Shown here in pieces: positions 1-64,000 of a DNA stretch of 64,000 bases. Source of the stretch: Heterodontus francisci (lineage: Eukaryota); assembly GCF_036365525.1 (NCBI RefSeq), contig NC_090397.1, positions 56,336,091 through 56,400,090 of the forward strand. The letters are read 5' to 3'. Within the stretch, counting starts at the first letter, position 1. Every line of letters begins with the position of its first letter. A model generated the notes under the pieces. It saw only the letters and a program-made list of their open reading frames with translations. It had not been told where the DNA came from and searched no databases. The translations under genes were made by a program, and so were the position numbers.

Positions 1-870
1 GGGGCAAAGCCATGGACAGATTTGAAAGCAAGGATGGGTGTTTTAAAATTGAGGTGTTGCTTAACAGAGAGCCAATGTGGGTCAGCGAGCACAGGGATGA
101 GGAGTGAACGAAACTTGATGCAAGTAAGGACATGGATAGCAGAATTCTGGGTGACCTCAAGTTTATGGAGGGTGGAAGATGAGAGGCCAGCCAGGAGCGT
201 TTTGGAATAGTCTAGTCTAGAGGTAACAAAGGTACAGATGAGGGTTTCAGCATCAGATGAGCTAAAGCTAGGTGGAAATAGGCGGTCTTAGTGACGGTGC
301 AGATAAGTGGTCGGTAGCTCACCAATGGGTCAAATTTTTTTTTAATTTGTTCGTGGGATGTGTTGCCTATCCCTAATTGCCCTCGAGAAGGTGGTGGTGA
401 GCTGCCTTCTTGAACCGCTGGAGTCCTTGGATTGTAGGTACACCAATAGTGCTGTTAGGAAGGGAGTTCCAGAATTTTTACCAAGCAACAATGAAGGAAC
501 AGCGATGTAGCTCCAATTCAAGATGGTGTGTGGCTTGGAGCGGAACTTGCAGATGGTGGTGTTCCCAAGCATCTGCTGCCATTATCCTTCTACATGGTAG
601 AGGTCACGGGTTTGGAAGGTGCTGTCAAAAGGAGCCTTGGTGAGTTGTTGCAGTGCATCTTGTATATGGTACACACTGCTGCCACTGCGCACGGTGTAGA
701 GGGAGTGAATGTTGAAGGTATGACACCAAGGTTGCGAACAGTTTGGCTCAGCCTCAGACAACTGCCAGACAGAGGGATGGAGTCAATAGCTAGGGAATTG
801 AGTTTGTAGCGGAGATCGAAGGCAACTGTTTTGGTTTTCCCACTATTTAATTGGGACAGCCCGAGACACA
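1..870 (-). mobile_element. Decayed L2 LINE fragment interrupted at ~340-715 by the 3' end of a second CR1-group (Zenon-like) LINE
   Basis: Minus-strand AETLI..FVTSRLDYS..LLAGL (1-270) and QLN..KT...VRNLGV (716-870); the insert encodes AAVCTIYKMHC..SPRLL and has the A-rich 3' tail. Confidence 0.8.
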
Positions 871-1079
871 CAATGAATGCTATGTATTGCTATTTTTGCC
901 TCACTTTTTCCATTGTAAGGAATCAGGTAGGGAAGAGAGAAGGTTATATCCATTAGTGGTCAGATATAGAAAGTCACTGAGAAAAAGTCATAACTGCAAA
1001 ATGACCATGTCATGCTGGATACAAAAGAAGTAAAGATAAATAGTGAAACGTTATTATCTTGCAACATAGCTCCCGTTAC

Positions 1080-1270
1080 CTGGTGGAAAGAACATCGTTC
1101 CAATGATATGATGCTCTTTAATCTCTAATCTGGTGGTGCCAGGGGCCATATAAAAACGTTCTAATACAACTGATGCCAATACTGCCTGTTTGTCAAAATT
1201 ACTGGAAATCCATCCATTATACACAGAAATGGTGACCAAATATGGGACTGTAACATCCTTCTTCCTCAGC
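1080..1270 (-). CDS. Acyl-CoA thioesterase (type I ACOT/BAAT family) coding exon 4; gene continues beyond window start
   Basis: ttttag|G...CCA G|gtaacg; encodes (R)LRKKDVTVPYLVTISVYNGWISSNFDKQAVLASVVLERFYMAPGTTRLEIKEHHIIGTMFFPPG, matching the ACOT ER.YMAPG..R...GTLF.PPG motif; phase 2 in, phase 1 out. Confidence 0.93.
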
Positions 1271-2722
1271 CTAAAAGGTAAATTGACGTATGCAAAAATT
1301 ATAACATAGCTAAAAGTCAAAATAGAATTAAAAACGTGATGGCATACATTTTCCTGTTTTAGTAGAATTGGGCCTTTTGCCTGTCCCCATGCGATTTTTC
1401 TGCCCCGGGGCTATTTCTGAAACTCGGGCAGACTCACTTCCCTCAGTGGAGGAAGCCACATGCCATAAAGTTGGAGAATGGCTGCAGTAGACCTCAGAGT
1501 TCAGTTGTCACAGAATCACAGATTTGTTACACACACTGATACCAGTATAAAACAGAAAAATAATTTTTCTTTTCAATTCAACACTAAAGCTTGTGCAAGC
1601 AATTGCTCAGTGTTGTCCATGAGAATGCTGATACGAACTATTACACTGTTAAATTTCACAGCAGATGATCATATGGAGCAATAGTTATGATCAGATTCAC
1701 TTAATTCAACTAGTACAACATGCCTTCACATAATACAAAACAAATACACCTCACTACTCACTTCAATTGGTCATCTTACTTGACTTAAAAGTAAATTTCT
1801 AACTTCTATCTCTGGTATTTCTTCCTCCTCACAACCTATTGCTGCTTAACTGCCTCTTCCAAAAGCTTGTCTGCCCACCAATATTTGGAACCCTGCTTTA
1901 TTTCTGGCTACTCACAAATGAGGCTAAAACCTTCCATCACAACAGATGCAAGGTATTTTCTGATTACTGAAACTAGCTATCAAATTACTTATTACTTGCA
2001 GTCTGAGGAAACAAAAAAGACAGCTAATCAGCATTTTAATTACCTGTCTCAGACCCTCTTTTTGTCTTGCAGACATACATTATCCATTAAAAGGTTAAAA
2101 TACCTCCTCCCATCCCCAATTGTTTTTTTTTAAAAATGGCGCAAAGATTGCAAGCCATCAGAATTCTGACCATTTATCTCCAGCACCAGGATTTAAATCC
2201 AACCCATACTATGGAATTAAAATTTTCTATCTGTTGACTGTTTTAAATAAAGAAAGCTTTAGCTGACTCAATTATGCCCTGAGTGTAGATGGCCCCATTA
2301 GAGCAACACATATGGCAACTTCACCTCAGAATGATTGCTGTGTGAAATCAGAAAATTGTCAGTGGTATACTAGGAGGTATTGTGGGGTTGGGATTGAAGT
2401 ACAATATTTACGATGAGTAGAGCATGCTTCAAACTAGAAAACCATTTCTCAGCCAACTTGATTACAAAATTCACAACAAAAAAAAATAGGATTTATTTTT
2501 GTTATATGGAGATTACTAAAATGAAAATAAAATAAGGACAAAAAGAAGTAAGCACAGACAGAAAAGGTTTTCTTCCAATTTATAAAAATGGTCACAGGTT
2601 TATTTGCTTCCAAAAAGTTAAGAAAAACGCACAAATATAAAACAAATATAAATATAAGCAGTTCCCTATTTTCTAACAGATCAATATGGGTTAATGCCCA
2701 AAGCATTTTAGAAACAGTGTAC

Positions 2723-2822
2723 CTCATTGAAGGACGACTACCAGGTGCAAGCATCATGCTCCATATTAAGCCCATCGGTTCCCGGCCAGTGTAAGTGCCT
2801 CCCAACGATTCATCTCTGGTGA
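2723..2822 (-). CDS. ACOT/BAAT-family coding exon 3
   Basis: gttcag|TC...ATG AG|gtacac; encodes VTRDESLGGTYTGREPMGLIWSMMLAPGSRPSMR, containing the ACOT/BAAT N-domain signature GG.Y.G.EPMGL.WS; phases match both neighbouring exons. Confidence 0.93.
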
Positions 2823-2974
2823 CTGAACAATACCATTAAAGGATGTTTACAGTAGGCTTCTGTTAATGACATTTCTATCTAGATACTGAATACTATTCAG
2901 GTGAATATATTTTTAAAAATCACACTTTTTAAACATAAGGCATTTAGCAAATGTTACAAAAGTTAAAGGTTACA

Positions 2975-3760
2975 TAATTAATAGAGGCAAGTAACATTCA
3001 CACCACACAAGTGCCAGCAAGGACAATCTCAAACAAGAGAGAATCTAACCATCTCCCCTTGAGTTCAATGAGATTACCATCACTGAATCCCCTATCAACA
3101 TCCTGGGGGTTACCAATGACCAGAAACTGAACTGGACCAGCCACATAAATACTGTGGCTACAAGAGTAGGTCAGAGGCAGGAATTCTACAGTGACTAACC
3201 CACTTCCTGACTCCCCAAAGCTTGTCTACCATCTACAAGTCAGGAGTGTAATGGAATACTCTCCACTTGTCTGGATGAGTGCTGCTCTAACACTCAGGAA
3301 GCTTGACACCATCCAAGTCAAAGCAGCCCGCTTGATTGGCACCCCATCCACCAACTTAAAACATTCACTCTCTCCACCACTGCGCACAGCAGCAACAGTG
3401 TGTACCATATACAAGATGCAGCAATTCATCACACCTCCTTCAACAGCACATTCCAAACCCATATCCTCTTCCGTCTAGAAGGATAAGGGCAGCAGATGGA
3501 TGGGAACACCGCCATCTGCAAGTTCCCCTCCAAGCCACACACCATCCCGACTTGGAAATATATCGCTGTTCCTTCACTGTCGCTGGATCAAAATTCTGGA
3601 ACTCCCTTCCTAACAGCACTGTCTGCATAGCCACACCAGATGGATTGCAGTAGTTCACGGCGGCGGCTCACCACCACCTTCTCAAGGGTAATTAGGGATG
3701 GACAATAAATGCTGGCCTTGCCAGCAATGCCCACATTCCATGAAACGAATAAATAAACAA
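2975..3760 (+). mobile_element. CR1-group (Zenon-like) LINE 3' fragment
   Basis: QVRSVMEYSPLVWMSAA..LRKLDTIQVKAARLIG; 3' end agggtaattagggatggacaataaatgctggccttgccagcaatgcccacattccatgaaacgaataaa. Confidence 0.85.
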
Positions 3761-4226
3761 AATCTCCCTTTTCTTCAATTGGCTTGGAATCAATTACATT
3801 AACAATTTCAGTGAAAGCTTTTCTAGATTCATACAAGGCCCAATAAGTCAAGATATTTAAATTGCGTGTAATTTTTCATTCCAACTGTTCTTTTCTAATT
3901 TCTCCCTATTTGACCCTTGCAGGTTGTAAGGGCAATCCTGACTGACATATTATGGAAGAAAAGCCTGCACAAAAAGTCTTCTGGCCAGAATCAATGCAGA
4001 GAAGGACAGAGGAGATGATGTGTAAATTTCTAAAACATAGGGTATATATCAAAAATTACAAAATTTGTAACATCAAGATGGCATCAACTATAGTTGGGGA
4101 TGGGGGTGCGTTCAGAGACGGTCCGCAATCCACTCGTCCTTGAGAGTTAAAGCCCTCTTCAATGTTTCAATGAGAAGAAATTACTTTGTAAAGGTAAAAG
4201 TTGCATAGTAACTTAGTTGCACAAAC

Positions 4227-4427
4227 CTCGGACAATTCCCTCTGAATCACTGACATAGTGAGCATACGCCTCCCACCAGTCGGCTTCCTCAGACAGCAGC
4301 CTTGATTGCAATGTGACTTGTTGGTTGGGCACTAAATGTACAATCTCAAGCTTTACTGGCTCATCTATAAGTCCCCTTGTCGGTTCCACTTTGATCATGG
4401 GTGCCACACTGTAACTTCTCACAGCAC
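4227..4427 (-). CDS. ACOT/BAAT-family coding exon 2
   Basis: aatctag|GT GCT...CGA G|gtttgt; encodes GAVRSYSVAPMIKVEPTRGLIDEPVKLEIVHLVPNQQVTLQSRLLSEEADWWEAYAHYVSDSEGIVR, the typical N-terminal domain (P.RGL.DEPV...L.P.Q.VTL...A.Y.SD..G). Confidence 0.93.
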
Positions 4428-4571
4428 CTAGATTTTAAAAAAAAGTGCATACAGGCAGGTCTGTGTATACTCTAGTAATAGAAATAAATTTTAAAACAAT
4501 TCAACTTCCACCAACTGAATCTGATCATGTAGAATGATAATTTGCATGTCTGGTGCAATGAACCAATCAGC

Positions 4572-7500
4572 AAAAACAACTTACATTTATACAGCGCACT
4601 TTATATAGTGCACTTAATGTAACGAAACATCCCAATGTGCTTCACAAGAACATTACCAAACAAAATCTGACACCAAGCAACATTAGGAGATATTAGTTCA
4701 GGTGACCATAAACCTAATGAAAGAGGTAGGTTTTCAGGAGTGTCTTAAAGGTGAGAGGTGTAGAGATTCAAATCGGGAATGCACAAATGGCCAGTACTGA
4801 AGGAGCGCAGAGGGTTGCAGAGCATTACAGAGATAGGGAGGGGCGAAGACACAGGGGGATTTGGAAACAAGGATAAGAATTTTAAAAATTGAAGCATTGC
4901 CAGACCTGGAGTCAATGTAGGTAAACAATCAAAGGGAGAATGGGTTAATGGCACTCAGTGAGAGTTAAGATACGGGCAGCAGAGATTTGGAAGGGTGAAA
5001 GTTTAAGAAGGGTGGAAGATGGGATGGTGGCCAGGAGAGCAATGGAATAGTTACGTTTAGAGGTAACAAAGGCATGGATGCGTGTTTCAGCAGTAGGTGA
5101 GCTAGGGCATGGGCTGAGACGGGTGATGTTATGGAGGTGGAGGAGCAGGTGAAGTAGGAAATTCATTTCGGTTACAAATGTTCTAGTTCAGCCTCAGACA
5201 AACACTAGGGAGAGGGTTGGAGTCGGTGGCTAGGGAACAGAGTCTGTGGCTAGGGAACAGAGTCTGTGGTGGGAACCGCAGACAATGGCTTTGCTCTTCC
5301 CAATATTTAGTTGGAAGAAGTCCTGCTCATGCAGGAATGGATATCAGAGAATCAGCCAGACAAATCACAAACAATGGGGGGGGGGGGGCGGGCGAGAGAG
5401 GTGGTGGTGAGGTAGACCTGGATGTTGTCAGCATACATGTGGAACCTGGTGCTGTGTTTTTGAATGATTAAGTCGAGGGTCAGCATGAAGAGGAGAGATA
5501 GGAGGGAGCTAAGAGAAGATCCTTAGAGCACTTCAGAAGTTAACATTGCAGGAGCAGGAAGAGACGCAATTGCAAGTGATTCTTGGGCTATGACAGGATA
5601 GGTAAGAATGGAACCAGTGTGTCTAGCCCGACCTAGTTGGATGACAATGGAGAGGCGTGGGGGGGGGGGGGGGGGGGGGTGTGGACGATAGCCTGGTCAA
5701 TTGCGTGAAAGGCTGCAGACAGGTCAAGAAGTATGAGGAGGGATTGTTTACCATGTTCACACTGACACAGGATGTCATTTGTGACATTAATAAAGGATGT
5801 TTCACTGCTTTGCAGGGGTGAAAACCTGATTGGAGGAATTCAAACATGAAGCTACAGGAAAGATGGGAACAAGTTTGGGAGCAACAAGACATTCAAGGAC
5901 TTTGGAGAGAAAAGAGAGATTGGAGATGGGCAGTAGTTTGCAAGGACGGAGAGGTCAAGGGTGGGTTTTTTGAAGAAGTGGTGATGACAACAGATTTTTT
6001 TTATTTGTTCACAGCATGCGAGCATGCTAGCAAGGCCAGCATTTATTGCCCATCCCTATTTGCCCTTGAGAGGGTGGTGGTGTGCCACATTCTTTAAACA
6101 ACGCAGTCCATCTTGAGTAGGTACATCCACAGTGCTGTCGAGTTCCAGGATTTTGACCCAGAGACAGCGAAGGAACTGCAATACAGTTCCAAGTCAGGAT
6201 GGTGTGTGACTTGGAGTGGAACTTGCAGGTGATGGTGTTCCCATGCACCTGCTGTCCTTGTCCTTCCAGGTGGTAGAGGTCACGGGTTTGGAAGGTGCTG
6301 TTGAAGAAGCCATGGCAAGCTGCTGCAGTGCATCTTGTAGATGGTACACACTGCTGCCACTGTGCACTGGTGGTGGAGGGAGTGAATGTCTAAGGTGATG
6401 GCTGGGGTGCCAATCAAGCGGGTTGCTTTGACCTGGATGGTGTCAAACTTATCGAATGTTGTTGGAGCTGCACTCATCCAGACAAGTGGAGAGTATTCCA
6501 TCACATTCCTGGCCTATGCCTTATAGATGGGGGACGGGCTTCAGGGAGTCAAGAAGTGAGTTACTCACAACAGAATTCCCAGCCTCTGAACTTTTCTTGT
6601 AGACTATTTACATGGCTGGTCAGTTAAGCTTCTGGTCGATGGAAACGCCCAGTTGTTGATGGTGGAGCATTCAGCGATGATAATGCTATTGAATGTCAAG
6701 GGGAGGTAGTTTGATTCTGTCTTGTTGGAGATGCTCATTGCCTGGCACTTGAATGGTGCAACTGTTACTTGCCACTCATCAGCCCAACCCTGAATATTGT
6801 CTAGGTCTTCCTGCATGCAGACATGGACAGCGTCATTACCTGAGCAGTTGAAAATGGTACTGAACACTGCAATCATTAGCAAACATTTCCATTTCTGACC
6901 TTGTGTTGGAGGGCAGGTCATTGATGAAGCAGTTGAATATGGATGGGCCTAGGTCACCACACTGAGGAACGACTGCAGTGATGTCCTAGGGCTGAGATGA
7001 TTGGCCTCCAAAAACCACAACCATCTTCCTTTGTGCTAGGCATGATTCTAACCAGTGGAGTGTTTTTCCCTCGATTCCCATTGACTTCAACTTTGCTAGG
7101 GCTCCTTAATGCCACACGGTTAAATGCTGCCTTGATGTCAAGGGCAATCACTCTCACCCCACCTCTAGGAGTTCAGCTCTTTCGTCCATGTTTGGACCAA
7201 AGCTGTAATGAGGTCTGGAGTCAAGTGGCCCTGGTGGAACCCTAAATGAGTATTTGAATGGGAGGGGGGGTAGTACCTGAGAGGAGGAAACCATTAGCAG
7301 TATCAGCTAACATGGGCACAAAAGCAAAATACCGTGAATTCTGTGAAATAAAAACAGAAAATGCTGGAAGTACTCAGCAGGTCAGGCAGCAGCTGTAGAG
7401 AGAAACAGTTAATGTTTCAGATTCTGCCTGACTTGCTCAGCATTTCCAGCATTTTCTTTTTTTATTGCAGCTAACATGGGCATTAGGAAGTGAAGTTGGG

Positions 7501-7580
7501 TAGTCAGCAGTTTAGTGCGAATAAGGTCCAGCAAGCAGGAGGTGGGTCTCATGAACAAGATGCATTACGAGAGGGAAAAG
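4572..7580 (-). mobile_element. Decayed L2 LINE with nested Zenon-like LINE (~6000-7245) and Penelope mini-insertion (7319-7467)
   Basis: AETRIHAFVTSK.NYS.ALLA and QSGF.PC motifs; L2-type 3' tail at ~4575-4650; the nested element has RVIALDIKAAF and MMEYSPLVWMSAAPTT. Confidence 0.8.
7319..7467. mobile_element. Penelope pLTR-derived foldback mini-element with 15-bp TSD
   Basis: TSD cagctaacatgggca at 7304-7318 and 7468-7482; inverted copies of the Penelope 3' end (aaatgctggaa...ttccagcattt). Confidence 0.8.
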
Positions 7581-7639
7581 TCTCAAGAACTGCTACAGGA
7601 CACAAAGGGTCACAGATTGTTCAAAAATAACAATTTGCA

Positions 7640-8600
7640 AACAGAGTTGTTTCAGTTCAATTAGCTTGGGAATGGCCTGCATGCAACTAACATTTTCTAG
7701 CCTCTTATCTCCGGGCATAATCTTTCTGAATCTAACCACTATGCTTCAATGTCTGTTCTATAATGGGGTCCCAAAATTGCCACTGTATTCTAACTACGGT
7801 TTAACTTGTACAAATTTATTACCTCTTTGCTCATTTGGCTATACTAAATACGATTGGCCTTTTTAATGACTTTCAAGGAATTATGTATTGGCACTGTTAG
7901 TCACTCAGCTCTTCACATTTTTTGTACATCTCAACTGATTTATATCCCAATCTTTGTTTCATTTATCAAAATGCATTAAACTCACACTTCATGCATTAAA
8001 TTCTATCTACCACTAGTTTGCCCATTCCATTATCCTATCTATATCCTCCTGATATTTTTACAAGAGCCCTCCTAACCTGCAGTTAAAATTTTCAATACTA
8101 TGATCCCTATGCTCCTATGGTCTATCAGTCTGAATAACACCCATTAATCCTAAAGCTTTATATCCTGTCTCCCAATTTCTTACCTATTCTGCTGCATTTC
8201 CTCTTATATGATATGCCTGGAATTTTGTAACAAGCCTTTTGTGAGATGCTGTCTGAAAATCTGTTTACACTATATCTACTGCATTACCTTTATCTATACA
8301 ATCAGCACACGTGCAAAAAGCTTTCTTAAATTTGTCCAAACAAGGCTGTCCTTGATTATCGAACATATTCTGAAATGCTGACTAATTTGATTTCAAATCA
8401 TGAATTCTAATTTATGACTCTAACAGATATATAGTTCGCCAGTTTATCCTACGCTTCTTTGGATTGAAAAATTGTGATCAGAATCTCTGCTATCTCCTCT
8501 ATAACCTTTTTCAAGAGCTTAGGGCTCATGCCATCAGGTTCCAATGATTTGTTCACTTGAGTTCTGCTAAAATTTTCAGAACCAAATCCTTTTCTAGTTA
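7640..8600 (-). mobile_element. Old, highly diverged CR1 RT fragment
   Basis: Minus-strand KSLEPDGMSPKLLKKV.EEIAEIL.TIFQS and D.V..DF..  remnants. Confidence 0.6.
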
Positions 8601-9302
8601 CTTTTAATACTTGTACGCACACACTTTTCCAGAACACATACATATGATTTCAATGAAAATAACATTCTGTAGGTGTAAAATGGGCTGCCAATTCTTTGTT
8701 GCCCATTTAGTGCTACCGACAAAGTTAAATTTTACCCCTATTGTATCCTAATGAATATATGAGAAAGTAATATTTTCTGAGGAAGACTTAAATGGAAATG
8801 TGGGTTGAATTAACATCCTGAAGCTTTGATAAGTCTGCCTTTAGAAATCATGGAATATTTACGTGGAACTCCTTAGTATACTGAAGAAGTGATTATGGTA
8901 AACAACACAGCAGAATATACATGGTCTGTGAAAGGAGTAACTTTTTTTTTTCATTTGTGCTTTTTATAGATATAGTAACTATAATGCTTTAGGTCACACT
9001 TTCATTAATTTGACCTATTTATGTTGGGGGAGAGGTTATTGAACAGCAGTTCCTTAACAGTCATTGATAGTGATAGAACCCCAACACAATGATTTCAGTA
9101 AATTGGGATTTTAAAAAGTTATTTTAGAAACAGCAGTATTCTGCTGGTGTTGCCTTTCCCAGCACGGACAATAGCAAACCATACATTATACAAAATAATT
9201 GACAAGTAGACTACAGACCCAAAAACCAAACACAGATAATATCCATCACTGTGCACTTAATCTAAAAAGGTTACAATAGTAACATAGAATATAATACTGT
9301 AC

Positions 9303-9396
9303 CTGAAGAGAGCTGTCTTCCAATAGAAGGTATCATCTTGCGGCTACCATTAGAATAGCATCCGCTAATGAATCTTTGCATCCAAAAGTATTTCAT
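9303..9396 (-). CDS. ACOT/BAAT-family first coding exon (presequence); whole exon 9303-9435
   Basis: ttcacag| acceptor at 9436, in-frame TAA two codons before ATG, MKYFWMQRFISGCYSNGSRKMIPSIGRQLSS G|gtacag; phase 1 joins the 4427 exon in frame. Confidence 0.75.
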
Positions 9397-10258
9397 AACT
9401 TAATAGATTAAGCAGTGAAGCCAAGAAAAGTGCAACTGTGAAAATATCCAAATAGGAGTAAAATATCTAACAATAATGATCAAAGTTAAAAATCACTAGC
9501 TCTATATGTTGACTTGCTACAAGCATCACTTGTCTTTGGCTGATCTACACAATTCTAGGGCATAAATGAATAACTCTGAATGCATAACCTATGTACAAGT
9601 TTCTTGGTCACATTTTAAACAGAACTACCAAAGCAGAAAAATATGCTAAAAGTGACTAAAATGATGTTTCCTAGTGGCAACAGGTGCCAGAATTCTGATG
9701 GGAACAGAAATCTTTATTTCTCATCCTAAGTTCTGCCTGGTCTTGCTCCTGGTACGCGCTTGCATTCTCTGCAATGATCCAGGATTGGTCCCCTGGCTTA
9801 ATTTCAAGTCGAGCATTTACCACTTTTCAACTTATGTCTGAACTTTCTATTTATGTAATGCAACCTTTCTATAGTAAAAGAGATTTTATCAGCATCAATG
9901 CACAGATAAGATCTCTGTTATATATAAAAAGCAGTGACAGCAACATTCCATTGGTAGTGCGCGCGCAGATGGTGTTGTGATGGTCATGTTATGTGACCCA
10001 CTGAATGCAGTGTGGTTTGACTAATCTCATGTGGCTGTCAACTATACTTTTCAATCTTCATGCTGTTCCTAGCCTGTACCAGCAGTTGTCACAAATGCCT
10101 ATGCCCAAAGTGCTTCAACCACGGTGTATCTGAATATGGATGACAGGAACTAATGGTAAAACATCCAAAATCACTGAACTATTTATAATTAATCCCTCAA
10201 TTATGTATCAGATACCAGATCCATAGCCATGTCTTTCCCCCAACTGTCCTATTCACAG

Positions 10259-11115
10259 TGTTACGCCTGACCGCTCCTGTCAAAGCCCCCAAATAAAATA
10301 TACGATTCTGACTGTGGTTGGACCAACTGTTAATTCAATCGCGTCATTCCACAGATCGGCTAACATATCACTTAAAAACTTTCCCCAGCCAAATTGTACC
10401 ATCTATTAACACCCCCGAAGGAGGCTAACCAAACCAGGTGTCTTTAAATCAACAAATTAACTCTTTAATTAGACGAACTAAATTCTTAAACACTATGAAG
10501 AAATAAACAACATTTAAAAATAGAAAAAATTAGAGACCTTGCAAATTTACAGTCCAATGTTGCTCGAAGTCCTCACAGGATGTTGCTTTCCTTCCCCAGC
10601 GAATTTCAACAATTAACGATTTGCAAACACTTTCAACAGAATCAGTCTGACTTTAGAGTTTATGAGGGATAAAAGATTGTCACAGTTAACCCCCCTTTCT
10701 TCAATTTAAATTACCAGAGATCTCTGTCTTGGCTTGATGTTTTAGAATTTTGAGAGATAATAATTAAACAGACTAAAACCCTCTTCCTTCAGTTTAAATG
10801 GTTGAGAGCTCTTTTTCAGGTGTGCTTATCACAGCTGTGTCCTCTGTGTCTGTTAGAACAAACTGTCTTCAACTCATAAGCCAGTTCAAAATTGAATTGT
10901 AACAAATGTATCGCATCAGGCTCACTCCCAGTGGCTATAGCTATGGTAACGAGAATGCACTCTTTGAATCACAGTCTCCAAATGCCTGTTTCTAAGGCAA
11001 CGAAAATGCACCTTCCTATAACTCCTGAGGCTTGCTGATTCTTAAGCAATACTGATCCCTTGCGAGCCTTAAAGGCAAACCACATATTCCGAATAAAAAC
11101 TACAGGACCATGACA
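10259..11115 (-). mobile_element. Solo LTR
   Basis: TG...CA termini (tgttacg...catgaca) flanked by 4-bp TSD acag (10255-10258, 11116-11119); strand inferred from the ...taaca ending shared with the other LTRs. Confidence 0.75.
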
Positions 11116-11761
11116 ACAGCCACACGCCAATAAAGTCTTGGACCATCATTGGATTAGCTTTGAATCATCTTCCTTTTTCATCAGCTGAAGCTTTCCCTCT
11201 ATTGTGATCAATGAAGTCCTGGACTGGGCCTGTCCCATTTCTCATGCATCTCCCCTTCTCCGTCCTGTTACAATCATGATACAGTCCCCCTAATCCTTGC
11301 CTTACATTCCAACAGCTTCCTCATTTGCTATATCAACTTTTGCCATTTCCACCATCTACATGATCCAAGCATGTCTTGCTCCCCGCCCCCCCTCCCCCCA
11401 CACCCACTTTCCAGAGGATTATTCCTTACACCTTGGCTCACTTTCCCACCATCTGTACTTACAGCTGCCCTACCTCTGACATCTTCCTGTGCATAACCAG
11501 AAAATGCACTACACCCCTCCTCCTCCCACACCACTGTCCAGAACCCCAACTGTATCTTCTATTTGATGCAGTAATTCACTTGTTCTTCTTCAAATCTACT
11601 AGATAGCATTTGATTTCCTTTACAATGAAAATGTGGCTGCTTTGTTAAACAAATATCTAATGACTGCCACTGCAACCATGAGCTACCTGACCGCTTTGAT
11701 ATTAGCCTTGTTCCAACAAAGCTCAATGCAGTTTCAAGGAAAGAACAACCTTGCATTCATA

Positions 11762-13227
11762 GATAAAAGCAAAATATTGCAGATGCTGGAAATCTGAAAT
11801 AAAAACAAGAAATGCTGGAAATACTCAGCAGGTCTGGCAGCATCTGTGGAGAGAGAAGCAGAGTTAACGTTTCAGGTCAGTGACCCTTCTTCAGAACTGG
11901 CAACTATTAGAAATATAAAAGGTTATAAGCAAGTAAAGCAGGGGCAGGGCAAGAGATAACAAAGGAGAAGGTGTAGATAAGACAAGGTCACAGAATAGCT
12001 GACCAGAAGGTCGTGGAGCAAAGGCAAACAATATGTTAATGGTGTGTTGAAAGACAAAGCATTAGTACAGATAGGGTGTTAACGGACTGAAAACTGAACA
12101 GCCGCAAGTACATATATGAAAAAAAACAGTGGGTAAGCAAACTGAACAAACCAAGATGAAATAAAATAAAATAAAATAAACATGAAAAAATATTTAAAAA
12201 GGAAAAAGAAAAAAATAACTAAAAATAAAAGTAAAATGTGGGACCCGCCATGCTCTGAAATTATTGAACTCGATGTTCAGTCCGGCAGGCTGTAGTGTGC
12301 CTAATCGGTAAATGAGATGCTGTTCCTCGAGCTTGCGTTGATGTTCACTGGAACACTGCAGCAATCCCAGGACAGAGATGTGAGCACGAGAGCAGGGGGG
12401 AGTGTTGAAATGGCAAGCAACCGGAAGCTCGGGGTCCTGCTTGCGGACTGAGAGGAGGTGTTCCACAAAGCAGTCACCCAGTCTGCGTCTGGTCTCCCCA
12501 GTGTAGAGGAGACCACATTGTGAGCAGCGAATACAGTATACTACATTGAAAGAAGTACAAGTAAATCGCTGCTTCATCTGAAAGGAGTGTTTGGGGCCTG
12601 GGATAGTGAAGAGAGAGAAGGTAAATGGGCAGGTATTACACCTCCTGCGATTGCAGGGGAAGGTGCTATGGAAAGGGGATGAGGTGGTGGGGTAATGGAG
12701 GAGTAGACAAGGGTGTCACAGAGGGAACGATCCCTTCGGAATGCTGACAGGGGAAGATGCGTTTGGTAGTGGCATCACGCTGGAGGTGGCGGAGGATAAT
12801 CCTTTGGATATGGAGGCTGATGGGTGGAAAGTGAGGACAAGGGGAACCCTGTCACGGTTCTGGGAGGGAGGGGAAGGGGTGAGGGTAGAGGTACGGGAAA
12901 TGGACCGGACACGGTTGAGGGCCCTGTCAAGCACAGTGGGGGCAAATCCTCGGTTGAGGAAAAAGGAAGACATATCAAAAGCGGTCATGGAAGGTAGCAT
13001 CATCAGAGCAGATACGTCAGAGACAGAAAAACTGGGAGAATGGAGTCCTTACAGGAGGCAGGGTGTGAAGAAGTGTAGTTGAGGTAGCTGTGGGAGTCGG
13101 TGGGCTTGTAATGGATATTAGTAGACAGCCTATCCCCAGAGATGGAGATAGAGAAATCGAGGAAGGGAAGGGAAGTGTCGGAGATGGACCATGTAAAGGT
13201 GAGAGAAGGGTGGAGATTAGTAGCAAA
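11762..13227 (-). mobile_element. Penelope-like retroelement, 5'-truncated (RT C-terminus, GIY-YIG endonuclease, pLTR)
   Basis: FTCTSFNVVYCIRCSQCGLLYTGETRRRLGDCFVEH (GIY-YIG) and MSSFFLNRGF...RVPLVLTFHP; frameshifted; close paralogue of 58383-59922. Confidence 0.92.
11862..11898 (-). ncRNA. Minimal type I hammerhead ribozyme motif in Penelope pLTR
   Basis: AGUU-CUGAAGA-AGGGUCACUGACCU-GAAACGUU-AACU: stem I AGUU/AACU, core CUGAnGA and GAAA, stem II, palindromic ACGU stem III, GUU site. Confidence 0.7.
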
Positions 13228-13231
13228 GCAG

Positions 13232-13705
13232 GTAGAGAGAGGGAGGAAATCAGCCAGGATTCCTGCTCCCGATCACTCTTCAGTGATCCCTGGGTTAGAG
13301 AGAGGTGGAAATCAGACAGGGTTCCTGCTCCTGATCATTGTCCAGTGAACCCTGGGTTAGTGAGAGAGGGGGAAATCAGCCAGGGTTCCTGTTCCTCATC
13401 ACTGTCCAGTGACCCCTGCGTTAGAGAGAGAGCAGAAATCAGCCAGGGTTCCTACTCCTGATCACGGTCCAGTGACCCATGAGTTAGTGAGAGGGGGAAT
13501 CATCCAGGGTTCCTGTTCCTGATCACTGTCCAGTGACCCCTGCGTTAGAGAGAGAGCAGAAATCAGCCACGGTTCCTGCTCCTGATCACTATCCAGTGAC
13601 CCCTGGGTTAATGAGAGAGGGGGAAATCAGCCACGGTTCCTGCTCCTGATCAGTATCCAGTGACCCCTGCTTTAGAGAGAGAGGGAATCAGCCAGAGTTC
13701 CTGCA
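13232..13705. repeat. Minisatellite, ~62-64 bp unit x ~7.5
   Basis: Unit GAGAGAGGGGGAAATCAGCCAGGGTTCCTGCTCCTGATCACTATCCAGTGACCCCTGGGTTA; (A)AATCA anchors at about 13247, 13309, 13373, 13436, 13497, 13560, 13624, 13685. Confidence 0.9.
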
Positions 13706-13999
13706 GAATTGATCCTTCTCGAGAGAAAAACTTGGCAAAAGCAGGATCCAAAGAAACTGAGAAACGGCTGCTGTATGGGCAGAGGAAAATGGGCCCCGTT
13801 AATGCAAGTTTCTAGTCCTGCAATTTTTAACCAGGCTGCGATCACATCTCACCAATGGACTAGGCCATGCAGAGCTGCTGCACAGAGACTGTTTACCTCT
13901 TACAGGACACGAACAATTGGACTGGTAATTTTGACCGAGATTTGCTAAAGTTTAAGGTTATGAAAAACAAGCCAAAAAATGCTTAAAAAGTAATTAAAC

Positions 14000-14312
14000 C
14001 TGAAAGGGGAGAGCCATCTGTGCTCCGAGCTCTCCTATTTCCGCAAGCGCCAGTGATACCCAGGAATGCGCAGGTGCGATCGGTTCCCACTGAGTTCCAG
14101 AAATACGCATGCGCGATCGTTTCCCTGGAATGCACAGGTGCGATCGGTTCCCACTGAGTTCCAGAAATACGCATGCGCGATAGTTTCCCTGGAATGCGCA
14201 GGTGCGATCGGGTCCCACTGAGTTCCAGGAATGCGCATGTGCGATCGTTTCCCAGGAATGCGCATGTGCGTTCCTTTCCCACAGATTTCCAGGAATGCGC
14301 ATGTGCGATCAT
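14000..14312 (-). promoter_or_regulatory. Candidate promoter and non-coding first exon of the ACOT gene; CpG-rich 64-bp tandem repeat with NRF1-like motifs
   Basis: CpG-retaining island upstream of the gene; repeated TGCGCATGTGCG / TACGCATGCGCG / TGCGCAGGTGCG (NRF1 consensus TGCGCATGCGCA); ETS-like CGGAAAT; candidate donor CAG|gtttaa at 13999. Confidence 0.55.
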
Positions 14313-14556
14313 CTGCAGTATTTTGCTTTTATTTAGATGCTTATGGTTAGATCGTTCTAGCAAACTAACCTTACATTAAGTTGGATGGAAGCTCAGTAAT
14401 ATGCAGTTACAGGATACTAACTGTGATCCTCATATCTATGTGATATTCCAGTAATCCTATTAAATACAAAAGAAATTTTATGATTGAATTTCCATTGGAA
14501 GATAGTGAATTGGCAGCCCGATGAAAGAAAATTGGGCACATTTTATACTCTGGAGT

Positions 14557-14861
14557 GTTTAGTTTAGAGATACAGCACTGAAACAGGCCCTTCGGCCCAC
14601 CGAGTCTGTGCCAACCAACAACCACCCATTTATACTAACCCTACAGTAATCCCATATTCCCTACCACCTACCTACCCTAGAGGCAATTTACAATGGCCAA
14701 CTTACCTATCACCTGCAAGTCTTTGGCTGTGGGAGGAAACCGGAGCACCCGGCGAAAACCCACGCAGTCACAGGGAGAACTTGCAAACTCCGCACAGGCA
14801 GTACCCAATCAAAGCCGGGTCCCTGGAGCTGTGAGGCTGCGGTGCTAACCACTGCGCCACT
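14557..14861 (-). mobile_element. tRNA-derived V-domain SINE (HE1-like)
   Basis: agtggcgcagtggttagcacc head, V-domain ggagtttgcaagttctccc...ggtttcctcccac, CR1-like tail gggccgaagggcctgtttcagtgctgtatctc(taaac)n. Confidence 0.88.
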
Positions 14862-15015
14862 GGAGGATGGAATGTCACTGAAGGGATGGAAAGAATGGGA
14901 TGGTGATAGTATGAAAGGGATGGGATGGGTTGGCATAGGAGGGAGGGATGACATGGGAGGGATTGATGAGATGATGGAATTGTTAAGTGTGGCAAGATGG
15001 CGGGGACAATTATTT

Positions 15016-18000
15016 AACATAAGAAGATAAGAAATAGGAGCAGGAGTAGGGCATTCAGCCCCTCAAGCCTGCCCCGCCATTCAATAAGATCATGGCTGAT
15101 CTGTCCCAAGCCTCAACTCCTCTTTCGGGCCTGCTCCGCCTAACCCTCGACTCCCCATGATTTCAAAAATTTATCTACCTCCTCCTTAAATACATTTAGT
15201 GACCTAGCCTCCACAACTCTGAGGCAGAGAATTCCAGAGATTCACCACCCTCTGAGAGAAGAAATTCCTTCGTATCTCAGTTTTAAATGTGTGCCCCCTT
15301 ATTCTGTAATTATGTCCTCTAGTTCGAGATTCCCCCACTAGTGGAAACATCTTCTCAACATCTACCCTCTCAAGCCCCCTTAAAATCTTATATGTTTCTA
15401 TAAGATCACCTCTTTTTCTTCCAAACTCCAATGAATTAAGGCCTAACCTGTTTAGCCGTTCTTGATAAGACAACCCCTTCATCCCAGGAATCAGCCTAGT
15501 GAACCTATTCTGAACTGCCTCCAATGCTAGTATATCCTTCTTTAAATATGGGGACCAAAACTGAACGCAGTACTCCAGGTGTGGCCTCACCAACACCCTG
15601 TACAGTTGTAACAAGACTTCCCTATTTTTAAACTCTAACCCCCTAGCAATAAAGGCCAAAATTCCATTTGCCTTCCTAATTACTTGCTGCAGCTGCATGC
15701 TAACCTTTTGTATTTCGTGCACAAGAACACCCAGATCCCTCTGTACTGCAGCATTTTGTAGTCTTTCTCCATCTAAATATTACCTGCCTTTTTATTCTTC
15801 CTACCAAAGTAGATTACCTCACACCTTCCCACATTGAACACCATCTGCCAAGTTTTTGCCCACTCACTTAACCTATCTATATCCCTTTGCAGATTCTTTG
15901 TGTCCTCATCACAACATACCTTCCCACCTATTTTTGTATCGTCAGCAAATTTGGATACACTACACTCTGTCCCTTCCTCTAAGTCATTAATATAGATAGT
16001 AAATAGTTGAGGCCCTAGGACCGATCCTTGTGGCACCCCAGTAGTTACGGCTTTCCAACTTGAAAAAGACCCATCGATCCTGGCTCTCTGCCTTCTGTGT
16101 GTTAGCCAGTCCTCAATCTGTGCCAACACATTACCCCCAATACCCTGAGCTCTTATTTTGTGCAATAACCTTTTATGTGGCACATTATCAAATACCTTCT
16201 GAAAATCCAAATACACTACATCTACCGGTTCCCCTTTATCCACTCTGCTTGTTATATCCTCAAAGAACTCTAACAAATTTGTCAAACATGATTTCCCTTT
16301 CATAAAACCATGTTGACACTGTTTGATTGCATTATGTTTTTCTAAATGCCCTGCTATTTCTTCCTTAGTAATGGACTCGAGCATTTTCCCAATGACTAAT
16401 ATTAAGCTAACTGATCTGTAGTTTCCTTATTTCTGTCTCCCTCCTTTCTTGAATAGGAGTGTCACATTAGCAGTTTTCCAATCCGCTGGTACCCGACTGG
16501 AATCCAGTGAGTTTTGGTATATTATGACCAATGCCTCCACATCTCTGCAGCTACTTCTTTTAAAAACCTTAGATTCAGGCCATCAGGTTCTGGTGACTTG
16601 TCTGCCTTTAGTCCCATCAGTTTGTCCAGCACCTTTTCCCTCGTGAATGAGATTGTTACAAGTTCCTCCATCCCATTTACACCTTGTTCATCTATTATTG
16701 ATGGGATGTTTATAGTGACCTCCACCGTGAAGACTGATGCAAAATATTGGTTTAAATTATCTGCCATTTCCCTGTTCCCTGTTATTAATTCCCCAGTCTC
16801 ATCCACTAAGGGTTGTACACTTACTTTAGCTACTCTCTTCCTTTTAATATACCCGTAGAAGCTTTAACTGTTTATTTCTATATTTCTTGCCAATTTACGC
16901 TCATAATCAATTTTCTCCTTCTTTATTAGCTTTTTAGTCATCCACTGCTGGTTTCTAAAAAATTCCCAATCCTCTGGCCTACCACTCATTTTTGCCACAT
17001 TGTACGCCTTTGTTTTTGATTTGATACTCTCCTTAACTTCCTTTGTTATCCATGGGTGGTTCATTGTTCTCTTCAAGTCCTTCCTTCTGACTGGAATAAA
17101 TGTTTGCTGAGTGTTATGAAATATCTGCTTAAAAGTCTGCCACTGCTCATCTACTGACTTCCCCTGTAGTCTATCTTCCCAGCCCGCTTTAGACAACCCT
17201 TTCTTCATACCTCTGTAATTGCCCCTGTTTAAGTTGAAGACACTGGTTTGAGACCCGAGTTGCTCAGCCTCAAATTGAATTTGAAATTCTACCATGTTAT
17301 GATCGCTTTCCCCTAAAAGATCCTTAACTACGAGATCTCTTATTAATACTACCTCATTACACAATACCAAATCTAAAATAGTCTGTTCCCAGGTAGGTTC
17401 TGCAACATATTGCTCCAGCTAACAATCCCTGAGACTCTCTACAAATTCGTCTTCCATGCTACCCTTGCCAATTTGATTTGTCCAGTCTATATGCAGATTA
17501 AAATCACAGATAATTGCAGCGCCCTTCTTACATGCGTCCATTATTTCCTGATTAATATCTTGTCCTAAAGAGAGGCAACTCCTTGGGGGCCTATAAACCA
17601 CTCCCACCCGTGATTTCTTTCCCTTGCTATTCCTTATTTCCACCCAAACTGATTCTACATCACGATCTATTATCCCTATATCATTACTCACAACTGCACT
17701 GATCCCTTCCTTTAATAACAAAGCTACCCCACCTACTTTTCCTTTCTGCCTATTCTTCCAGAACATCGAATATCCTTGAACATTAAGATTCCAGTCTTGG
17801 TCATCCTGCAACCACGTCTCAGTGATAGCTATCAAATCATATTCATTTGTTTCTATTTGTGCCGTCAGCTCATCTATCTTGTTACAAATGCTACGTGTAT
17901 TCAGATAAAGAGCCTTAAGCTTTGACTTTTTACCATTTTTACCTATTCTGGTTCTAATTTTGCTGTACTCTTATGCTTGTATTCTCTGTCCCTTCCTGTC

Positions 18001-19780
18001 ACTCTCTGATTAATGTATGCTTCACTATCCTGCACCTCTGCTCTCTCATTACTTTTTGACTTTTTAAACTTCCTTTCAATTGAACCCCCCCTCCCCCCAC
18101 TATTTAGTTTAAAGCCTTATCTACAACCTTAGTTATACGATTCGCCAGGACACTGGTCCCAGCATGGTTCAAGTGAAGCCCATCCCAATGGAACAGCTCT
18201 CTCCTTCCCCAGTAATGGTGCCAGTGCCCCATGAATCGGAACCCATTTCTCCCACACCGATCTTTGAGCCACGCATTTACCTCTCTAATCTTATTTACCC
18301 TATGCCAATTTGCATGTGGCTCAGGTAGTAATCCAGACATTATTACCTTTGTGGTTCTGCTTTTTAATTTGGCCCCGGGCTGCTCATAGTCCCTCAGCAG
18401 AACCTCTTTCCTAGTCCTACCTATGTCGTTGGTACCTACGTGGACCACGACAACTGGATCCTTTCCCTTCCACTCCAGGTTCCTCTCCATCCCAGAAGAG
18501 ATGTCCTTACCTTGGCACCAGGTAGTCAACACAGCCTTCGGGACTCTCTATCTTTGCTGCAGAGAACAGTATCTACTCCCCTAACTATGCTATCCCTTAC
18601 TACAACTACATTTCTCTTTTCTCCTCCCACTTGAATGGCGCTCTGAACCATGGTGCTGTGGTTAGTTTGCTCATCCTCCCTACAGTCTGTGCCCTCGTCC
18701 ACACTGGGAGCAAGAACCTCGTACCTGTTGGCTAAGGGCACTGGCTGAGGCTCCTCCAAAGCTAAATTCTGGATCCCCATACCTGCCTCACTCGCAGTCA
18801 CACCGTCCTCTCCCTGACCACTGGCTGAATTCAAGGTAGTTAATCTAAGGGGTGTGGCTGTCTCCTGAAACACAGCGTCCAGGTAACTCTCCCCTCCCTG
18901 ATGTGTCGCAGTGTCCGCAGCTCGGACTGCAGCTCATCAACTCTGAGCCGAAGTTCCTCGAGCAGCCAACACTTGCTGCAGATGTGGTCACCATGGATCC
19001 ACCAGCTCCTACATACTACAGCTGCAACACATCGCCTTCCCAGCCATCTCTATTCTATTTAATTAATTAATGTGGATCTCAGTATTTCAACAAAAAGAAC
19101 TATTTAAGTGTACTCTTAAACTGTAATGACGTCGCCTGATTTAAATCACTTGGCCAAATTAAAAACAAAACACAATAGACACGGAAGAAAGAAATACCCT
19201 CCAATCACTTACCAGCTCTCCTGTGACGTCACACTTCGATTTTTGCTGGTCAAGCAGGTCCACAGAACAGAACAGAACAGAACAGAGCACTTTCACCGCT
19301 GCTTCTGGTCTCAGGCCCCGGCTCCTTTAATCTCCCGGCTCCTCTCGCCTGTTCCTGCTCTCGCCGCTGCTTCTGGTCTCAGGCCCCGGCTCCTTTAATC
19401 TCCCGGCTCCTCTCGCCTGTTCCTGCTCTCGCCGCTGCTTCTGGTCTCAGGCCTCGGCTCCTTTTCTCTCCCGGCTCCTCTCGCCTGTTCCTGCTCTCGC
19501 CGCTGCTTCTGGTCTCGGGCCTCGGCTCCTTTTCTCTCCCGGCTCCTCTCGCCTGTTCCTGCTCTCGCCGCTGCTTCTGGTCTCGGGCCTCGGCTCCTTT
19601 TCTCTCCCGGCTCCTCTCGTCTGTTCCTGCTCTCGCCGCTGCTTCTGGTCTCGGGCCTCGGCTCCTTTTCTCTCCCGGCTCCTCTCGCCTGTTCCCACTC
19701 TCACCGCTGCTTCTGGTCTCAGGCCTCGGCTCCTTTTCTCTCCCGGCTCCTCTCGCCTGTTCCCACTCTCACCGCTGCTC
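15016..19780 (-). mobile_element. Near full-length CR1 LINE, degenerate: 5'UTR tandem repeats, ORF1 (~18104-19047), ORF2 APE+RT (~15100-17950)
   Basis: ORF1 N-terminal C..C...C..C motif and SGNH esterase VVVHVGTNDIG..DGLHLN; ORF2 IAITETWL, VYLDFQK.FD, GVPQGSVLGPQLF, KFADDTK, VRPHLEYCVQFW; stops and frameshifts. Confidence 0.95.
19293..19780. repeat. 68-bp GC-rich tandem repeat x ~7 at the CR1 5' end
   Basis: Unit ctcgccgctgcttctggtctcrggcctcggctccttttctctcccggctcctctcgcctgttcctgct; period 68 (19321 vs 19389). Confidence 0.92.
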
Positions 19781-19805
19781 TTATTATTTTATCTTATATA
19801 TTATT

Positions 19806-20081
19806 ATAGGTGTTTATTCCTCAAATAATATTGAGCCCATCGGATGTAAACCTTCCTTTTCAACTCAGGAGAAAAGTTTCCAATTAAACTTCTATATTCT
19901 CTAACTCGCAAGGCCAGACTCTTGGCAACATTTGTATCTATATTCCTAGGCCTGTTTTGCCAAGTGTCTGGCCTTGCGAGTCAGATAATATAGAAGTTTA
20001 ATTGGAAACTGTTTTCTCCTGAGTTGTAAAGGAAGGTTTACATTTGATGGGCTCAATATTATTTGAGGAATAAACACCTAT
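19806..20081. repeat. Long inverted repeat (123/125-bp arms, 28-nt loop) made of Helitron helicase sequence
   Basis: 19806-19928 is the reverse complement of 19957-20081 with 6 substitutions and one 2-nt indel; translates as VFIPQIILSPSDVNLPFQLRRKQFPIKL...SQGQTL.NI.IYIPRPVF. Confidence 0.92.
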
Positions 20082-20590
20082 CATTGAAGAAAACAGTTTT
20101 CTAAATAACAATCTTGTGTATCGGATTCAAGTCTTGTAGCAACAGTATTACATAGGATTACATAGGATATCCAGCACAGAAACCAGGCCAACGTTTATGC
20201 TCAACTCCAACCTCCTCTCATTTAAATGTACCACCGAAACCTTCTAATCCATTCTCCCTTATACGCTTGTCTAACTTCCCCTTAAATGCATCTAAAATAT
20301 TCACTTCAACCACTCCCTGTAGTAGCGAGTTGCACATTCTCACCACTTTTTGAGTAAAGAAGTTTATAACTGTTCCTTCCTTCAGTCTAAGTTTGTGCAG
20401 TGGCATGCTCATTGCAGTTAGACTGTGTAGAAACTCTGGAAGGTATAGACGGTTATCATCATCTTTCATCTGTAGAATCAACGCTGATGTATTCTTTTAA
20501 TTCACCTGACAGCTTTTCTAAAACCTTTACATTCAAATCTAGTGAATCTTCAATTTAGCACAAAGAGTAGCTTAAAAATAATAAGTTGCA
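19957..20590 (-). pseudogene. Helitron PIF1-like helicase remnant, interrupted by a CR1 3' fragment (~20150-20365)
   Basis: EDSLDLNVKVLEKLSGELKEYISVDS, YLPEFLHSL..MPLHKLRLKEG..I, ILLLQDLNP, TRLLFRKL and VFIPQI..LPLQLRRKQFP are collinear with Helitron RepHel C-terminal motifs. Confidence 0.85.
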
Positions 20591-20969
20591 TCAAATAATT
20601 GTCCCCGCCATCTTGCCACACTTAACAATTCTGTCATCTCATCAACCCCTCCCATGTCATCCCTCCCTCCCATACCAACCCATCCCCTGCCATCCTTTTC
20701 ATACTATCACCATCCCATTCTTTCCATCTCTTCAGTGACATTCCATCCTCCTCTTGCCATTCCCATCCCTCCCATCAATCCCATTCCATTCCTCACAGAA
20801 ACAATCTCTTCAGCAAGGGCAACTTTGCTGTTGGGCTCTCCTTATCATCCAATGTTTTATTCTCTACCAACCCTGTCGCCCCCAACTATCAGCAGCAGTT
20901 GGCAGATACACATGCATCATGCGTTTCAGTCCTCCATGCGCCCCATGTGCCTCCGCCAGGCACCGCACA

Positions 20970-21550
20970 CCAAATAAATGTGGCTACAAAAGCAGATCAG
21001 AGGCTGGGTATTCTATGAGTGACTCACCTGTTGACACCCCAGAACTTTTCCACCACTTACAAAACACAAGTCAGAAGTGTGATGGAATACTTTCCACTTG
21101 CCTGGACGATTGAGGTTCCAAAAATACATAAGCTTAACATCATCCAGGACAAAGCATCCGCTTGATCAACATCCCATTCACAAACTCCACCATGGCATAC
21201 CATGGCTGCAGTGCATATCATCTATAAGATTCACTGCGGCAACTCACCAAGGCTCCGTCAACAGTACTTTCCAAACCTGCGACCTTGATCACCTGGAAGA
21301 ACAAGGGCAGTAGCCACATGGGAACACCATCCCCTCCAATACACAACATCTTGATTTGGACAAATATTGTTGTTACTTCGTGGTTGCTAGATCAAAATCC
21401 TGGAACTCCTTGTCTAACTGTGGGAGTACCTTCACCACACAGACTACAATACAAGAAAGCAGCTCATGACCAGCTTCTCAAGGGCAATTAGGGATGGGCA
21501 ATAATACTGGCCTTGCCAGTTACCCCCACATCCTGCGAATGGATAAAAAT
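20970..21550 (+). mobile_element. Zenon-like LINE 3' fragment
   Basis: Same family as 2975-3760 (gtcagaagtgtgatggaatac...aagggcaattagggatgggcaata). Confidence 0.8.
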
Positions 21551-21579
21551 ATATTTTTTTTAAACTGCAAACAATGCAG

Positions 21580-21797
21580 TGGAGAATTTACTGGATTTGT
21601 GTTCAGGTGCACTGGATTGTCTGGATGCAATAAATGTCAGAAAATCGGACAGGCAAATGCTTATAAAGGATCTCATCTGATTTTCCTCTATTTAAATGGA
21701 TGGAGGAAATACAGATGAAATTCCTTAATAGGTGTGCACTCAGACCTGCCTAGATGATCCAGTATACCTCTGTACAGACCCAGGAAAATCTTCCCTT
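21580..21797. mobile_element. Old palindromic MITE-like element
   Basis: Imperfect whole-length inverted symmetry; core aaggatctcatctgattttcctc / gaggaaatacagatgaaattcctt. Confidence 0.6.
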
Positions 21798-22439
21798 GCA
21801 CATCTATAAGGCTTGGAATGAATGATTTTCTGCCTTTGATTATGTGTATGTATATGAATTGTGTATGTATATGAATGCTGCATGCAGACAGGCTTGAGCT
21901 TGACCTCAATACATTTTCTAAATATTCTAAATATCTGAAGAGGAGGAATGTACAGGGATGTGAGGAGGGGTCAGGGGAGTGGCAGTACATAAATTGCTCC
22001 TTTGGAGAGCCAGCACAGACACAATGGGTTGAATGGCCTTCTTCTGTGCTGTAACGATTCGATTCTAAGTCACTCTCCAATCTTACATGGGAAGATCGCC
22101 AATATGGTGAAGTATTGGAAGGATGGCTATGGAACTAGAAGCAGCATGAGCCAAGTCTTCAGGAAGAGCAAGAGTGAAAACAATAGGATGGGGGGGGGGG
22201 CAAGAAATAGCAAGTTAAAAACACAAAACTCAACTTTTTACTGACTGATTTTTCAAAAGTATTTCTAAAGGTGACTGCTCTTTTACAACAAAATCGAAGT
22301 CAAACATAAAAGGACTATAGCTACCATTAACATGACTTTGTTCCATCTGCTCACTTTTGTTAATTTTTATTTAAAACATTTTGTTAAACAGTAAATGTTG
22401 ATAACGTCATTGAGGGTACGGGCTTGGAAAAATTACTGA

Positions 22440-22755
22440 ATCTAACAGAATAAGTGAGCTATATTAACAGACAGTTATTGCTGAATCATCCTTGAGTGTT
22501 TGACTGTAGGGCCGATTCCAAGACTCACCCCAAAGCATGGGCTGTACCTGATGCAATTGAGTGCGCCATGGCAGCATTCTGCCTAAGGGCAGGTTCTTTG
22601 CCCTTTCCCTCCACACAGGAGAGATGAGCATGGCTCGGGCAGAGGGTATGTGAGGGAGTTTCCCATTGCCTTTCTCAGACCAGATCAGGAATTGAACCTG
22701 TGCTGTTGACATTATTCTGAACCACACACTAGCCATCTAAGCTACCCAGTCCTCC
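22440..22755 (-). mobile_element. Old tRNA-derived SINE, family not assigned
   Basis: Minus-strand A/B-box-like gtagcttagatggcta ... ggttcaattcc. Confidence 0.4.
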
Positions 22756-23229
22756 AGTTGTATATAGGGTTTGCTAATTCATTAAGGCAGAAGGGTGGAG
22801 AAGTGAGTGGGGTGGGGTGGGGTGGTCTTGAGCGCAGCAGCTCTTAATGTCAGCTGCTCTGACAATCTTAGTTTTGCTGAAAACTGTAGGTACTAAAGTA
22901 ACTCCATCATTTCAGAATGTGTGCATGTCGTATGGGAGAAGTGGCACAGAGGAAAGTGCCCATTTTTGGGGCAGAAATGAACATTCCTATTAGAACCACT
23001 TGGCAGCCTTGCATCAGTGATAGCACTCGCAACAGCAAGCTGTAGGGTTCAAGCCACACTCCAGAGAACTGAGCACATAATCCACTGCATTATCTTATTG
23101 CATAAATAGATATTGGGCAGAGTGAGTCAATTCTGCAAAATAAAGTACCTGGGATCCACTTACAGGAGTGACTGACACCACTGAATTTGAGTAGGTATCT
23201 ATGGCAGGCACTAAATTTGCAACAGCAAG

Positions 23230-23965
23230 GTGTTGGGAGGGAGGAGGGGTGGCAGTACTGATTAGGGAAGACATTGCAGTGTTGGCAAGAGAGGATGTCC
23301 TTGAGGGGGCAATGATAGAATAAATTTGGTTAGAGTTGAGAAGCAAAAGAGGATGGCAACACTAGTGGTGGTATTCTATTGGCCTCAAAAGAGTGAAAGG
23401 AGCAAATTTGCAGGGAATCACAAAGATATGCAAGTACTATACAATGGGGACTTAATTATCCAAATATTGATTGGGATACTATGGCAGTGAAGGGAAAGGA
23501 GGGAGAGGAATTTCTGAACTGTGTTCAGGAGAACTTCCTTGACCAGTGTGTTCTTGGTCCAACTAGGAAAGAGACATTGCTGGATCTGGTGCTGGGGAAT
23601 GAGGTGGGTCAAGTGGACCAAATGTCTACGGGAGAACATTTGGGGAAGAATGATCATCATATCATAAGGTTTAGATTCGTAAAGGAGAGGAGCAAAGAAC
23701 AACCTAAAGTGGATCTTCTAAATTGTAAGAGGGCTAACTTCAGTTGAATGAGAGAGGATTTAGCCAGGGTAAAATGGAACAAAAGGTTGACAGGATAATC
23801 TGTAACGGAACAAAGGATGATCTTTAAGGAAGAGATATTTCAGGTAAAGGCTATATACATTCCAACAAAAGGGAAAAATAGGGGAACCAAAGCCAGGGCT
23901 CCTTGGTGATAAGGGCGATAGAGAATAAGATGAAACAAAAGAAAGAGGGTTTATGTTGCATGTCA
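23230..23965 (+). mobile_element. CR1 ORF2 endonuclease fragment
   Basis: MGD.NYPNIDW, EFLNCVQENFLDQCV..PTR..LLDLVL, HLGKNDH. Confidence 0.85.
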
Positions 23966-23999
23966 AGTGGGTAGTAAGAGGGGGTGGGGCCTATTCATT

Positions 24000-26900
24000 A
24001 AATCATAGAACAATTACAGCACAGAAGGAAGCCATTTGGCCCATCACATCTGTGCTGGCTCTCTGCAAGAGCAACTCACCTTGTCCTACTCCCCTGTCTT
24101 TTCCCCATAGCCCTCCAATTTTTTTCTCTTCAGATAATTATCCAGTTCGCTTTTGAAGGCCTCTAATGAATCTGCCTTCACCACACTCTCAGGCAGTGCA
24201 TTCCAGATCTTAAGCACTCACTGCGTTAAAAGGTGTTTTTCCTCACATCACTGTTGCTTCATTTGCCAATCACCTTAAATCGGTGCCCTCTGGTTCTCAA
24301 TCCTTCCACCAATGAGAACAGTTTCTTCTTATCTACTTTGTCCAGACCTCACATGATTTTGAACACCTCTATCAAATCTCCTCTTAATCATCTCTTCTCC
24401 AAGGTGATACAACCACATGGTGTGACATGGGTAGTTCCCACTGTTCAGCTCCCCACATGACTGCAGTAAGTGTGTTTGTATTAAGAGTTTAGCTCCTTGG
24501 TGTTTTATTTTTCAAATAACCAGACAGTGACAGGTTTTCTTGTAGGTTTTAAAAACAGAAAGTCAACTGTTTATTGATCAATTCATCTTATGCCAAAATT
24601 GTCACAACCGCATTCGCTTGCGCACACACACAGAAGAAGAAACAGATAGAGAATGGAAAAAGGAAGGGTTTTTTTGGGGGGTGGGGGGAGAAAGGTTACG
24701 ATAAACCTGTTGAATTCTCTGAGACGCAAGTTCGAGATGGTTGCAGGCCTGAAATGATTGTAGATTTCTCTCTTGATTGAAGGTTTTGTTGAAGATGATG
24801 GGTCACTTCCAGCTCTCTTTGCTGTATAATGTAGATGTCGGATTTTTTCCAGCAGGGTACGTACTTCCTGGCTTGCTGGAATGCCAGCTGTTACATGTAG
24901 CTTCACCTTCTGGGTCAGTCTCTCTCTCTGGCTGCCCTTATTTTAAGGTAAAACTATGTCACCTTTCACCTCCTGTTAGGAGACACTCAGGTGTCTTTCC
25001 AATTGTGATCACACAATGACCCAGGACATGGCTACTTCACACCTTTGTTTCAGAAGAAGACATTCAATTCTGGAATGTTTTTAGAATAGGTGTAAGATGG
25101 GTTTCATTAATACCTTTTTGGCTTTGAAGATTTGTCCTTTCTCTTTGTCAGACTGTTTGAATACACAAAAGGCTAATCCTTTTTTCTCCAGTGGCCGTTT
25201 TGGACCATTGTTCACTTTTTAAAATAAAGGTTCCCCATTGTTTAAAGACAAAGTCCATTTTTTTCATAACTCTTCAGATTTAGTCTGTGAATGCTGTATA
25301 TCACACTTTCAATGTGCTTGACAATGGAGAACAGACCCAACTTCTCCAACCTATCCACGTAACTGAAGTTCCTCATCCCTGGAACCATTCTCGTGAATCT
25401 TTTCTTCACTCTCTCTAATGCATTCACATCCTTCCTAAATTGTGGTGCCCAGAACTGGACGCAATAATCCAGTTGAGGCCGAACCAATGTTTTATACATG
25501 TTTATTATAACGTCCTTGTTTTTGTACTCTATGCTCCTATATATAAAGCCCAGGATTCTGTATGCTTTATTAACTGCTTTCTCAACCTCCCATGCAACCT
25601 TCAATGATTAGTGTGCATATAGTCCCAGGTCCCTCTGCTCTTGTACCCACTTTAGAATTGTCTCCTTTATTTTATATTGCCTCTCCTCATTCTTCAAACA
25701 AAATGAATCACTTCACACTTCCCTACATTAAATTTGATCTGCCACTTGTCCACCCATTCCACCAGCCTGTCTATATCCTCTTGAAGTTTATTACTATCCT
25801 CCTCACAGTTCACAATTCTTCCACTTTTTGTGTCGTCTGCAAATTTTGAAATTGTGCCCTGTACACCCAAATTTAGATCATTACTATATTAGGAAAAGCA
25901 GGGTCCTAACAACGACCCCTGGGGAACCCCACTTTTATCTTTCTCCAGTCTGAAAAACAACTGTTCACCACTACTCTCTGTTTCCTGTTACTCAGCCAAA
26001 TTCGTATCCATGCTGCTACTGTCCCTTTCATTCTATGGGTTCTAACATTGCAGACAAGCCTGTCATGTGGCACTTTATCAAATGCCTTTTGGAAATCCAT
26101 GTACACCACATCAATCGCATTACCCTCATCAACCCTCTCTGTTACCGCATCAAAAAACTCAAGCAAATTACTTAAACACAATTTGCCCTTACCAAATCTG
26201 TGCTGGCTTTCCTTAATTAATCCACTTTTGTCCATGTGACTGTTAATTTTGTCCCAAATTATTGTTTCTAAAAGCTTTCCCACCCAGGCTAAACTGACTG
26301 GCCTATAGTTGCTGAGTTCATCCTTAAGCCTTTCCTTGAACAAGAAAGTAATATTTGCAATTCTCCCAGTCCTCTGTCACCACCCCTGTATTTAAGGATG
26401 TTTGGAAGATTATGGTTAATGCCTTCACAATTTCCATGCTTCCCTCAGTATGCTTGGATGCATCTCATTCGGTCTTGGTGACTTAACAACTTTAAGTACA
26501 GCCAATCTTATCTGATATCTCCACTATCAAGTTTGAGCCCATCCAGTATCTCAACTACCTCCTCTTTCACTATGACTTGGGCAGCATCTTCTTCCTTGGT
26601 AAAGACAGATGCACAGTACTCATTTAGTACTTCAGCCATACCCGCTGCCTCCATTTGTAAATCCCCTTTTAGATCCCTAATTGGCCCCACTCCTCCTTTT
26701 ACCATTCTTTTACTATTTATATGCCTACAAAAGACTTTTGGATATCCTTTTATGTTAGTTGCCAGTATCTTCTCATATTGTCTCTTTGCTTCCATCTCTC
26801 AACCTTCTATATTCAGTCAATATTATCAACTTGACATCTGTCATATGCACCCTTTATCTGCTTCATCTTTCGCTCTATCTGTTTCACCATCCAGGGAGCT

Positions 26901-27090
26901 CTGGATTTGTTTCCTCGTGGGAATGTACCTTGCAGCCCATTGTTCCATTGCAGTTTTGCCGGCTAATCTTTGATTCCAATTTACCTGCACCAGATCGTTC
27001 TCACCCCATTGAAGTTGGCCTTCCTCCAATTAATTATTTTACCCTGGATTGCTCCTTGTCCTTTTCCATAGCCAACCTAAACCTTATGAT
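24000..27090 (-). mobile_element. CR1 ORF2 fragment interrupted by a solo LTR
   Basis: NYRPVSL, DVVYMDFQKAFDKVPH, VRPQLDYCVQFW; CR1 3' tail at ~24000. Confidence 0.9.
24405..25323 (-). mobile_element. Solo LTR
   Basis: tgatac...ttgaca with TSD aagg/atgg; CR1 sequence resumes across it; strand tentative. Confidence 0.7.
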
Positions 27091-27460
27091 ACTAGAAGCT
27101 TTATTTTCATGGGTTGAGTGTCGCTGGCAAGGTGAGCATTTGTTGCCCATCCATAATTGCTGCTACTGTGCACCATTGGTGGAGGAACTGCATGTTATTT
27201 AAGTATAAGATAGTCGCAAAAGGGAATTCTGCAGAATGTTCTTTGCTCAGGGAGTGGTGAGAATGTGGAACTTGCGACCACAGGGTGTAGCTGAGGCAAA
27301 TAGCATACATACATTTAAGGGGAAGCTGGACAAATACATGAGGGCGAAAAGAATAGGAGGACATGCCCATAGAGTTGGATGAAGAAGGGTAGGAGAAAGT
27401 TCCTGTGGAGCATGAACATGAGCATGTACCAGTTGGGATGAATGGTCTGTTTCTGTAATC

Positions 27461-28563
27461 AAAGTGACTCCTGACAATGCAGCGGCCCACTGACGTCATC
27501 AGAGAGCTCCAAGCTGTGCACATGCGCCAACGGTCTCCTGCACTCTGAGATGCTGCACATGTGCAGCCTACGTCTTGCCTTGCTGGGACTAACTGGCACA
27601 TGTGCAGGAAATTGCTCGCCAGTTCCTCGGCCACTCACTCCAAGCTGTTCACCACCTCCCTCATCCCTCCAGACTGCGGCGCTTCCATCCTCTTAGCCTC
27701 TCGCACCAACATTCGTCACTGCACCGCCTGAAGAAGCAAGGCAGGCCGCGAGGGGTGATGAGGCAATGTAGGAGCAAGTAGCCGAGAGGAGGGAAGCGGC
27801 GTGGCCTACAGCTAGTGTCTGGAGGGATGGGGTTAGGGGGCTTGTGGAGTGGGGGGGGGGAGGAGAGAGCGGGATGGTGGGGTAGGAGGGAGCGGGATGG
27901 CGTGGTAGAAGAGAGCGGGATGAGGGGGGAGAAGTGAGCGGCCAGAGAGTGGGATGGGGTGGGGGAGGAGTGAGCGGCTGGAGATCGTGATGGGGGGGTG
28001 AGGGGAGAGTAAGCGGCCAGAGAGCGGGATTGGGCGGGTGGGGAGTGAGCAGCCAGAGAGCAGGATGGGGATGGGGGTGGTGGGGGGTGAGTGGGGAGTG
28101 AGCGGCCAGAGAGCGGGATGGCACTGAAACCTTACTGAATTACGGACGGTGTGCAGCACTGTCAGATGTCCTGTCCTTCTGATGAGGCTTTAAACAGCGC
28201 AACATTCTCCGAGTGTCAAATAAAATATGTCCATTGTGTGCTGCCATATTTGCTTATGAAAGGACAATCACTGCTCCTAAAGTAATTCACTTTCGGTGAA
28301 TTAAGATGACTAGGTACTATATAATAGGCGCATGTGCAGGAGGGAACGGGGGCTGTTGGGGGTGGGATGGAGGTGGCGATGGTAACCTTTGATGGGATTT
28401 TTGCGTGGAAGCTATTTTCCTGTGATAAATTGAGAAGTACCATCTTTAATCCTGGCAGCTGCCTGAATGTTGCAGACAGTGACGTTTCAGTGAAACAGGC
28501 TGCATTTGCACATGTGCGAGTGCAGCGCCACCAGCGGTTGCGTTGTCAGCAAACGCAGCCAAA
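27461..28563. mobile_element. Unclassified non-autonomous element with internal G-rich tandem repeat
   Basis: Imperfect subterminal IR ctgacaatgcagcg / cggttgcgttgtcag; gagtgagcggccagagagcgggatgggg repeats at 27860-28120; right end recurs inverted at 63662-63678. Confidence 0.45.
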
Positions 28564-28960
28564 ATAAATTGAGAAAACTAGGGATCTTCATGATTGGTGC
28601 GACTCAGGTGTATTCAGAAGTAACAAAAATGCTGCCATAGGTAGTTAAATAGCAGGAAATTCAAGGCTCTTGAAGAAAAATATAAGGCTTACCCATGCAT
28701 TACCCACATCAATTGTAGTAATGATAAGAAATGTCAGAGACTGAACTTAATGCAGCCAGGCCCATTATTTACAAGTTTTTATTTTTATTTATAGTAATAA
28801 GTTCATCTTTGAATTTGATAACTGAGTTGTTTCTAGGTTGAATTTTAATAGTATCTCAGAATTTCAGGTACATTTCTTATTGAACAGAGATGATCAACCT
28901 AGCAGCGTTAAAGTTCTGCTTACGACCTCCTTCAGCTATATGGGATTCATGATGTGGCCA

Positions 28961-29305
28961 GATTAGATTAGATTAGAGATACAGCACTGAAACAGGCCCT
29001 TCGGCCCACCGAGACTGTGCCGAACATCAACCACCCATTTATACTAATCCTACACTAATCCCATATTCCTACCAAACATCCCCATCTGTCCCTATATTTC
29101 CCTACCACCTACCTATACTAGGGACAATTTATAATGGCCAATTTACCTATCAACCTGCAAGTCTTTTGGCTTGTGGGAGGAAACCGGAGCACCCGGAGAA
29201 AACCCACGCAGACACAGGGAGAACTTGCAAACTCCACACAGGCAGTACCCGGAATCGAACCCGGGTCCCTGGAGCTGTGAGGCTGCGGTGCTAACCACTG
29301 CGCCA
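28961..29305 (-). mobile_element. V-domain SINE (HE1-like)
   Basis: Same family as 14557-14861, (tctaa)n tail. Confidence 0.9.
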
Positions 29306-30002
29306 GTTGAAGTCCTTATTTTTTTGAATTGAGAGGAAGATTTCCTCTCAAAATCCAAATATATACAGTAATATATTGCATTTCTCCTATTTTGACATTT
29401 AAATTGCCAAGTCTTTTTGCTATCTTTGACTGAATTATCCTCCACATTAGGAATATCCTGCCTTCCCCCAGTGGCCATGTAGAGTGCTGAGCTGCACCAG
29501 TCATGAGGATCCTGGTCACAAAATTCAATCATGTAGCACCACTACAGAAATCCCTCTATGTTTGTAATGCGGGAGGTGCTGCTGGCAGTTCCCGGTAAGG
29601 TCAGTAGTGCATGCAGGGGATGCACCTGCCTGAAGAGCTTGAAAGGGCAAGATTATAACATCACAGATGTCAACAAGCTGATGCAATGCACAAATCGTAA
29701 AATCATCCAACAAATGTGCAGGGAATGCCTTTCTTATTCATTCCTGAAACAACTAGCATTAGCAAACCTTGTTCTGGGGCTATTTAAAGGGCCACAAGTT
29801 GCAGCTGAGATGCTTTTGTCTTACTTGTGCTCAGTCCAAGTTGGTGGAAGCACTGTGGTGAGTTGTTGGAGGAGGGTGAAGGGTTCCATTGACCACAGAA
29901 AAACTGAATTACATAGCCTTTGATAAGTATGGGGAGTAGTTGCAGTGCATAAGCAGGATAAGTAGAGGAGAAGGCAGAGAGGGGATCCTCTGAAAGAAGA
30001 GA

Positions 30003-30445
30003 GGGTCTTCCAGGAGTGTCAGTCCTCTGTTGGGATGAGCCATGAGCAGTGCCTGAGGAAACTTCACTTTACTAAGGAGGTGGCGATGGAGTTCTGTAAC
30101 TTCTGTTACAAAGATCTGGAGTATCAAACCAGCACAATACTGGCCCTTCCAGAGACTGTGAAGATCACCATTGCTCATTCCTTTTTTGCAGCTTGTTCCT
30201 TCTAGGCAACATTAGATGACATTAGCAACATCTCACAGTTCGCCATCCACCAAATATCCGGGAGGTAACAGAGGTGCTTTACAGGAAAAGAGGAGACGTC
30301 ATCCTCTTTTCCATGAGGAAGGAAAACCAGGATGAGAGGGCACGTGGGTTTGCCAGGATAATGGGCATCCCAATGATGTAGGTTGTCTTCAACTGCACAC
30401 CTGCTTCTGCGGCCCACCCCCTATATCAACAGGGAGCAATACTGT
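30003..30445 (+). pseudogene. PIF/Harbinger (HARBI1-like) transposase remnant
   Basis: RVFQE...MSHEQCLRKLHFTKE...ALPETVKITIA.SFFAACSF*...ISQFAIH..IREVT.VL and GF..I.G.P....NCTH....YINR. Confidence 0.8.
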
Positions 30446-30779
30446 AATTATAAGAGCTATCATCGCATAGATAAATCTTATTTTTACTATCTTTTACATA
30501 CTCTTCTCCTAGTCTTTATTTTATTCCTTTACTATATAGTATTTCCTAAACAGTGGACAGATAGCCGATTCACAGGCCTTTACTAATATGGCAAGGTCAC
30601 CAACTGTTGCAAGATAGGTAAGTGGTCTTTAGAACATCAACTGAATGGTAGTATTGCCTCAAGACTCCTGGATTACTAACCCTATTGTATTTCTCTGGGT
30701 AGCAAAAAGGCTTAAGGATAATTTAAACCCTTAGAATAGGTTTAAATACAGAGGAAGTATTTTTCAGTAATTAAACTGT

Positions 30780-31122
30780 GGGCGGCACAGTGGCGCAGTG
30801 GTTAGCACTGCAGCCTCACAGCTCCAGGGACCCGGGTTCAATTCTGGGTACTGCCTGTGTAGAGTTTGCAAGTTCTCCCTGTGTCTGCGTGGGTTTTCTC
30901 CGGGTGCTCAGGTTTCCTCCCACAAGCCAAAAGACTTGCAGGTTGGTAGGTAAATTGGCCATTATAAATTGTCACTAGTATAGGTAGGTGGAAGGGAAAT
31001 ATAGGGACAGGTGGGGATGTTTGGTAGGAATGTAGGATTAGTATAAATGGGTGGTTGATGGTCGGCACAGACTCGGTGGGCCGAAGGGCCTGTTTCAGTG
31101 CTGTATATCTAATCTAATCTAA
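30780..31122 (+). mobile_element. V-domain SINE (HE1-like), full length
   Basis: gggcggcacagtggcgcagtggttagcac ... gggccgaagggcctgtttcagtgctgtatatc(taatc)n. Confidence 0.92.
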
Positions 31123-32395
31123 AATACATAGATGCGATTTCAGCGATTCCACCCACCAGCACCCAGCCCCCACCCCCCCAACCCTCCGCATGCGATCTAG
31201 GCAGCGAAAGCTTTGCAGCCTGGTAACATGCTCCAAAGTGTTGTGTGTGGATCCATAGCTCATGTTAAGAACATAAAAACTTTTTTAAAATAACAGCAGG
31301 AGTAGACCATTCAGCCCCTCAAGCTTGCGCTGCCATTCAATATGATCATGGCTGATCTTCTACCTCACCTTCTCTTTCCTGCCCACTCCCCATATCCTTT
31401 GATTCCCTTAAAGATCAAAAAAATCTCAGTCTTGAATATACTCAACAGTGTAGCATCCACAACCCTCTGGGGTAGACAGTTCCAAAGAACATCCTCTGAC
31501 TCCATCTGGTGAGATGGCAGAAAGTGGTCATGAGTCATGTGTGGAGAGGTTATCCCTCATTTCCAAGAAGCCATGCCATTGTCTGTCTTAGAGATGTGAA
31601 GACAGTGGATATTGCAGGCTGTCAAAGAATGAAAGCATTCTGGGTGCTTCCAGGATAGGAGGCATTCACCTGTAGGAATTTCTGACTGGATTGCTCCACG
31701 GAGAGCTGGCATGGACTTGATGGGAAAATGACCTCCTTCTGTGCCTAATAACTCTGTGACTCTATTATAACAGTAACTTAACTGCAAATGTTTACTGGCT
31801 GTAAAGCACTTTGGGACCTCCTGAGGCTATGAATCATATACTCACACAGCAGCTAAGGAGGCTTCACATTACGTCTGTTTTGGCTCTTGGAAGAACTATC
31901 CAATTAGTCCCACTCCCCTGCTTTCCCCATAGTCCAGCAAATTTTTGCTTTTTAAATATAAATCTATTTCCCTTTTCAAAGTTGGTATTGAATCTGCTTC
32001 CACCATCCTGGATAGTGGGAAAAAATGGTGTCAGGTAGATGATCAACCATGATCTGTTTGAATGGCGGAGCCGAATGGCCTACTCCTGCTCCTATTTCCT
32101 ATGTTGTTCCTTTCAGGCAATGCATTCCAGATCATTGTAATTTACTGAGTAAAAGAAGTTGCTCCTCATCTCCACCCACCGCCCCATTGCTTTTACCAAT
32201 TACCTTAAGATCTGTGACCTCTGCTTACCAATGACCTACTAGTGGAAAAGGTTTTTCCCAATCCACTCTATCAAAACCCCTCATCATGTTGAATATTGTT
32301 ATTAAATCTCTCCTTAACCGTCTTTGCTCTTAAAAGGACAATCCCAGTTTCTCCAGTCTCTCCTGTCTCTCCACATAACAATTCTCTCATCCCTG

Positions 32396-32500
32396 GTAGT
32401 AGTAATAGCAATCTGCCACGGACAGGTCCTCTGCTCATTTCTCCAAGCCTCATGGTCCTGTGCTTTCCTCTTCAGTTGCTCGTAAGAGCTTCCCATTTTT
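32396..32500 (-). mobile_element. RTE-type LINE 3' end inserted in a CR1 fragment
   Basis: SSYEQLKRKAQDHEAWR....TCPW followed by a (tac/tat)n-like tail. Confidence 0.55.
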
Positions 32501-33279
32501 TAACTTCTATGAGAAATGAGCAATATGACTAGGGAAAAGTTTTTCAAACTAGTTGATAATGTTGAATGTTTTATGGGCTTCCACCTTTTTAATAACACAT
32601 CTGAGCTGATAAAACATATCATTATCAAAATGTGCAGGAAAAATTCATCAGTCTGAAAATTGAAGCTGGTGGAGGATCTCATGTTGTGGTAAATGATGTG
32701 ATGTGTTTTGTAGGATATGATGACCTTATTAAAACTATCTTCTTGTAACTTTCCACTTGAGCTCTGTTTATACATTACTGCAGATCAGTAACTGGCTAAT
32801 TGGGTGAATGCTGTTCCTGCTAGTGTTGTTGTGGTCACGTACATTTAAACAAGTGTTCCTATGGCTTGTATGAGCTATATTAAGACCTTGTTAACCTCAG
32901 GTTAAAGGATTTCCTGTATTAAAACATCTGTTATATGTCAACTGTTGCAGACCAAGGTGACAAAAATATTCCCTGATGTGCTTCCAATTTTAGTACAAGC
33001 CTGTTTAGCAAAATCTGAACATTTCCATGAGATAATTGTGAAGCCATGTTCCCTCTGCTTGTTTAAGACACAAGGTGTTTGTGAGGTCTGCTAAAGAAGC
33101 AGGGAAAGATTGGAGATACGAGGAACAGGAGAAGACCATTTGGCTCACTTATCTTTCCTCACTATAGCTGATTACAACTTTACCTTCTCACCAATTCCTT
33201 AATCTCTTTCTCAAAAAACAATTTAGTTATCTCATGAACACACTAAAGCTATTTTCTTCAATTGCCTGTAAAAGAACTA

Positions 33280-33700
33280 AAGAACTTGCATGTATATAGC
33301 GTCTTTCAGAATTTCAGGATGTCCCAAAGTGATTCACAGCCAATTAAATACCTTTGTAATTGCTTTTGTAATGGAGGACAATGCAGCAGTCAATTTAAGT
33401 AAGGCACAAACAGGATTGTGATAAATCTCCAGATAATCTGTTTTAATGATGTTAGTCAAAGGATTAATGTTGGCCAGGATACTGGGAGAACTTCCCTGCT
33501 TTTCTTTGAATAGTTCCATGGAATCTTTTATATCCATGATCTATAATTCTGTGATCCAACTGATTGGACCTCAGTTTAATGTCATCTGAAAATCACCACC
33601 ACCCTTCCTCATTACTCCACTGAAATGTCAGCCTAGATTATGTGCTCATCTCTGGGGCAGTGCTTCAACCCACAACCTTCTGGACCACATAGCAAAATGC
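33280..33700 (-). mobile_element. Deu-domain SINE (SacSINE1/AmnSINE-like) with L2-type tail
   Basis: Minus-strand ggttgtgggttgaagc B-box, gagcacataatctaggctgac, ttcagatgacattaaactgagg Deu core; tail matches the L2 3' end at ~4575. Confidence 0.75.
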
Positions 33701-34074
33701 TACCAATAAGAAAAGGCTAACACCATAACATATTCAACAACAACAAATTGAGCTAAAAATTCATCTACGCCATTAATTGGGTGCAAGGGTCACAATTCGT
33801 AACCTGCCCATGCCAGTTCTCTTGGAGGTAGACAGCACTCAAACTTTGGCTGCTTCCTCATTTCCATGATTTCTACATGCAGCCCTACATGATCCATGCT
33901 GCTGGCTGGCTGGCTGCATAATAGGGGGCATGTGAGGCTAGCACGTGTTCCACCTAGCCTCCAGCTCTAAAGCCAGTCTGATCCTCTTAAAGGGAAGCTG
34001 CACTGTAACACTCGTCTGATAACAACTGAAGCAGAAAAATTCAAGTTGAAGGAACTCAGGGTACCGGCCCATTG

Positions 34075-34310
34075 AGAGGATTCCAAGATTCACCCCTGCA
34101 GCTCTGGAGGCACTCGTGACAGAGATGGATAGAAGGAGAGAGGCCACGTTTCCTCAGTGGGAGGTGTGGGGCACAGGAAGCACTCATGGCATTTCCTCAG
34201 AAGGGAGTGGGAGCAGGTGGCTAGGATAGTCAATGCCCAGAGTCTGGACCCAAGAACCTGGCAGCAGTGCAGAAAGAAATTTACTGATTTCACATGTATG
34301 GTCAAGGTCA
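34075..34310 (+). pseudogene. Harbinger accessory Myb/SANT-like gene remnant
   Basis: RIPRFTPAALEALVTEMDRRRE...EWEQVARIVNAQSLDPRTWQQCRKKFTDF. Confidence 0.75.
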
Positions 34311-35629
34311 GCGAATGTATCTTCAAATCACATCTCATACCCACCAAACCACCAGCTTCTCTCACTGACCAATGCACTGCACCCTAATCACTCACCCAGC
34401 AGGACTCAGTGGCACTCAGGACTCACACCTAATATTCACCTACTCCACCTCACTCACACACACCTTCCAATGATTCTGACATGATGCCCACCTCTTGCCG
34501 CCTCCACAGACCTGCAGCTATTCAACTCTGGCAAGCACATAACCCAGACACAGTGCCATACAATCATTGACATTCCTCTGGCTGGAGAATCTAGAATCAG
34601 GAGGCATAGTCTCAGGATAAGGGAACAGCCATTTCAGATTGAAACGAGGAGAAATTTCTTCACTCAGAGGCTTGTGAATCTATGAAATTCTCTATCCCAT
34701 TGGGCTGCAGATGCTCAGTCATTGAGTATTTTACAGCCTGAGATCAATAGATTTTTATACTCGAAAGGAATCAAAGGATATGGGGCTCAGGCGAGAAAGT
34801 GGAGTTGAGACCAAGGATCAGCCATGATCTTATTAAATGGTGGAGCAGGATTGAGGGGGCTCCTGCTCCTATATCTAATTTTCTTATGCTCTTATATAAG
34901 CTCCATGGAGACAGAGTGTTCTCTCCGTGGGTGTATTCTCACAATTCCCTGCACCGTTAATCCATTAGTAATTGAGTTGGGCTCCTCCATCCTTTCTTCT
35001 TTTGTGCGCTCCCCAAAAGAATGAGATTCTCTGAGGTTCTCATGGGTATCCTGCAACACTTGTTATATGCATGATGGCTCCAGAAAACGAAAGCACGGGT
35101 TACATCACAATCTTGATAATCACCATACTCAGTTTTCTCATAGTTCAATCATTGATGAAATGAAGTCAGCATTTGTGTGTCAAACATATTTTTCACCTGT
35201 CACTGGCAATCTGTAAGATCCCTGTCCTTCCATATACGACTGCGAGGGATACAGATATGCCACTTTATCTCCAGGGCATCCTCCTCGGTATCTGTGAGGT
35301 GTATTGTTTGTGGTGGCGCACCTCCAATCTTTTCCATCTTCCTTGTGTTTTGAGCTCTCTTCTATAGAGGCTGAAGCAACAGGCCAGAAAACCCGATGGT
35401 TGCAGTGCATTTGGTGAGGATGCGTAACATGCATCACAGTGCAAGATGATTGTCATGAGTGTCAACAGTGCATTGATAAATGGAGAGGTGATGAAGTACA
35501 TAAAAAGTTACGGTTGTATGCTGAATAGATGTGAGAAGTGATGCAATGGAAAACACTTAGCAATACAGAGTGAAAAATAGGGTGTGGGTTTGGGTAGGTG
35601 CTTTTAAAGCACAAGATGTAGTTGATTCA

Positions 35630-36310
35630 GCAAATGTACTTTTCCTGAGCTGGTTAGGTCGTTAAACCACTTTCTACATTACATCCATAATGTGGGCACA
35701 ATGTTCCTGCTGCTCACCTCCCTCCAATTTTTAAAAATTCTTTGTTCTTTCATGGAATGTGGGTGTCACTGGCAAGGCCAGCATTTGTTGCCCATCCCTA
35801 ATTGCGCTTGACAACTGAGTGGCTTGCTAGGCCACTTCAGAGGGCAGTTAAGAGTCACCCACATTGCTGTGTGTCAGGAGTCACACATAGGCCAGACCAG
35901 GTAAGGACAGTAGATTTCCTTCCTTAAAGGACATTAGTGAACCAGATGGGCTTTTACATCAATTTCATGACACTATTACTGAGACTAGATTTCAATTCCA
36001 GATGTTTAATTAATTGAATTTATTAATTGAATTTAAATTCCACCAGCTACTGTGGTAGGATTTGAACCTGTGTCCCCAGGACATTAGCCTGGGCCTCTGG
36101 ATTACTAGCTCAGTGACATAACCACTACACCACCATCTCCCCTATATCACAACTTCTTGGTAAGAGCAGCAGGTTTTTTCCGCCTATTGCTGGGGAAAAG
36201 TACATCCCTCCTCCTCTTCCACCTCCTGACTTCATACAGCAGCCATTCCACCGACGCATCATTAAATCTGGGTATTGCCCTTGCTCTGTGTCCACCTTCC
36301 ATCATGAACA
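35630..36310 (-). pseudogene. Second Myb/SANT-like Harbinger remnant, split by a SINE
   Basis: ARAIPRFNDASVEWLLYEV...RRDVLFP (36150-36310) and EVSSRNIVPTLWM*CRK (35630-35725). Confidence 0.65.
35735..36141 (-). mobile_element. tRNA-derived SINE family 2 (tail shared with the Zenon-like LINE)
   Basis: Head gggagatggtgtggtagtgg..ggttcaaatcc; body ctaatgtcctttaaggaaggaaatct; tail caattagggatgggcaacaaatgctggccttgccag. Confidence 0.85.
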
Positions 36311-37174
36311 CTTCCTATTTACATTTGTGCCCTCTCCCTTTAAATACAGCTGAGATTGCGTACTGAGAGAGGACAGGAGGTTCATATTCCATTGAGTCAC
36401 TGCCACTCTCCTGGGACAGCTCCTCAGCAATCCTCGTAATGTATTGGAGAGCAATGCTGGACTGCTGTGATCCTCAAAAAGCCATTTTCAACAATAGTAC
36501 CCAGAGCCACAGTGACAACAGTTTGAGCTTCCGAGGAAGCAGTGTGAGCTTTGATGGAAATGTTGGCGCTGAAATGGAAGCTATGACATCGGTCATCAGA
36601 CACTGCATCACGGTAGCTTCCGCAGGTGTCCTGATGGAGGTGACCATGTTAGAAAGGATGGCTTCAAGCTCTATGCTATACTGGATGTGATCTTCTGAAT
36701 GTTCCTTGACATCGTGCACAGACTTTCTGGCAGGTTTTCCAGTGCACCACACATTTGGTTGTGTACACCCATTGGCCACCTTCTGCCTTGCTCCCCACCC
36801 TTGCGCCTGGTGCTTGGTGTCCAGTGTATCACTGCATGCAGATTCCTTCTCTATCCTGTCCTCTAAAGTAAGCACTGTTACTGTCCCTGAGCTCGTGGCT
36901 GTGATTGTTAGATTGATTGATGGTGCCTTTTCATCATCACTGCCTTCTTCCTTTTTCTCCTCTGGCTGGGAAAGTTCCAGTACTGGGACAAAAAGAGAGG
37001 CCGGGGATCAGAGCAGCACAAAAGGCAAGGCTGAGGATCAGAGTGATACAAAAAGCAAGGCTGGGCTGGGAGTCTGAATCAAATGGGAGGAGGGGAAAAA
37101 ATTGCAGAGTGACGTCACAGCACAAGGAGTCACACAGGGTGAGTACACCGGTAAACTTATAATTTATTTTTATA

Positions 37175-37820
37175 TTTGTTTGTGGGATGAGGGTTTCGCT
37201 GGCTAGGCCAGCATTTATTGCCTTCCCTAATTGCCCTTGAACTGAATGGCTTGCTAGGCCATTTCAGAGGGCACTTAAGAGTCAACCACATTGCTGTGGG
37301 TCTGGAGTCACATATAGGCCAGATCAGGTAAGGATGGCAGATTTCCTTCGCTAAAGGACAATTAGTGAACCAAATGGGTTTTTACAACAATCGACAATGG
37401 TTTCATGGCCATCATTAGACTAGATGTAATTCCAGATTTATGAATTGAATTTACATTTCACCCCCATCGAACCCATGTAAAGGGCTGCAAAGGAAACCCG
37501 ACCTGAGTCCGAATGCCGAACCCGGACGCAACGCGACACATGTTGTCAGGTCCCGTCGGGGTCGGGTCAGGTAGCAGGCCTTTACATCAGTACATGGGTA
37601 AAGGCCGGCTACCTGACCCGACCCCGACGACATGTGTTGGGTTGGGTCAGGCTTCAGAACTCCAGTTCTGAAGAAGGGTCCCTGACCTGAAACGGTAACT
37701 CTGCTTCTCTCTCCATAGATGCTGCCAGACCTGCTGAGTTTTTCCAGCACTTTCTGTTTTTATCCCTAACGCATTAGTCTGGGTTGTGGAATACTAGGCC
37801 AGTAATATTACCACTACGCC
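37175..37820 (-). mobile_element. SINE family 2 copy interrupted (37477-37762) by a small TIR element duplicated in inversion plus a Penelope pLTR fragment
   Basis: SINE body 37175-37476 and head 37765-37820; insert gtaaagggctgc...gcaggcctttac, then its inverted partial copy, then agttctgaagaagggtccctgacctgaaacgg. Confidence 0.75.
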
Positions 37821-37852
37821 AGCAACTTGATCAATTAATTGTTTTTTTTTTA

Positions 37853-38195
37853 TTATTTAGAGATACAGCACTGAAACAGGCCCTTCGGCCCACCAAGTCC
37901 GTGCCGACCCTCAACCAACCATTTATACTAATCCTACATGAATCCCATATTCCTACCACATCCCCACCTTCCCTCAATTCCCCTACCACCTACCTATACT
38001 AGGAGCAATTTACAATGGCCAATTTACCCTATCAACCTGCAAGTCTTTGGCTGTGGGAAGAAATTGGAGCACCCGGCGAAAACCCACGCAGTCACAGGAG
38101 AATTTGCAAACTCCGCATAGGCAGTACCTAGAACTGAACCTGGGTCGCTAGAGCTGTGAGGCTGCGATGCTAACCACTGCGCCACTGTGCTGCCC
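37853..38195 (-). mobile_element. V-domain SINE (HE1-like)
   Basis: Same family as 30780-31122. Confidence 0.88.
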
Positions 38196-41100
38196 AGTTA
38201 TCCTTGTGGGATAAAAACTAAAGCCAATTTGATCATTTATCATATAGCCACAATCAGTGTTCAATTAATTAATCAGATCTAGGGGTTAAAGTTAAATTAA
38301 ATATTAAGGGATTGTAATATTAAAGGTTTCTGAATTTTTCAGTAAATTAAAATCTGGGATATGTAGACAATAAGAGTTAAGTAAAACATCTAAGTTAACC
38401 TCCCTATAAAATAAAGTGATGTCAGCATAAGGGATTCAGATGATTGGTGAGTAACTGGTCAGTTTTTATTTATTCAAGTCTTAAGTTGATTTCTGGCAGG
38501 TTAGCTAATAGTCCTGTGGAGTGCATGTCCTGGACAGCCACCTGTGCAGGAAGTGTAGTCAGCTGGTGGAACTCAAGCTCCAGGTTGATAATAAGTTTGA
38601 GCAGCAGCTGGCATCACCAGTGCATCCATGAGGCTGAGAGCTTTAGAGGTTGTCACCTCACAGCTTAAGGGTATGTAGGCAGAGAGGGAAGGGGTGACCA
38701 CCAGGCAGTCAAAGAGGCCTGGGCAGGTATTGCAGGAGTCTCCAGTGCATTCAGTTCTGATGAGAGTAATGGTTCCTCTGGGGAGTGCAGGCAGAGCCAA
38801 GTCCACGTCACCACAGCTGGCTTAGCTGTACAAGGGGTAAGGAGGAAGATTGGGAAAGCAATAGCGCTAGGGGAACCTATAGTTAGGTGAACAGACTGGT
38901 GTTTCTGAGGCCACAGACATGAATCCAGGAGGATATGTTGTCTCCCTGATGCCAGGGTCAAGGATGTCACTGAGCAGCTGCAGAGCACTTTGAGGGGTGA
39001 GGGTGAACAGCCAGAGGTTGTGGTACATATCGGTACCAATGCTATAAGCAGAAAGAGGGATGAGGTCCTGCAGATTTTAGGGAGCCAAGAAGGAGACTAG
39101 CAGGCAGGACATCAAATGTCGTAATCTCCAGATTACTTCCAGTGCCATGCGCTAGTGAGTATAGAAAGAGGAGGATAGAGCAGATGAATGCTTGGTGGGA
39201 TGGTGGTGCAGGACAGAGGGCTTTAGATTCCTGGGACAGTGGAAATGGTTCTGGGGGAGGTGGGATGTGTACAGGCTGGACAGATTGCATGTCAACAAAA
39301 CTGGGACCAATGTCCTTGTGGGATGATTTGCTTGTGCTATTGGGGAGGGTTTAAATTGACTTGGCAGGGGAATGGGAACTGGGATGTAACGATAGAGAGG
39401 AAAACGAGGTTGACCAAGAATTGGGAGAGACAGATAGCACTAGAGTAAGAAATAGTAAGGTATTAGGTGGGGTCAGAGTAAGAAGGAATTCGACAAGGAC
39501 TAAATTAGGTTTTCAGTGCATGTGTTTGAATGTACAGAGCATGGTAAATAAGGTTGGTGAGCTGCAGGCACAGATAGGCATGTGGGAATATGATGTGGTG
39601 ATAGCAGAGACCTGGCACTAAAAAGGAGAGGCTTGGATACTAAGTATGCCTGGATACAAGGTATTCAGGAAAGATCGGGAAGGGAAGAAATGAGGAGGGC
39701 TGGCAATATTGATTATGGAGAATATTACACAGTTTTGGGGAGAGAGGATGTCTTGGAAGGGTCAAGGACATAAGCTAAGAAACAATAGAGGTACAATCAC
39801 ACTACTGGCTGTATTCTATAGGCCACCAACTAGTGGGAAAGATAAAAAAGAACAAAGTTGCAAGGAAATTACAGAGAGGTGCAAAAACTATAGAGTTATA
39901 ATGGGGGACTTTATCCGAATATAGACTGGAATTGTAGTGTAAAGGGCAGAGAGGGGAAAGAGTTTCTTTAGTGTGTTCAGCAGAAATTTCTAGATCAGTA
40001 TGTTTCTGGCCCAACCAGGGAGGCATTGCTGGATCTGGTTGTGGAGAATGAGGTGGGAGAAGTGGATCAAGTGTCAGTAGAGAAACATTTAGGGGACAGT
40101 GATCATAATATATCAGGTTTACGTTAGCTATGGATAAGGACAAAGAACAATCCAGAGTAAAATATTTAATTAGAGGAAGACCAATTTTGGTGGGGTGAGA
40201 CAAATCTGGCTGAGGTAAATTGGAATCAAAGATCGGCAGGCAAAACTGTTACGGAACAATGGGCTGTCTTTAAAGAGAAGATGGTTTGCGTACAGTTGAG
40301 CTGCATTCCCACAAGGGAGAGAGATAGGTCAAACAAAGCCAGAGCTCCCTGGATGACAAAAGAGAGAGTCAGATGAAGCAGAAAGAGGGTGCATATGACA
40401 GATGTCAGGTTGAAAATACAGGTGAGAACCAGGCTGAATATAAAAAGTTAACATAAGAAATAGGAGCAGAGTAGGCCTTTCAGCTCCTCGAGCCTGCTCC
40501 GCCATTCAATAAGATCATGGCTGATCTGATCATGGTCTCAGCTCCGTTGTCTTTCATGCACGCCATAACCCTCGACTCACTTGTAGAACAAAAATCTGTC
40601 TAACAGCCTTGAATATATTCAATGGCCCAGCCTGCACTGCTCTCTGGGGTAGAGAATTCCAAAGATTAACAACCCACTGAGGGAAGAAATTCCTCCTCAT
40701 TTCTGTCTTAAATGGGAGACCCCTTATTCTGAAATTGTACCCCCTCATTATCGATTCCCCACGAGGGGAAACATCCTCTCAGCATCTACCCTGTTAAGCC
40801 CCCTCAGGTTCTTATATGTTTCAATAAGATCACCTCTCATTCTTTAAACTCCAATTAGTATAAGCCCAACCTGCTCAACCTTTCCTCATATGACAACCTT
40901 TTCATCCCAGGAATCAGCCAAGTGAATCTTCTCTGAAGTGCCTCCATTACAAGTATATCCCTCTAATAAGGAGACCAAAACCATACGTAGTACTCTAGGT
41001 GTGGTCTTACCAATGCCCTGTACAGTTGTAGCAAGACTTCCCTACTTTTATACTTCATCCCCCTTGCAATAAAGGTCAAAATTCCATTTCCCTTCCTAAT

Positions 41101-42424
41101 TACTTGCTGTAACTGCAGGGTAACTTTTTGTGATTCATGTACAAGGACACCCAGGTCCCTCTGTACCACAGCATTCTGCAGTCTCTCTCCATTTAAATAA
41201 TATTCTGCTTTTCTATTCTTCCAACCAAAGTGGACAACCTCACTTTTTCTCACATTATACTTTACCTGCCAAATTTTTGCCCACTCATTTAAACTATCTA
41301 TATCGCTTTGCAGACTCTTTGTGCCCTCTTCACAACTTGCTTTCCCACCTATATTTGTATCATCAGCAAATCTGGTTACAATACACTCGGTCCCTTTATC
41401 CAAGTCATTAATAAAGATTGTAAATAGTTGAGGCCCCTGTGGCACATCACTAGTTACAGTTTGCCAAAAAAATAATCCATTTATCCTGATTCTCTGTTCC
41501 CTGTTAGTTAGCCAACCCTCTATCCATGCTAATATATTATCCCCAACACCATAGGCTCTTATCTTGTGGAGTAACTGGGGCTGTACCAAATTCATGGTCA
41601 AATGTTACAAATTACACGATTACCGCATTTTAAGGATCTTGAATATCACAATTTCAAATATTTAAATTGTAAATTTCACAGTGTTGCAACAAAACATGAA
41701 AATGATCTATTTAAAACAAACAAAAAGGTTTCTGGTTTCAAATGGCATTTATTGTACACTCAAAAACTATGGTAGAAAGCTGTCAATAAACAAGTCACAT
41801 TCCTTACTCACTGAAGTCAGTGGCTGAATGTGAGCATGGAGCAGCCTGCAACTGTCTCTTTCTTCACACCTTGTCTCTGTGCTGTGAACACCTGTCTGTG
41901 TTTAGACACAGCTCTCTCCGCGTCTGCAGAGTTTGTTGGAATTGTCAGACAGCGCCATACTGGCCTTGCAAGTTGGAGTAATTCTGCACTCCACAGAGTT
42001 CCAAAACTGCAACACATGCAAAGTACAATCTACTTCTTTTGCAATGCTTTTATGAACAGGAATCTCCAGCCTACAGTTCTTGTCAAAGCCAGGAATCGCA
42101 TTCAACTAGTTTAAATCCACCATCAACATTTGTGCACAGTCAAAGATACTCACAGCTTTCAGGAATGCCGCAGAAGGTTTTTGAAATCTCTGAGCTGCAT
42201 TTTCTTCACCACTTGACTGTTCTCCATAGCAGTAATAGTGTTTGAGCTTCTTTGCCATGCAAGAAAACACCTGTTGAGTAAAGGCATTTAATTCAGCATC
42301 ATCAGTGTTGTTCGTTTGACTATGCTTCAGTCCAGAACAATACATCCATTACTTTATTAAAAGCTTTGTGGATTGTGACATGTCAAGATTCAAACCAAGT
42401 GACAAAATCCATCAGTCATGCAGC

Positions 42425-42790
42425 ATTCATAGGACTGGACAGACTAGATGCAGGAAGGATGTTCCCGATGGCAGGGGAGTCCAGGACGAGGGGTCACAAT
42501 CTAAGGATAAGAGGTAAGCTATTTAGGACTGAGATGAGGAGGGATTTCTTCACCCAGAGAGTGGTGAACCTGTGGAATTCTCCACCACACAAAGCAGTTG
42601 AGGCCAAATCATTAAATATATTCAAGAAAGAATTAGATATAGTTCTTAGGGCTAAAGGAATCAAGGGATACGTGGAGAAAGTGGGAACAGGGTACTAAGT
42701 ATGGATGATCAGCCATGATCATATTGAATGGCGGTGGAGGCTCGAAGGGTCAAATGGCCTACTCCTGCTCCTATTTTCTATGTTTCTATT
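42425..42790 (+). mobile_element. CR1 3' fragment inside the hAT element
   Basis: GLDRLDAGRMFPMAGESRTRGHNL..FFTQRVVNLWNS plus CR1 3' UTR. Confidence 0.9.
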
Positions 42791-43187
42791 CTTGGCAACA
42801 AACTGAACCTCCTCATTAAGCTGAGCATTGTATAGAAGGGTTACAATGTCTGTTAAAACCTGTGTTTTCAGTGTCGGTGTGAGCTCTTCTGAGATGATGT
42901 CTCAGTAGTATTTCAGGTGAGCTGCATGATACTATGCTGCCCGAAACCAAGAATTACAACATGTAATTACTGGCTCTGGAGGAAGGGCGATGTTTTGTTC
43001 CCCAATTTAAGCCATTTCAGCCACATTTGCAATGTGTTGCCTGTATTAAAGCTTGTGATTAGAGCAGTGTTTGAAGATCTCTTTTATGTAGCTGACAAGT
43101 TAGTCGACTTTACCAAGCTCGCTTTTCCACAGCTTACTGATGAGAAATTATATATGCATCATATGTAAGTAATATGGACAGCATTAG

Positions 43188-43592
43188 GGGGAGACAGTGA
43201 TGTAGTGGTAATGTCACTGAACTAGTAATCCAGGGACCCAGGCTAATGCCCTGGGTACGTGGGTTCAAATCCCACCACGGCAGCTGGTGGAATTTAAATC
43301 TGATTCAAAAGAAATCTGGAATTGAAAGCTAGTCTCAGTAATGGTGCCATGAAGCTATCATCGATTGTTGTAAAAACCTATCTGGTTCGTTAATGTCCTT
43401 TAGGCAAGGAAATCTGCCATCCTTACCTGGTCTGGTCTACCTGTGACTCCAGACCCGCAGTAATGTGGTTGACTCTTAACTGCCCTTTGAAATGGCCTAG
43501 CAAGCCACTCAGTTATCAAGGGCAATTAAGGATGGACAACAAATGCTCGCCTTGCCAATGACCCACCCACATCACAAAAAAGAATTTAAAAA
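43188..43592 (+). mobile_element. SINE family 2, full length, inside the hAT transposase
   Basis: gggagacagtgatgtagtgg...gggttcaaatccc head; LINE-like tail and A-rich end. Confidence 0.85.
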
Positions 43593-43642
43593 ATGGCATT
43601 ACATCTTGAAGCACAGATCCAAAAGATTTTGTCATGTAAGTT

Positions 43643-45330
43643 TGTAACACTCACACAAGGAGAAATTTTGAACTATGATGAACCCAAAACAGACACCTTT
43701 TGCTGCAAGACAAGATGGAGTGAGGTCAGGTGACCTCTCTTGTTCTGTGAATACACATGGTAACTGCTGGAATGCTGAACAAATTGTGATGTCTGGTCAA
43801 TTGTTGAAGAAAGCATTAGAAATGTAAAATGGCCCATTCAATATTAATGGCTACCCCTCTTCAACCAATTGGGCTAACAATGACTTTGCAGACATAGCGG
43901 CTGGATTTTGTTCCCACCCTAACGTCGCATTCCATGGTGAGTGGGGGGACGGGGACTGGAAAATCAGAACAGCAGTGGCTGTCACGGAACTCGATGCCAG
44001 GATCGTCGGTACCGATCTTCCCGGTGGCGGGAAGCTCCGTCGTGATCCCTCTATCGCTCTGCGACGGGACCCGAGTTAGCATATTTGAATAACATATTTG
44101 CGTGAATTAAAATATAAACAACAGTGATCTTACCTTCAGTTCCTGATCCTCAGCATGACGAGCGGCACTCAAGTACAGGGAAAGGTGGCGCCACCAAGGT
44201 GGGGAAGGGATGAACTCTGCACTCTGATGAGTAGGGGGGAAGGTGTGAACTCTGCACTGTAATGGGTTGAGGGGAAAGGGGTGAACTCTATGTTACAGTG
44301 TACTGTTTGAAGGGCTGGCAACCTTCTGAAAATGGCGCCAGCACCTGATTCTTCAACAGGTGAATGGCGTAGCTGAGACCACCTCTGCAACATGATGGGT
44401 GGGCGGCTGCCGTGAATATGTAAAATGGCTGCCCATCGCGTTATCACATTGGCGTGGGTCCTGTGAGGGACAGCCGCCATTTTCCATGCCCACTGCCGTT
44501 CTCAGTGGCGGGAATACAAAATCCAGCCCAGAGACTCCAGACTCAAACTCAGAATAATGGATGTGAACAAAACACCACTTTATCAAGATGGTATAGAGAT
44601 GAGCAACATCCAAACCCATTATCTAACAATAGCCACACCTTCAAGCACCATTTATGAAAACACAATGGGAGTGAAACTTGGGTCACCTGACAGAAGCCAA
44701 GCCTCTGATCAGATTTTAATAATAGACATTTTCTGTGGAAAGCAGAAAGCCAGAAGGAAGAGAGACTCATCCTGCAAGAAGAAGGACACTGCCAGAACTC
44801 CATCTTTAAACTGTCTAGAGGCAGAGATGAAAGGTGACCTTGAATCTCCCTCCCTGAGAAATTGTAACAGGATTTTTTGCCGTTGAACTGTCACTGAGAT
44901 TTAACCAAATAGGTCTGCAGCAAAGCATCCATCCATCTGAAACTTTCCAATGTCTGACTTCAGTGAACCAGGCAAAAGGAAAAACAGACCTGCACTGCTT
45001 TTAAATCTTCCTCCCAGGGATACATGCAAGGTTTCACAACAAACTCTTTTTTAAAACCATCAGACCTAAATGCATGCTATCTTTTAATCTCTATCTTTTC
45101 TTGTGTGTTTGCATTGTATGGGTGAGTGGGCGAAGTTGCGAATATTTTTGGGTATTGTGTAATAAACATTTATATTTCTTTAAACCTATGAGAAAACCTG
45201 TCATTTTTCTGTTTATTGACCATTAAGATGCTCAAGGTTTAAAACATCTTTCTAATAAAAATGCAGCCTTCGGTCAGTTAAGAGGTGAAAAAGGGAAACC
45301 ACCCCTATCATTTCCCACCTGTCCATAACA
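43643..45330 (+). mobile_element. Solo LTR inside the hAT transposase, containing a MITE (~43898-44529)
   Basis: tgtaac...ataaca with perfect TSD agtt (43639-43642, 45331-45334); removing it restores DNATYMTK; the MITE has TIR ggctggattttg / caaaatccagcc. Confidence 0.82.
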
Positions 45331-46324
45331 AGTTGCATTGTCACTAATGACAGCAGATACTTTGTTGAAATCGGCACCGTATTTTGAAACCGTTTTGATT
45401 ATCGCTAGGGAATCTGTGGTATGAATAACAGCTTCTAAGTAGAAGCAGTTTGCAAGCACTGTTGTTAGCTTTCTTGACTGTACATCTTCAGCTTTACCTG
45501 ACAAAAAATCAAGTAAAATATGCATCAAATAGTTGTTTTGCTCATTGGTGGACACATTACAAATAATTGCAAAAGACTCACAAGCGTTAATCTGAGTCTT
45601 CATCTCCTCCCAATGTGTAGCAAAAACCTTCAGTAGGTAGTCCTGTTGTAGTTTATTTTCACTTGGCAAGCAACCACCATTTTGCACATTACGTTGAATG
45701 AATACCCGCAGCTTTGGGTGATCAAGTTTTTCCAGTGGTATGTTGGCACATGGAAAAGCATCCACAAATTCCATTATAACCAACTGAAGATCTTCTGAGC
45801 TCTCTGTTGACTTAACAAGAGATGAAACCATTGCTCGTTTTTTTTGCATGTTCGTTTTCTAGCAGTGTGGTGTCAGATGCTCTCTTCCTGCAATTGCCAT
45901 TTTGCACATTATGTTGAATGAACACCCGCAGCTTTGGGTGATCAGTTTTTCCAATGGTATGTTGGTGCTTGCAAAAGCACCCACCAGTTCCTTTGTAACC
46001 AACTGACAATTTTCTGAGCTTTCTGTCGACTTCTTAAAAAGAGATGAAACTGTTTCTTTTTTTGCCTGTTCACTTCCCAGCAGTGCGATGTTCAGACTCT
46101 AAGTGATGCTGAACCGTTGCCCGGTGTGTGTGATCCAATGAAACATTGCAACTTGTACAAAACAATATTCCACCATCGGCATGCAGAATTTGGCTTCCAA
46201 ATTCTTTCCCTCAATGTGCTGCAGTAATGTTGTGGCCATTTTCGATTTGCTCATTCTGGCATTCTCACTTGTCTGCTAATACTTGAAACTGCTGCTCTCA
46301 AAACAACACTGGAAGCCCTCCCTC

Positions 46325-46680
46325 ATCTACCAATCAGCGGGTTGAGCCTTGTGTCAATCACTAAAATACGTGATGTTTGCAACATGCCCAGCAATCAGCG
46401 AGGTGAGCCTTGTGTAACCACGAAAACGGGTGAAGTTCGCAACTTTTTTTAATTCTTTCATGGGATGTGGGTGTTGCTGGCAAGGTCAGCATTTGTTGCC
46501 CATCCCTAATTGCCCTTGACAACTGAGTGGCTTGCTAGGCCATTTCAGAGGGCAGTTAAGAGTCAACCACATTGCTGTGGGTCTGGATTCATGCCCAGCA
46601 ATCAGTGAGGTGAGCTTTGTGTCAATCACTAAAAAGCGTGATGATCGCTACATGCCCAGCAATCAGCAACTTGAGACTTA
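46325..46680. repeat. ~61-bp subterminal tandem repeats of the hAT element, split by a SINE family 2 fragment (46444-46590)
   Basis: catgcccagcaatcagcgaggtgagccttgtgtcaatcactaaaa..cgtgat repeated about 4 times. Confidence 0.75.
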
Positions 46681-48004
46681 TGTTAATGAATAAAATGTGC
46701 GAAGTTCGCACAATGGCCGATTTCTCAGAGGACCCAAAATTTCATGGTCCGTGGTGCAATTTTCACAGTCGTGAATTTGGTAGGGCCCTAGTAGTAACCT
46801 TTTATATGGCACCTTATCAAATGCCTTTTGGAAATCCAAATACACTATCTCTACTGGTTCCCCTTTATCCACCCTGCTTGTTTCATCCTCAAAGAACTCA
46901 AATAAATTTGTCAAACCAATTTCCCTTTCATAAAATGATGTTGACTCTGCTTGATTGTATTATGATTTTCTATATGTCCTGCTACTACTTCCTTAATTCC
47001 AGTATGGATTCCAGTATTTTCCCAAAGACAGATGTTATGTTAATTGGACTATAGTTTCCTACTTTCTGTCTCCTTCCTTTCTTGAATAAGGGTGTTACAT
47101 TTGTGGTTTTCCAACCAGCTGGAACCTTTCAGAATCTCGGGAAATCTTGGAAGACTATAACTAATGCATCCACTATCTATGCAACCACTTCTTTTAAGAC
47201 CTGATGATGCAGGCCATCAAATCCAGGGGAATTGTCAGCCTTTAGTCCCATTAGTTTTCTTAGTATTTTATCTCTATTGATAGTGATTGTTTTAAGTTCC
47301 TCTTTCCCTTTTCCCCCCTGATTTTTGGGATATTTTACTATTATTACAATCCTTTTAATGGTCTTCTACCATGAAGACCGTTACTTGTTCACAGTCTCTG
47401 CCAGTTCCTTGTTTGCCATTATTAATTCCCCAGTCTCATCCTCTAAGGGACAAACATTTACTGTAGCTACTCTCTTCCTTTTTATATACTTGTAGAAGCT
47501 CTTACTCTCTGTTTTTACATTTCTTGCTAGATTTCTCTCATAATCTAATTTCGCCCTTTTTTTCAGTCATCCATTGTTGGCTTCTAAAATGTTTCCAATC
47601 TTCTGGCCCACCAGTAATCGTCACAGTACAGTACACCTATCCTTTCAATTTGAATTATCTTTAACTTTCTCAGTTAGCCACAGATGGTTCATCCTTCTTG
47701 TAGAGTCTTTCTTTCTGTGGAATATATCTTTGTTGAGAGTAATGAATTATCTCCTTAAATTTTTGCCCCTGCTTTTGACATATTTTCCCAGTACACTTTA
47801 GCCAACTCTGTGTTCATGCCTTTCCAATTACCTTTGTTTTAAGTTTTTAAGACACCAGTTTCAAACCCAAGTTTCTCACCCTCAAACTGAATGTGAAATT
47901 TCATCATGTTATGATCACTGTTCCTGAGAGTATCCCTTACTATGAGATTATTAATTAGCCATGTCTCATTACACATTACCAAGTCTAAAATAGCCTGTTC
48001 CCTG

Positions 48005-48979
48005 TGTAATGAACGCTGAACTTTGTAGCATGATCATGTTTTAAAAACTGTGATTTTTATTGCAGTGCAAGATGGAGTCAGAGAAGTCATGTGACCTCAC
48101 ATCAACTCTGCTTAAAGACAAGACAGGAATCTTGGTTACCAGGACACCAAGGAGCCCAGATCAAAGACCCTTTTGAAAAACAGAGAATGCAAGGTTATAA
48201 CACCCGAAAGACAATGGGGTTCACTTTCCCAGATGCTCAGATCATAAACAAGGAGCCAGTGGCTCTGAAAATGCAAATGCGAATTGCAGTTGCTAACACC
48301 TGGAAACAAAGAAAGGTCCCGGTGGTTTGGCGGTGGCCAGACTTATGGGCTGTGCATATTGAAAAAAATTGAGCATTGACCTTTTGATTCTGGATAAATT
48401 CTACAGACTTTGAGAAACATGCAGACTGTAAGGAAGACTGGAAGACAACGAGCAGCGGTGGCACCTCAAGGGAGAGAGAGAGGGAATACCTGCTCACCTG
48501 CTCTCAGAGCACTGATAAGCAAAACACTGCGAAAACTTGAACCGGATTTGAAAGTTGATGTTCACAGGGCAGGAAAAGACCAACAGGAGCACCAGAGTCA
48601 CCTTACACACAGAAGTTGAGGTCAAAGGTACTCTGAAGAAGTGAGCAGAGAGGACATTGACTTTGAGAAGTTTTAGGAGATCCAATCCATTGCAACTGGG
48701 AGGAGTTTGGGACTTTTAGCTGCAAAGATTTTGCTTCAAGGAGGACTGCATAACGTATAAATGTGTGATGTTTTCAAGTGTTTTAATATGTGAATAAAAT
48801 CCCTTTCTCTGTAATTTGGAGTATCGGTTACTTCTGAAGTACTATTTAGTTAATGGAAATTTTTAGTTTAGTTGTTATATAAAAGTCTTAAAACATGAAA
48901 TCTTGTGTAATTCTTTAAATTGGTCTGGGGAGTTCATATCTCATGTTTTAATGTTAACAGTCTCCCTGAGGTCATAACA
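48005..48979 (+). mobile_element. Solo LTR
   Basis: tgtaat...ataaca, TSD cctg/cccg; AATAAA near 48793; shares caagatggag...gtgacctc with the 43643 LTR. Confidence 0.78.
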
Positions 48980-51522
48980 CCCGGTTAGTTCCACAACATA
49001 TTGTTCTAAGAAACTGTCCTGAATACACTCTACGAACTCATCCTCAAGGCTACCTGTGCCAATTTGATTTGTCCAATCTGTATGAAGATTAAAATTGCCC
49101 ACGATTATTGCAGTACTTTCTTACAAGCCCCCACTATTTCTTGACAGGAAGTGAAAAAAGAAAGAGAAGCAAAGAGAGAGAGTAGGAGAAAAGACTAGCA
49201 GCTAACATAAAAAGGAATTCAAAAGGCTTCTATAGGTATATAAATAGTAAAAGGGGAGTAAAAGGAGGGATGATACAGATTAGGGGCCACAAAGGAATTT
49301 ATGCAAGGGGGCAGAGGGCATGGCTAAGGTACTAAATGAGTACTTTGCATTTGTCTTTACCCAGGAAAAAGATGCTGTCAAAGTCATTGTGAAAGCGGAA
49401 GTAGTTGAGACACTAGATGGGCTAAAAATTGGTTAGAGGAGGTATTAGAAAGGCTGACTGTACCTAAGGTTGGTAAGTCACCAGGACAGGATGAGATGCA
49501 TTCAAGGATACTGAGGGAAGTAAGGGTGGAAATTGCAGAGGAACTGGCCATAATTTTTCAATCCTCCTTAACTACAGGGTGGTGCCAGAGGACTGGAGCA
49601 TTGCAAATGTTGCACCCTTGTTCAAAAAGGCATTTAAAGATAAGCCCAGCAATTATAAGCCAGTCAGTTTAACTTCAGTGGTGGGAAAGCTTTTAGAAAC
49701 AATAATCCAGGACAAAATTAACAGTCATTTGGACAAATGTGGATCAATTAAGGAAAGCCAGTACAGATTTGTTCAAGGCAAATCTTGTTTAACGAACTTG
49801 CATAAGTTTTTTGATGAGATAACAGAGAGGGTTGATGAGGGTAATGTGATTGGTGTGGTGTACTTGGACTGCCAAAAGGCATTTGATAAAGTGGCACATA
49901 ACAGACTTGTCAGTCAAGTTAAAGCCCAAGGAATAAAAGGGACAGTGGCAGCATTTATATGAAATTGGCTAAGTGACAAAAAACAGAATGGTGTGAACAG
50001 TTCACACTACTGGGTATACTGTTGGGTTCCCCAGGGGCCAGTACAAGGACCACTGCTTTTCTTGATCTATATTAATGACCTAGACTTGGGTGTGCAAGGT
50101 ACAATTTCAAAATTTGGAGTTGACACAAAACTTGGTAGTATTGTGAACTGTGAGGAGAGTAGTGATAGACTTCAAGAGAACATAGATAGGCTGGTGGACT
50201 GGGCATACATATGGCATATGAAATTTAATGCAGAGAAGTGTGAAGTGATACATTTTGGTAGGAAGAACAAGCAGAGGCAATATAAAATAAATGATACAAT
50301 TCTAAAGCGGTGCAGCAGCAGAGGGACCTGGGGGTACATGTACACAAATCATTGAAGGTGGCAGGGCTGGTTGAGAAAGTGATTAATAAGACATATGGGA
50401 TCCTGGCGTTATAAATAGAGGCATGGTGTGCAAAAGCAAGGAAGTTATGGTGAATCTTTGTAAAATACTGGTTTGGCCTCAACTAGAGTATTGTGTCCAA
50501 TTCTGGGTACCACACTTTATGAAGGATATGAAGGCATGGGTGGAAAGAGAGGGTGCAGGAAAGATTTACGGGAATGGTGCCAGGGATGAGAGATTTCAAT
50601 TATGTGGATAGATTGGAGAAGCTGGGGCTGTTCTCCTTAGAGGAGAGGGTTGAGAGGAAATTTGATCGAGGTACTCAAAATCATGTTGGGCCCGAACAGA
50701 GCAGAAAGGGAGAAACTGTTCCCAATGGAGGAAGGGTCGAGGACCAGAGGACACCAGGTTAAGGTGAATGGCAAAAATACCAGAAGCAACATGAGGCAAA
50801 TCTTTGTTATACAGCAAGTGATTAGGATCTGGAATGCACTGCCTGAGAGTGTGGTGGAGATAGATTCCATCATGGCTTTCCAAAGGGAGTTGGATTATTA
50901 TCTGCAGAGAAAACATTTGCAGGCGTGGGACTAGCTGAGTTGATCTTGCAGAGAGCAGCACAGACAAGACTGGCCAAATGGCCTCCTTCTGTGCTGTAAC
51001 CATTCTATGATTCTTTGATACCTGAAATGAATAAGGGACAAAGGTCGGGTTGTGGTGAGGGGTGAGGAGAGGGTAAGAAATGCATGCTCGTGAGTCAGAA
51101 AAGATTGTGGGATAAGGGAGAAGTGGGAAGAGAGAAGGAGGATTAAGAATGTAAAGACCCTCATCGTTGATTCCTTCCAATGGCCATGGCCTCAGTGAAA
51201 CCCCTTCCCACACTGGCCCCCACTCCATGGGGGTTAAAATGTGCAGATATGCTTCTCCTCTAGTTTCTTGCTGCTGCCTCCTGTTATGCGCCACCTTCTA
51301 CAAAAAAAAAGAGGTAAGTGTGTCAATGAGTATTCTGCAATATGTTTTAGTGATGCAGCTCTCATGGTTGCCATTGTGTGTGAGTTGTGGGTGTGAGGCT
51401 TATAACAGTGCTAAGTGTGTGAGAATAAGTTGAAGCATATTCATTGAAGGGCTAAGTGTTTATTGATGGAAATTATTGGTAGGTCAGTAATGGGATGTAG
51501 TAAATTGACCAACTAATGAGGC

Positions 51523-51662
51523 TAAAATAAAAGCAAAATACTGCGGATGGTGGAAATCTGAAATAACAACAAGAAATGCTGGAACCACTCAGCAGGTCTG
51601 GCAGCATCCGTGGAAAGAGAAGCAGAGTTAACGTTTCGGGTCAGTGACCCTTCTTCGGAACT
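51523..51662 (-). mobile_element. Penelope pLTR-only mini-insertion beginning at the hammerhead motif
   Basis: TSD aactaatgaggc (51511-51522, 51659-51670); minus strand starts AGTT-CCGAAGA-AGGGTCACTGACCC-GAAACGTT-AACT. Confidence 0.85.
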
Positions 51663-51679
51663 AATGAGGCGAGTTGTGC

Positions 51680-52245
51680 AGTTGGTAGGATACACCATTT
51701 GAAGATTGAACTCATTCATCTTGACAACTTGTGTCCGATAATTAAACTTCTTTCTACATTGCATCCACATTCTTGGAGCTATACTCCTGGCTTTAATCGT
51801 GGCAGCAACTTCCTTCCATTGTCACCAGAGCATATGTCTAGAGGGCTATCTGCCCCTATCTGTCCCTTCTCCTCTCCACCTCCTGCATCAAGACCTCCAG
51901 TGTATAATTAGAAAACCTTGGTGCACGGTCTCTTGCAGGTCGAACCATCTTGAGAAAATTCTTCAAAATCAATTCACTGTCTGACACATGTTCCAGCAGA
52001 TACACAGTACCTCCCCTTTAAGAGGTGCAGGTTGCCTTTAAATAGCGCTAGTTACTTGTGATATCCGGCCCCCTGCTAATGCGTGCAGTCAATGAACAGT
52101 GCAAGTAGCAATGGCTGCATGCAGCAATCATGGAAATCAGCAGGCAGCCTGAATTTAACATGCAACGTACAGCATTTTGAAAGGGCACGGATTAATCACC
52201 TACCATGATTCCTGCGCCCATTTGAAGGTTATCCAATTTTATCCC
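51680..52245 (-). pseudogene. Harbinger end with third Myb/SANT-like remnant
   Basis: RDRAPRFSNYTLEVLMQEVERRR and RMWMQCRKKFNYRTQVVK. Confidence 0.65.
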
Positions 52246-52269
52246 CGATATTTTATCAATCTGGCATGA

Positions 52270-52470
52270 CATTTCAATGTAGTGTTCTCATCCCTCACTG
52301 ATCTGTGATACAATGTGCTGAAACCTCAATGCTCTATGCTAATCCATCATTCACCTGTGATAGTACACTGTAACCTCAATGCCCTGTGCCCATCTCTCAC
52401 TGATTTGTGACAATGCACAGGAACCCCAATGCTCTGTGCGTGCGCCTCTCTCACTGACCTGTAACATAGT
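52270..52470. repeat. Degenerate ~50-55 bp tandem repeat x ~4
   Basis: ctcactga.ctgtgaca...aacctcaatgctctgtgc recurs. Confidence 0.55.
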
Positions 52471-53191
52471 GTGCCGCAGTGCTAGTGCCACCACATAAGT
52501 GAGCTTCATTGAAAAAGAATGTAAAAAAAAAGTTAGTATATATTGTCATCCTGTCCTCTCAATCTATTACTGCCCTGTTTCTGCATTCTGTATAAAGCCC
52601 TTTTTTTACTGCCTTAGTGAAATTTTAAGAATCAGCACATGGTTCAATCTATTTTTAAGCTCACAAATGTTTGTTTTGCCATTAGACAGATGCACAGTAT
52701 TCACACTATATATGGAAATACTGAACTGAATTCACTGGTGTGACTTCCTCCTCGAAAACTAGACTTGCGGGGCTACGGGGATCGAGCGGGGGAGTGGGAC
52801 TGACTGAAGAGCTCCGGGAGAGCCCCATGGACTTGATGGGCCGAATGACCTCTTTCTGTGCCATAAATGCCTCTATGACTCTGTAATTGGGTTTAAAAGT
52901 ATTAACTAATTTGAATAAAAATGCAGGCATATGTAAACAGTGGTCAGCAGAAAGGAATAATGGACTATTTGCTTGTATTGAACATTGCTCCTGTTCAAAA
53001 TGGAAATTAACAAAAAATGTACAGTTTTCTGCTAAGCTTTTTAAATAGTGATCATGAAATTATATTGAGCAGGAGCCTAGAAATCAAAAGTAGGTATTGA
53101 AATCCAGGCCATATATATTGTTAGCTGAATGAATGACAAGGTTTCAAAGTATTGCTGCATCCACAGAGATAGTGTGAAGATAAATGTACAA

Positions 53192-53248
53192 TCAACATTT
53201 CCGTTGCCTCGTTCTATTTGAATAGAAAAACCTTACCGTAAATAGAAA
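53192..53248 (-). CDS. Uncharacterised gene, candidate terminal coding exon
   Basis: tttgtttaatcctttacattcag|TTT CTA TTT ACG GTA...TGT TGA; FLFTVRFFYSNRTRQRKC*. Confidence 0.45.
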   Translation of the reverse strand, partial: FLFTVRFFYSNRTRQRKC

Positions 53249-53287
53249 CTGAATGTAAAGGATTAAACAAAAAAGATAATCTTGTTA

Positions 53288-53510
53288 TAAAATAAAAGCA
53301 AAATACTGCGGATGCTGGAAATCTGAAACAAAAACAAGAAATGCTGGAATCACTCAGCAGGTCTGGCAGCATCTGTGGAAAGAGAAGCAGAGTTAACGTT
53401 TCGGGTCAGTTCCGAAGAAGGGTCACTGACCCGAAACGTTAACTCTGCTTCTCTTTCCACAGATGCTGCCAGACCTGCTGAGTGATTCCAGCATTTCTTG
53501 TTTTTGTTTC
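53288..53510. mobile_element. Near-perfect foldback Penelope pLTR mini-element with hammerhead motif (53408-53444, +)
   Basis: 14-bp TSD agataatcttgtta (53274-53287, 53511-53524); ~90-bp exact inverted arms. Confidence 0.9.
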
Positions 53511-54146
53511 AGATAATCTTGTTAGCTTGGTTGAGTCTTCAACTAATGGATATGTGTAATTCAAATGTGTTCAATGGAAGACATCACTGTCCTGAGAATC
53601 AACAGTTGGGAGCGATTTTGACAGTTATGCTGTAGAACTCTGCTGCTGATTCCGCTGAAGTACAGGGGAGAGGGGTCACAGGGAGGGGTCTCTAGAAGCA
53701 GGCCTTTGGCATTTTGAGCATGCATCTTTGGCCTCCATTACCAAAGACCCTGGAAATGTAGTTGGAAACTGGCCAGCTCAGTGAAAAGAAAAAGAACAGT
53801 TCCCCAGTCCTCTCCCCAGAAGGTTGGAGATTGTTGTGGCAAGCCCCTCCATCAGTGGGCTACTTTAATAACCTTAAAAACAACCTGGGCCCCCAGGAGC
53901 GCTCCAGTTGCACTGGTTTCAGCCAAGTATGCCTGATGAGAGAAGCGCCGGTTCCATATTTAAGTCTGGAGGGCAGAGACGTGGACATTTCTGATTTCAA
54001 GAGTCCTCCCTTAACATCGGCGGTCGTCTTGGGGTGGGCTGAGAGTTCACCCCCATTCTAGAAAATGCAGTTAAAAAGGATCTTTGGGGCCAGTGGAACT
54101 AGTCACTCAGGAGGTTACAAAATTTGAACTACGTTCCTAATATTAC

Positions 54147-54215
54147 CTGGCTTTGAGTACAATAAAAATACAGATGATGTTTTGGATTAGCCAGAGGAGC
54201 AACTCTACACAAGGC
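54147..54215 (-). CDS. Uncharacterised gene, candidate internal exon (phase 0-0, 69 nt)
   Basis: ccatttcacacag|GCC TTG...AGC CAG|gtaata; ALCRVAPLANPKHHLYFYCTQSQ. Confidence 0.55.
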
Positions 54216-54235
54216 CTGTGTGAAATGGACAGCTC

Positions 54236-56630
54236 ACTTAGATAGACTCCAACAGCTACCTTGAATACAGTTCCTCCCACCCCGCTTCCTGTAAGGAATC
54301 CATCCCATTCTCTCAGTTTCTCTGCCTCCGTCATATCTGTTCTGACATCTTCCATACTGGTGCTTCTTTTTCTTTTTTCTCAAACGAGGATTCACCTCCA
54401 CTGTGATTGACAGGGCCCTCAACCCATCTCCATTCCAGTTTCTGTGTTTGTGCTTTCACCCTTCCCTATCCTTTATGAACCACAATAGGGTTCCCCTTGT
54501 CCTCACCTTCCACCCCACCAGCCTCCACATACAGTGGATCATCCTCTGTCATTTCCACTGTCTCCATCATTCTGCCATCATCAAATGGGACCATTCACTC
54601 CAGGATACCCTGGTCCACTCCTCTATCACCCTCTTACACCCTCCTCTTCCCACAGCACATTCCCATGCAAGCACAGGAGATGCAACACCTGCCCTTTTAC
54701 CTTCTTTCTTCCCACCATCTAGGGCCCCAAACATTCATAGCTGGTGTAACAGCAGTTTACCTGTAAATAGTCGTTTGTTAGTACAGAACTTGAGTATTGC
54801 TGAAAATAGAGACATGTTGTCAAAGCTTTTCATCCACAGCTGCATGCAATAATTTTCTTACACATTTTAATGGGCTCCATCCTGCGCTCAAATTCACCTT
54901 TGAAATGAGGCAGTCAAATGAGCTCCCTTCCCTTGACGTACTAGTTGAGAAATCTGCTAAGGGGTTCTCTACCACGGTCTACCGTAAACCTACCTTTACT
55001 GGTCAATAAACGCGTTGGGATTCTTACAGTTCCACGCGCTATAAGATTAGCCTTATCAGTAACCTCATAAATTGGGCCTGAGCCATTTGCTTACCTTGCA
55101 AGCTTGATGCAGAAATAGGGTGAAACAAAGACATCCTGTGATGACGCCTACCCTGATCAGATTATTTCTCGATGTACATTGCACAAACTTATGAATGGGC
55201 CTAAGGCCATCATTTTCGGCACTGAAAAGTGCCCAGTCTACCTCAAATTACCCTGGAAGGGTAATGCACGCCAAAAGTTTGAGCAACAGGTGAAGCTAGC
55301 TGTTTCACGCTGCTACCATGCAGTAGCAACACCTGTGGTGTTCGCCACTAACAGGATGCTGCCATCCAGCCGAAAAGACATCCTGCTTATCACACAAATG
55401 AGTAATGTGATATATGAATTTCAATGCCAGTGTTATGCTAGGTATATAGGCTGTATGTTCCAAAGACTGGCAGATCATATCAAACAACATGTCCCTGCCA
55501 CTGTTCATAATGGGCAAGGTACAGACCATACCCAACCAGCCCGTGCTTGCAAAACTCAAAACAGTGTCCAACATTAGATGTGATTCCGCAATTGGACAAC
55601 ATTTGCAAAATAATCCTCACTGTACTAAGAATTACGCTGACAACCAATTTAAGATTGTCAGTAGGGCTCGCAGTGTGGCTCATTTGCGTGTATTGGAAGC
55701 TACATATATTAATACACAGGGCCCTGTTCTTTGCAGACAGAAAGAACATGTACAAACATTGCGCCTGTTTCAGCTAAACAAAATAAGTGACAGCCATTCG
55801 CTGGTTCATTACTCGCGGCAATGCCTTGACCAATCAGAGTCAAGCTGCCGAGTTTAAATTTCAAACAAAGCTTAGCAGTTAACTGTCAGTCACTGTAAAC
55901 TGGTGCCTTTTCCATGGCAATGCCTCTACCAGTCAGGATTCATCTGCCAACCAATCAGCACTCTCTTCTCATACAGTATAAAGTTGTTGATATTCTTGCG
56001 GATTGTCCTGATGAGTGCAAGATGAAAAGCTTCAATAACATGTCTCTATTTTCAGCAATACTCAATTTACTTGTACTTCTTTCAACTTAGAATACTGTAT
56101 TCACTGCTCACAGTGCAGTCTCCTCTGCATTGGGGAGATCATTGGGAGATTGCTGTGTGGAACACTTCCGTTCAATCCATAAACATGATCCTGAGCCTCC
56201 GATCACCTGTCATTTTAATTCTCTGCCCCACTCCCACTCTGACTTCTCTGTCCTCAGCCTCCTACACTATTCCAATGAAACTTAACATAAGCTTGAGGAA
56301 CAGCACCTCATTTTTGAGAAGGCATTTTACAGCCCTCTGGACTCAACATTGAGTTAAATAGTTTCAGTTTGTAATCTCTGTCTCCATTTTTCAGACAGCA
56401 GCAGTTGGTAATGATTCTGATATTGCCATTTACACCTCCTGTCAACCAATCTTTTGTTTCTTTACTTGACCCATTGCCATTGCTTTTTGTGTTGCATCAT
56501 TATCCCTTTTGTCATTTAAGTTTTCCTGTCTTTCATCCTGTCATAGACCTTTTCTTTTGTTCTTCTCCCCCACACCCCCCCCCCCCCCATCCTCTTTTTA
56601 TTTGCTCCTCCTCATTACTTGCTTAAAATC
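54236..56630 (+). mobile_element. Older Penelope family 1 copy interrupted by family 2
   Basis: NRVPLVLTFHPTSLHIQ, CKHRRCNTCPF (54236-54765); resumes with a GIY-YIG remnant at 56066. Confidence 0.8.
54766..56065 (+). mobile_element. Penelope family 2 element with inverted 5' pLTR and hammerhead motif (56003-56038)
   Basis: LHPALKFTFE..LPSLDV...VYRKPTFTG (RT), NVIYEFQCQCYARYIG..QRLADHIKQH (GIY-YIG); 54790-54833 is an inverted copy of 56021-56065; TSD tttacctgta/tttacttgta. Confidence 0.88.
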
Positions 56631-56634
56631 TACA

Positions 56635-57870
56635 TAAGATCATAAGAAATAGGAGCAGGAATAGGCCATTTGGCCCTTTGAGTCTGCTGTGCCATTCAGT
56701 AAGATCATGGCTGATCTTCTACCTCTACTCCAACTTCCCTCACTATCCCCAGATCCCTTATTACCCAAAAATCTATCAACTTTTGCCTTGAATATACTCA
56801 ATGACTGAGCATCCACAGCTCCCTGGGGTAAAGAATTCCAAAGATTCACAACACTTTGAGTGAAGACATTTCTCTTCGTCTCAGTCCTAAATGGCCAACC
56901 CCTGATTCTGAGACTGCAACCCTGTGTTCTAGATTGCCCAACCAGGGGAAACATTTTCTCAGTATCTACCCTGACAAGGCCCTTAAGAATGTTATAACCT
57001 CTCATTCTTCTAAACTCCAGGGAATATAGAACTCGTCCATTCAATCCCCTCATCGGCACAGTGGCGCAGTGGTTAGCACCGCAGCCTCACAGCTCCAGGG
57101 ACCCGGGTTCGATTCAGGGTACTGCCTGTGCGGAGTTTGCAAGTTCTCCCTGTGTCTGCGTGGGTTTCCTCCGGGTGCTCCGGTTTCCTCCCACATGCCA
57201 AAGACTTGCAGGTTGATAGGTTAATTGGCCATTATAAATTGCCCCTAGTATAGGTAGGTGGTAGGGAAATATATAGGGACAGGTGGGATGTGATAGGAAT
57301 ATGGGATTAGAGTAGGATTAGTATAAATGGGTGGTTGATGGTCGGCACAGACTCGGTGGGCCGAAGGGCCTGTTTCAGTGCTGTATCTCTAAACTAAACA
57401 TCCCAGGAACCAGTTGCATTCTGTCCAGGTCAAGTGTGTCCTTCCTGAGGTAAGACCAAAACTGCGCACAGTACTCCAGGTGCACCAATGCCCTGTATAA
57501 TTGTAAGAAGAGTTCTTTACTCTTATACTCTAAAGCTTTTGTAACCATAGCTAACATACTATTTGCCTTCCTAATGGCTTGTTAAACCTGCATGTTAACT
57601 TTCTGTGATTCATGTACAAGAACACCCTGGTCCTTCTGAATGTAAACATTTCCCAGTCTCCCACCATTCAAAAAATATTCTGCTTTTTTATTTTTCCTAC
57701 CAAAGTGGATAACTTCACACTTCGCCATGTTGTATTCTATCTGCCATGTTCTTGCCCACTCACGCAACCCGTCTATATCCCTCTGCAGCATCTTTGCCTG
57801 CTCCTCACTGTTTACTTTCCCATCTAACTTTGTATAAGCAAACCTGGATATGTTACACTCAGTTCCCTCA
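56635..57870 (-). mobile_element. CR1 3' fragment with a V-SINE (57054-57398, +) at an internal break
   Basis: KCEVIHFGRKN, LYRALVHLEYCAQFW, FTQSVVNLWNSLP; full HE1-like SINE inside. Confidence 0.88.
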
Positions 57871-58382
57871 TCTGTTATCCCCTCATCCCCGTTACATCTC
57901 TTAACTTTTTCCAGTTCTCACGAAAGATCATCGATTTGAAACATTAACTATGTTTCTCTCTCCACAAATGTTGCTTGGCCTTTTGTTTTTAATTCAGATT
58001 TCCAGCAGTATTTTGTTTTTGTTCCACTTAGTTAATTATTTGATGCTAATTCTCCAATAATGTACACAACGAATTTTAAGAAATTCTGTTGGCGATAGAG
58101 GCCTCCCCCTCCCTAAAAAAGGCTGAGTAAATAAACATAAAGGGTCACAAAAGTAAGCTATGTTTTTCACTTGTGTAACAAGCTAGATTATTAAACATTT
58201 TTGCCATTGGCATTGGTTAGTTCCCTCATTAGCTTCTGAGAAGTGTTAAGTGGTCAATATTACAGAAAAACCATAATTGCCTGCTTTTCTTGTGCTTCCA
58301 ACTAAAGAATTCACTGAAAGCACTCATTTAAAAACTGAGCACACCTGCCATTTTATCAGCAGTCAAAGAGTAAAATATACCT

Positions 58383-59922
58383 TCTTTGTTCCAGTCCTAC
58401 TAAGGCCCCCTCCCCCAACTCTTTTTCCGGTACATTGATGACTGTATCGGTGCCGTTTCCTGCTCCCACCCCGAACTGGAAAACTTTATCAACTTTGCTT
58501 CCAATTTCCACCCTTCTCTCACCTTTACATGGTCCATCTCTGACACTTCCCTTCCCTTCCTCGACTTCTCTGTCTCTATCTCTGGGGATAGGCTGTCTAC
58601 TAATATCCATTATAAGCCCACCGACTCCCACAGCTACCTTGACTACACTTCTTCACACCCTACCTCCTGTAGGAATCCATTCCATTCTCCCAGTTTCTCC
58701 GTCTCCGACGCATCTGCTCTGATGATGCTACCTTCCATGACGGTGCTTCTGATATGTCTTCCTTTTTCCTCAACCGAGGATTCCCCCCCACTGTTGTTGA
58801 CAGGGCCCTCAACCGTGTCCGGCCCATTTCCCGCACCTCTACCCTCACCCCTTCCCCTCCCTCCCAGAACCGTGATAGGGTTCCCCTTGTCCTCACTTTC
58901 CACCCCATCAGCCTCCATATCCAAAGGATCATCCTCCACCATTTCCACCACCTCCAGCGTGATGCCACTACCAAACGCATCTTCCCCTCCCTTCCCCTGT
59001 CAGCATTCCGAAGGGATCATTCCCTCCGTGACACCCTGGTCCACTCCTCCATTACCCCCACCACCTTGTCCCCTTCCCATGGCACCTTCCCCTGCAATTG
59101 CAGGAGGTGTAATACCTGCCCATTTACCTCCTCTCTCCTCACTATCCCAGGCCCCAAACACTCCTTTCAGGTGAAGCAGCGATTTACTTGTACTTCTTTC
59201 AATGTAGTATACTGTATTCGCTGCTCACAATGTGGTCTCCTCTACATTGGGGAGACTAAACGCAGACTGGGTGACTGCTTTGCGGAACACCTCCGTTCAG
59301 TCCGCAAGCAGGACCCTGAGCTTCCAGTGCTTGCCATTTCAACACTCCCCCCTGCTCTCATGTTCACATCTCTGTCCTGGGATTGCTGTAGTGTTCCAGT
59401 GAACATCAACGCAAGCTCGAGGAACAGCATCTCATTTACCAATTAGGCACACTACAGCCTGCTGGACTGAACATTGAGTTCAATAATTTCAGAGCATGAC
59501 GGGCCCCCCATTTTACTTTTAGTTATTTTTTCTTTTTTACTTTTTTTTTGTTTATTTCAATTCATCTTAGTTTGTTCAGCTTGCTTACCCACTGTTTTTT
59601 TTCATGTTTGTACTTGCTGCTGTTCAATCTTCAGTTCGTTAACACCTTATCTGTACTAATGCTTTGTCTTTCAACACACTATTAACATATTGTTTGCCTT
59701 TGCTCCACGACCTTTTGGTCAGCTATGTGGCCTTGTCCAATCTACACCTTCTCCTTTGTTATCTCTTGCCCCACCCCCGCCTCACTTGCTTATAACCTTT
59801 GACATTTCTAATATTTGCTAGTTCCCAAGAAGGGTCACTGATCTGAAATGTTAACTCTGCTTCTCTTCCCACAGATGCTGCCAGACCTGCTGAGTGGTTC
59901 CAGCATTTCTTGTTTTTATTTA
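58383..59922 (+). mobile_element. Penelope family 1 element, 5'-truncated, 14-bp TSD
   Basis: RYIDDC RT motif at ~58428, LPFLD, 230-aa ORF to GIY-YIG NVVYCIRCSQCGLLYIGETKRRLGD; TSD agtaaaatatacct at 58369-58382 and 59923-59936. Confidence 0.93.
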
Positions 59923-59934
59923 AGTAAAATATAC

Positions 59935-60084
59935 CTCATTGTCGGGATGGGCTAGAAGGAGGGTTGGTGTGCTTCTGTCCATGTCATACACTGTAAAGCT
60001 GACCGTGCTTGGTATTATCACTGTTCCACAACAGTGACACTCCTCACTTTTTAACGGTATTTGTTCTAATTTTTGTGATAAAAG
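59935..60084 (-). CDS. Uncharacterised gene, candidate internal exon (phase 0-0, 150 nt)
   Basis: ctctag|CTT TTA...AAT GAG|gtatat; LLSQKLEQIPLKSEECHCCGTVIIPSTVSFTVYDMDRSTPTLLLAHPDNE; acceptor pyrimidine tract is weak. Confidence 0.55.
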
Positions 60085-61764
60085 CTAGAGTTATCGGCAT
60101 TGCTTTAAATGTTGTTACATGGATTGTGGTTAAACTTTAAAGTTTTCTGCTAAGATACAAATATTGCAGATCACCATTTGTTGCTTCACATATCAACCAG
60201 TGTGGTGGCAAGTCACAAAGGTAGTCTGCTTAACTGTGGACAACAAAACAACTCGAAAGTTACATAATCTTTGTTACTTTGACAAAACAGCCCTGATCTT
60301 TCACCACATTAAAAGCTCGGACAAAACACACACAAACTTTATTTCATAGTTTCTCTTTGTGCAAAGCTGAATTTATTACAATGACCATAGCATTGTTACA
60401 TCACACTGCACATTGTTGATACTTCCAGGCATTAATGAAATGAATAACAACATTTTTTCAGAGTAGGCCTGATTTTCCAATTAGTTATGCCTGATAAACT
60501 GGCATAAATCAGAAAATGGTGTAGAGATCTATGAAATTATAAAATGTCTCTGTCCAATTAATGCCTTGTTTAATATTGCAGTAGGATTTTTGAATTGCGC
60601 TATAAGTTGGAGAAACTGGCACCTGAGTCAGATTACAGTGAGAGCAATATATGCAGTGAGTGTGATATTAGCAGGTTTATTACTATTTGGAATCTGCTAT
60701 TGTGTCACTAAAACACTTAATGAAAGCAACAAGATTCGCTGCAATCTTCAACAAAGCCCATTCGACTTGAGTCAGCCTACCTAAACCACACAGGAGTGTC
60801 GAACAATAAAATAAGCTGAGATCTGCGTCTGATGTTTGCTGATGCCACTGAATAAACAGACACTGGAAGGTAAAGTTGGTGGAGTATATTTTCCAGTTAT
60901 ATTGTAATTCAGTACAGAATAGTCAGGTGCTGGTGCAAACCTAGTCAAAAGCGCACCGAGCTGTTCTCACAATTTCCTGTGGTTAGAGTAATTATTCACC
61001 ATTCTCTGTACTAACTTGTTTGGGTGGGGGAGAGGGGGGGCGGAGGTGGCGGTGCTGTAGGAGTGGAAAATCACATTATAGGTAAAATGAAAGTGATGTA
61101 TCCACTTAAATGAAATTGACTCCATAGGAAAAAAATTTTCCTAGACCTTTTTTAAAGACCCAAAATGCATTTTAACCCCATTGTCAGTCTTTGCCAACAC
61201 TAAAGAAGGAGACTTGGGATGTACTACTATATTAAAGGCACTACTTAAATGCAAGATGAAGTTGTTGAGGAGGCAGGAAATAAATGCAAGCCAAAGATTA
61301 TATGAGAAGAAGTTTAAAGTGGAGACATGAAATGGAACCTGTGGGCAACTGATGGAGCAGTCACACCTAATTCCCTGTTTCATGGCTGACAAAGTGGATA
61401 TTATGATCTATCTCATGATAGATGTGAGGTGGGTTACCCTGTTTGGGTGTCCATGATATCCTTTCCATAGGATATAAGCATAACAAATGCATGGTAAAGG
61501 TCGAACTGACCAGATTTCAGGTCAAATTACAAAAAAAACACAATTGTCCGGGTGAAATTGAACCAATGCATGCAGGAAAGACTGCTCAATCATCCTACAG
61601 TGCAACCTCATCTGCTTGGCATCACTCAATTGCCACTCTTTTTTCCAGCAGAAAGCACAAGGGGGGTTCCCATGAGGAAATCCATTGTGTCACTGTTGTG
61701 CATATGGCAAAAGAATGATAATGTCACAACAATTGACACAAGAACTCCTGACTACCTAAGTAAG

Positions 61765-62218
61765 GATGGTTGCCTAGTGGTAATGTTACTGGCCTAGTAA
61801 TCCAGAGGCCTGGACTAATGCTCCAGAGATATGAGTTTAAATCCCTCAATGGCAGTTCAGGAAATTTAAATGCAACTAATTAATAAATATGGAATAAAAT
61901 GCTAATCTCATTAATAATGATCATGAAACTACTAGATTGTTGTTAAAACCTATCTGGTACTATAATCCTTCAGAGTAGATAATCTGCCATCCTTATCTGG
62001 TTTGGCTTACATGTCACTCCAGATTCACAGCAATGTGGTTAACTGCCCTCTAAAACTCAGTTGTAATAAACCACGACAGAAGCATTGAAAGTCAACCTAT
62101 GCCATGTAGACTGCAGCAGTTAATGAAGGTGGCTCACCACTGCCTTCTCAAGGACAATTAGGGATGGGCAATAAATGCTGCCTGTGATGCTCACATCCCA
62201 AGAATAAATAAAAACAAA
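61765..62218 (+). mobile_element. SINE family 2 copy
   Basis: Head gcctagtggtaatgttactggcctagtaatccag; tail aggacaattagggatgggcaataaatgctg. Confidence 0.8.
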
Positions 62219-62656
62219 AGAACAGGGATAAATTTTTAAAAAATTAAAACAAAGCCAATTGAAAGAAGTTGAGAAGCACATTCAATATGCTGCTATAAAT
62301 CAATAGAATTTTTTTCAATCCACTTCCATTAACAGTACTGTCCCTGGCTGCCATTTATGTGGATGGGTGGATGAACCAACACAGTAACCTGGATGCTAGG
62401 TAGTGTACAAATTAGCACAGTAACTGGGTCCCCTTTAAATGTGCTAATGGATGAAACGGCCATGTACTAGTTTAAATGTTGGAAAGATTGTGTGCATGAG
62501 AAAATGGCAGACGAGAATCAACCCACAAAGTAGTAGGCATAAAGCCCCGAATCCCTGCATTAACTGATATGTTTAACTATTACATTTGCATTTAACAAGC
62601 TGCACAGAGATATGTGACTGATTACCGTGCAGATTCCTCAAAAAACGTTGCTTTAC

Positions 62657-62739
62657 CTTAGCTACACTAAAAGCCTCTTTAATATTCTCAATCCCTGTGA
62701 CACAATGGTAATCAAAATCCATGGCAGTGACAAACTGAT
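62657..62739 (-). CDS. Uncharacterised gene, candidate exon (ATG at 62722; alternative acceptor at 62797)
   Basis: ttttacactag|AT CAG TTT GTC ACT GCC ATG G...GCT AAG|gtaaag; MDFDYHCVTGIENIKEAFSVAK with strong Kozak context; non-repeat sequence. Confidence 0.55.
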
Positions 62740-63444
62740 CTAGTGTAAAATTATGGCATAGGAATCTCACACATCCAATTCTTCTTACAGTCAAAGCTGC
62801 ATATAAACCAGTGGTCTAGCAACATTTGCATCTATTATGCCCTGCCACTAAGTGTCTTGTCCATGCGCTTTAACCCATTGCTTTTTATACTGAAGGGTAG
62901 TCGGTTATGTCATAAGAAATAGGCTGAGCTGCGCTGGGGTTGTTGAGGGTTTCACAGGATGTAATCAGTTTGTCTGGTGATTGCTGACGAGTAACTTCAT
63001 CTATGTATGACATGGTGACATTATTCTGCCCTATTTTACAGCTGCTGTTGCACTTTACAGGTACGGGACACAAGGATAATATTTTAATCAAAGTTTGAAA
63101 ATCAAAGTTGGATAGACATTAAATTTGAAGCTGCAGCAGTAAATAACAATAACATGTGACAGTTATAGTGAATGATTACTTTGCCAGAAATGATCTGAAT
63201 TAATTGTCTTTCGTACTGTTTGAAGTTAATTTACATGATGACATGAATTTGGGTTACACATGATTTATTCTTCCACTGAGTTTTGGTATCACCGTTTTTC
63301 AAACTAGGATAGCAGTATTTTAGTTTTACCTAAACCAGCGCTGTCTAATATATTTTCACACATATAATTACGTGATAATTTTTACTGATGCTTAATTTCC
63401 ACCTGATTTTATTCCCAATTTTTAATTTCATTGTGTAGCATGCC

Positions 63445-63556
63445 TCAGCCTGCCTACATTACAAAAGTGACTACACTTCAAAAGCACTTCATAGACTCTA
63501 AAGCACTTTAAGACGTCCCGTGGTCGTGAAAAGTGCTACATAAATGCAAGTTTTGT
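63445..63556 (+). mobile_element. Deu-SINE/L2 3' tail fragment
   Basis: tacattacaaaagtgactacacttcaaaag...aaagcacttt..gacgtcc...gtgctacataaatgcaag. Confidence 0.6.
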
Positions 63557-63833
63557 CTTTTCACTGTATCTGTGCTGATAAATGCAGCTAAATCTGTGAA
63601 ATACTGAACTAAACTTTCCAAATAAGCATTGTACACGTCAGAAATTTGGTGATTTATATAAGGCTGCGTTTGCTGACAGCATTCCGTGCTTTGTATCCCT
63701 CATACATATTATCACTATAATGCACTTTTACTAAAATACCATAATATTCTCAGTTATTAGTGGGTACAGCTCATTTTTTCCCATTCTATACTATTATAGA
63801 TGTTACTATTATTTGGTGAGCAGCTCTGCTCAC

Positions 63834-63968
63834 GCGGCACACATCGGGTACATTTTGAGATTGGTGGTGTTCTTATGCAGCACACAATCAGGTAATTTGT
63901 GACCATCTCTGTTCCCTTACGACTGTTTCACACGTTGTACAAAATTCCTCTGTTTGCTCTTATAACAC
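63834..63968 (-). other. Candidate upstream exon of the uncharacterised gene (5'UTR, or coding from ATG 63906)
   Basis: ctcttacag| ... CCG C|gtgagc; ATG at 63906 gives MVTNYLIVCCIRTPPISKCTRCVP, phase 1, compatible with both downstream acceptors. Confidence 0.35.
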
Positions 63969-64000
63969 CTGTAAGAGCATCTTTAAAATTATACCCCAAT

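Follow-up and report, generated by a model that had tools for sequence, protein, structure and literature searches.

The window, which is the whole stretch of 64,000 nucleotides analyzed here, carries several short insertions made only of the terminal repeat of a Penelope-like element (PLE), and several of them appear to begin at stem I of a hammerhead motif. The locus thus raises the question of what defines this common 5' edge. The initial annotation proposed either a discrete non-autonomous, ribozyme-delimited RNA mobilised by the Penelope RT/GIY-YIG protein, or stalling of the RT at the ribozyme. In the following, the short insertions are called stubs, and positions are numbered from the A of the stem-I AGTT, which is 0.

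Sampling and Counting

The position-chosen sample consisted of 128 stretches of 10 kb and the window, 1.344 Mb in total. Loci chosen by pattern (L061-L097, L151-L215, and L231-L310) were left out of the 5'-end histogram and were included in the haplotype, junction, and pair counts. The target-site duplications (TSDs) in the window were checked both by reading the sequence and by script, and the genome-wide exact counts include point-mutated copies as well as members of the long GCT subfamily.

Genome-wide, there are 31,694 occurrences of an exact 31-mer taken from the hammerhead and none of its reversed control. In the 1.34 Mb of sampled genome, 52 of the 77 insertions were short, and many of these are flanked by TSDs of 12-16 bp. 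A TSD of at least 9 bp was found at 18 of the 52 short insertions, compared with 6 of 150 shuffled flank pairs, and at 14 of the 26 young ones.

Insertions in the Window

Three insertions in the window are flanked by TSDs, as had been annotated. The old head-to-head stub at 7319-7467 (~79%) consists of a minus arm, +133 to +25, and a plus arm, ~+52 to +99, between a 15-bp TSD at 7304-7318 (plus strand) and its identical copy at 7468-7482 (plus strand); its fold-back reaches z = −8.3. The young simple stub at 51523-51662 (minus strand) spans 0 to +135 with the tail. Its 12-bp TSD at 51511-51522 (plus strand) is repeated at 51659-51670, and because the last 4 nt overlap the AGTT of the element, the boundary may lie anywhere from 0 to +4. 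The young head-to-head stub at 53288-53510 has a 14-bp TSD at 53274-53287 (plus strand), repeated at 53511-53524, and its minus arm (+135 to +17) and plus arm (0 to ~+103) are joined via an AGT microhomology and identical over 90 shared columns.

At 37664 and 57913, no TSD was found by script. The stub at 37664-37763 (plus strand) covers 0 to +99 and is preceded at 37652-37663 (minus strand) by an inverted 10-nt mini-arm of its own 5' end and two extra C. The copy at 57913-58020 (plus strand) is old (79%) and decayed, with an internal deletion, and may begin ~21 nt upstream of AGTT, where 19 of 21 bases match the old-subfamily 3'UTR abutting −1, with a score of 25, short of the 27 that marks the 95th percentile of shuffles. 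Of the four copies originally said to start at stem I, those at 37664, 51662, and 53408 do so, and the unclear case at 57913 probably starts further upstream.

The description as hammerhead-bearing does not apply to all of these insertions. A minimal type I hammerhead lies at 51626-51662 in the simple stub and at 53408-53444 (plus strand) in the young head-to-head stub, the latter with stem I AGTT/AACT, core CCGAAGA, a 5-bp stem II, GAAA, a palindromic ACGT, and a predicted cut after 53440. The stub at 7319-7467 has no hammerhead core, and the cores are damaged at 57913 and at 37664, where the cleavage triplet is GGU instead of GUU. The Rfam search of the window returned no hammerhead family, only miRNA-model matches to fold-backs, under the gathering scores.

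The window also contains two 5'-truncated long copies of the Neptune-type PLE described below. The copy at 11763-13228 (minus strand) includes the GIY-YIG end, the 3'UTR, and a hammerhead that begins at 11898, and it ends at +135; a TATA-like TTATAA at 11923-11928 (minus strand) occupies −30 to −25 of the presumed transcription start at 11898. The copy at 58382-59924 (plus strand), with a 13-bp TSD, includes the RT end, the GIY-YIG, and the 3'UTR, with TTATAA at 59790-59795, a hammerhead from 59820, and an end at ~+100.

Parent Element and Hammerhead Motif

The parent is a 3.3-kb PLE, found in tandem units of 3296 bp, in tandem or partial-tandem and inverted arrangements, and with a tail option corresponding to ends at +100 or +135. 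The unit at L211 has a 904-aa stop-to-stop frame combining the RT with a GIY-YIG at the C terminus in one ORF (Pfam RVT_1, E 2e-5; GIY-YIG, E 0.002; both under the curated cut-offs). The ORF begins at +174, compared with a start inside the hammerhead in Anolis Poseidon (PMC11167929), and the 3'UTR is 420 nt long. The linker joining the RT to the EN in this frame, CNRRRCNTC (CX4CxxC), agrees with the CX2-5CxxC definition for EN+ PLEs (PMC8557442), and the parent is assigned to EN+ PLEs of the Neptune type by its gene features and structure. The single RT/GIY-YIG ORF, the linker, the partial tandems, the inverted 5' copies, and the 30-40-bp tail at one end are all shared with the Neptune-type elements (PMC8557442). 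The 5' truncation of those elements is described as variable, whereas a dominant class of 100-135 bp with a fixed 5' edge and an extra G was observed here, which is absent from the cited part of that description (PMC8557442).

The annotation of the motif as a minimal hammerhead of the Penelope type was confirmed by its core, stems I and II, extra nucleotide between 9 and 10.1, and palindromic helix III. In an alignment of 18 copies, 93% of the cells were paired and two pairs showed a double-sided change; the covariation score was reached by none of 500 shuffles, a value that related sequences can inflate. The short stem I, the extra nucleotide, the G10.1 pair, and the palindromic helix III are those of metazoan PLE type I motifs (PMC4209133); the young subfamily differs in that its core position 4 is C and its triplet is GUU. 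The metazoan motifs are mostly dispersed and single, ascribed to truncated PLEs, and opposite-strand pairs have been recorded (PMC4209133). In themselves, both the element and the ribozyme are of ordinary, known kinds. As a monomer, the ribozyme has a weak fold (−8 kcal/mol, z −0.15). The dimeric hammerhead fold is not preferred by energy models either (−15.6 for a half dimer, −24.8 for the best alternative), a result that tells little of activity.

Every major subfamily and top haplotype contains both short and long copies, identical 92-nt cores are common to both, and no short-only variant was found above 4 of 146 copies. The nearest-neighbour labels showed a slight clustering of short and long copies (p 0.044), and some stub-to-stub copying may have occurred.

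The Shared 5' Edge

As annotated, random truncation does not account for the 5' boundary that the stubs share. In the 1.344 Mb, 25 of 93 arms start at −2 to +2, compared with 7 at −50 to −3 (binomial p 4e-20). In the genome-wide exact counts, the C of the element at −1 is absent in 7,239 matches, the A at 0 in 6,109, and the G at +1 in 3,778, and the pyrimidine at −2, as derived from these counts, is absent in just 1,558 of the 24,455 matches with C at −1. The edge at 0/+1 is located 33 nt upstream of the predicted hammerhead cut (+32|+33). At the cut itself there is no clear peak, with 3 of the 34 arms starting in +3 to +60 falling at +31 to +35 (p 0.57); genome-wide, 1,487 starts at the cut site and 966 one base later were counted, and a minor class of cleaved copies may exist.

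The edge is often accompanied by an extra G. Genome-wide, the G:A ratio at −1 is 3151:1452 = 2.17, where base composition predicts 0.79, and 3,112 of the 6,109 starts at +1 are preceded by G. In loci whose selection did not involve this base, a preceding G was seen at 8 of 14 starts at 0/+1, compared with 10 of 55 truncations lying upstream (Fisher p 0.006), and one untemplated G lies between the TSD and the element at L194, L202, L209, and L273. Untemplated addition by RTs can also occur at uncapped ends. In L1 and SVA, an untemplated 5' G has been interpreted as the cap (PMC4859970).

The edge also coincides with a promoter-like pair. TATAA or TTAAAA begins at −30 to −28 in 72 of 79 long copies, an initiator-like YYANWYY lies at 0 in 75 of the 79, and TATAA with the initiator at this spacing is the sole such pair in the unit. 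The stubs have no TATA-like box; therefore, no transcription is expected from the element's own promoter in them. Among the 14 copies that continue into the ORF, none starts at 0; 10 begin in the upstream 3'UTR and 4 within +15 to +91. Position 0 thus need not be the 5' end of the full-length template, and an extra step is needed, either a tandem read-through RNA or a strand transfer. The candidate at L016:9960 for a full-length element starting at 0 was actually a stub inserted inside a long copy. The layout differs from that of Penelope in D. virilis, where transcription starts 46 nt ahead of a 75-nt intron ending at helix I (PMC2377424, PMC4209133). As a separate observation, the summed depth in contigs of runs mostly guessed to be RNA is far higher over 0 to +135 than on both sides, where depth is not expression and assembled contigs cannot show RNA starts.

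3' Ends and Head-to-Head Pairs

In the position-chosen sample, the 3' ends cluster at ~+100 and ~+135, in agreement with the in vitro results for an anole PLE on its tail and its pair of internal RT starts (PMC11167929). With the pattern-chosen loci included, 58 head-to-head pairs were listed. One arm ending at +100 is combined with one ending at +135 in 43 of 47 classed pairs (p 1.4e-9); within the position-chosen set alone, this holds for 12 of 13. The two arms have a common haplotype in 38 of 46 pairs, where permutation gives 8.8. Of 43 pairs, 11 have two arms that both extend to 0 to +3, and such arms are often separated by untemplated bases. The inverted junctions vary from locus to locus, and some of them use the stem II or stem I palindromes. 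A shoulder of starts is seen within +3 to +30, and many of these starts are at inverted junctions.

Discussion

The stubs are PLE fragments whose 5' edge lies sharply at stem I and whose 3' ends are of two kinds. There are TSDs, G is in excess at the edge, and a TATA/initiator-like pair places a start exactly there. Most likely, these fragments of 0 to +100 or 0 to +135 are dead-end cDNAs that ran off the capped 5' end of an RNA. According to this explanation, the 3'UTR of a long copy would act as an upstream Pol II promoter with its start site in stem I, on the A or the G. The RNA would therefore open with the 37 nt of the hammerhead, and it would be copied uncut; in these respects the motif would differ from the metazoan type I motifs (PMC4209133). 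The two strands of the target would be nicked by the GIY-YIG at sites 12-16 nt from one another, and a cDNA could be primed from each nick, at the internal RT start at +100 in one case and at +135 in the other. A cDNA running off the capped RNA start would yield a stub, and two cDNAs, both retained and joined at their run-off ends, would yield a head-to-head stub. The fragments have been produced repeatedly by every major subfamily. The Penelope RT/GIY-YIG protein, already named in the annotation, is the likely maker, as the stubs are PLE pieces with TSDs.

The idea that the stubs form a discrete non-autonomous, retrozyme-like family, whose short ribozyme-processed and perhaps circular RNA is mobilised in trans from stub to stub, draws on their discrete size, TSDs, and high copy number, on the weak clustering of short and long labels, and on the existence of vertebrate PLE-derived retrozymes (bioRxiv 10.64898/2026.07.22.740005). 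The metazoan non-LTR retrozymes are likewise non-coding, with a type I hammerhead, kinship to PLE pLTRs, and TSDs >4 bp; however, they are direct tandem repeats processed from cut to cut into circular RNA (PMC7229834, bioRxiv 10.64898/2026.07.22.740005), whereas the stubs are single or inverted, begin upstream of the cut, and form no lineage apart. Among the 59 motifs in the position-chosen 1.344 Mb, there was no direct tandem hammerhead pair within 700 nt, and the 10 tandem rows in the pattern-chosen loci were partial-tandem or one-off arrangements with differing spacers. Together with the 33-nt distance from the cut, the lack of a TATA-like box, the inconstant inverted junctions, and the haplotypes and 92-nt cores shared with long copies, this already largely refutes such a family, which retains very little probability, and the ribozyme-delimited RNA of the annotation was not supported. 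Stalling or release of an RT that meets the folded hammerhead on a longer RNA template, the other process suggested there, would account for the coincidence of the edge with stem I and for the shoulder of starts at +3 to +30. However, the peak lies beyond the structure, on its 5' side, while an RT moving from 3' to 5' would halt at the 3' side of the hairpin (~+25 to +37), the monomer fold is weak, and neither the extra G nor the exactly spaced TATA/initiator pair is predicted; stalling is accordingly considered quite unlikely.

A 3' splice site at the edge, with the stubs arising from spliced or splice-processed RNA, is suggested by the branch-like CTAAT and the acceptor-like YAG|TT ending at +1, and by Penelope of D. 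virilis, in which helix I marks the end of the intron (PMC4209133). Splicing has very little likelihood, as starts at 0 and +1 outnumber those at +2, and the enriched base at −1 is G rather than C or A and often directly adjoins the TSD. A search among the copies for a host-exon or exon-1 fusion at +2 found none; no copy joins the upstream 3'UTR to +2, and donor patterns were unmatched in the 420-nt 3'UTR. For the head-to-head stubs, self-priming on an antisense or fold-back template, a model put forward for rotifer PLEs (PMC3846280), would agree with the nearly constant sharing of haplotypes between arms and with the palindromes at some junctions. In contrast, the 11 pairs with both arms at 0 to +3, often separated by untemplated bases, and the arm ends that fit two RT starts on sense RNA, one each, are better accommodated by two sense-templated cDNAs, and self-priming is judged improbable.

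The run-off explanation agrees with Anolis Poseidon in vitro, where the tail is set by two internal RT starts slightly 3' of the hammerhead, cutting and extension take place on both target strands, and the uncut RNA is the main template; cleavage is not required (PMC11167929). The main text of that study maps no transcription start and leaves short run-off insertions undiscussed (PMC11167929). In the literature covered, mainly non-subscription, no paper was found on cap-ended short PLE copies.

The run-off cDNA would resemble retroviral minus-strand strong-stop DNA, within a layout analogous to U3-R. In retroviruses, the promoter lies in the 3' repeat, the RNA start is repeated at the other end, and a short cDNA runs off the cap; a tRNA primer, RNase H, and an integrase are used. 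In the PLE, there would be no tRNA primer, RNase H, or integrase; the nicked target DNA would prime, and for this reason the short product would be inserted into the genome. It is conceivable, if rather doubtful, that PLEs follow such a U3-R design, in which transcription from a TATA promoter in the 3'UTR begins with the hammerhead's first base, the RNA is terminally redundant over 0 to +135, and the RT starts inside the repeat on both nicked strands. At the cap, the cDNA would either jump to the 3' repeat in a putative strand transfer and regenerate the promoter-bearing pseudo-LTR or, if this fails, be inserted as a strong-stop-like stub. If true, this design would give one account of how the pseudo-LTR is regenerated, why the tail is one-sided, and why head-to-head inversions occur, as well as of the finding that none of the 14 ORF-reaching copies starts at the cap site. 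The regeneration of the pseudo-LTR promoter (PMC2377424) and the role of the PLE hammerheads (PMC8557442) have both been stated as open questions.

A rough extrapolation from the 52 stubs in 1.34 Mb gives ~10^5 genome-wide, and a hammerhead monomer dispersed in a vertebrate genome is not necessarily of retrozyme descent. The stubs would be a fossil record of the RNA start and of the RT start on each target strand, offering exact coordinates (0/+1 for the RNA start, +100 and +135 for the RT starts, and 12-16 nt for the distance between the nicks), and they hint at the copying route of the poorly understood Penelope-like elements.

Insertions in the Window and Their Parent Element

Positions within the repeat are numbered from the A of the stem-I AGTT in the hammerhead (0), with the predicted cut between +32 and +33. 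The window sits on contig C27, and the genome searched was 6.0 Gb. The three short insertions of the Penelope-like element (PLE) terminal repeat (stubs) that had been annotated as flanked by target-site duplications are present, with duplications of 15, 12 and 14 bp, and none was detectable in the window flanks of those at 37664 and 57913. Of the four copies annotated as starting close to stem I, those at 37664, 51662 and 53408 begin at 0, and that at 57913 probably extends about 21 nt upstream, its sequence being suggestive of old 3'UTR. The insertion at 7319-7467 is a fold-back that lacks a ribozyme core. A GC-rich fold-back at 37479-37655 (self-match 37518-37655, 73%) lies immediately 5' of the 37664 stub, and the stretch that the two together interrupt is presumably SINE-like. 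At 19290-20084, a 68-bp tandem array precedes a 282-bp palindrome whose arms match at 87%. Older related PLE fragments (70-74%) at 54245-56367 are split by a different PLE-like ORF fragment (55119-55577), for which no Pfam match was found.

The motif agrees, as annotated, with the minimal type I hammerhead of metazoan PLEs (PMC4209133). In an alignment of 18 copies, 93% of cells keep stems I and II, stem II includes double-sided changes, and no matching Rfam family was found.

Remnants of RT and GIY-YIG are present in two longer copies, at 11763-13228 and 58382-59924, whose ends are formed by the repeat that makes up the stubs. Searching the genome with a pattern across the +135 junction uncovered seamless tandems of 3,296 bp. 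Within a unit, the hammerhead lies at 0 and an ATG at +174; a 904-aa frame comprises RT, a CX4CxxC linker and GIY-YIG, and the 3'UTR is some 370 nt long. Judged by motif, the parent is a Neptune-type PLE. Four loci (L211, L213, L214 and L215) hold full, young tandem units, 3,288-3,296 bp long, and the 904-aa frame of L211 is still open; the family was therefore recently active. At locus L016, a stub (9852-9960) has landed within the 5' portion of a long copy from the same family.

Position of the 5' Edge

In 1.344 Mb (128 position-chosen stretches and the window), 98 arms ended at +60 to +160, and 93 were retained after removal of four cut by a stretch edge and one below 70% identity. Of these, 25 start at -2 to +2 and 7 at -50 to -3, and among the 34 starting at +3 to +60, only 3 lie near the cut (+31 to +35). 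When arms were merged into insertions, 52 of 77 were short, 13 of them two-armed. The shared non-random 5' boundary of the initial annotation was thus borne out by a peak at stem I, with which genome-wide exact patterns are concordant, and the stubs are real and non-random. The exact 0 to +30 pattern has 31,694 matches, of which 3,151 carry G, 2,636 T and 1,452 A at -1; loci with G or A at -1 were short copies in 29/30 and 15/15 cases, and 9/15 with T were a variant of long copies. A further 6,109 matches lack the A at 0, and 3,778 lack the G at +1.

At the cut site, 1,487 starts were counted, vs 966 one base further; these counts take in point mutants and a local cluster. The cluster (C1, 235.8-236.1 Mb; 16 matches with A replacing the cleavage-site T), which raises the +33 count, is probably locally duplicated. 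A minor cleaved class may exist, and the cut site is not the edge of the family.

The Edge as a Putative Transcription Start

Three lines of evidence point to the edge as a putative transcription start. The G:A ratio at -1 is 2.17, where 0.79 is expected; of the 6,109 starts at +1, 3,112 follow a G, and a preceding G occurs in 8/14 edge starts vs 10/55 upstream truncations (p 0.006); a lone G stands between duplication and element at L194, L202, L209 and L273. In L1 and SVA, an untemplated 5' G is recognised as a mark left by copying of the cap (PMC4859970). In long copies, a TATA-like box begins at -30 to -28 in 72/79 and an initiator consensus lies at 0 in 75/79, the only such pair within the unit; a TATA plus Inr pair is also noted for a rotifer PLE pLTR (PMC3846280). 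The TATA-like box is absent from stubs. A splice origin of the edge was dropped as unsupported, since no upstream sequence was found joined to +2 in the copies examined.

3' Ends and Head-to-Head Pairs

The 3' ends gather near +100 and +135, a segment that corresponds to the known PLE tail (PMC8557442); in the anole PLE, two internal RT starts flank this tail, extension takes place on both target strands and the template is mainly uncut RNA (PMC11167929). Among 58 head-to-head pairs, both ends were classed in 47, and one +100 arm is joined to one +135 arm in 43 of these (p 1.4e-9). The arms share a haplotype in 38/46 pairs, vs a permutation mean of 8.8, both reach 0 to +3 in 11/43, and the junctions vary from locus to locus. 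This pattern fits a pair of cDNAs, primed at the two nicks and derived from a single RNA or source, that are joined afresh at each insertion. A minority of copies (L151-L180) end at +160 to +700, within the 5'UTR or ORF start, which suggests rarer RT starts further downstream.

Relation of the Stubs to the Parent Element

A retrozyme-like family had been proposed. The testable features of retrozymes given in PMC7229834 and a 2026 preprint (bioRxiv 10.64898/2026.07.22.740005) were not seen. In a comparison of 146 short with 81 long copies, both kinds occur in each of the six commonest haplotypes, identical 92-nt cores are common to both, label clustering is slight (p 0.044) and any variant confined to short copies is limited to at most 4 of the 146. 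No direct tandem hammerheads were found among 59 motifs of the position-chosen set. The stubs are a by-product of a known element, not a new mobile family.

Anatomy, edge and extra G were observed, as were the promoter-like motifs, the paired ends and the shared lineage; the proposed steps would be transcription of an RNA from 0/+1, run-off of cDNA at its cap and priming on both target strands. None of 14 copies continuing into the ORF starts at 0, which disfavours a simple picture. Full-length copies may come from tandem read-through RNA, or, as a candidate, cDNA at the cap may jump to the 3' copy of 0 to +135 and go on into the 3'UTR; stubs would then mostly come from RNAs that have only one repeat, for instance transcripts reading out of truncated copies at their 3' end. 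Earlier work already describes the element, its ribozyme, the tail and the inverted copies; the literature searched, which lacks most subscription papers, yielded no account of a class of cap-ended stubs or of its promoter. The cDNA jump, if true, would explain pseudo-LTR regeneration, a question stated as open in PMC2377424, and the stubs carry useful mechanistic content about PLE copying.

Follow-up and report, generated by a model that had tools for sequence, protein, structure and literature searches.

A decayed hAT element with a CGGBP-type N-terminus in Heterodontus francisci and its distant relationship to CGGBP1

Introduction

Is a hAT transposon of a cartilaginous fish, whose transposase begins with a CGGBP1-like module, closely akin to the mobile element from which CGGBP1 arose? 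The question is raised by a locus of Heterodontus francisci within a window of 64,000 nucleotides (the whole stretch of DNA analysed, in whose positions all coordinates are given). A preliminary description of this locus, made from the letters alone, reported an element of intact outline between terminal inverted repeats (TIRs), flanked by an 8-bp target site duplication (TSD), and took it for a reconstructable relative of the CGGBP1 ancestor.

The link between CGGBP1 and hATs has already been published for hAT-19 elements. The CGGBP1 domain model selects 29 of 824 RepeatMasker hATs, mainly hAT-19 (13/16), and for four hAT CGGBP domains the motifs agree with the subterminal regions of their own elements (PMC8097297). 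In the literature covered, with most subscription journals and Repbase Reports outside its scope, no report of the present family in sharks was found. The window copy carries little weight in itself, being one dead copy out of a great many, and the descent of CGGBP domains from hATs is already on record; the locus is of modest value in that it adds sharks to the hosts of CGGBP-type hATs, and does so with clean ends and a family consensus that can be built.

Ends and insertion site

The element reads on the minus strand, from 46790 to 41576, and has the following outline.

41576..46790, minus strand: whole hAT element, a decayed copy of a 2.3-kb family enlarged by inserts, collinear with a full-length sibling
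46772..46790, minus strand: left TIR, 19 bp, 21/22 against the family's 22-bp TIR
41576..41594, plus strand: right TIR, 18/22 against the family TIR
46791..46798, minus strand: first TSD copy, GTTACTAC
41568..41575, minus strand: second TSD copy, GTTACTCC
46799..47800, minus strand: host CR1 LINE, 5' side of the insertion (outer limit approximate)
40450..41567, minus strand: host CR1 LINE, 3' side (reverse-transcriptase C-terminus and 3' end)

The TIRs, TAGGGCCCTACCAAATTCA and TGGGGCTGTACCAAATTCA, match at 16 of 19 positions, and the two TSD copies at 7 of 8. Over all position pairs in 10 kb, the rough chance of such a TIR and TSD is 0.0045; a chance origin of the pair is excluded because the element is collinear from end to end with full-length siblings, 2,276 of 2,285 bases of one of them (L032:3841-6125) aligning in six pieces at 76-88% identity. 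When the element and one TSD copy are removed by script, the empty site reads as an ungapped stretch of CR1 reverse transcriptase in 5/5 cross-junction alignments among the matches listed, and the insertion flank matches Pfam RVT_1 (E 3e-10). The window copy is thus a real, once-mobile hAT element, with 19-bp inverted ends, an 8-bp TSD in a CR1 LINE, and all of the motifs first quoted for it: NITAAH*GKEFG...QHHLES, EFVDAFPCANIPLEK...QQDYL and IPTNSADAERAVS occur as quoted, and SDNAT-YM...HIT is present too, but is continuous only once two inserts are excised.

The statement that the cis ends are preserved holds for the outline but not for the CGTGAA end motifs, putative subterminal binding sites, of which 1 of 10 is left. 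The subterminal repeats of the window copy are worn by CpG decay, a feature overlooked at first, as were the 219-bp tandem duplication and the catalytic-core losses described below.

A broken transposase gene

The coding region and the inserts that interrupt the element are as follows.

41817..46254, minus strand: broken transposase ORF (ATG 46254, stop 41817), aligned to the 595-aa family consensus
46073..46254, minus strand: zf-BED-like part of the CGGBP module (consensus C33, C36, H51, H57), interrupted by a frameshift and a stop
41817..42029, minus strand: C-terminal hAT dimerisation region (Pfam PF05699) with the third acidic residue (SADAER, consensus E563)
46443..46598, unstranded: short, probably SINE-like repeat in the 5' non-coding part, with an inverted match to 43444-43557
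43648..45329, unstranded: insert 1, ~1.05-kb TG...CA repeat with a 4-bp AACT duplication, apparently solo-LTR-like
43189..43594, unstranded: insert 2, ~405-bp putative SINE-like repeat, from an inverted repeat match
42429..42787, plus strand: insert 3, CR1 LINE 3' end in opposite orientation, with an inverted match to the flanking CR1 3' end

Over 574 readable codons the ORF is 84.8% identical in amino acids to the consensus, and it contains 10 stops and 7 frameshifts. Three inserts lie inside the ORF and four in the whole element; insert 1 is itself split by ~635 bp (~44529-43896), and ~110 bp of the element's 5' region is directly repeated on either side of the insert at 46443..46598. Insert 2 has no tRNA match in Rfam. 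A weak Rfam match to tmRNA at the SINE-like insert (E 0.0015, below gathering) is not accepted as real. PF05699 is found in the window copy below the cut-off (E 0.0049) and in siblings above it, and the CGGBP module gives no Pfam match in the window fragments, nor in human CGGBP1. Relative to the consensus, the catalytic core carries D171N, C268Y, H271Y and W335C. The word "intact" is an overstatement in view of the stops, frameshifts and four inserts, and of the neutral evolution reported below; an open ORF with catalytic residues and a set of subterminal repeats, as an autonomous element would have, are both lacking.

The family in the shark genome

First-look searches yielded 1,799 and 1,852 candidate loci (150 and 131 scored), figures that are not copy numbers, and because all copies studied were chosen by search score, younger or odder ones could be missed. 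The consensus of 60 copies is 2,305 bp long, with a perfect 22-bp TIR and a single ORF of 595 aa that has the DDE triad together with CxxH and Trp (D171, D243, C268/H271, W335, E563). Non-CpG divergence of these copies from the consensus has a median of 6.5% (range 4.8-8.5%), and 24-44% of CpG sites in family copies are decayed. A search for siblings, as had been advised, recovered full-length TIR-bearing copies, but none that is young or active among the 60 measured. TSDs of 8 bp, matching at 6 or more of 8 positions, flank 12 of the 18 family copies that have both ends.

The predicted fold of one sibling (pLDDT 90.4) has Hermes transposase as its top 12 Foldseek matches (E 4.5e-11 to 4e-9; PDB 4d1q, 8edg, 8sjd; TM ~0.5 with the best E), although sequence identity is ~14%; a phmmer search of PDB sequences with the sibling ORF gave 0 matches at E up to 10. 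Hermes also has an 8-bp TSD and presumably the same DDE/CxxH/W layout. Short TIRs, the 8-bp TSD, a Hermes-like fold with a C-terminal dimerisation domain and, at the level of the family, DDE/CxxH/Trp place these elements in the hAT superfamily.

A subfamily without its first catalytic aspartate

Two features set the window copy apart from the consensus.

45673..46110, minus strand: 219-bp tandem duplication (73 codons), seen as direct repeats, limits approximate
45556..45558, minus strand: Asn replacing the first catalytic Asp (consensus D171), common to 3/3 duplication-bearing copies

The duplication spans the linker and the first half of the Hermes-type DNA-binding/dimer domain, inside the CGGBP-like module. 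It is common to the window copy, G000:C41 and G000:C4, on different contigs, and the subfamily is known from these 3 copies only. D171N and D178N, both at non-CpG sites, occur in all three, and elsewhere in 2/51 and 1/49 other copies; the TSD of the window copy is distinct from that of C4. We assign D171 its catalytic role on the basis of its spacing relative to Hermes and of conservation (D171, D243, C268, H271 and Trp are nearly invariant in 60 homologues), rather than of a residue-level structural overlay.

To judge by these shared changes, the subfamily duplicated the 219 bp and lost the first catalytic Asp before it spread, and the window copy was therefore likely moved by the transposase of intact sister copies. 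Alternatively, it could have been autonomous at insertion, with D171N, D178N and the duplication arising separately or by later gene conversion. The three copies are indeed 10-12.5% apart and united by 6 derived non-CpG sites alone, their sharing of derived sites with the window copy (C41 11%, C4 9%) is modestly higher than the median of 4%, and D171N is also present in those two other copies. However, three copies that lie on different contigs have the identical duplication and, besides, two rare changes at non-CpG sites, which makes such a history very improbable.

Relationship to CGGBP1

The N-terminus proved to be of the CGGBP type (zf-BED plus a Hermes DNA-binding domain) in this cartilaginous-fish hAT, as had been proposed, and the three human CGGBP1 motifs quoted in support are all in the human sequence P0269. 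The family could then be a close mobile relative of the source element of amniote CGGBP1, such that rebuilding it would recover the progenitor system. In favour of this, the consensus is 41.2% identical to human CGGBP1 (63/153) across the entire BED and Hermes module, the top match of human CGGBP1 in the H. francisci genome is a family copy (150 scored of 1,512 candidates, with no identity above 43% among them), and the end motifs CCGTGAAA/TTTCACGG carry CGG on one strand. However, proteins of coelacanth (LOC102354807, 55.6%), tuatara (52.3%) and reedfish (51.4%) and an unnamed ENA protein (49.3%) are closer to human CGGBP1. By blastp score to the latter, the consensus ranks 19th and the window copy 42nd of 207 non-amniote-CGGBP1 rows, despite homologue searches seeded with the shark family and hence biased toward its own relatives; amniote CGGBP1 was missed by the initial search and recovered with an alignment query.

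Three trees join CGGBP1 with coelacanth LOC102354807, tuatara A0A8D0L3M5 and reedfish LOC114660799, and place the shark family in a separate clade. In the full-length tree CGGBP1 covers no more than 27% of the alignment columns, and a tree of the DNA-binding domain only was therefore added; support for the grouping is 100/100 in the former and 100/99 in the latter. AU tests reject a clade of CGGBP1 and the shark family (p 3.6e-61 and 1.5e-106; domain-only tree, p 6.2e-5), with p-values that may be too small because the searches under constraint were perhaps not exhaustive. The model of the two careful trees was LG+G4 with no mixture, and a mixture tree from a quick search gave the same grouping.

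Since it lies on another branch than CGGBP1, the shark family is a distant cousin of the kind already described, not an ancestor, and we regard the closer kinship as very improbable. The preliminary description had suggested a phylogeny with CGGBP1 and hAT transposases, and had named grouping with unrelated hAT clades as evidence against its view; the outcome comes near to this: the family remains inside the CGGBP-domain group, but many other members are at least as close to CGGBP1. To speak of a reconstructable progenitor was an overstatement in view of the lesions, the inserts, the eroded subterminal sites and the missing first catalytic Asp of the subfamily.

Similarities with hAT-19-type hATs (such as hAT-13_LCh and hAT-19_Crp) include a zf-BED and Hermes-type DNA-binding domain alignable to CGGBP1, a single ORF, a size slightly above 2 kb (Fig. 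S3 axis labels) and CGG-bearing subterminal motifs (PMC8097297). Table S1 of the same work (2018 library) contains no cartilaginous fish. The tree neighbours of the shark family are from coelacanth, crocodilians, turtles and Culex, and come from hAT-19 host species; judged from the CGGBP domain and the coelacanth, crocodilian and Culex neighbours, the family is likely of the hAT-19 type, whereas the window copy differs in being dead and in its 73-codon duplication. Amniote CGGBP1 (167 aa) is homologous over its full length to transposase residues ~2-159 (41% identical), but is a host gene without the catalytic core, and falls in a separate clade that also contains coelacanth LOC102354807 and the proteins of tuatara and reedfish/bichir.

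Neutral decay and proposed history

The window copy shows no purifying selection on an open frame. It decays neutrally, with an N:S of 76:29 where the background is 3508:1305 and a relative omega of 0.97 (p 0.91), and its 17 lesions fall within the range of 6-21 among 28 long non-selected copies, itself included. Given these values and a BED finger severed by a frameshift and a stop, it is scarcely credible that domestication or exonisation has made a CGGBP-like gene of the window copy, even with a 194-codon open stretch (45858-45277) kept, several family fragments named "CGGBP1-like" in NCBI gene models, and three siblings under selection.

We consider it very probable that the window copy is a neutrally decaying member of a 2.3-kb hAT family, now extinct and likely of the hAT-19 type, whose N-terminus is of the CGGBP type; that it comes from a subfamily without the catalytic Asp and was likely inserted into a CR1 LINE by the transposase of intact sisters; and that it has its module in common with CGGBP1 through a far older hAT ancestor. 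By analogy with Hermes biology, the zf-BED and adjacent domain would have bound the repeated CCGTGAAA/TTTCACGG motifs, and a catalytic core of the RNase-H-like kind (D171/D243/E563), together with C268xxH271 and W335, would have excised the element, leaving 8-bp duplications. The family may have died out after a single broad burst. The four repeats inserted into the window copy afterwards.

Possible transfer, a short derivative and siblings under selection

The shark family falls in a single clade (100/100) with coelacanth H3A8A2, H3B847 and H3A0T3 and with proteins of the turtles Caretta, Natator and Chelonoidis; these proteins belong to other host lineages and, compared as proteins alone, are 83.5%, 85.2% and 81.2% (coelacanth) and 78% and 69% (turtle) identical to the shark consensus. 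Identities of 78-85% point to possible horizontal transfer of the family. The main text of PMC7070016 does not contain the words "shark", "turtle" or "coelacanth". In addition, a 1.1-kb derivative of the family leaves a CGGBP1-sized frame of 168 aa, on which no selection was detected in 22 copies (N:S 451:164 against a background of 2.69, p 0.85; counted upstream of the junction).

A wider scenario is put forward tentatively, with the balance somewhat against it. The family would have passed horizontally between the lineages of shark, coelacanth and turtle, and the shark would have tamed it on three or more occasions, one of them giving a C2H2 zinc-finger gene its last exon and another starting from the catalytically dead duplication lineage to which the window copy belongs; the 1.1-kb mobile deletion derivative would have spread 168-aa frames, replaying the birth of CGGBP; and the real precursor of CGGBP1 would be a transposase gene, catalytically eroded but of full length, that is present in coelacanth, bichirs and tuatara. 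If true, these leads would unite in one compact example repeated domestication and transfer between lineages of slow-evolving vertebrates, and would make coelacanth LOC102354807 a protein of interest for the origin of CGGBP1.

The three siblings under purifying selection have open frames, and one is annotated as a zinc-finger fusion. For the sibling C32, none of the datasets listed as containing it is recorded as RNA, and contigs from three presumed-RNA runs and one DNA run match in short pieces, with paralogues mixed and no splice joint, a result that speaks neither for nor against its expression. G000:C41, whose closest siblings are at most 91% identical (among 40 scored), is under selection and has the same duplication as the window copy; with the latter as its neutral control, this suggests that the duplication and the loss of catalysis preceded the taming of C41.

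Anatomy of the Element and Its Target Site

The hAT element claimed in the preliminary description, with terminal inverted repeats (TIRs) and a target-site duplication (TSD), is real. The following features make up the window copy:

46790 to 41576, minus strand: hAT element, starting TAGGGCCCTACCAAATTCA and ending with its inverted copy
5' region: SINE-like repeat
Inside the CGGBP-like module: 219-bp tandem duplication
43648-45329: ORF insert, 1.68-kb solo-LTR-like repeat (TG...CA) with a 4-bp duplication, carrying an inner insert
ORF insert: second SINE-like repeat
ORF insert: CR1 3' end

The terminal inverted copy pairs with TAGGGCCCTACCAAATTCA at 16 of 19 bases, and the element is bordered by the target-site copies GTTACTAC and GTTACTCC. 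The DNA on both sides is a CR1 LINE (Pfam RVT_1 match), of which ungapped sequence was regained by in-silico excision of the element and one duplication copy. The window copy is collinear end to end with a 2,285-bp sibling (L032), and exceeds it in length because of the 5' SINE-like repeat, the duplication and the three ORF inserts. The peptides quoted in the preliminary description were found in the sequence, but SDNAT-YM...HIT only once two inserts had been taken out.

Searches of the same genome gave 1,799 first-look candidates with the protein query (150 scored) and 1,852 with a C-terminal query (131 scored). The family consensus (60 copies) is 2,305 bp long, with a single intronless ORF of 595 aa, from which the copies differ by a non-CpG distance of 4.8-8.5% (median 6.5%). 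The predicted structure of a sibling (pLDDT 90.4) had Hermes transposase as all of its top 12 structural matches. Among family copies having both ends, 12 of 18 are flanked by 8-bp TSDs with at least six matching bases; target sites such as CTCATGAT and ATTATAAG tend to an NT(T/C)AT(G/A)AN-like pattern, possibly an insertion preference. The solo-LTR-like repeat is ~85% identical to many copies elsewhere. The point where it sits in the element, near base 800, also seems to be occupied by inserts in several other copies. At 36477-37007 (minus strand), the window also holds an acidic, low-complexity open frame of 177 codons, without a Pfam match, which may be a host exon or a repeat.

Relation to CGGBP1

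The CGGBP domain marks chiefly hAT-19 elements, has been domesticated dozens of times, and has motifs that match the subterminal regions of the same elements; Table S1 of that study contains no cartilaginous fish (PMC8097297). A hAT19 origin of CGGBP1 is supported by PMC9004415, and one of the coelacanth CGGBPs is its apparent source (PMC11575156; bioRxiv 10.1101/2024.11.14.623544).

The CGGBP-type N-terminus of the shark transposase is genuine, the consensus being 41.2% identical to human CGGBP1, and the human motifs cited in the preliminary description proved correct. However, its proposal of a close relative of the CGGBP1 ancestor is not supported. Three proteins are nearer to human CGGBP1: coelacanth LOC102354807 (55.6%), tuatara A0A8D0L3M5 (52.3%), and reedfish LOC114660799 (51.4%). 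CGGBP1 grouped with these in all three trees, namely a quick mixture-model search of 69 rows, a careful tree of 35 rows (34 of the 69 dropped), and a tree of the DNA-binding module only, whose 50 rows were chosen by hand so that the window copy and proteins scoring high against human CGGBP1 were present. The shark family stood apart in all three, beside coelacanth, turtle, and crocodilian proteins, and AU tests rejected its grouping with CGGBP1 (full-length and DNA-binding-module trees). In support of the original proposal, nothing nearer to CGGBP1 was found within this genome (150 scored of 1,512 candidates).

Amniote CGGBP1 forms a 100/100 clade with transposase-derived host proteins of coelacanth (LOC102354807, P0040), tuatara (P0074), and reedfish/bichir (P0048/P0215), which measure 634 and 916 aa, and 409 aa for the tuatara model. 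Catalytic motifs are eroded in the coelacanth and reedfish proteins. The alignment of LOC102354807 to CGGBP1 begins at residue 1, and these proteins are candidates for the true precursor or orthologue of CGGBP1. The interest of the shark element lies mostly in possible transfer, open-frame siblings, and a 1.1-kb derivative.

Possible Horizontal Transfer

The lineages of shark, coelacanth, and turtle split more than 400 million years ago. Identity to the shark consensus reaches 83.5-85.2% for single coelacanth proteins, 78% for sea-turtle fragments, and 74.5% for a Logan protein (69-85% overall: P0220, P0168, P0003 in coelacanth; P0018, P0161, P0011 in turtles; P0221). Such values are high for splits of this age, which suggests possible horizontal transfer of the family among these lineages. 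Alternatively, the family may have persisted vertically for a long time, as chimaera copies may favor; these hosts are also slow-evolving, which tempers the identity argument. Horizontal movement has been suggested for CGGBP-domain elements (PMC8097297), and a Ks criterion for transfer is described in PMC7070016.

Decay of the Window Copy

The window-copy ORF carries 10 stops and seven frameshifts, and its N:S ratio (76:29 vs. a background of 3508:1305, p 0.91) is neutral. Its catalytic core shows D171N, C268Y, H271Y, and W335C, and one CGTGAA motif is left of the ten in the consensus ends. The family can be rebuilt through its consensus, whereas this copy is a poor template. Two more of 40 scored copies, C41 and C4, have the 219-bp duplication, and all three share D171N and D178N, both non-CpG; outside this trio D171N was seen in 2 of 51 copies and D178N in 1 of 49. 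C4 has its own, distinct TSD. The lineage had probably lost catalysis before it spread, and would have been mobilized in trans.

Open-Frame Siblings

Three siblings retain frames of 564-673 codons:

C32, L032:4105-5841: 579-codon frame, TIR/TSD outline intact, third catalytic Glu lost
C41, L031:3301-5319: 666-aa open frame, with the 219-bp duplication and D171N of the window copy
C266, L033:571-2262: 564 codons, BED finger and CxxH damaged, on a short contig beside a long tandem repeat

The 28 other long copies have 6-21 lesions each (Poisson chance of zero, ~2e-6 per copy). Relative omega was 0.47 for C41 (p 0.003), 0.40 for C32 (p 0.0003), and 0.62 for C266 (p 0.03); outside the region used in finding them, only C32 was significant (p 0.02, vs. 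0.31 for C41 and 0.10 for C266). Each lacks a catalytic-core residue. An NCBI gene model splices C32 behind two C2H2 fingers, at the end of an 888-aa zinc-finger protein (P0218), and C32 may, on this model, be a host-transposase fusion gene, a class treated in bioRxiv 10.1101/2020.05.07.082677. No TSD was recognisable at C41, whose domestication the duplication likely predates, because two dead copies carry the same duplication. Directly downstream of C41 is a LINE reverse-transcriptase open frame of 911 codons (L031:2-2735), RTE-like and probably a young element.

A 1.1-kb Deletion Derivative

The family also includes a non-autonomous internal-deletion derivative:

L068, L050, L054, L065, L066, L103-L121: 1.1-kb copies with one common junction

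This junction was spanned by 40 of 40 scored matches (at least 40 copies). The frame left, 168 aa, is the CGGBP module alone and is CGGBP1-sized; no selection on it was detected in the 22 copies tested, which were neutral. L048 and L072 have a second deletion in common, after which ~172 aa remain.
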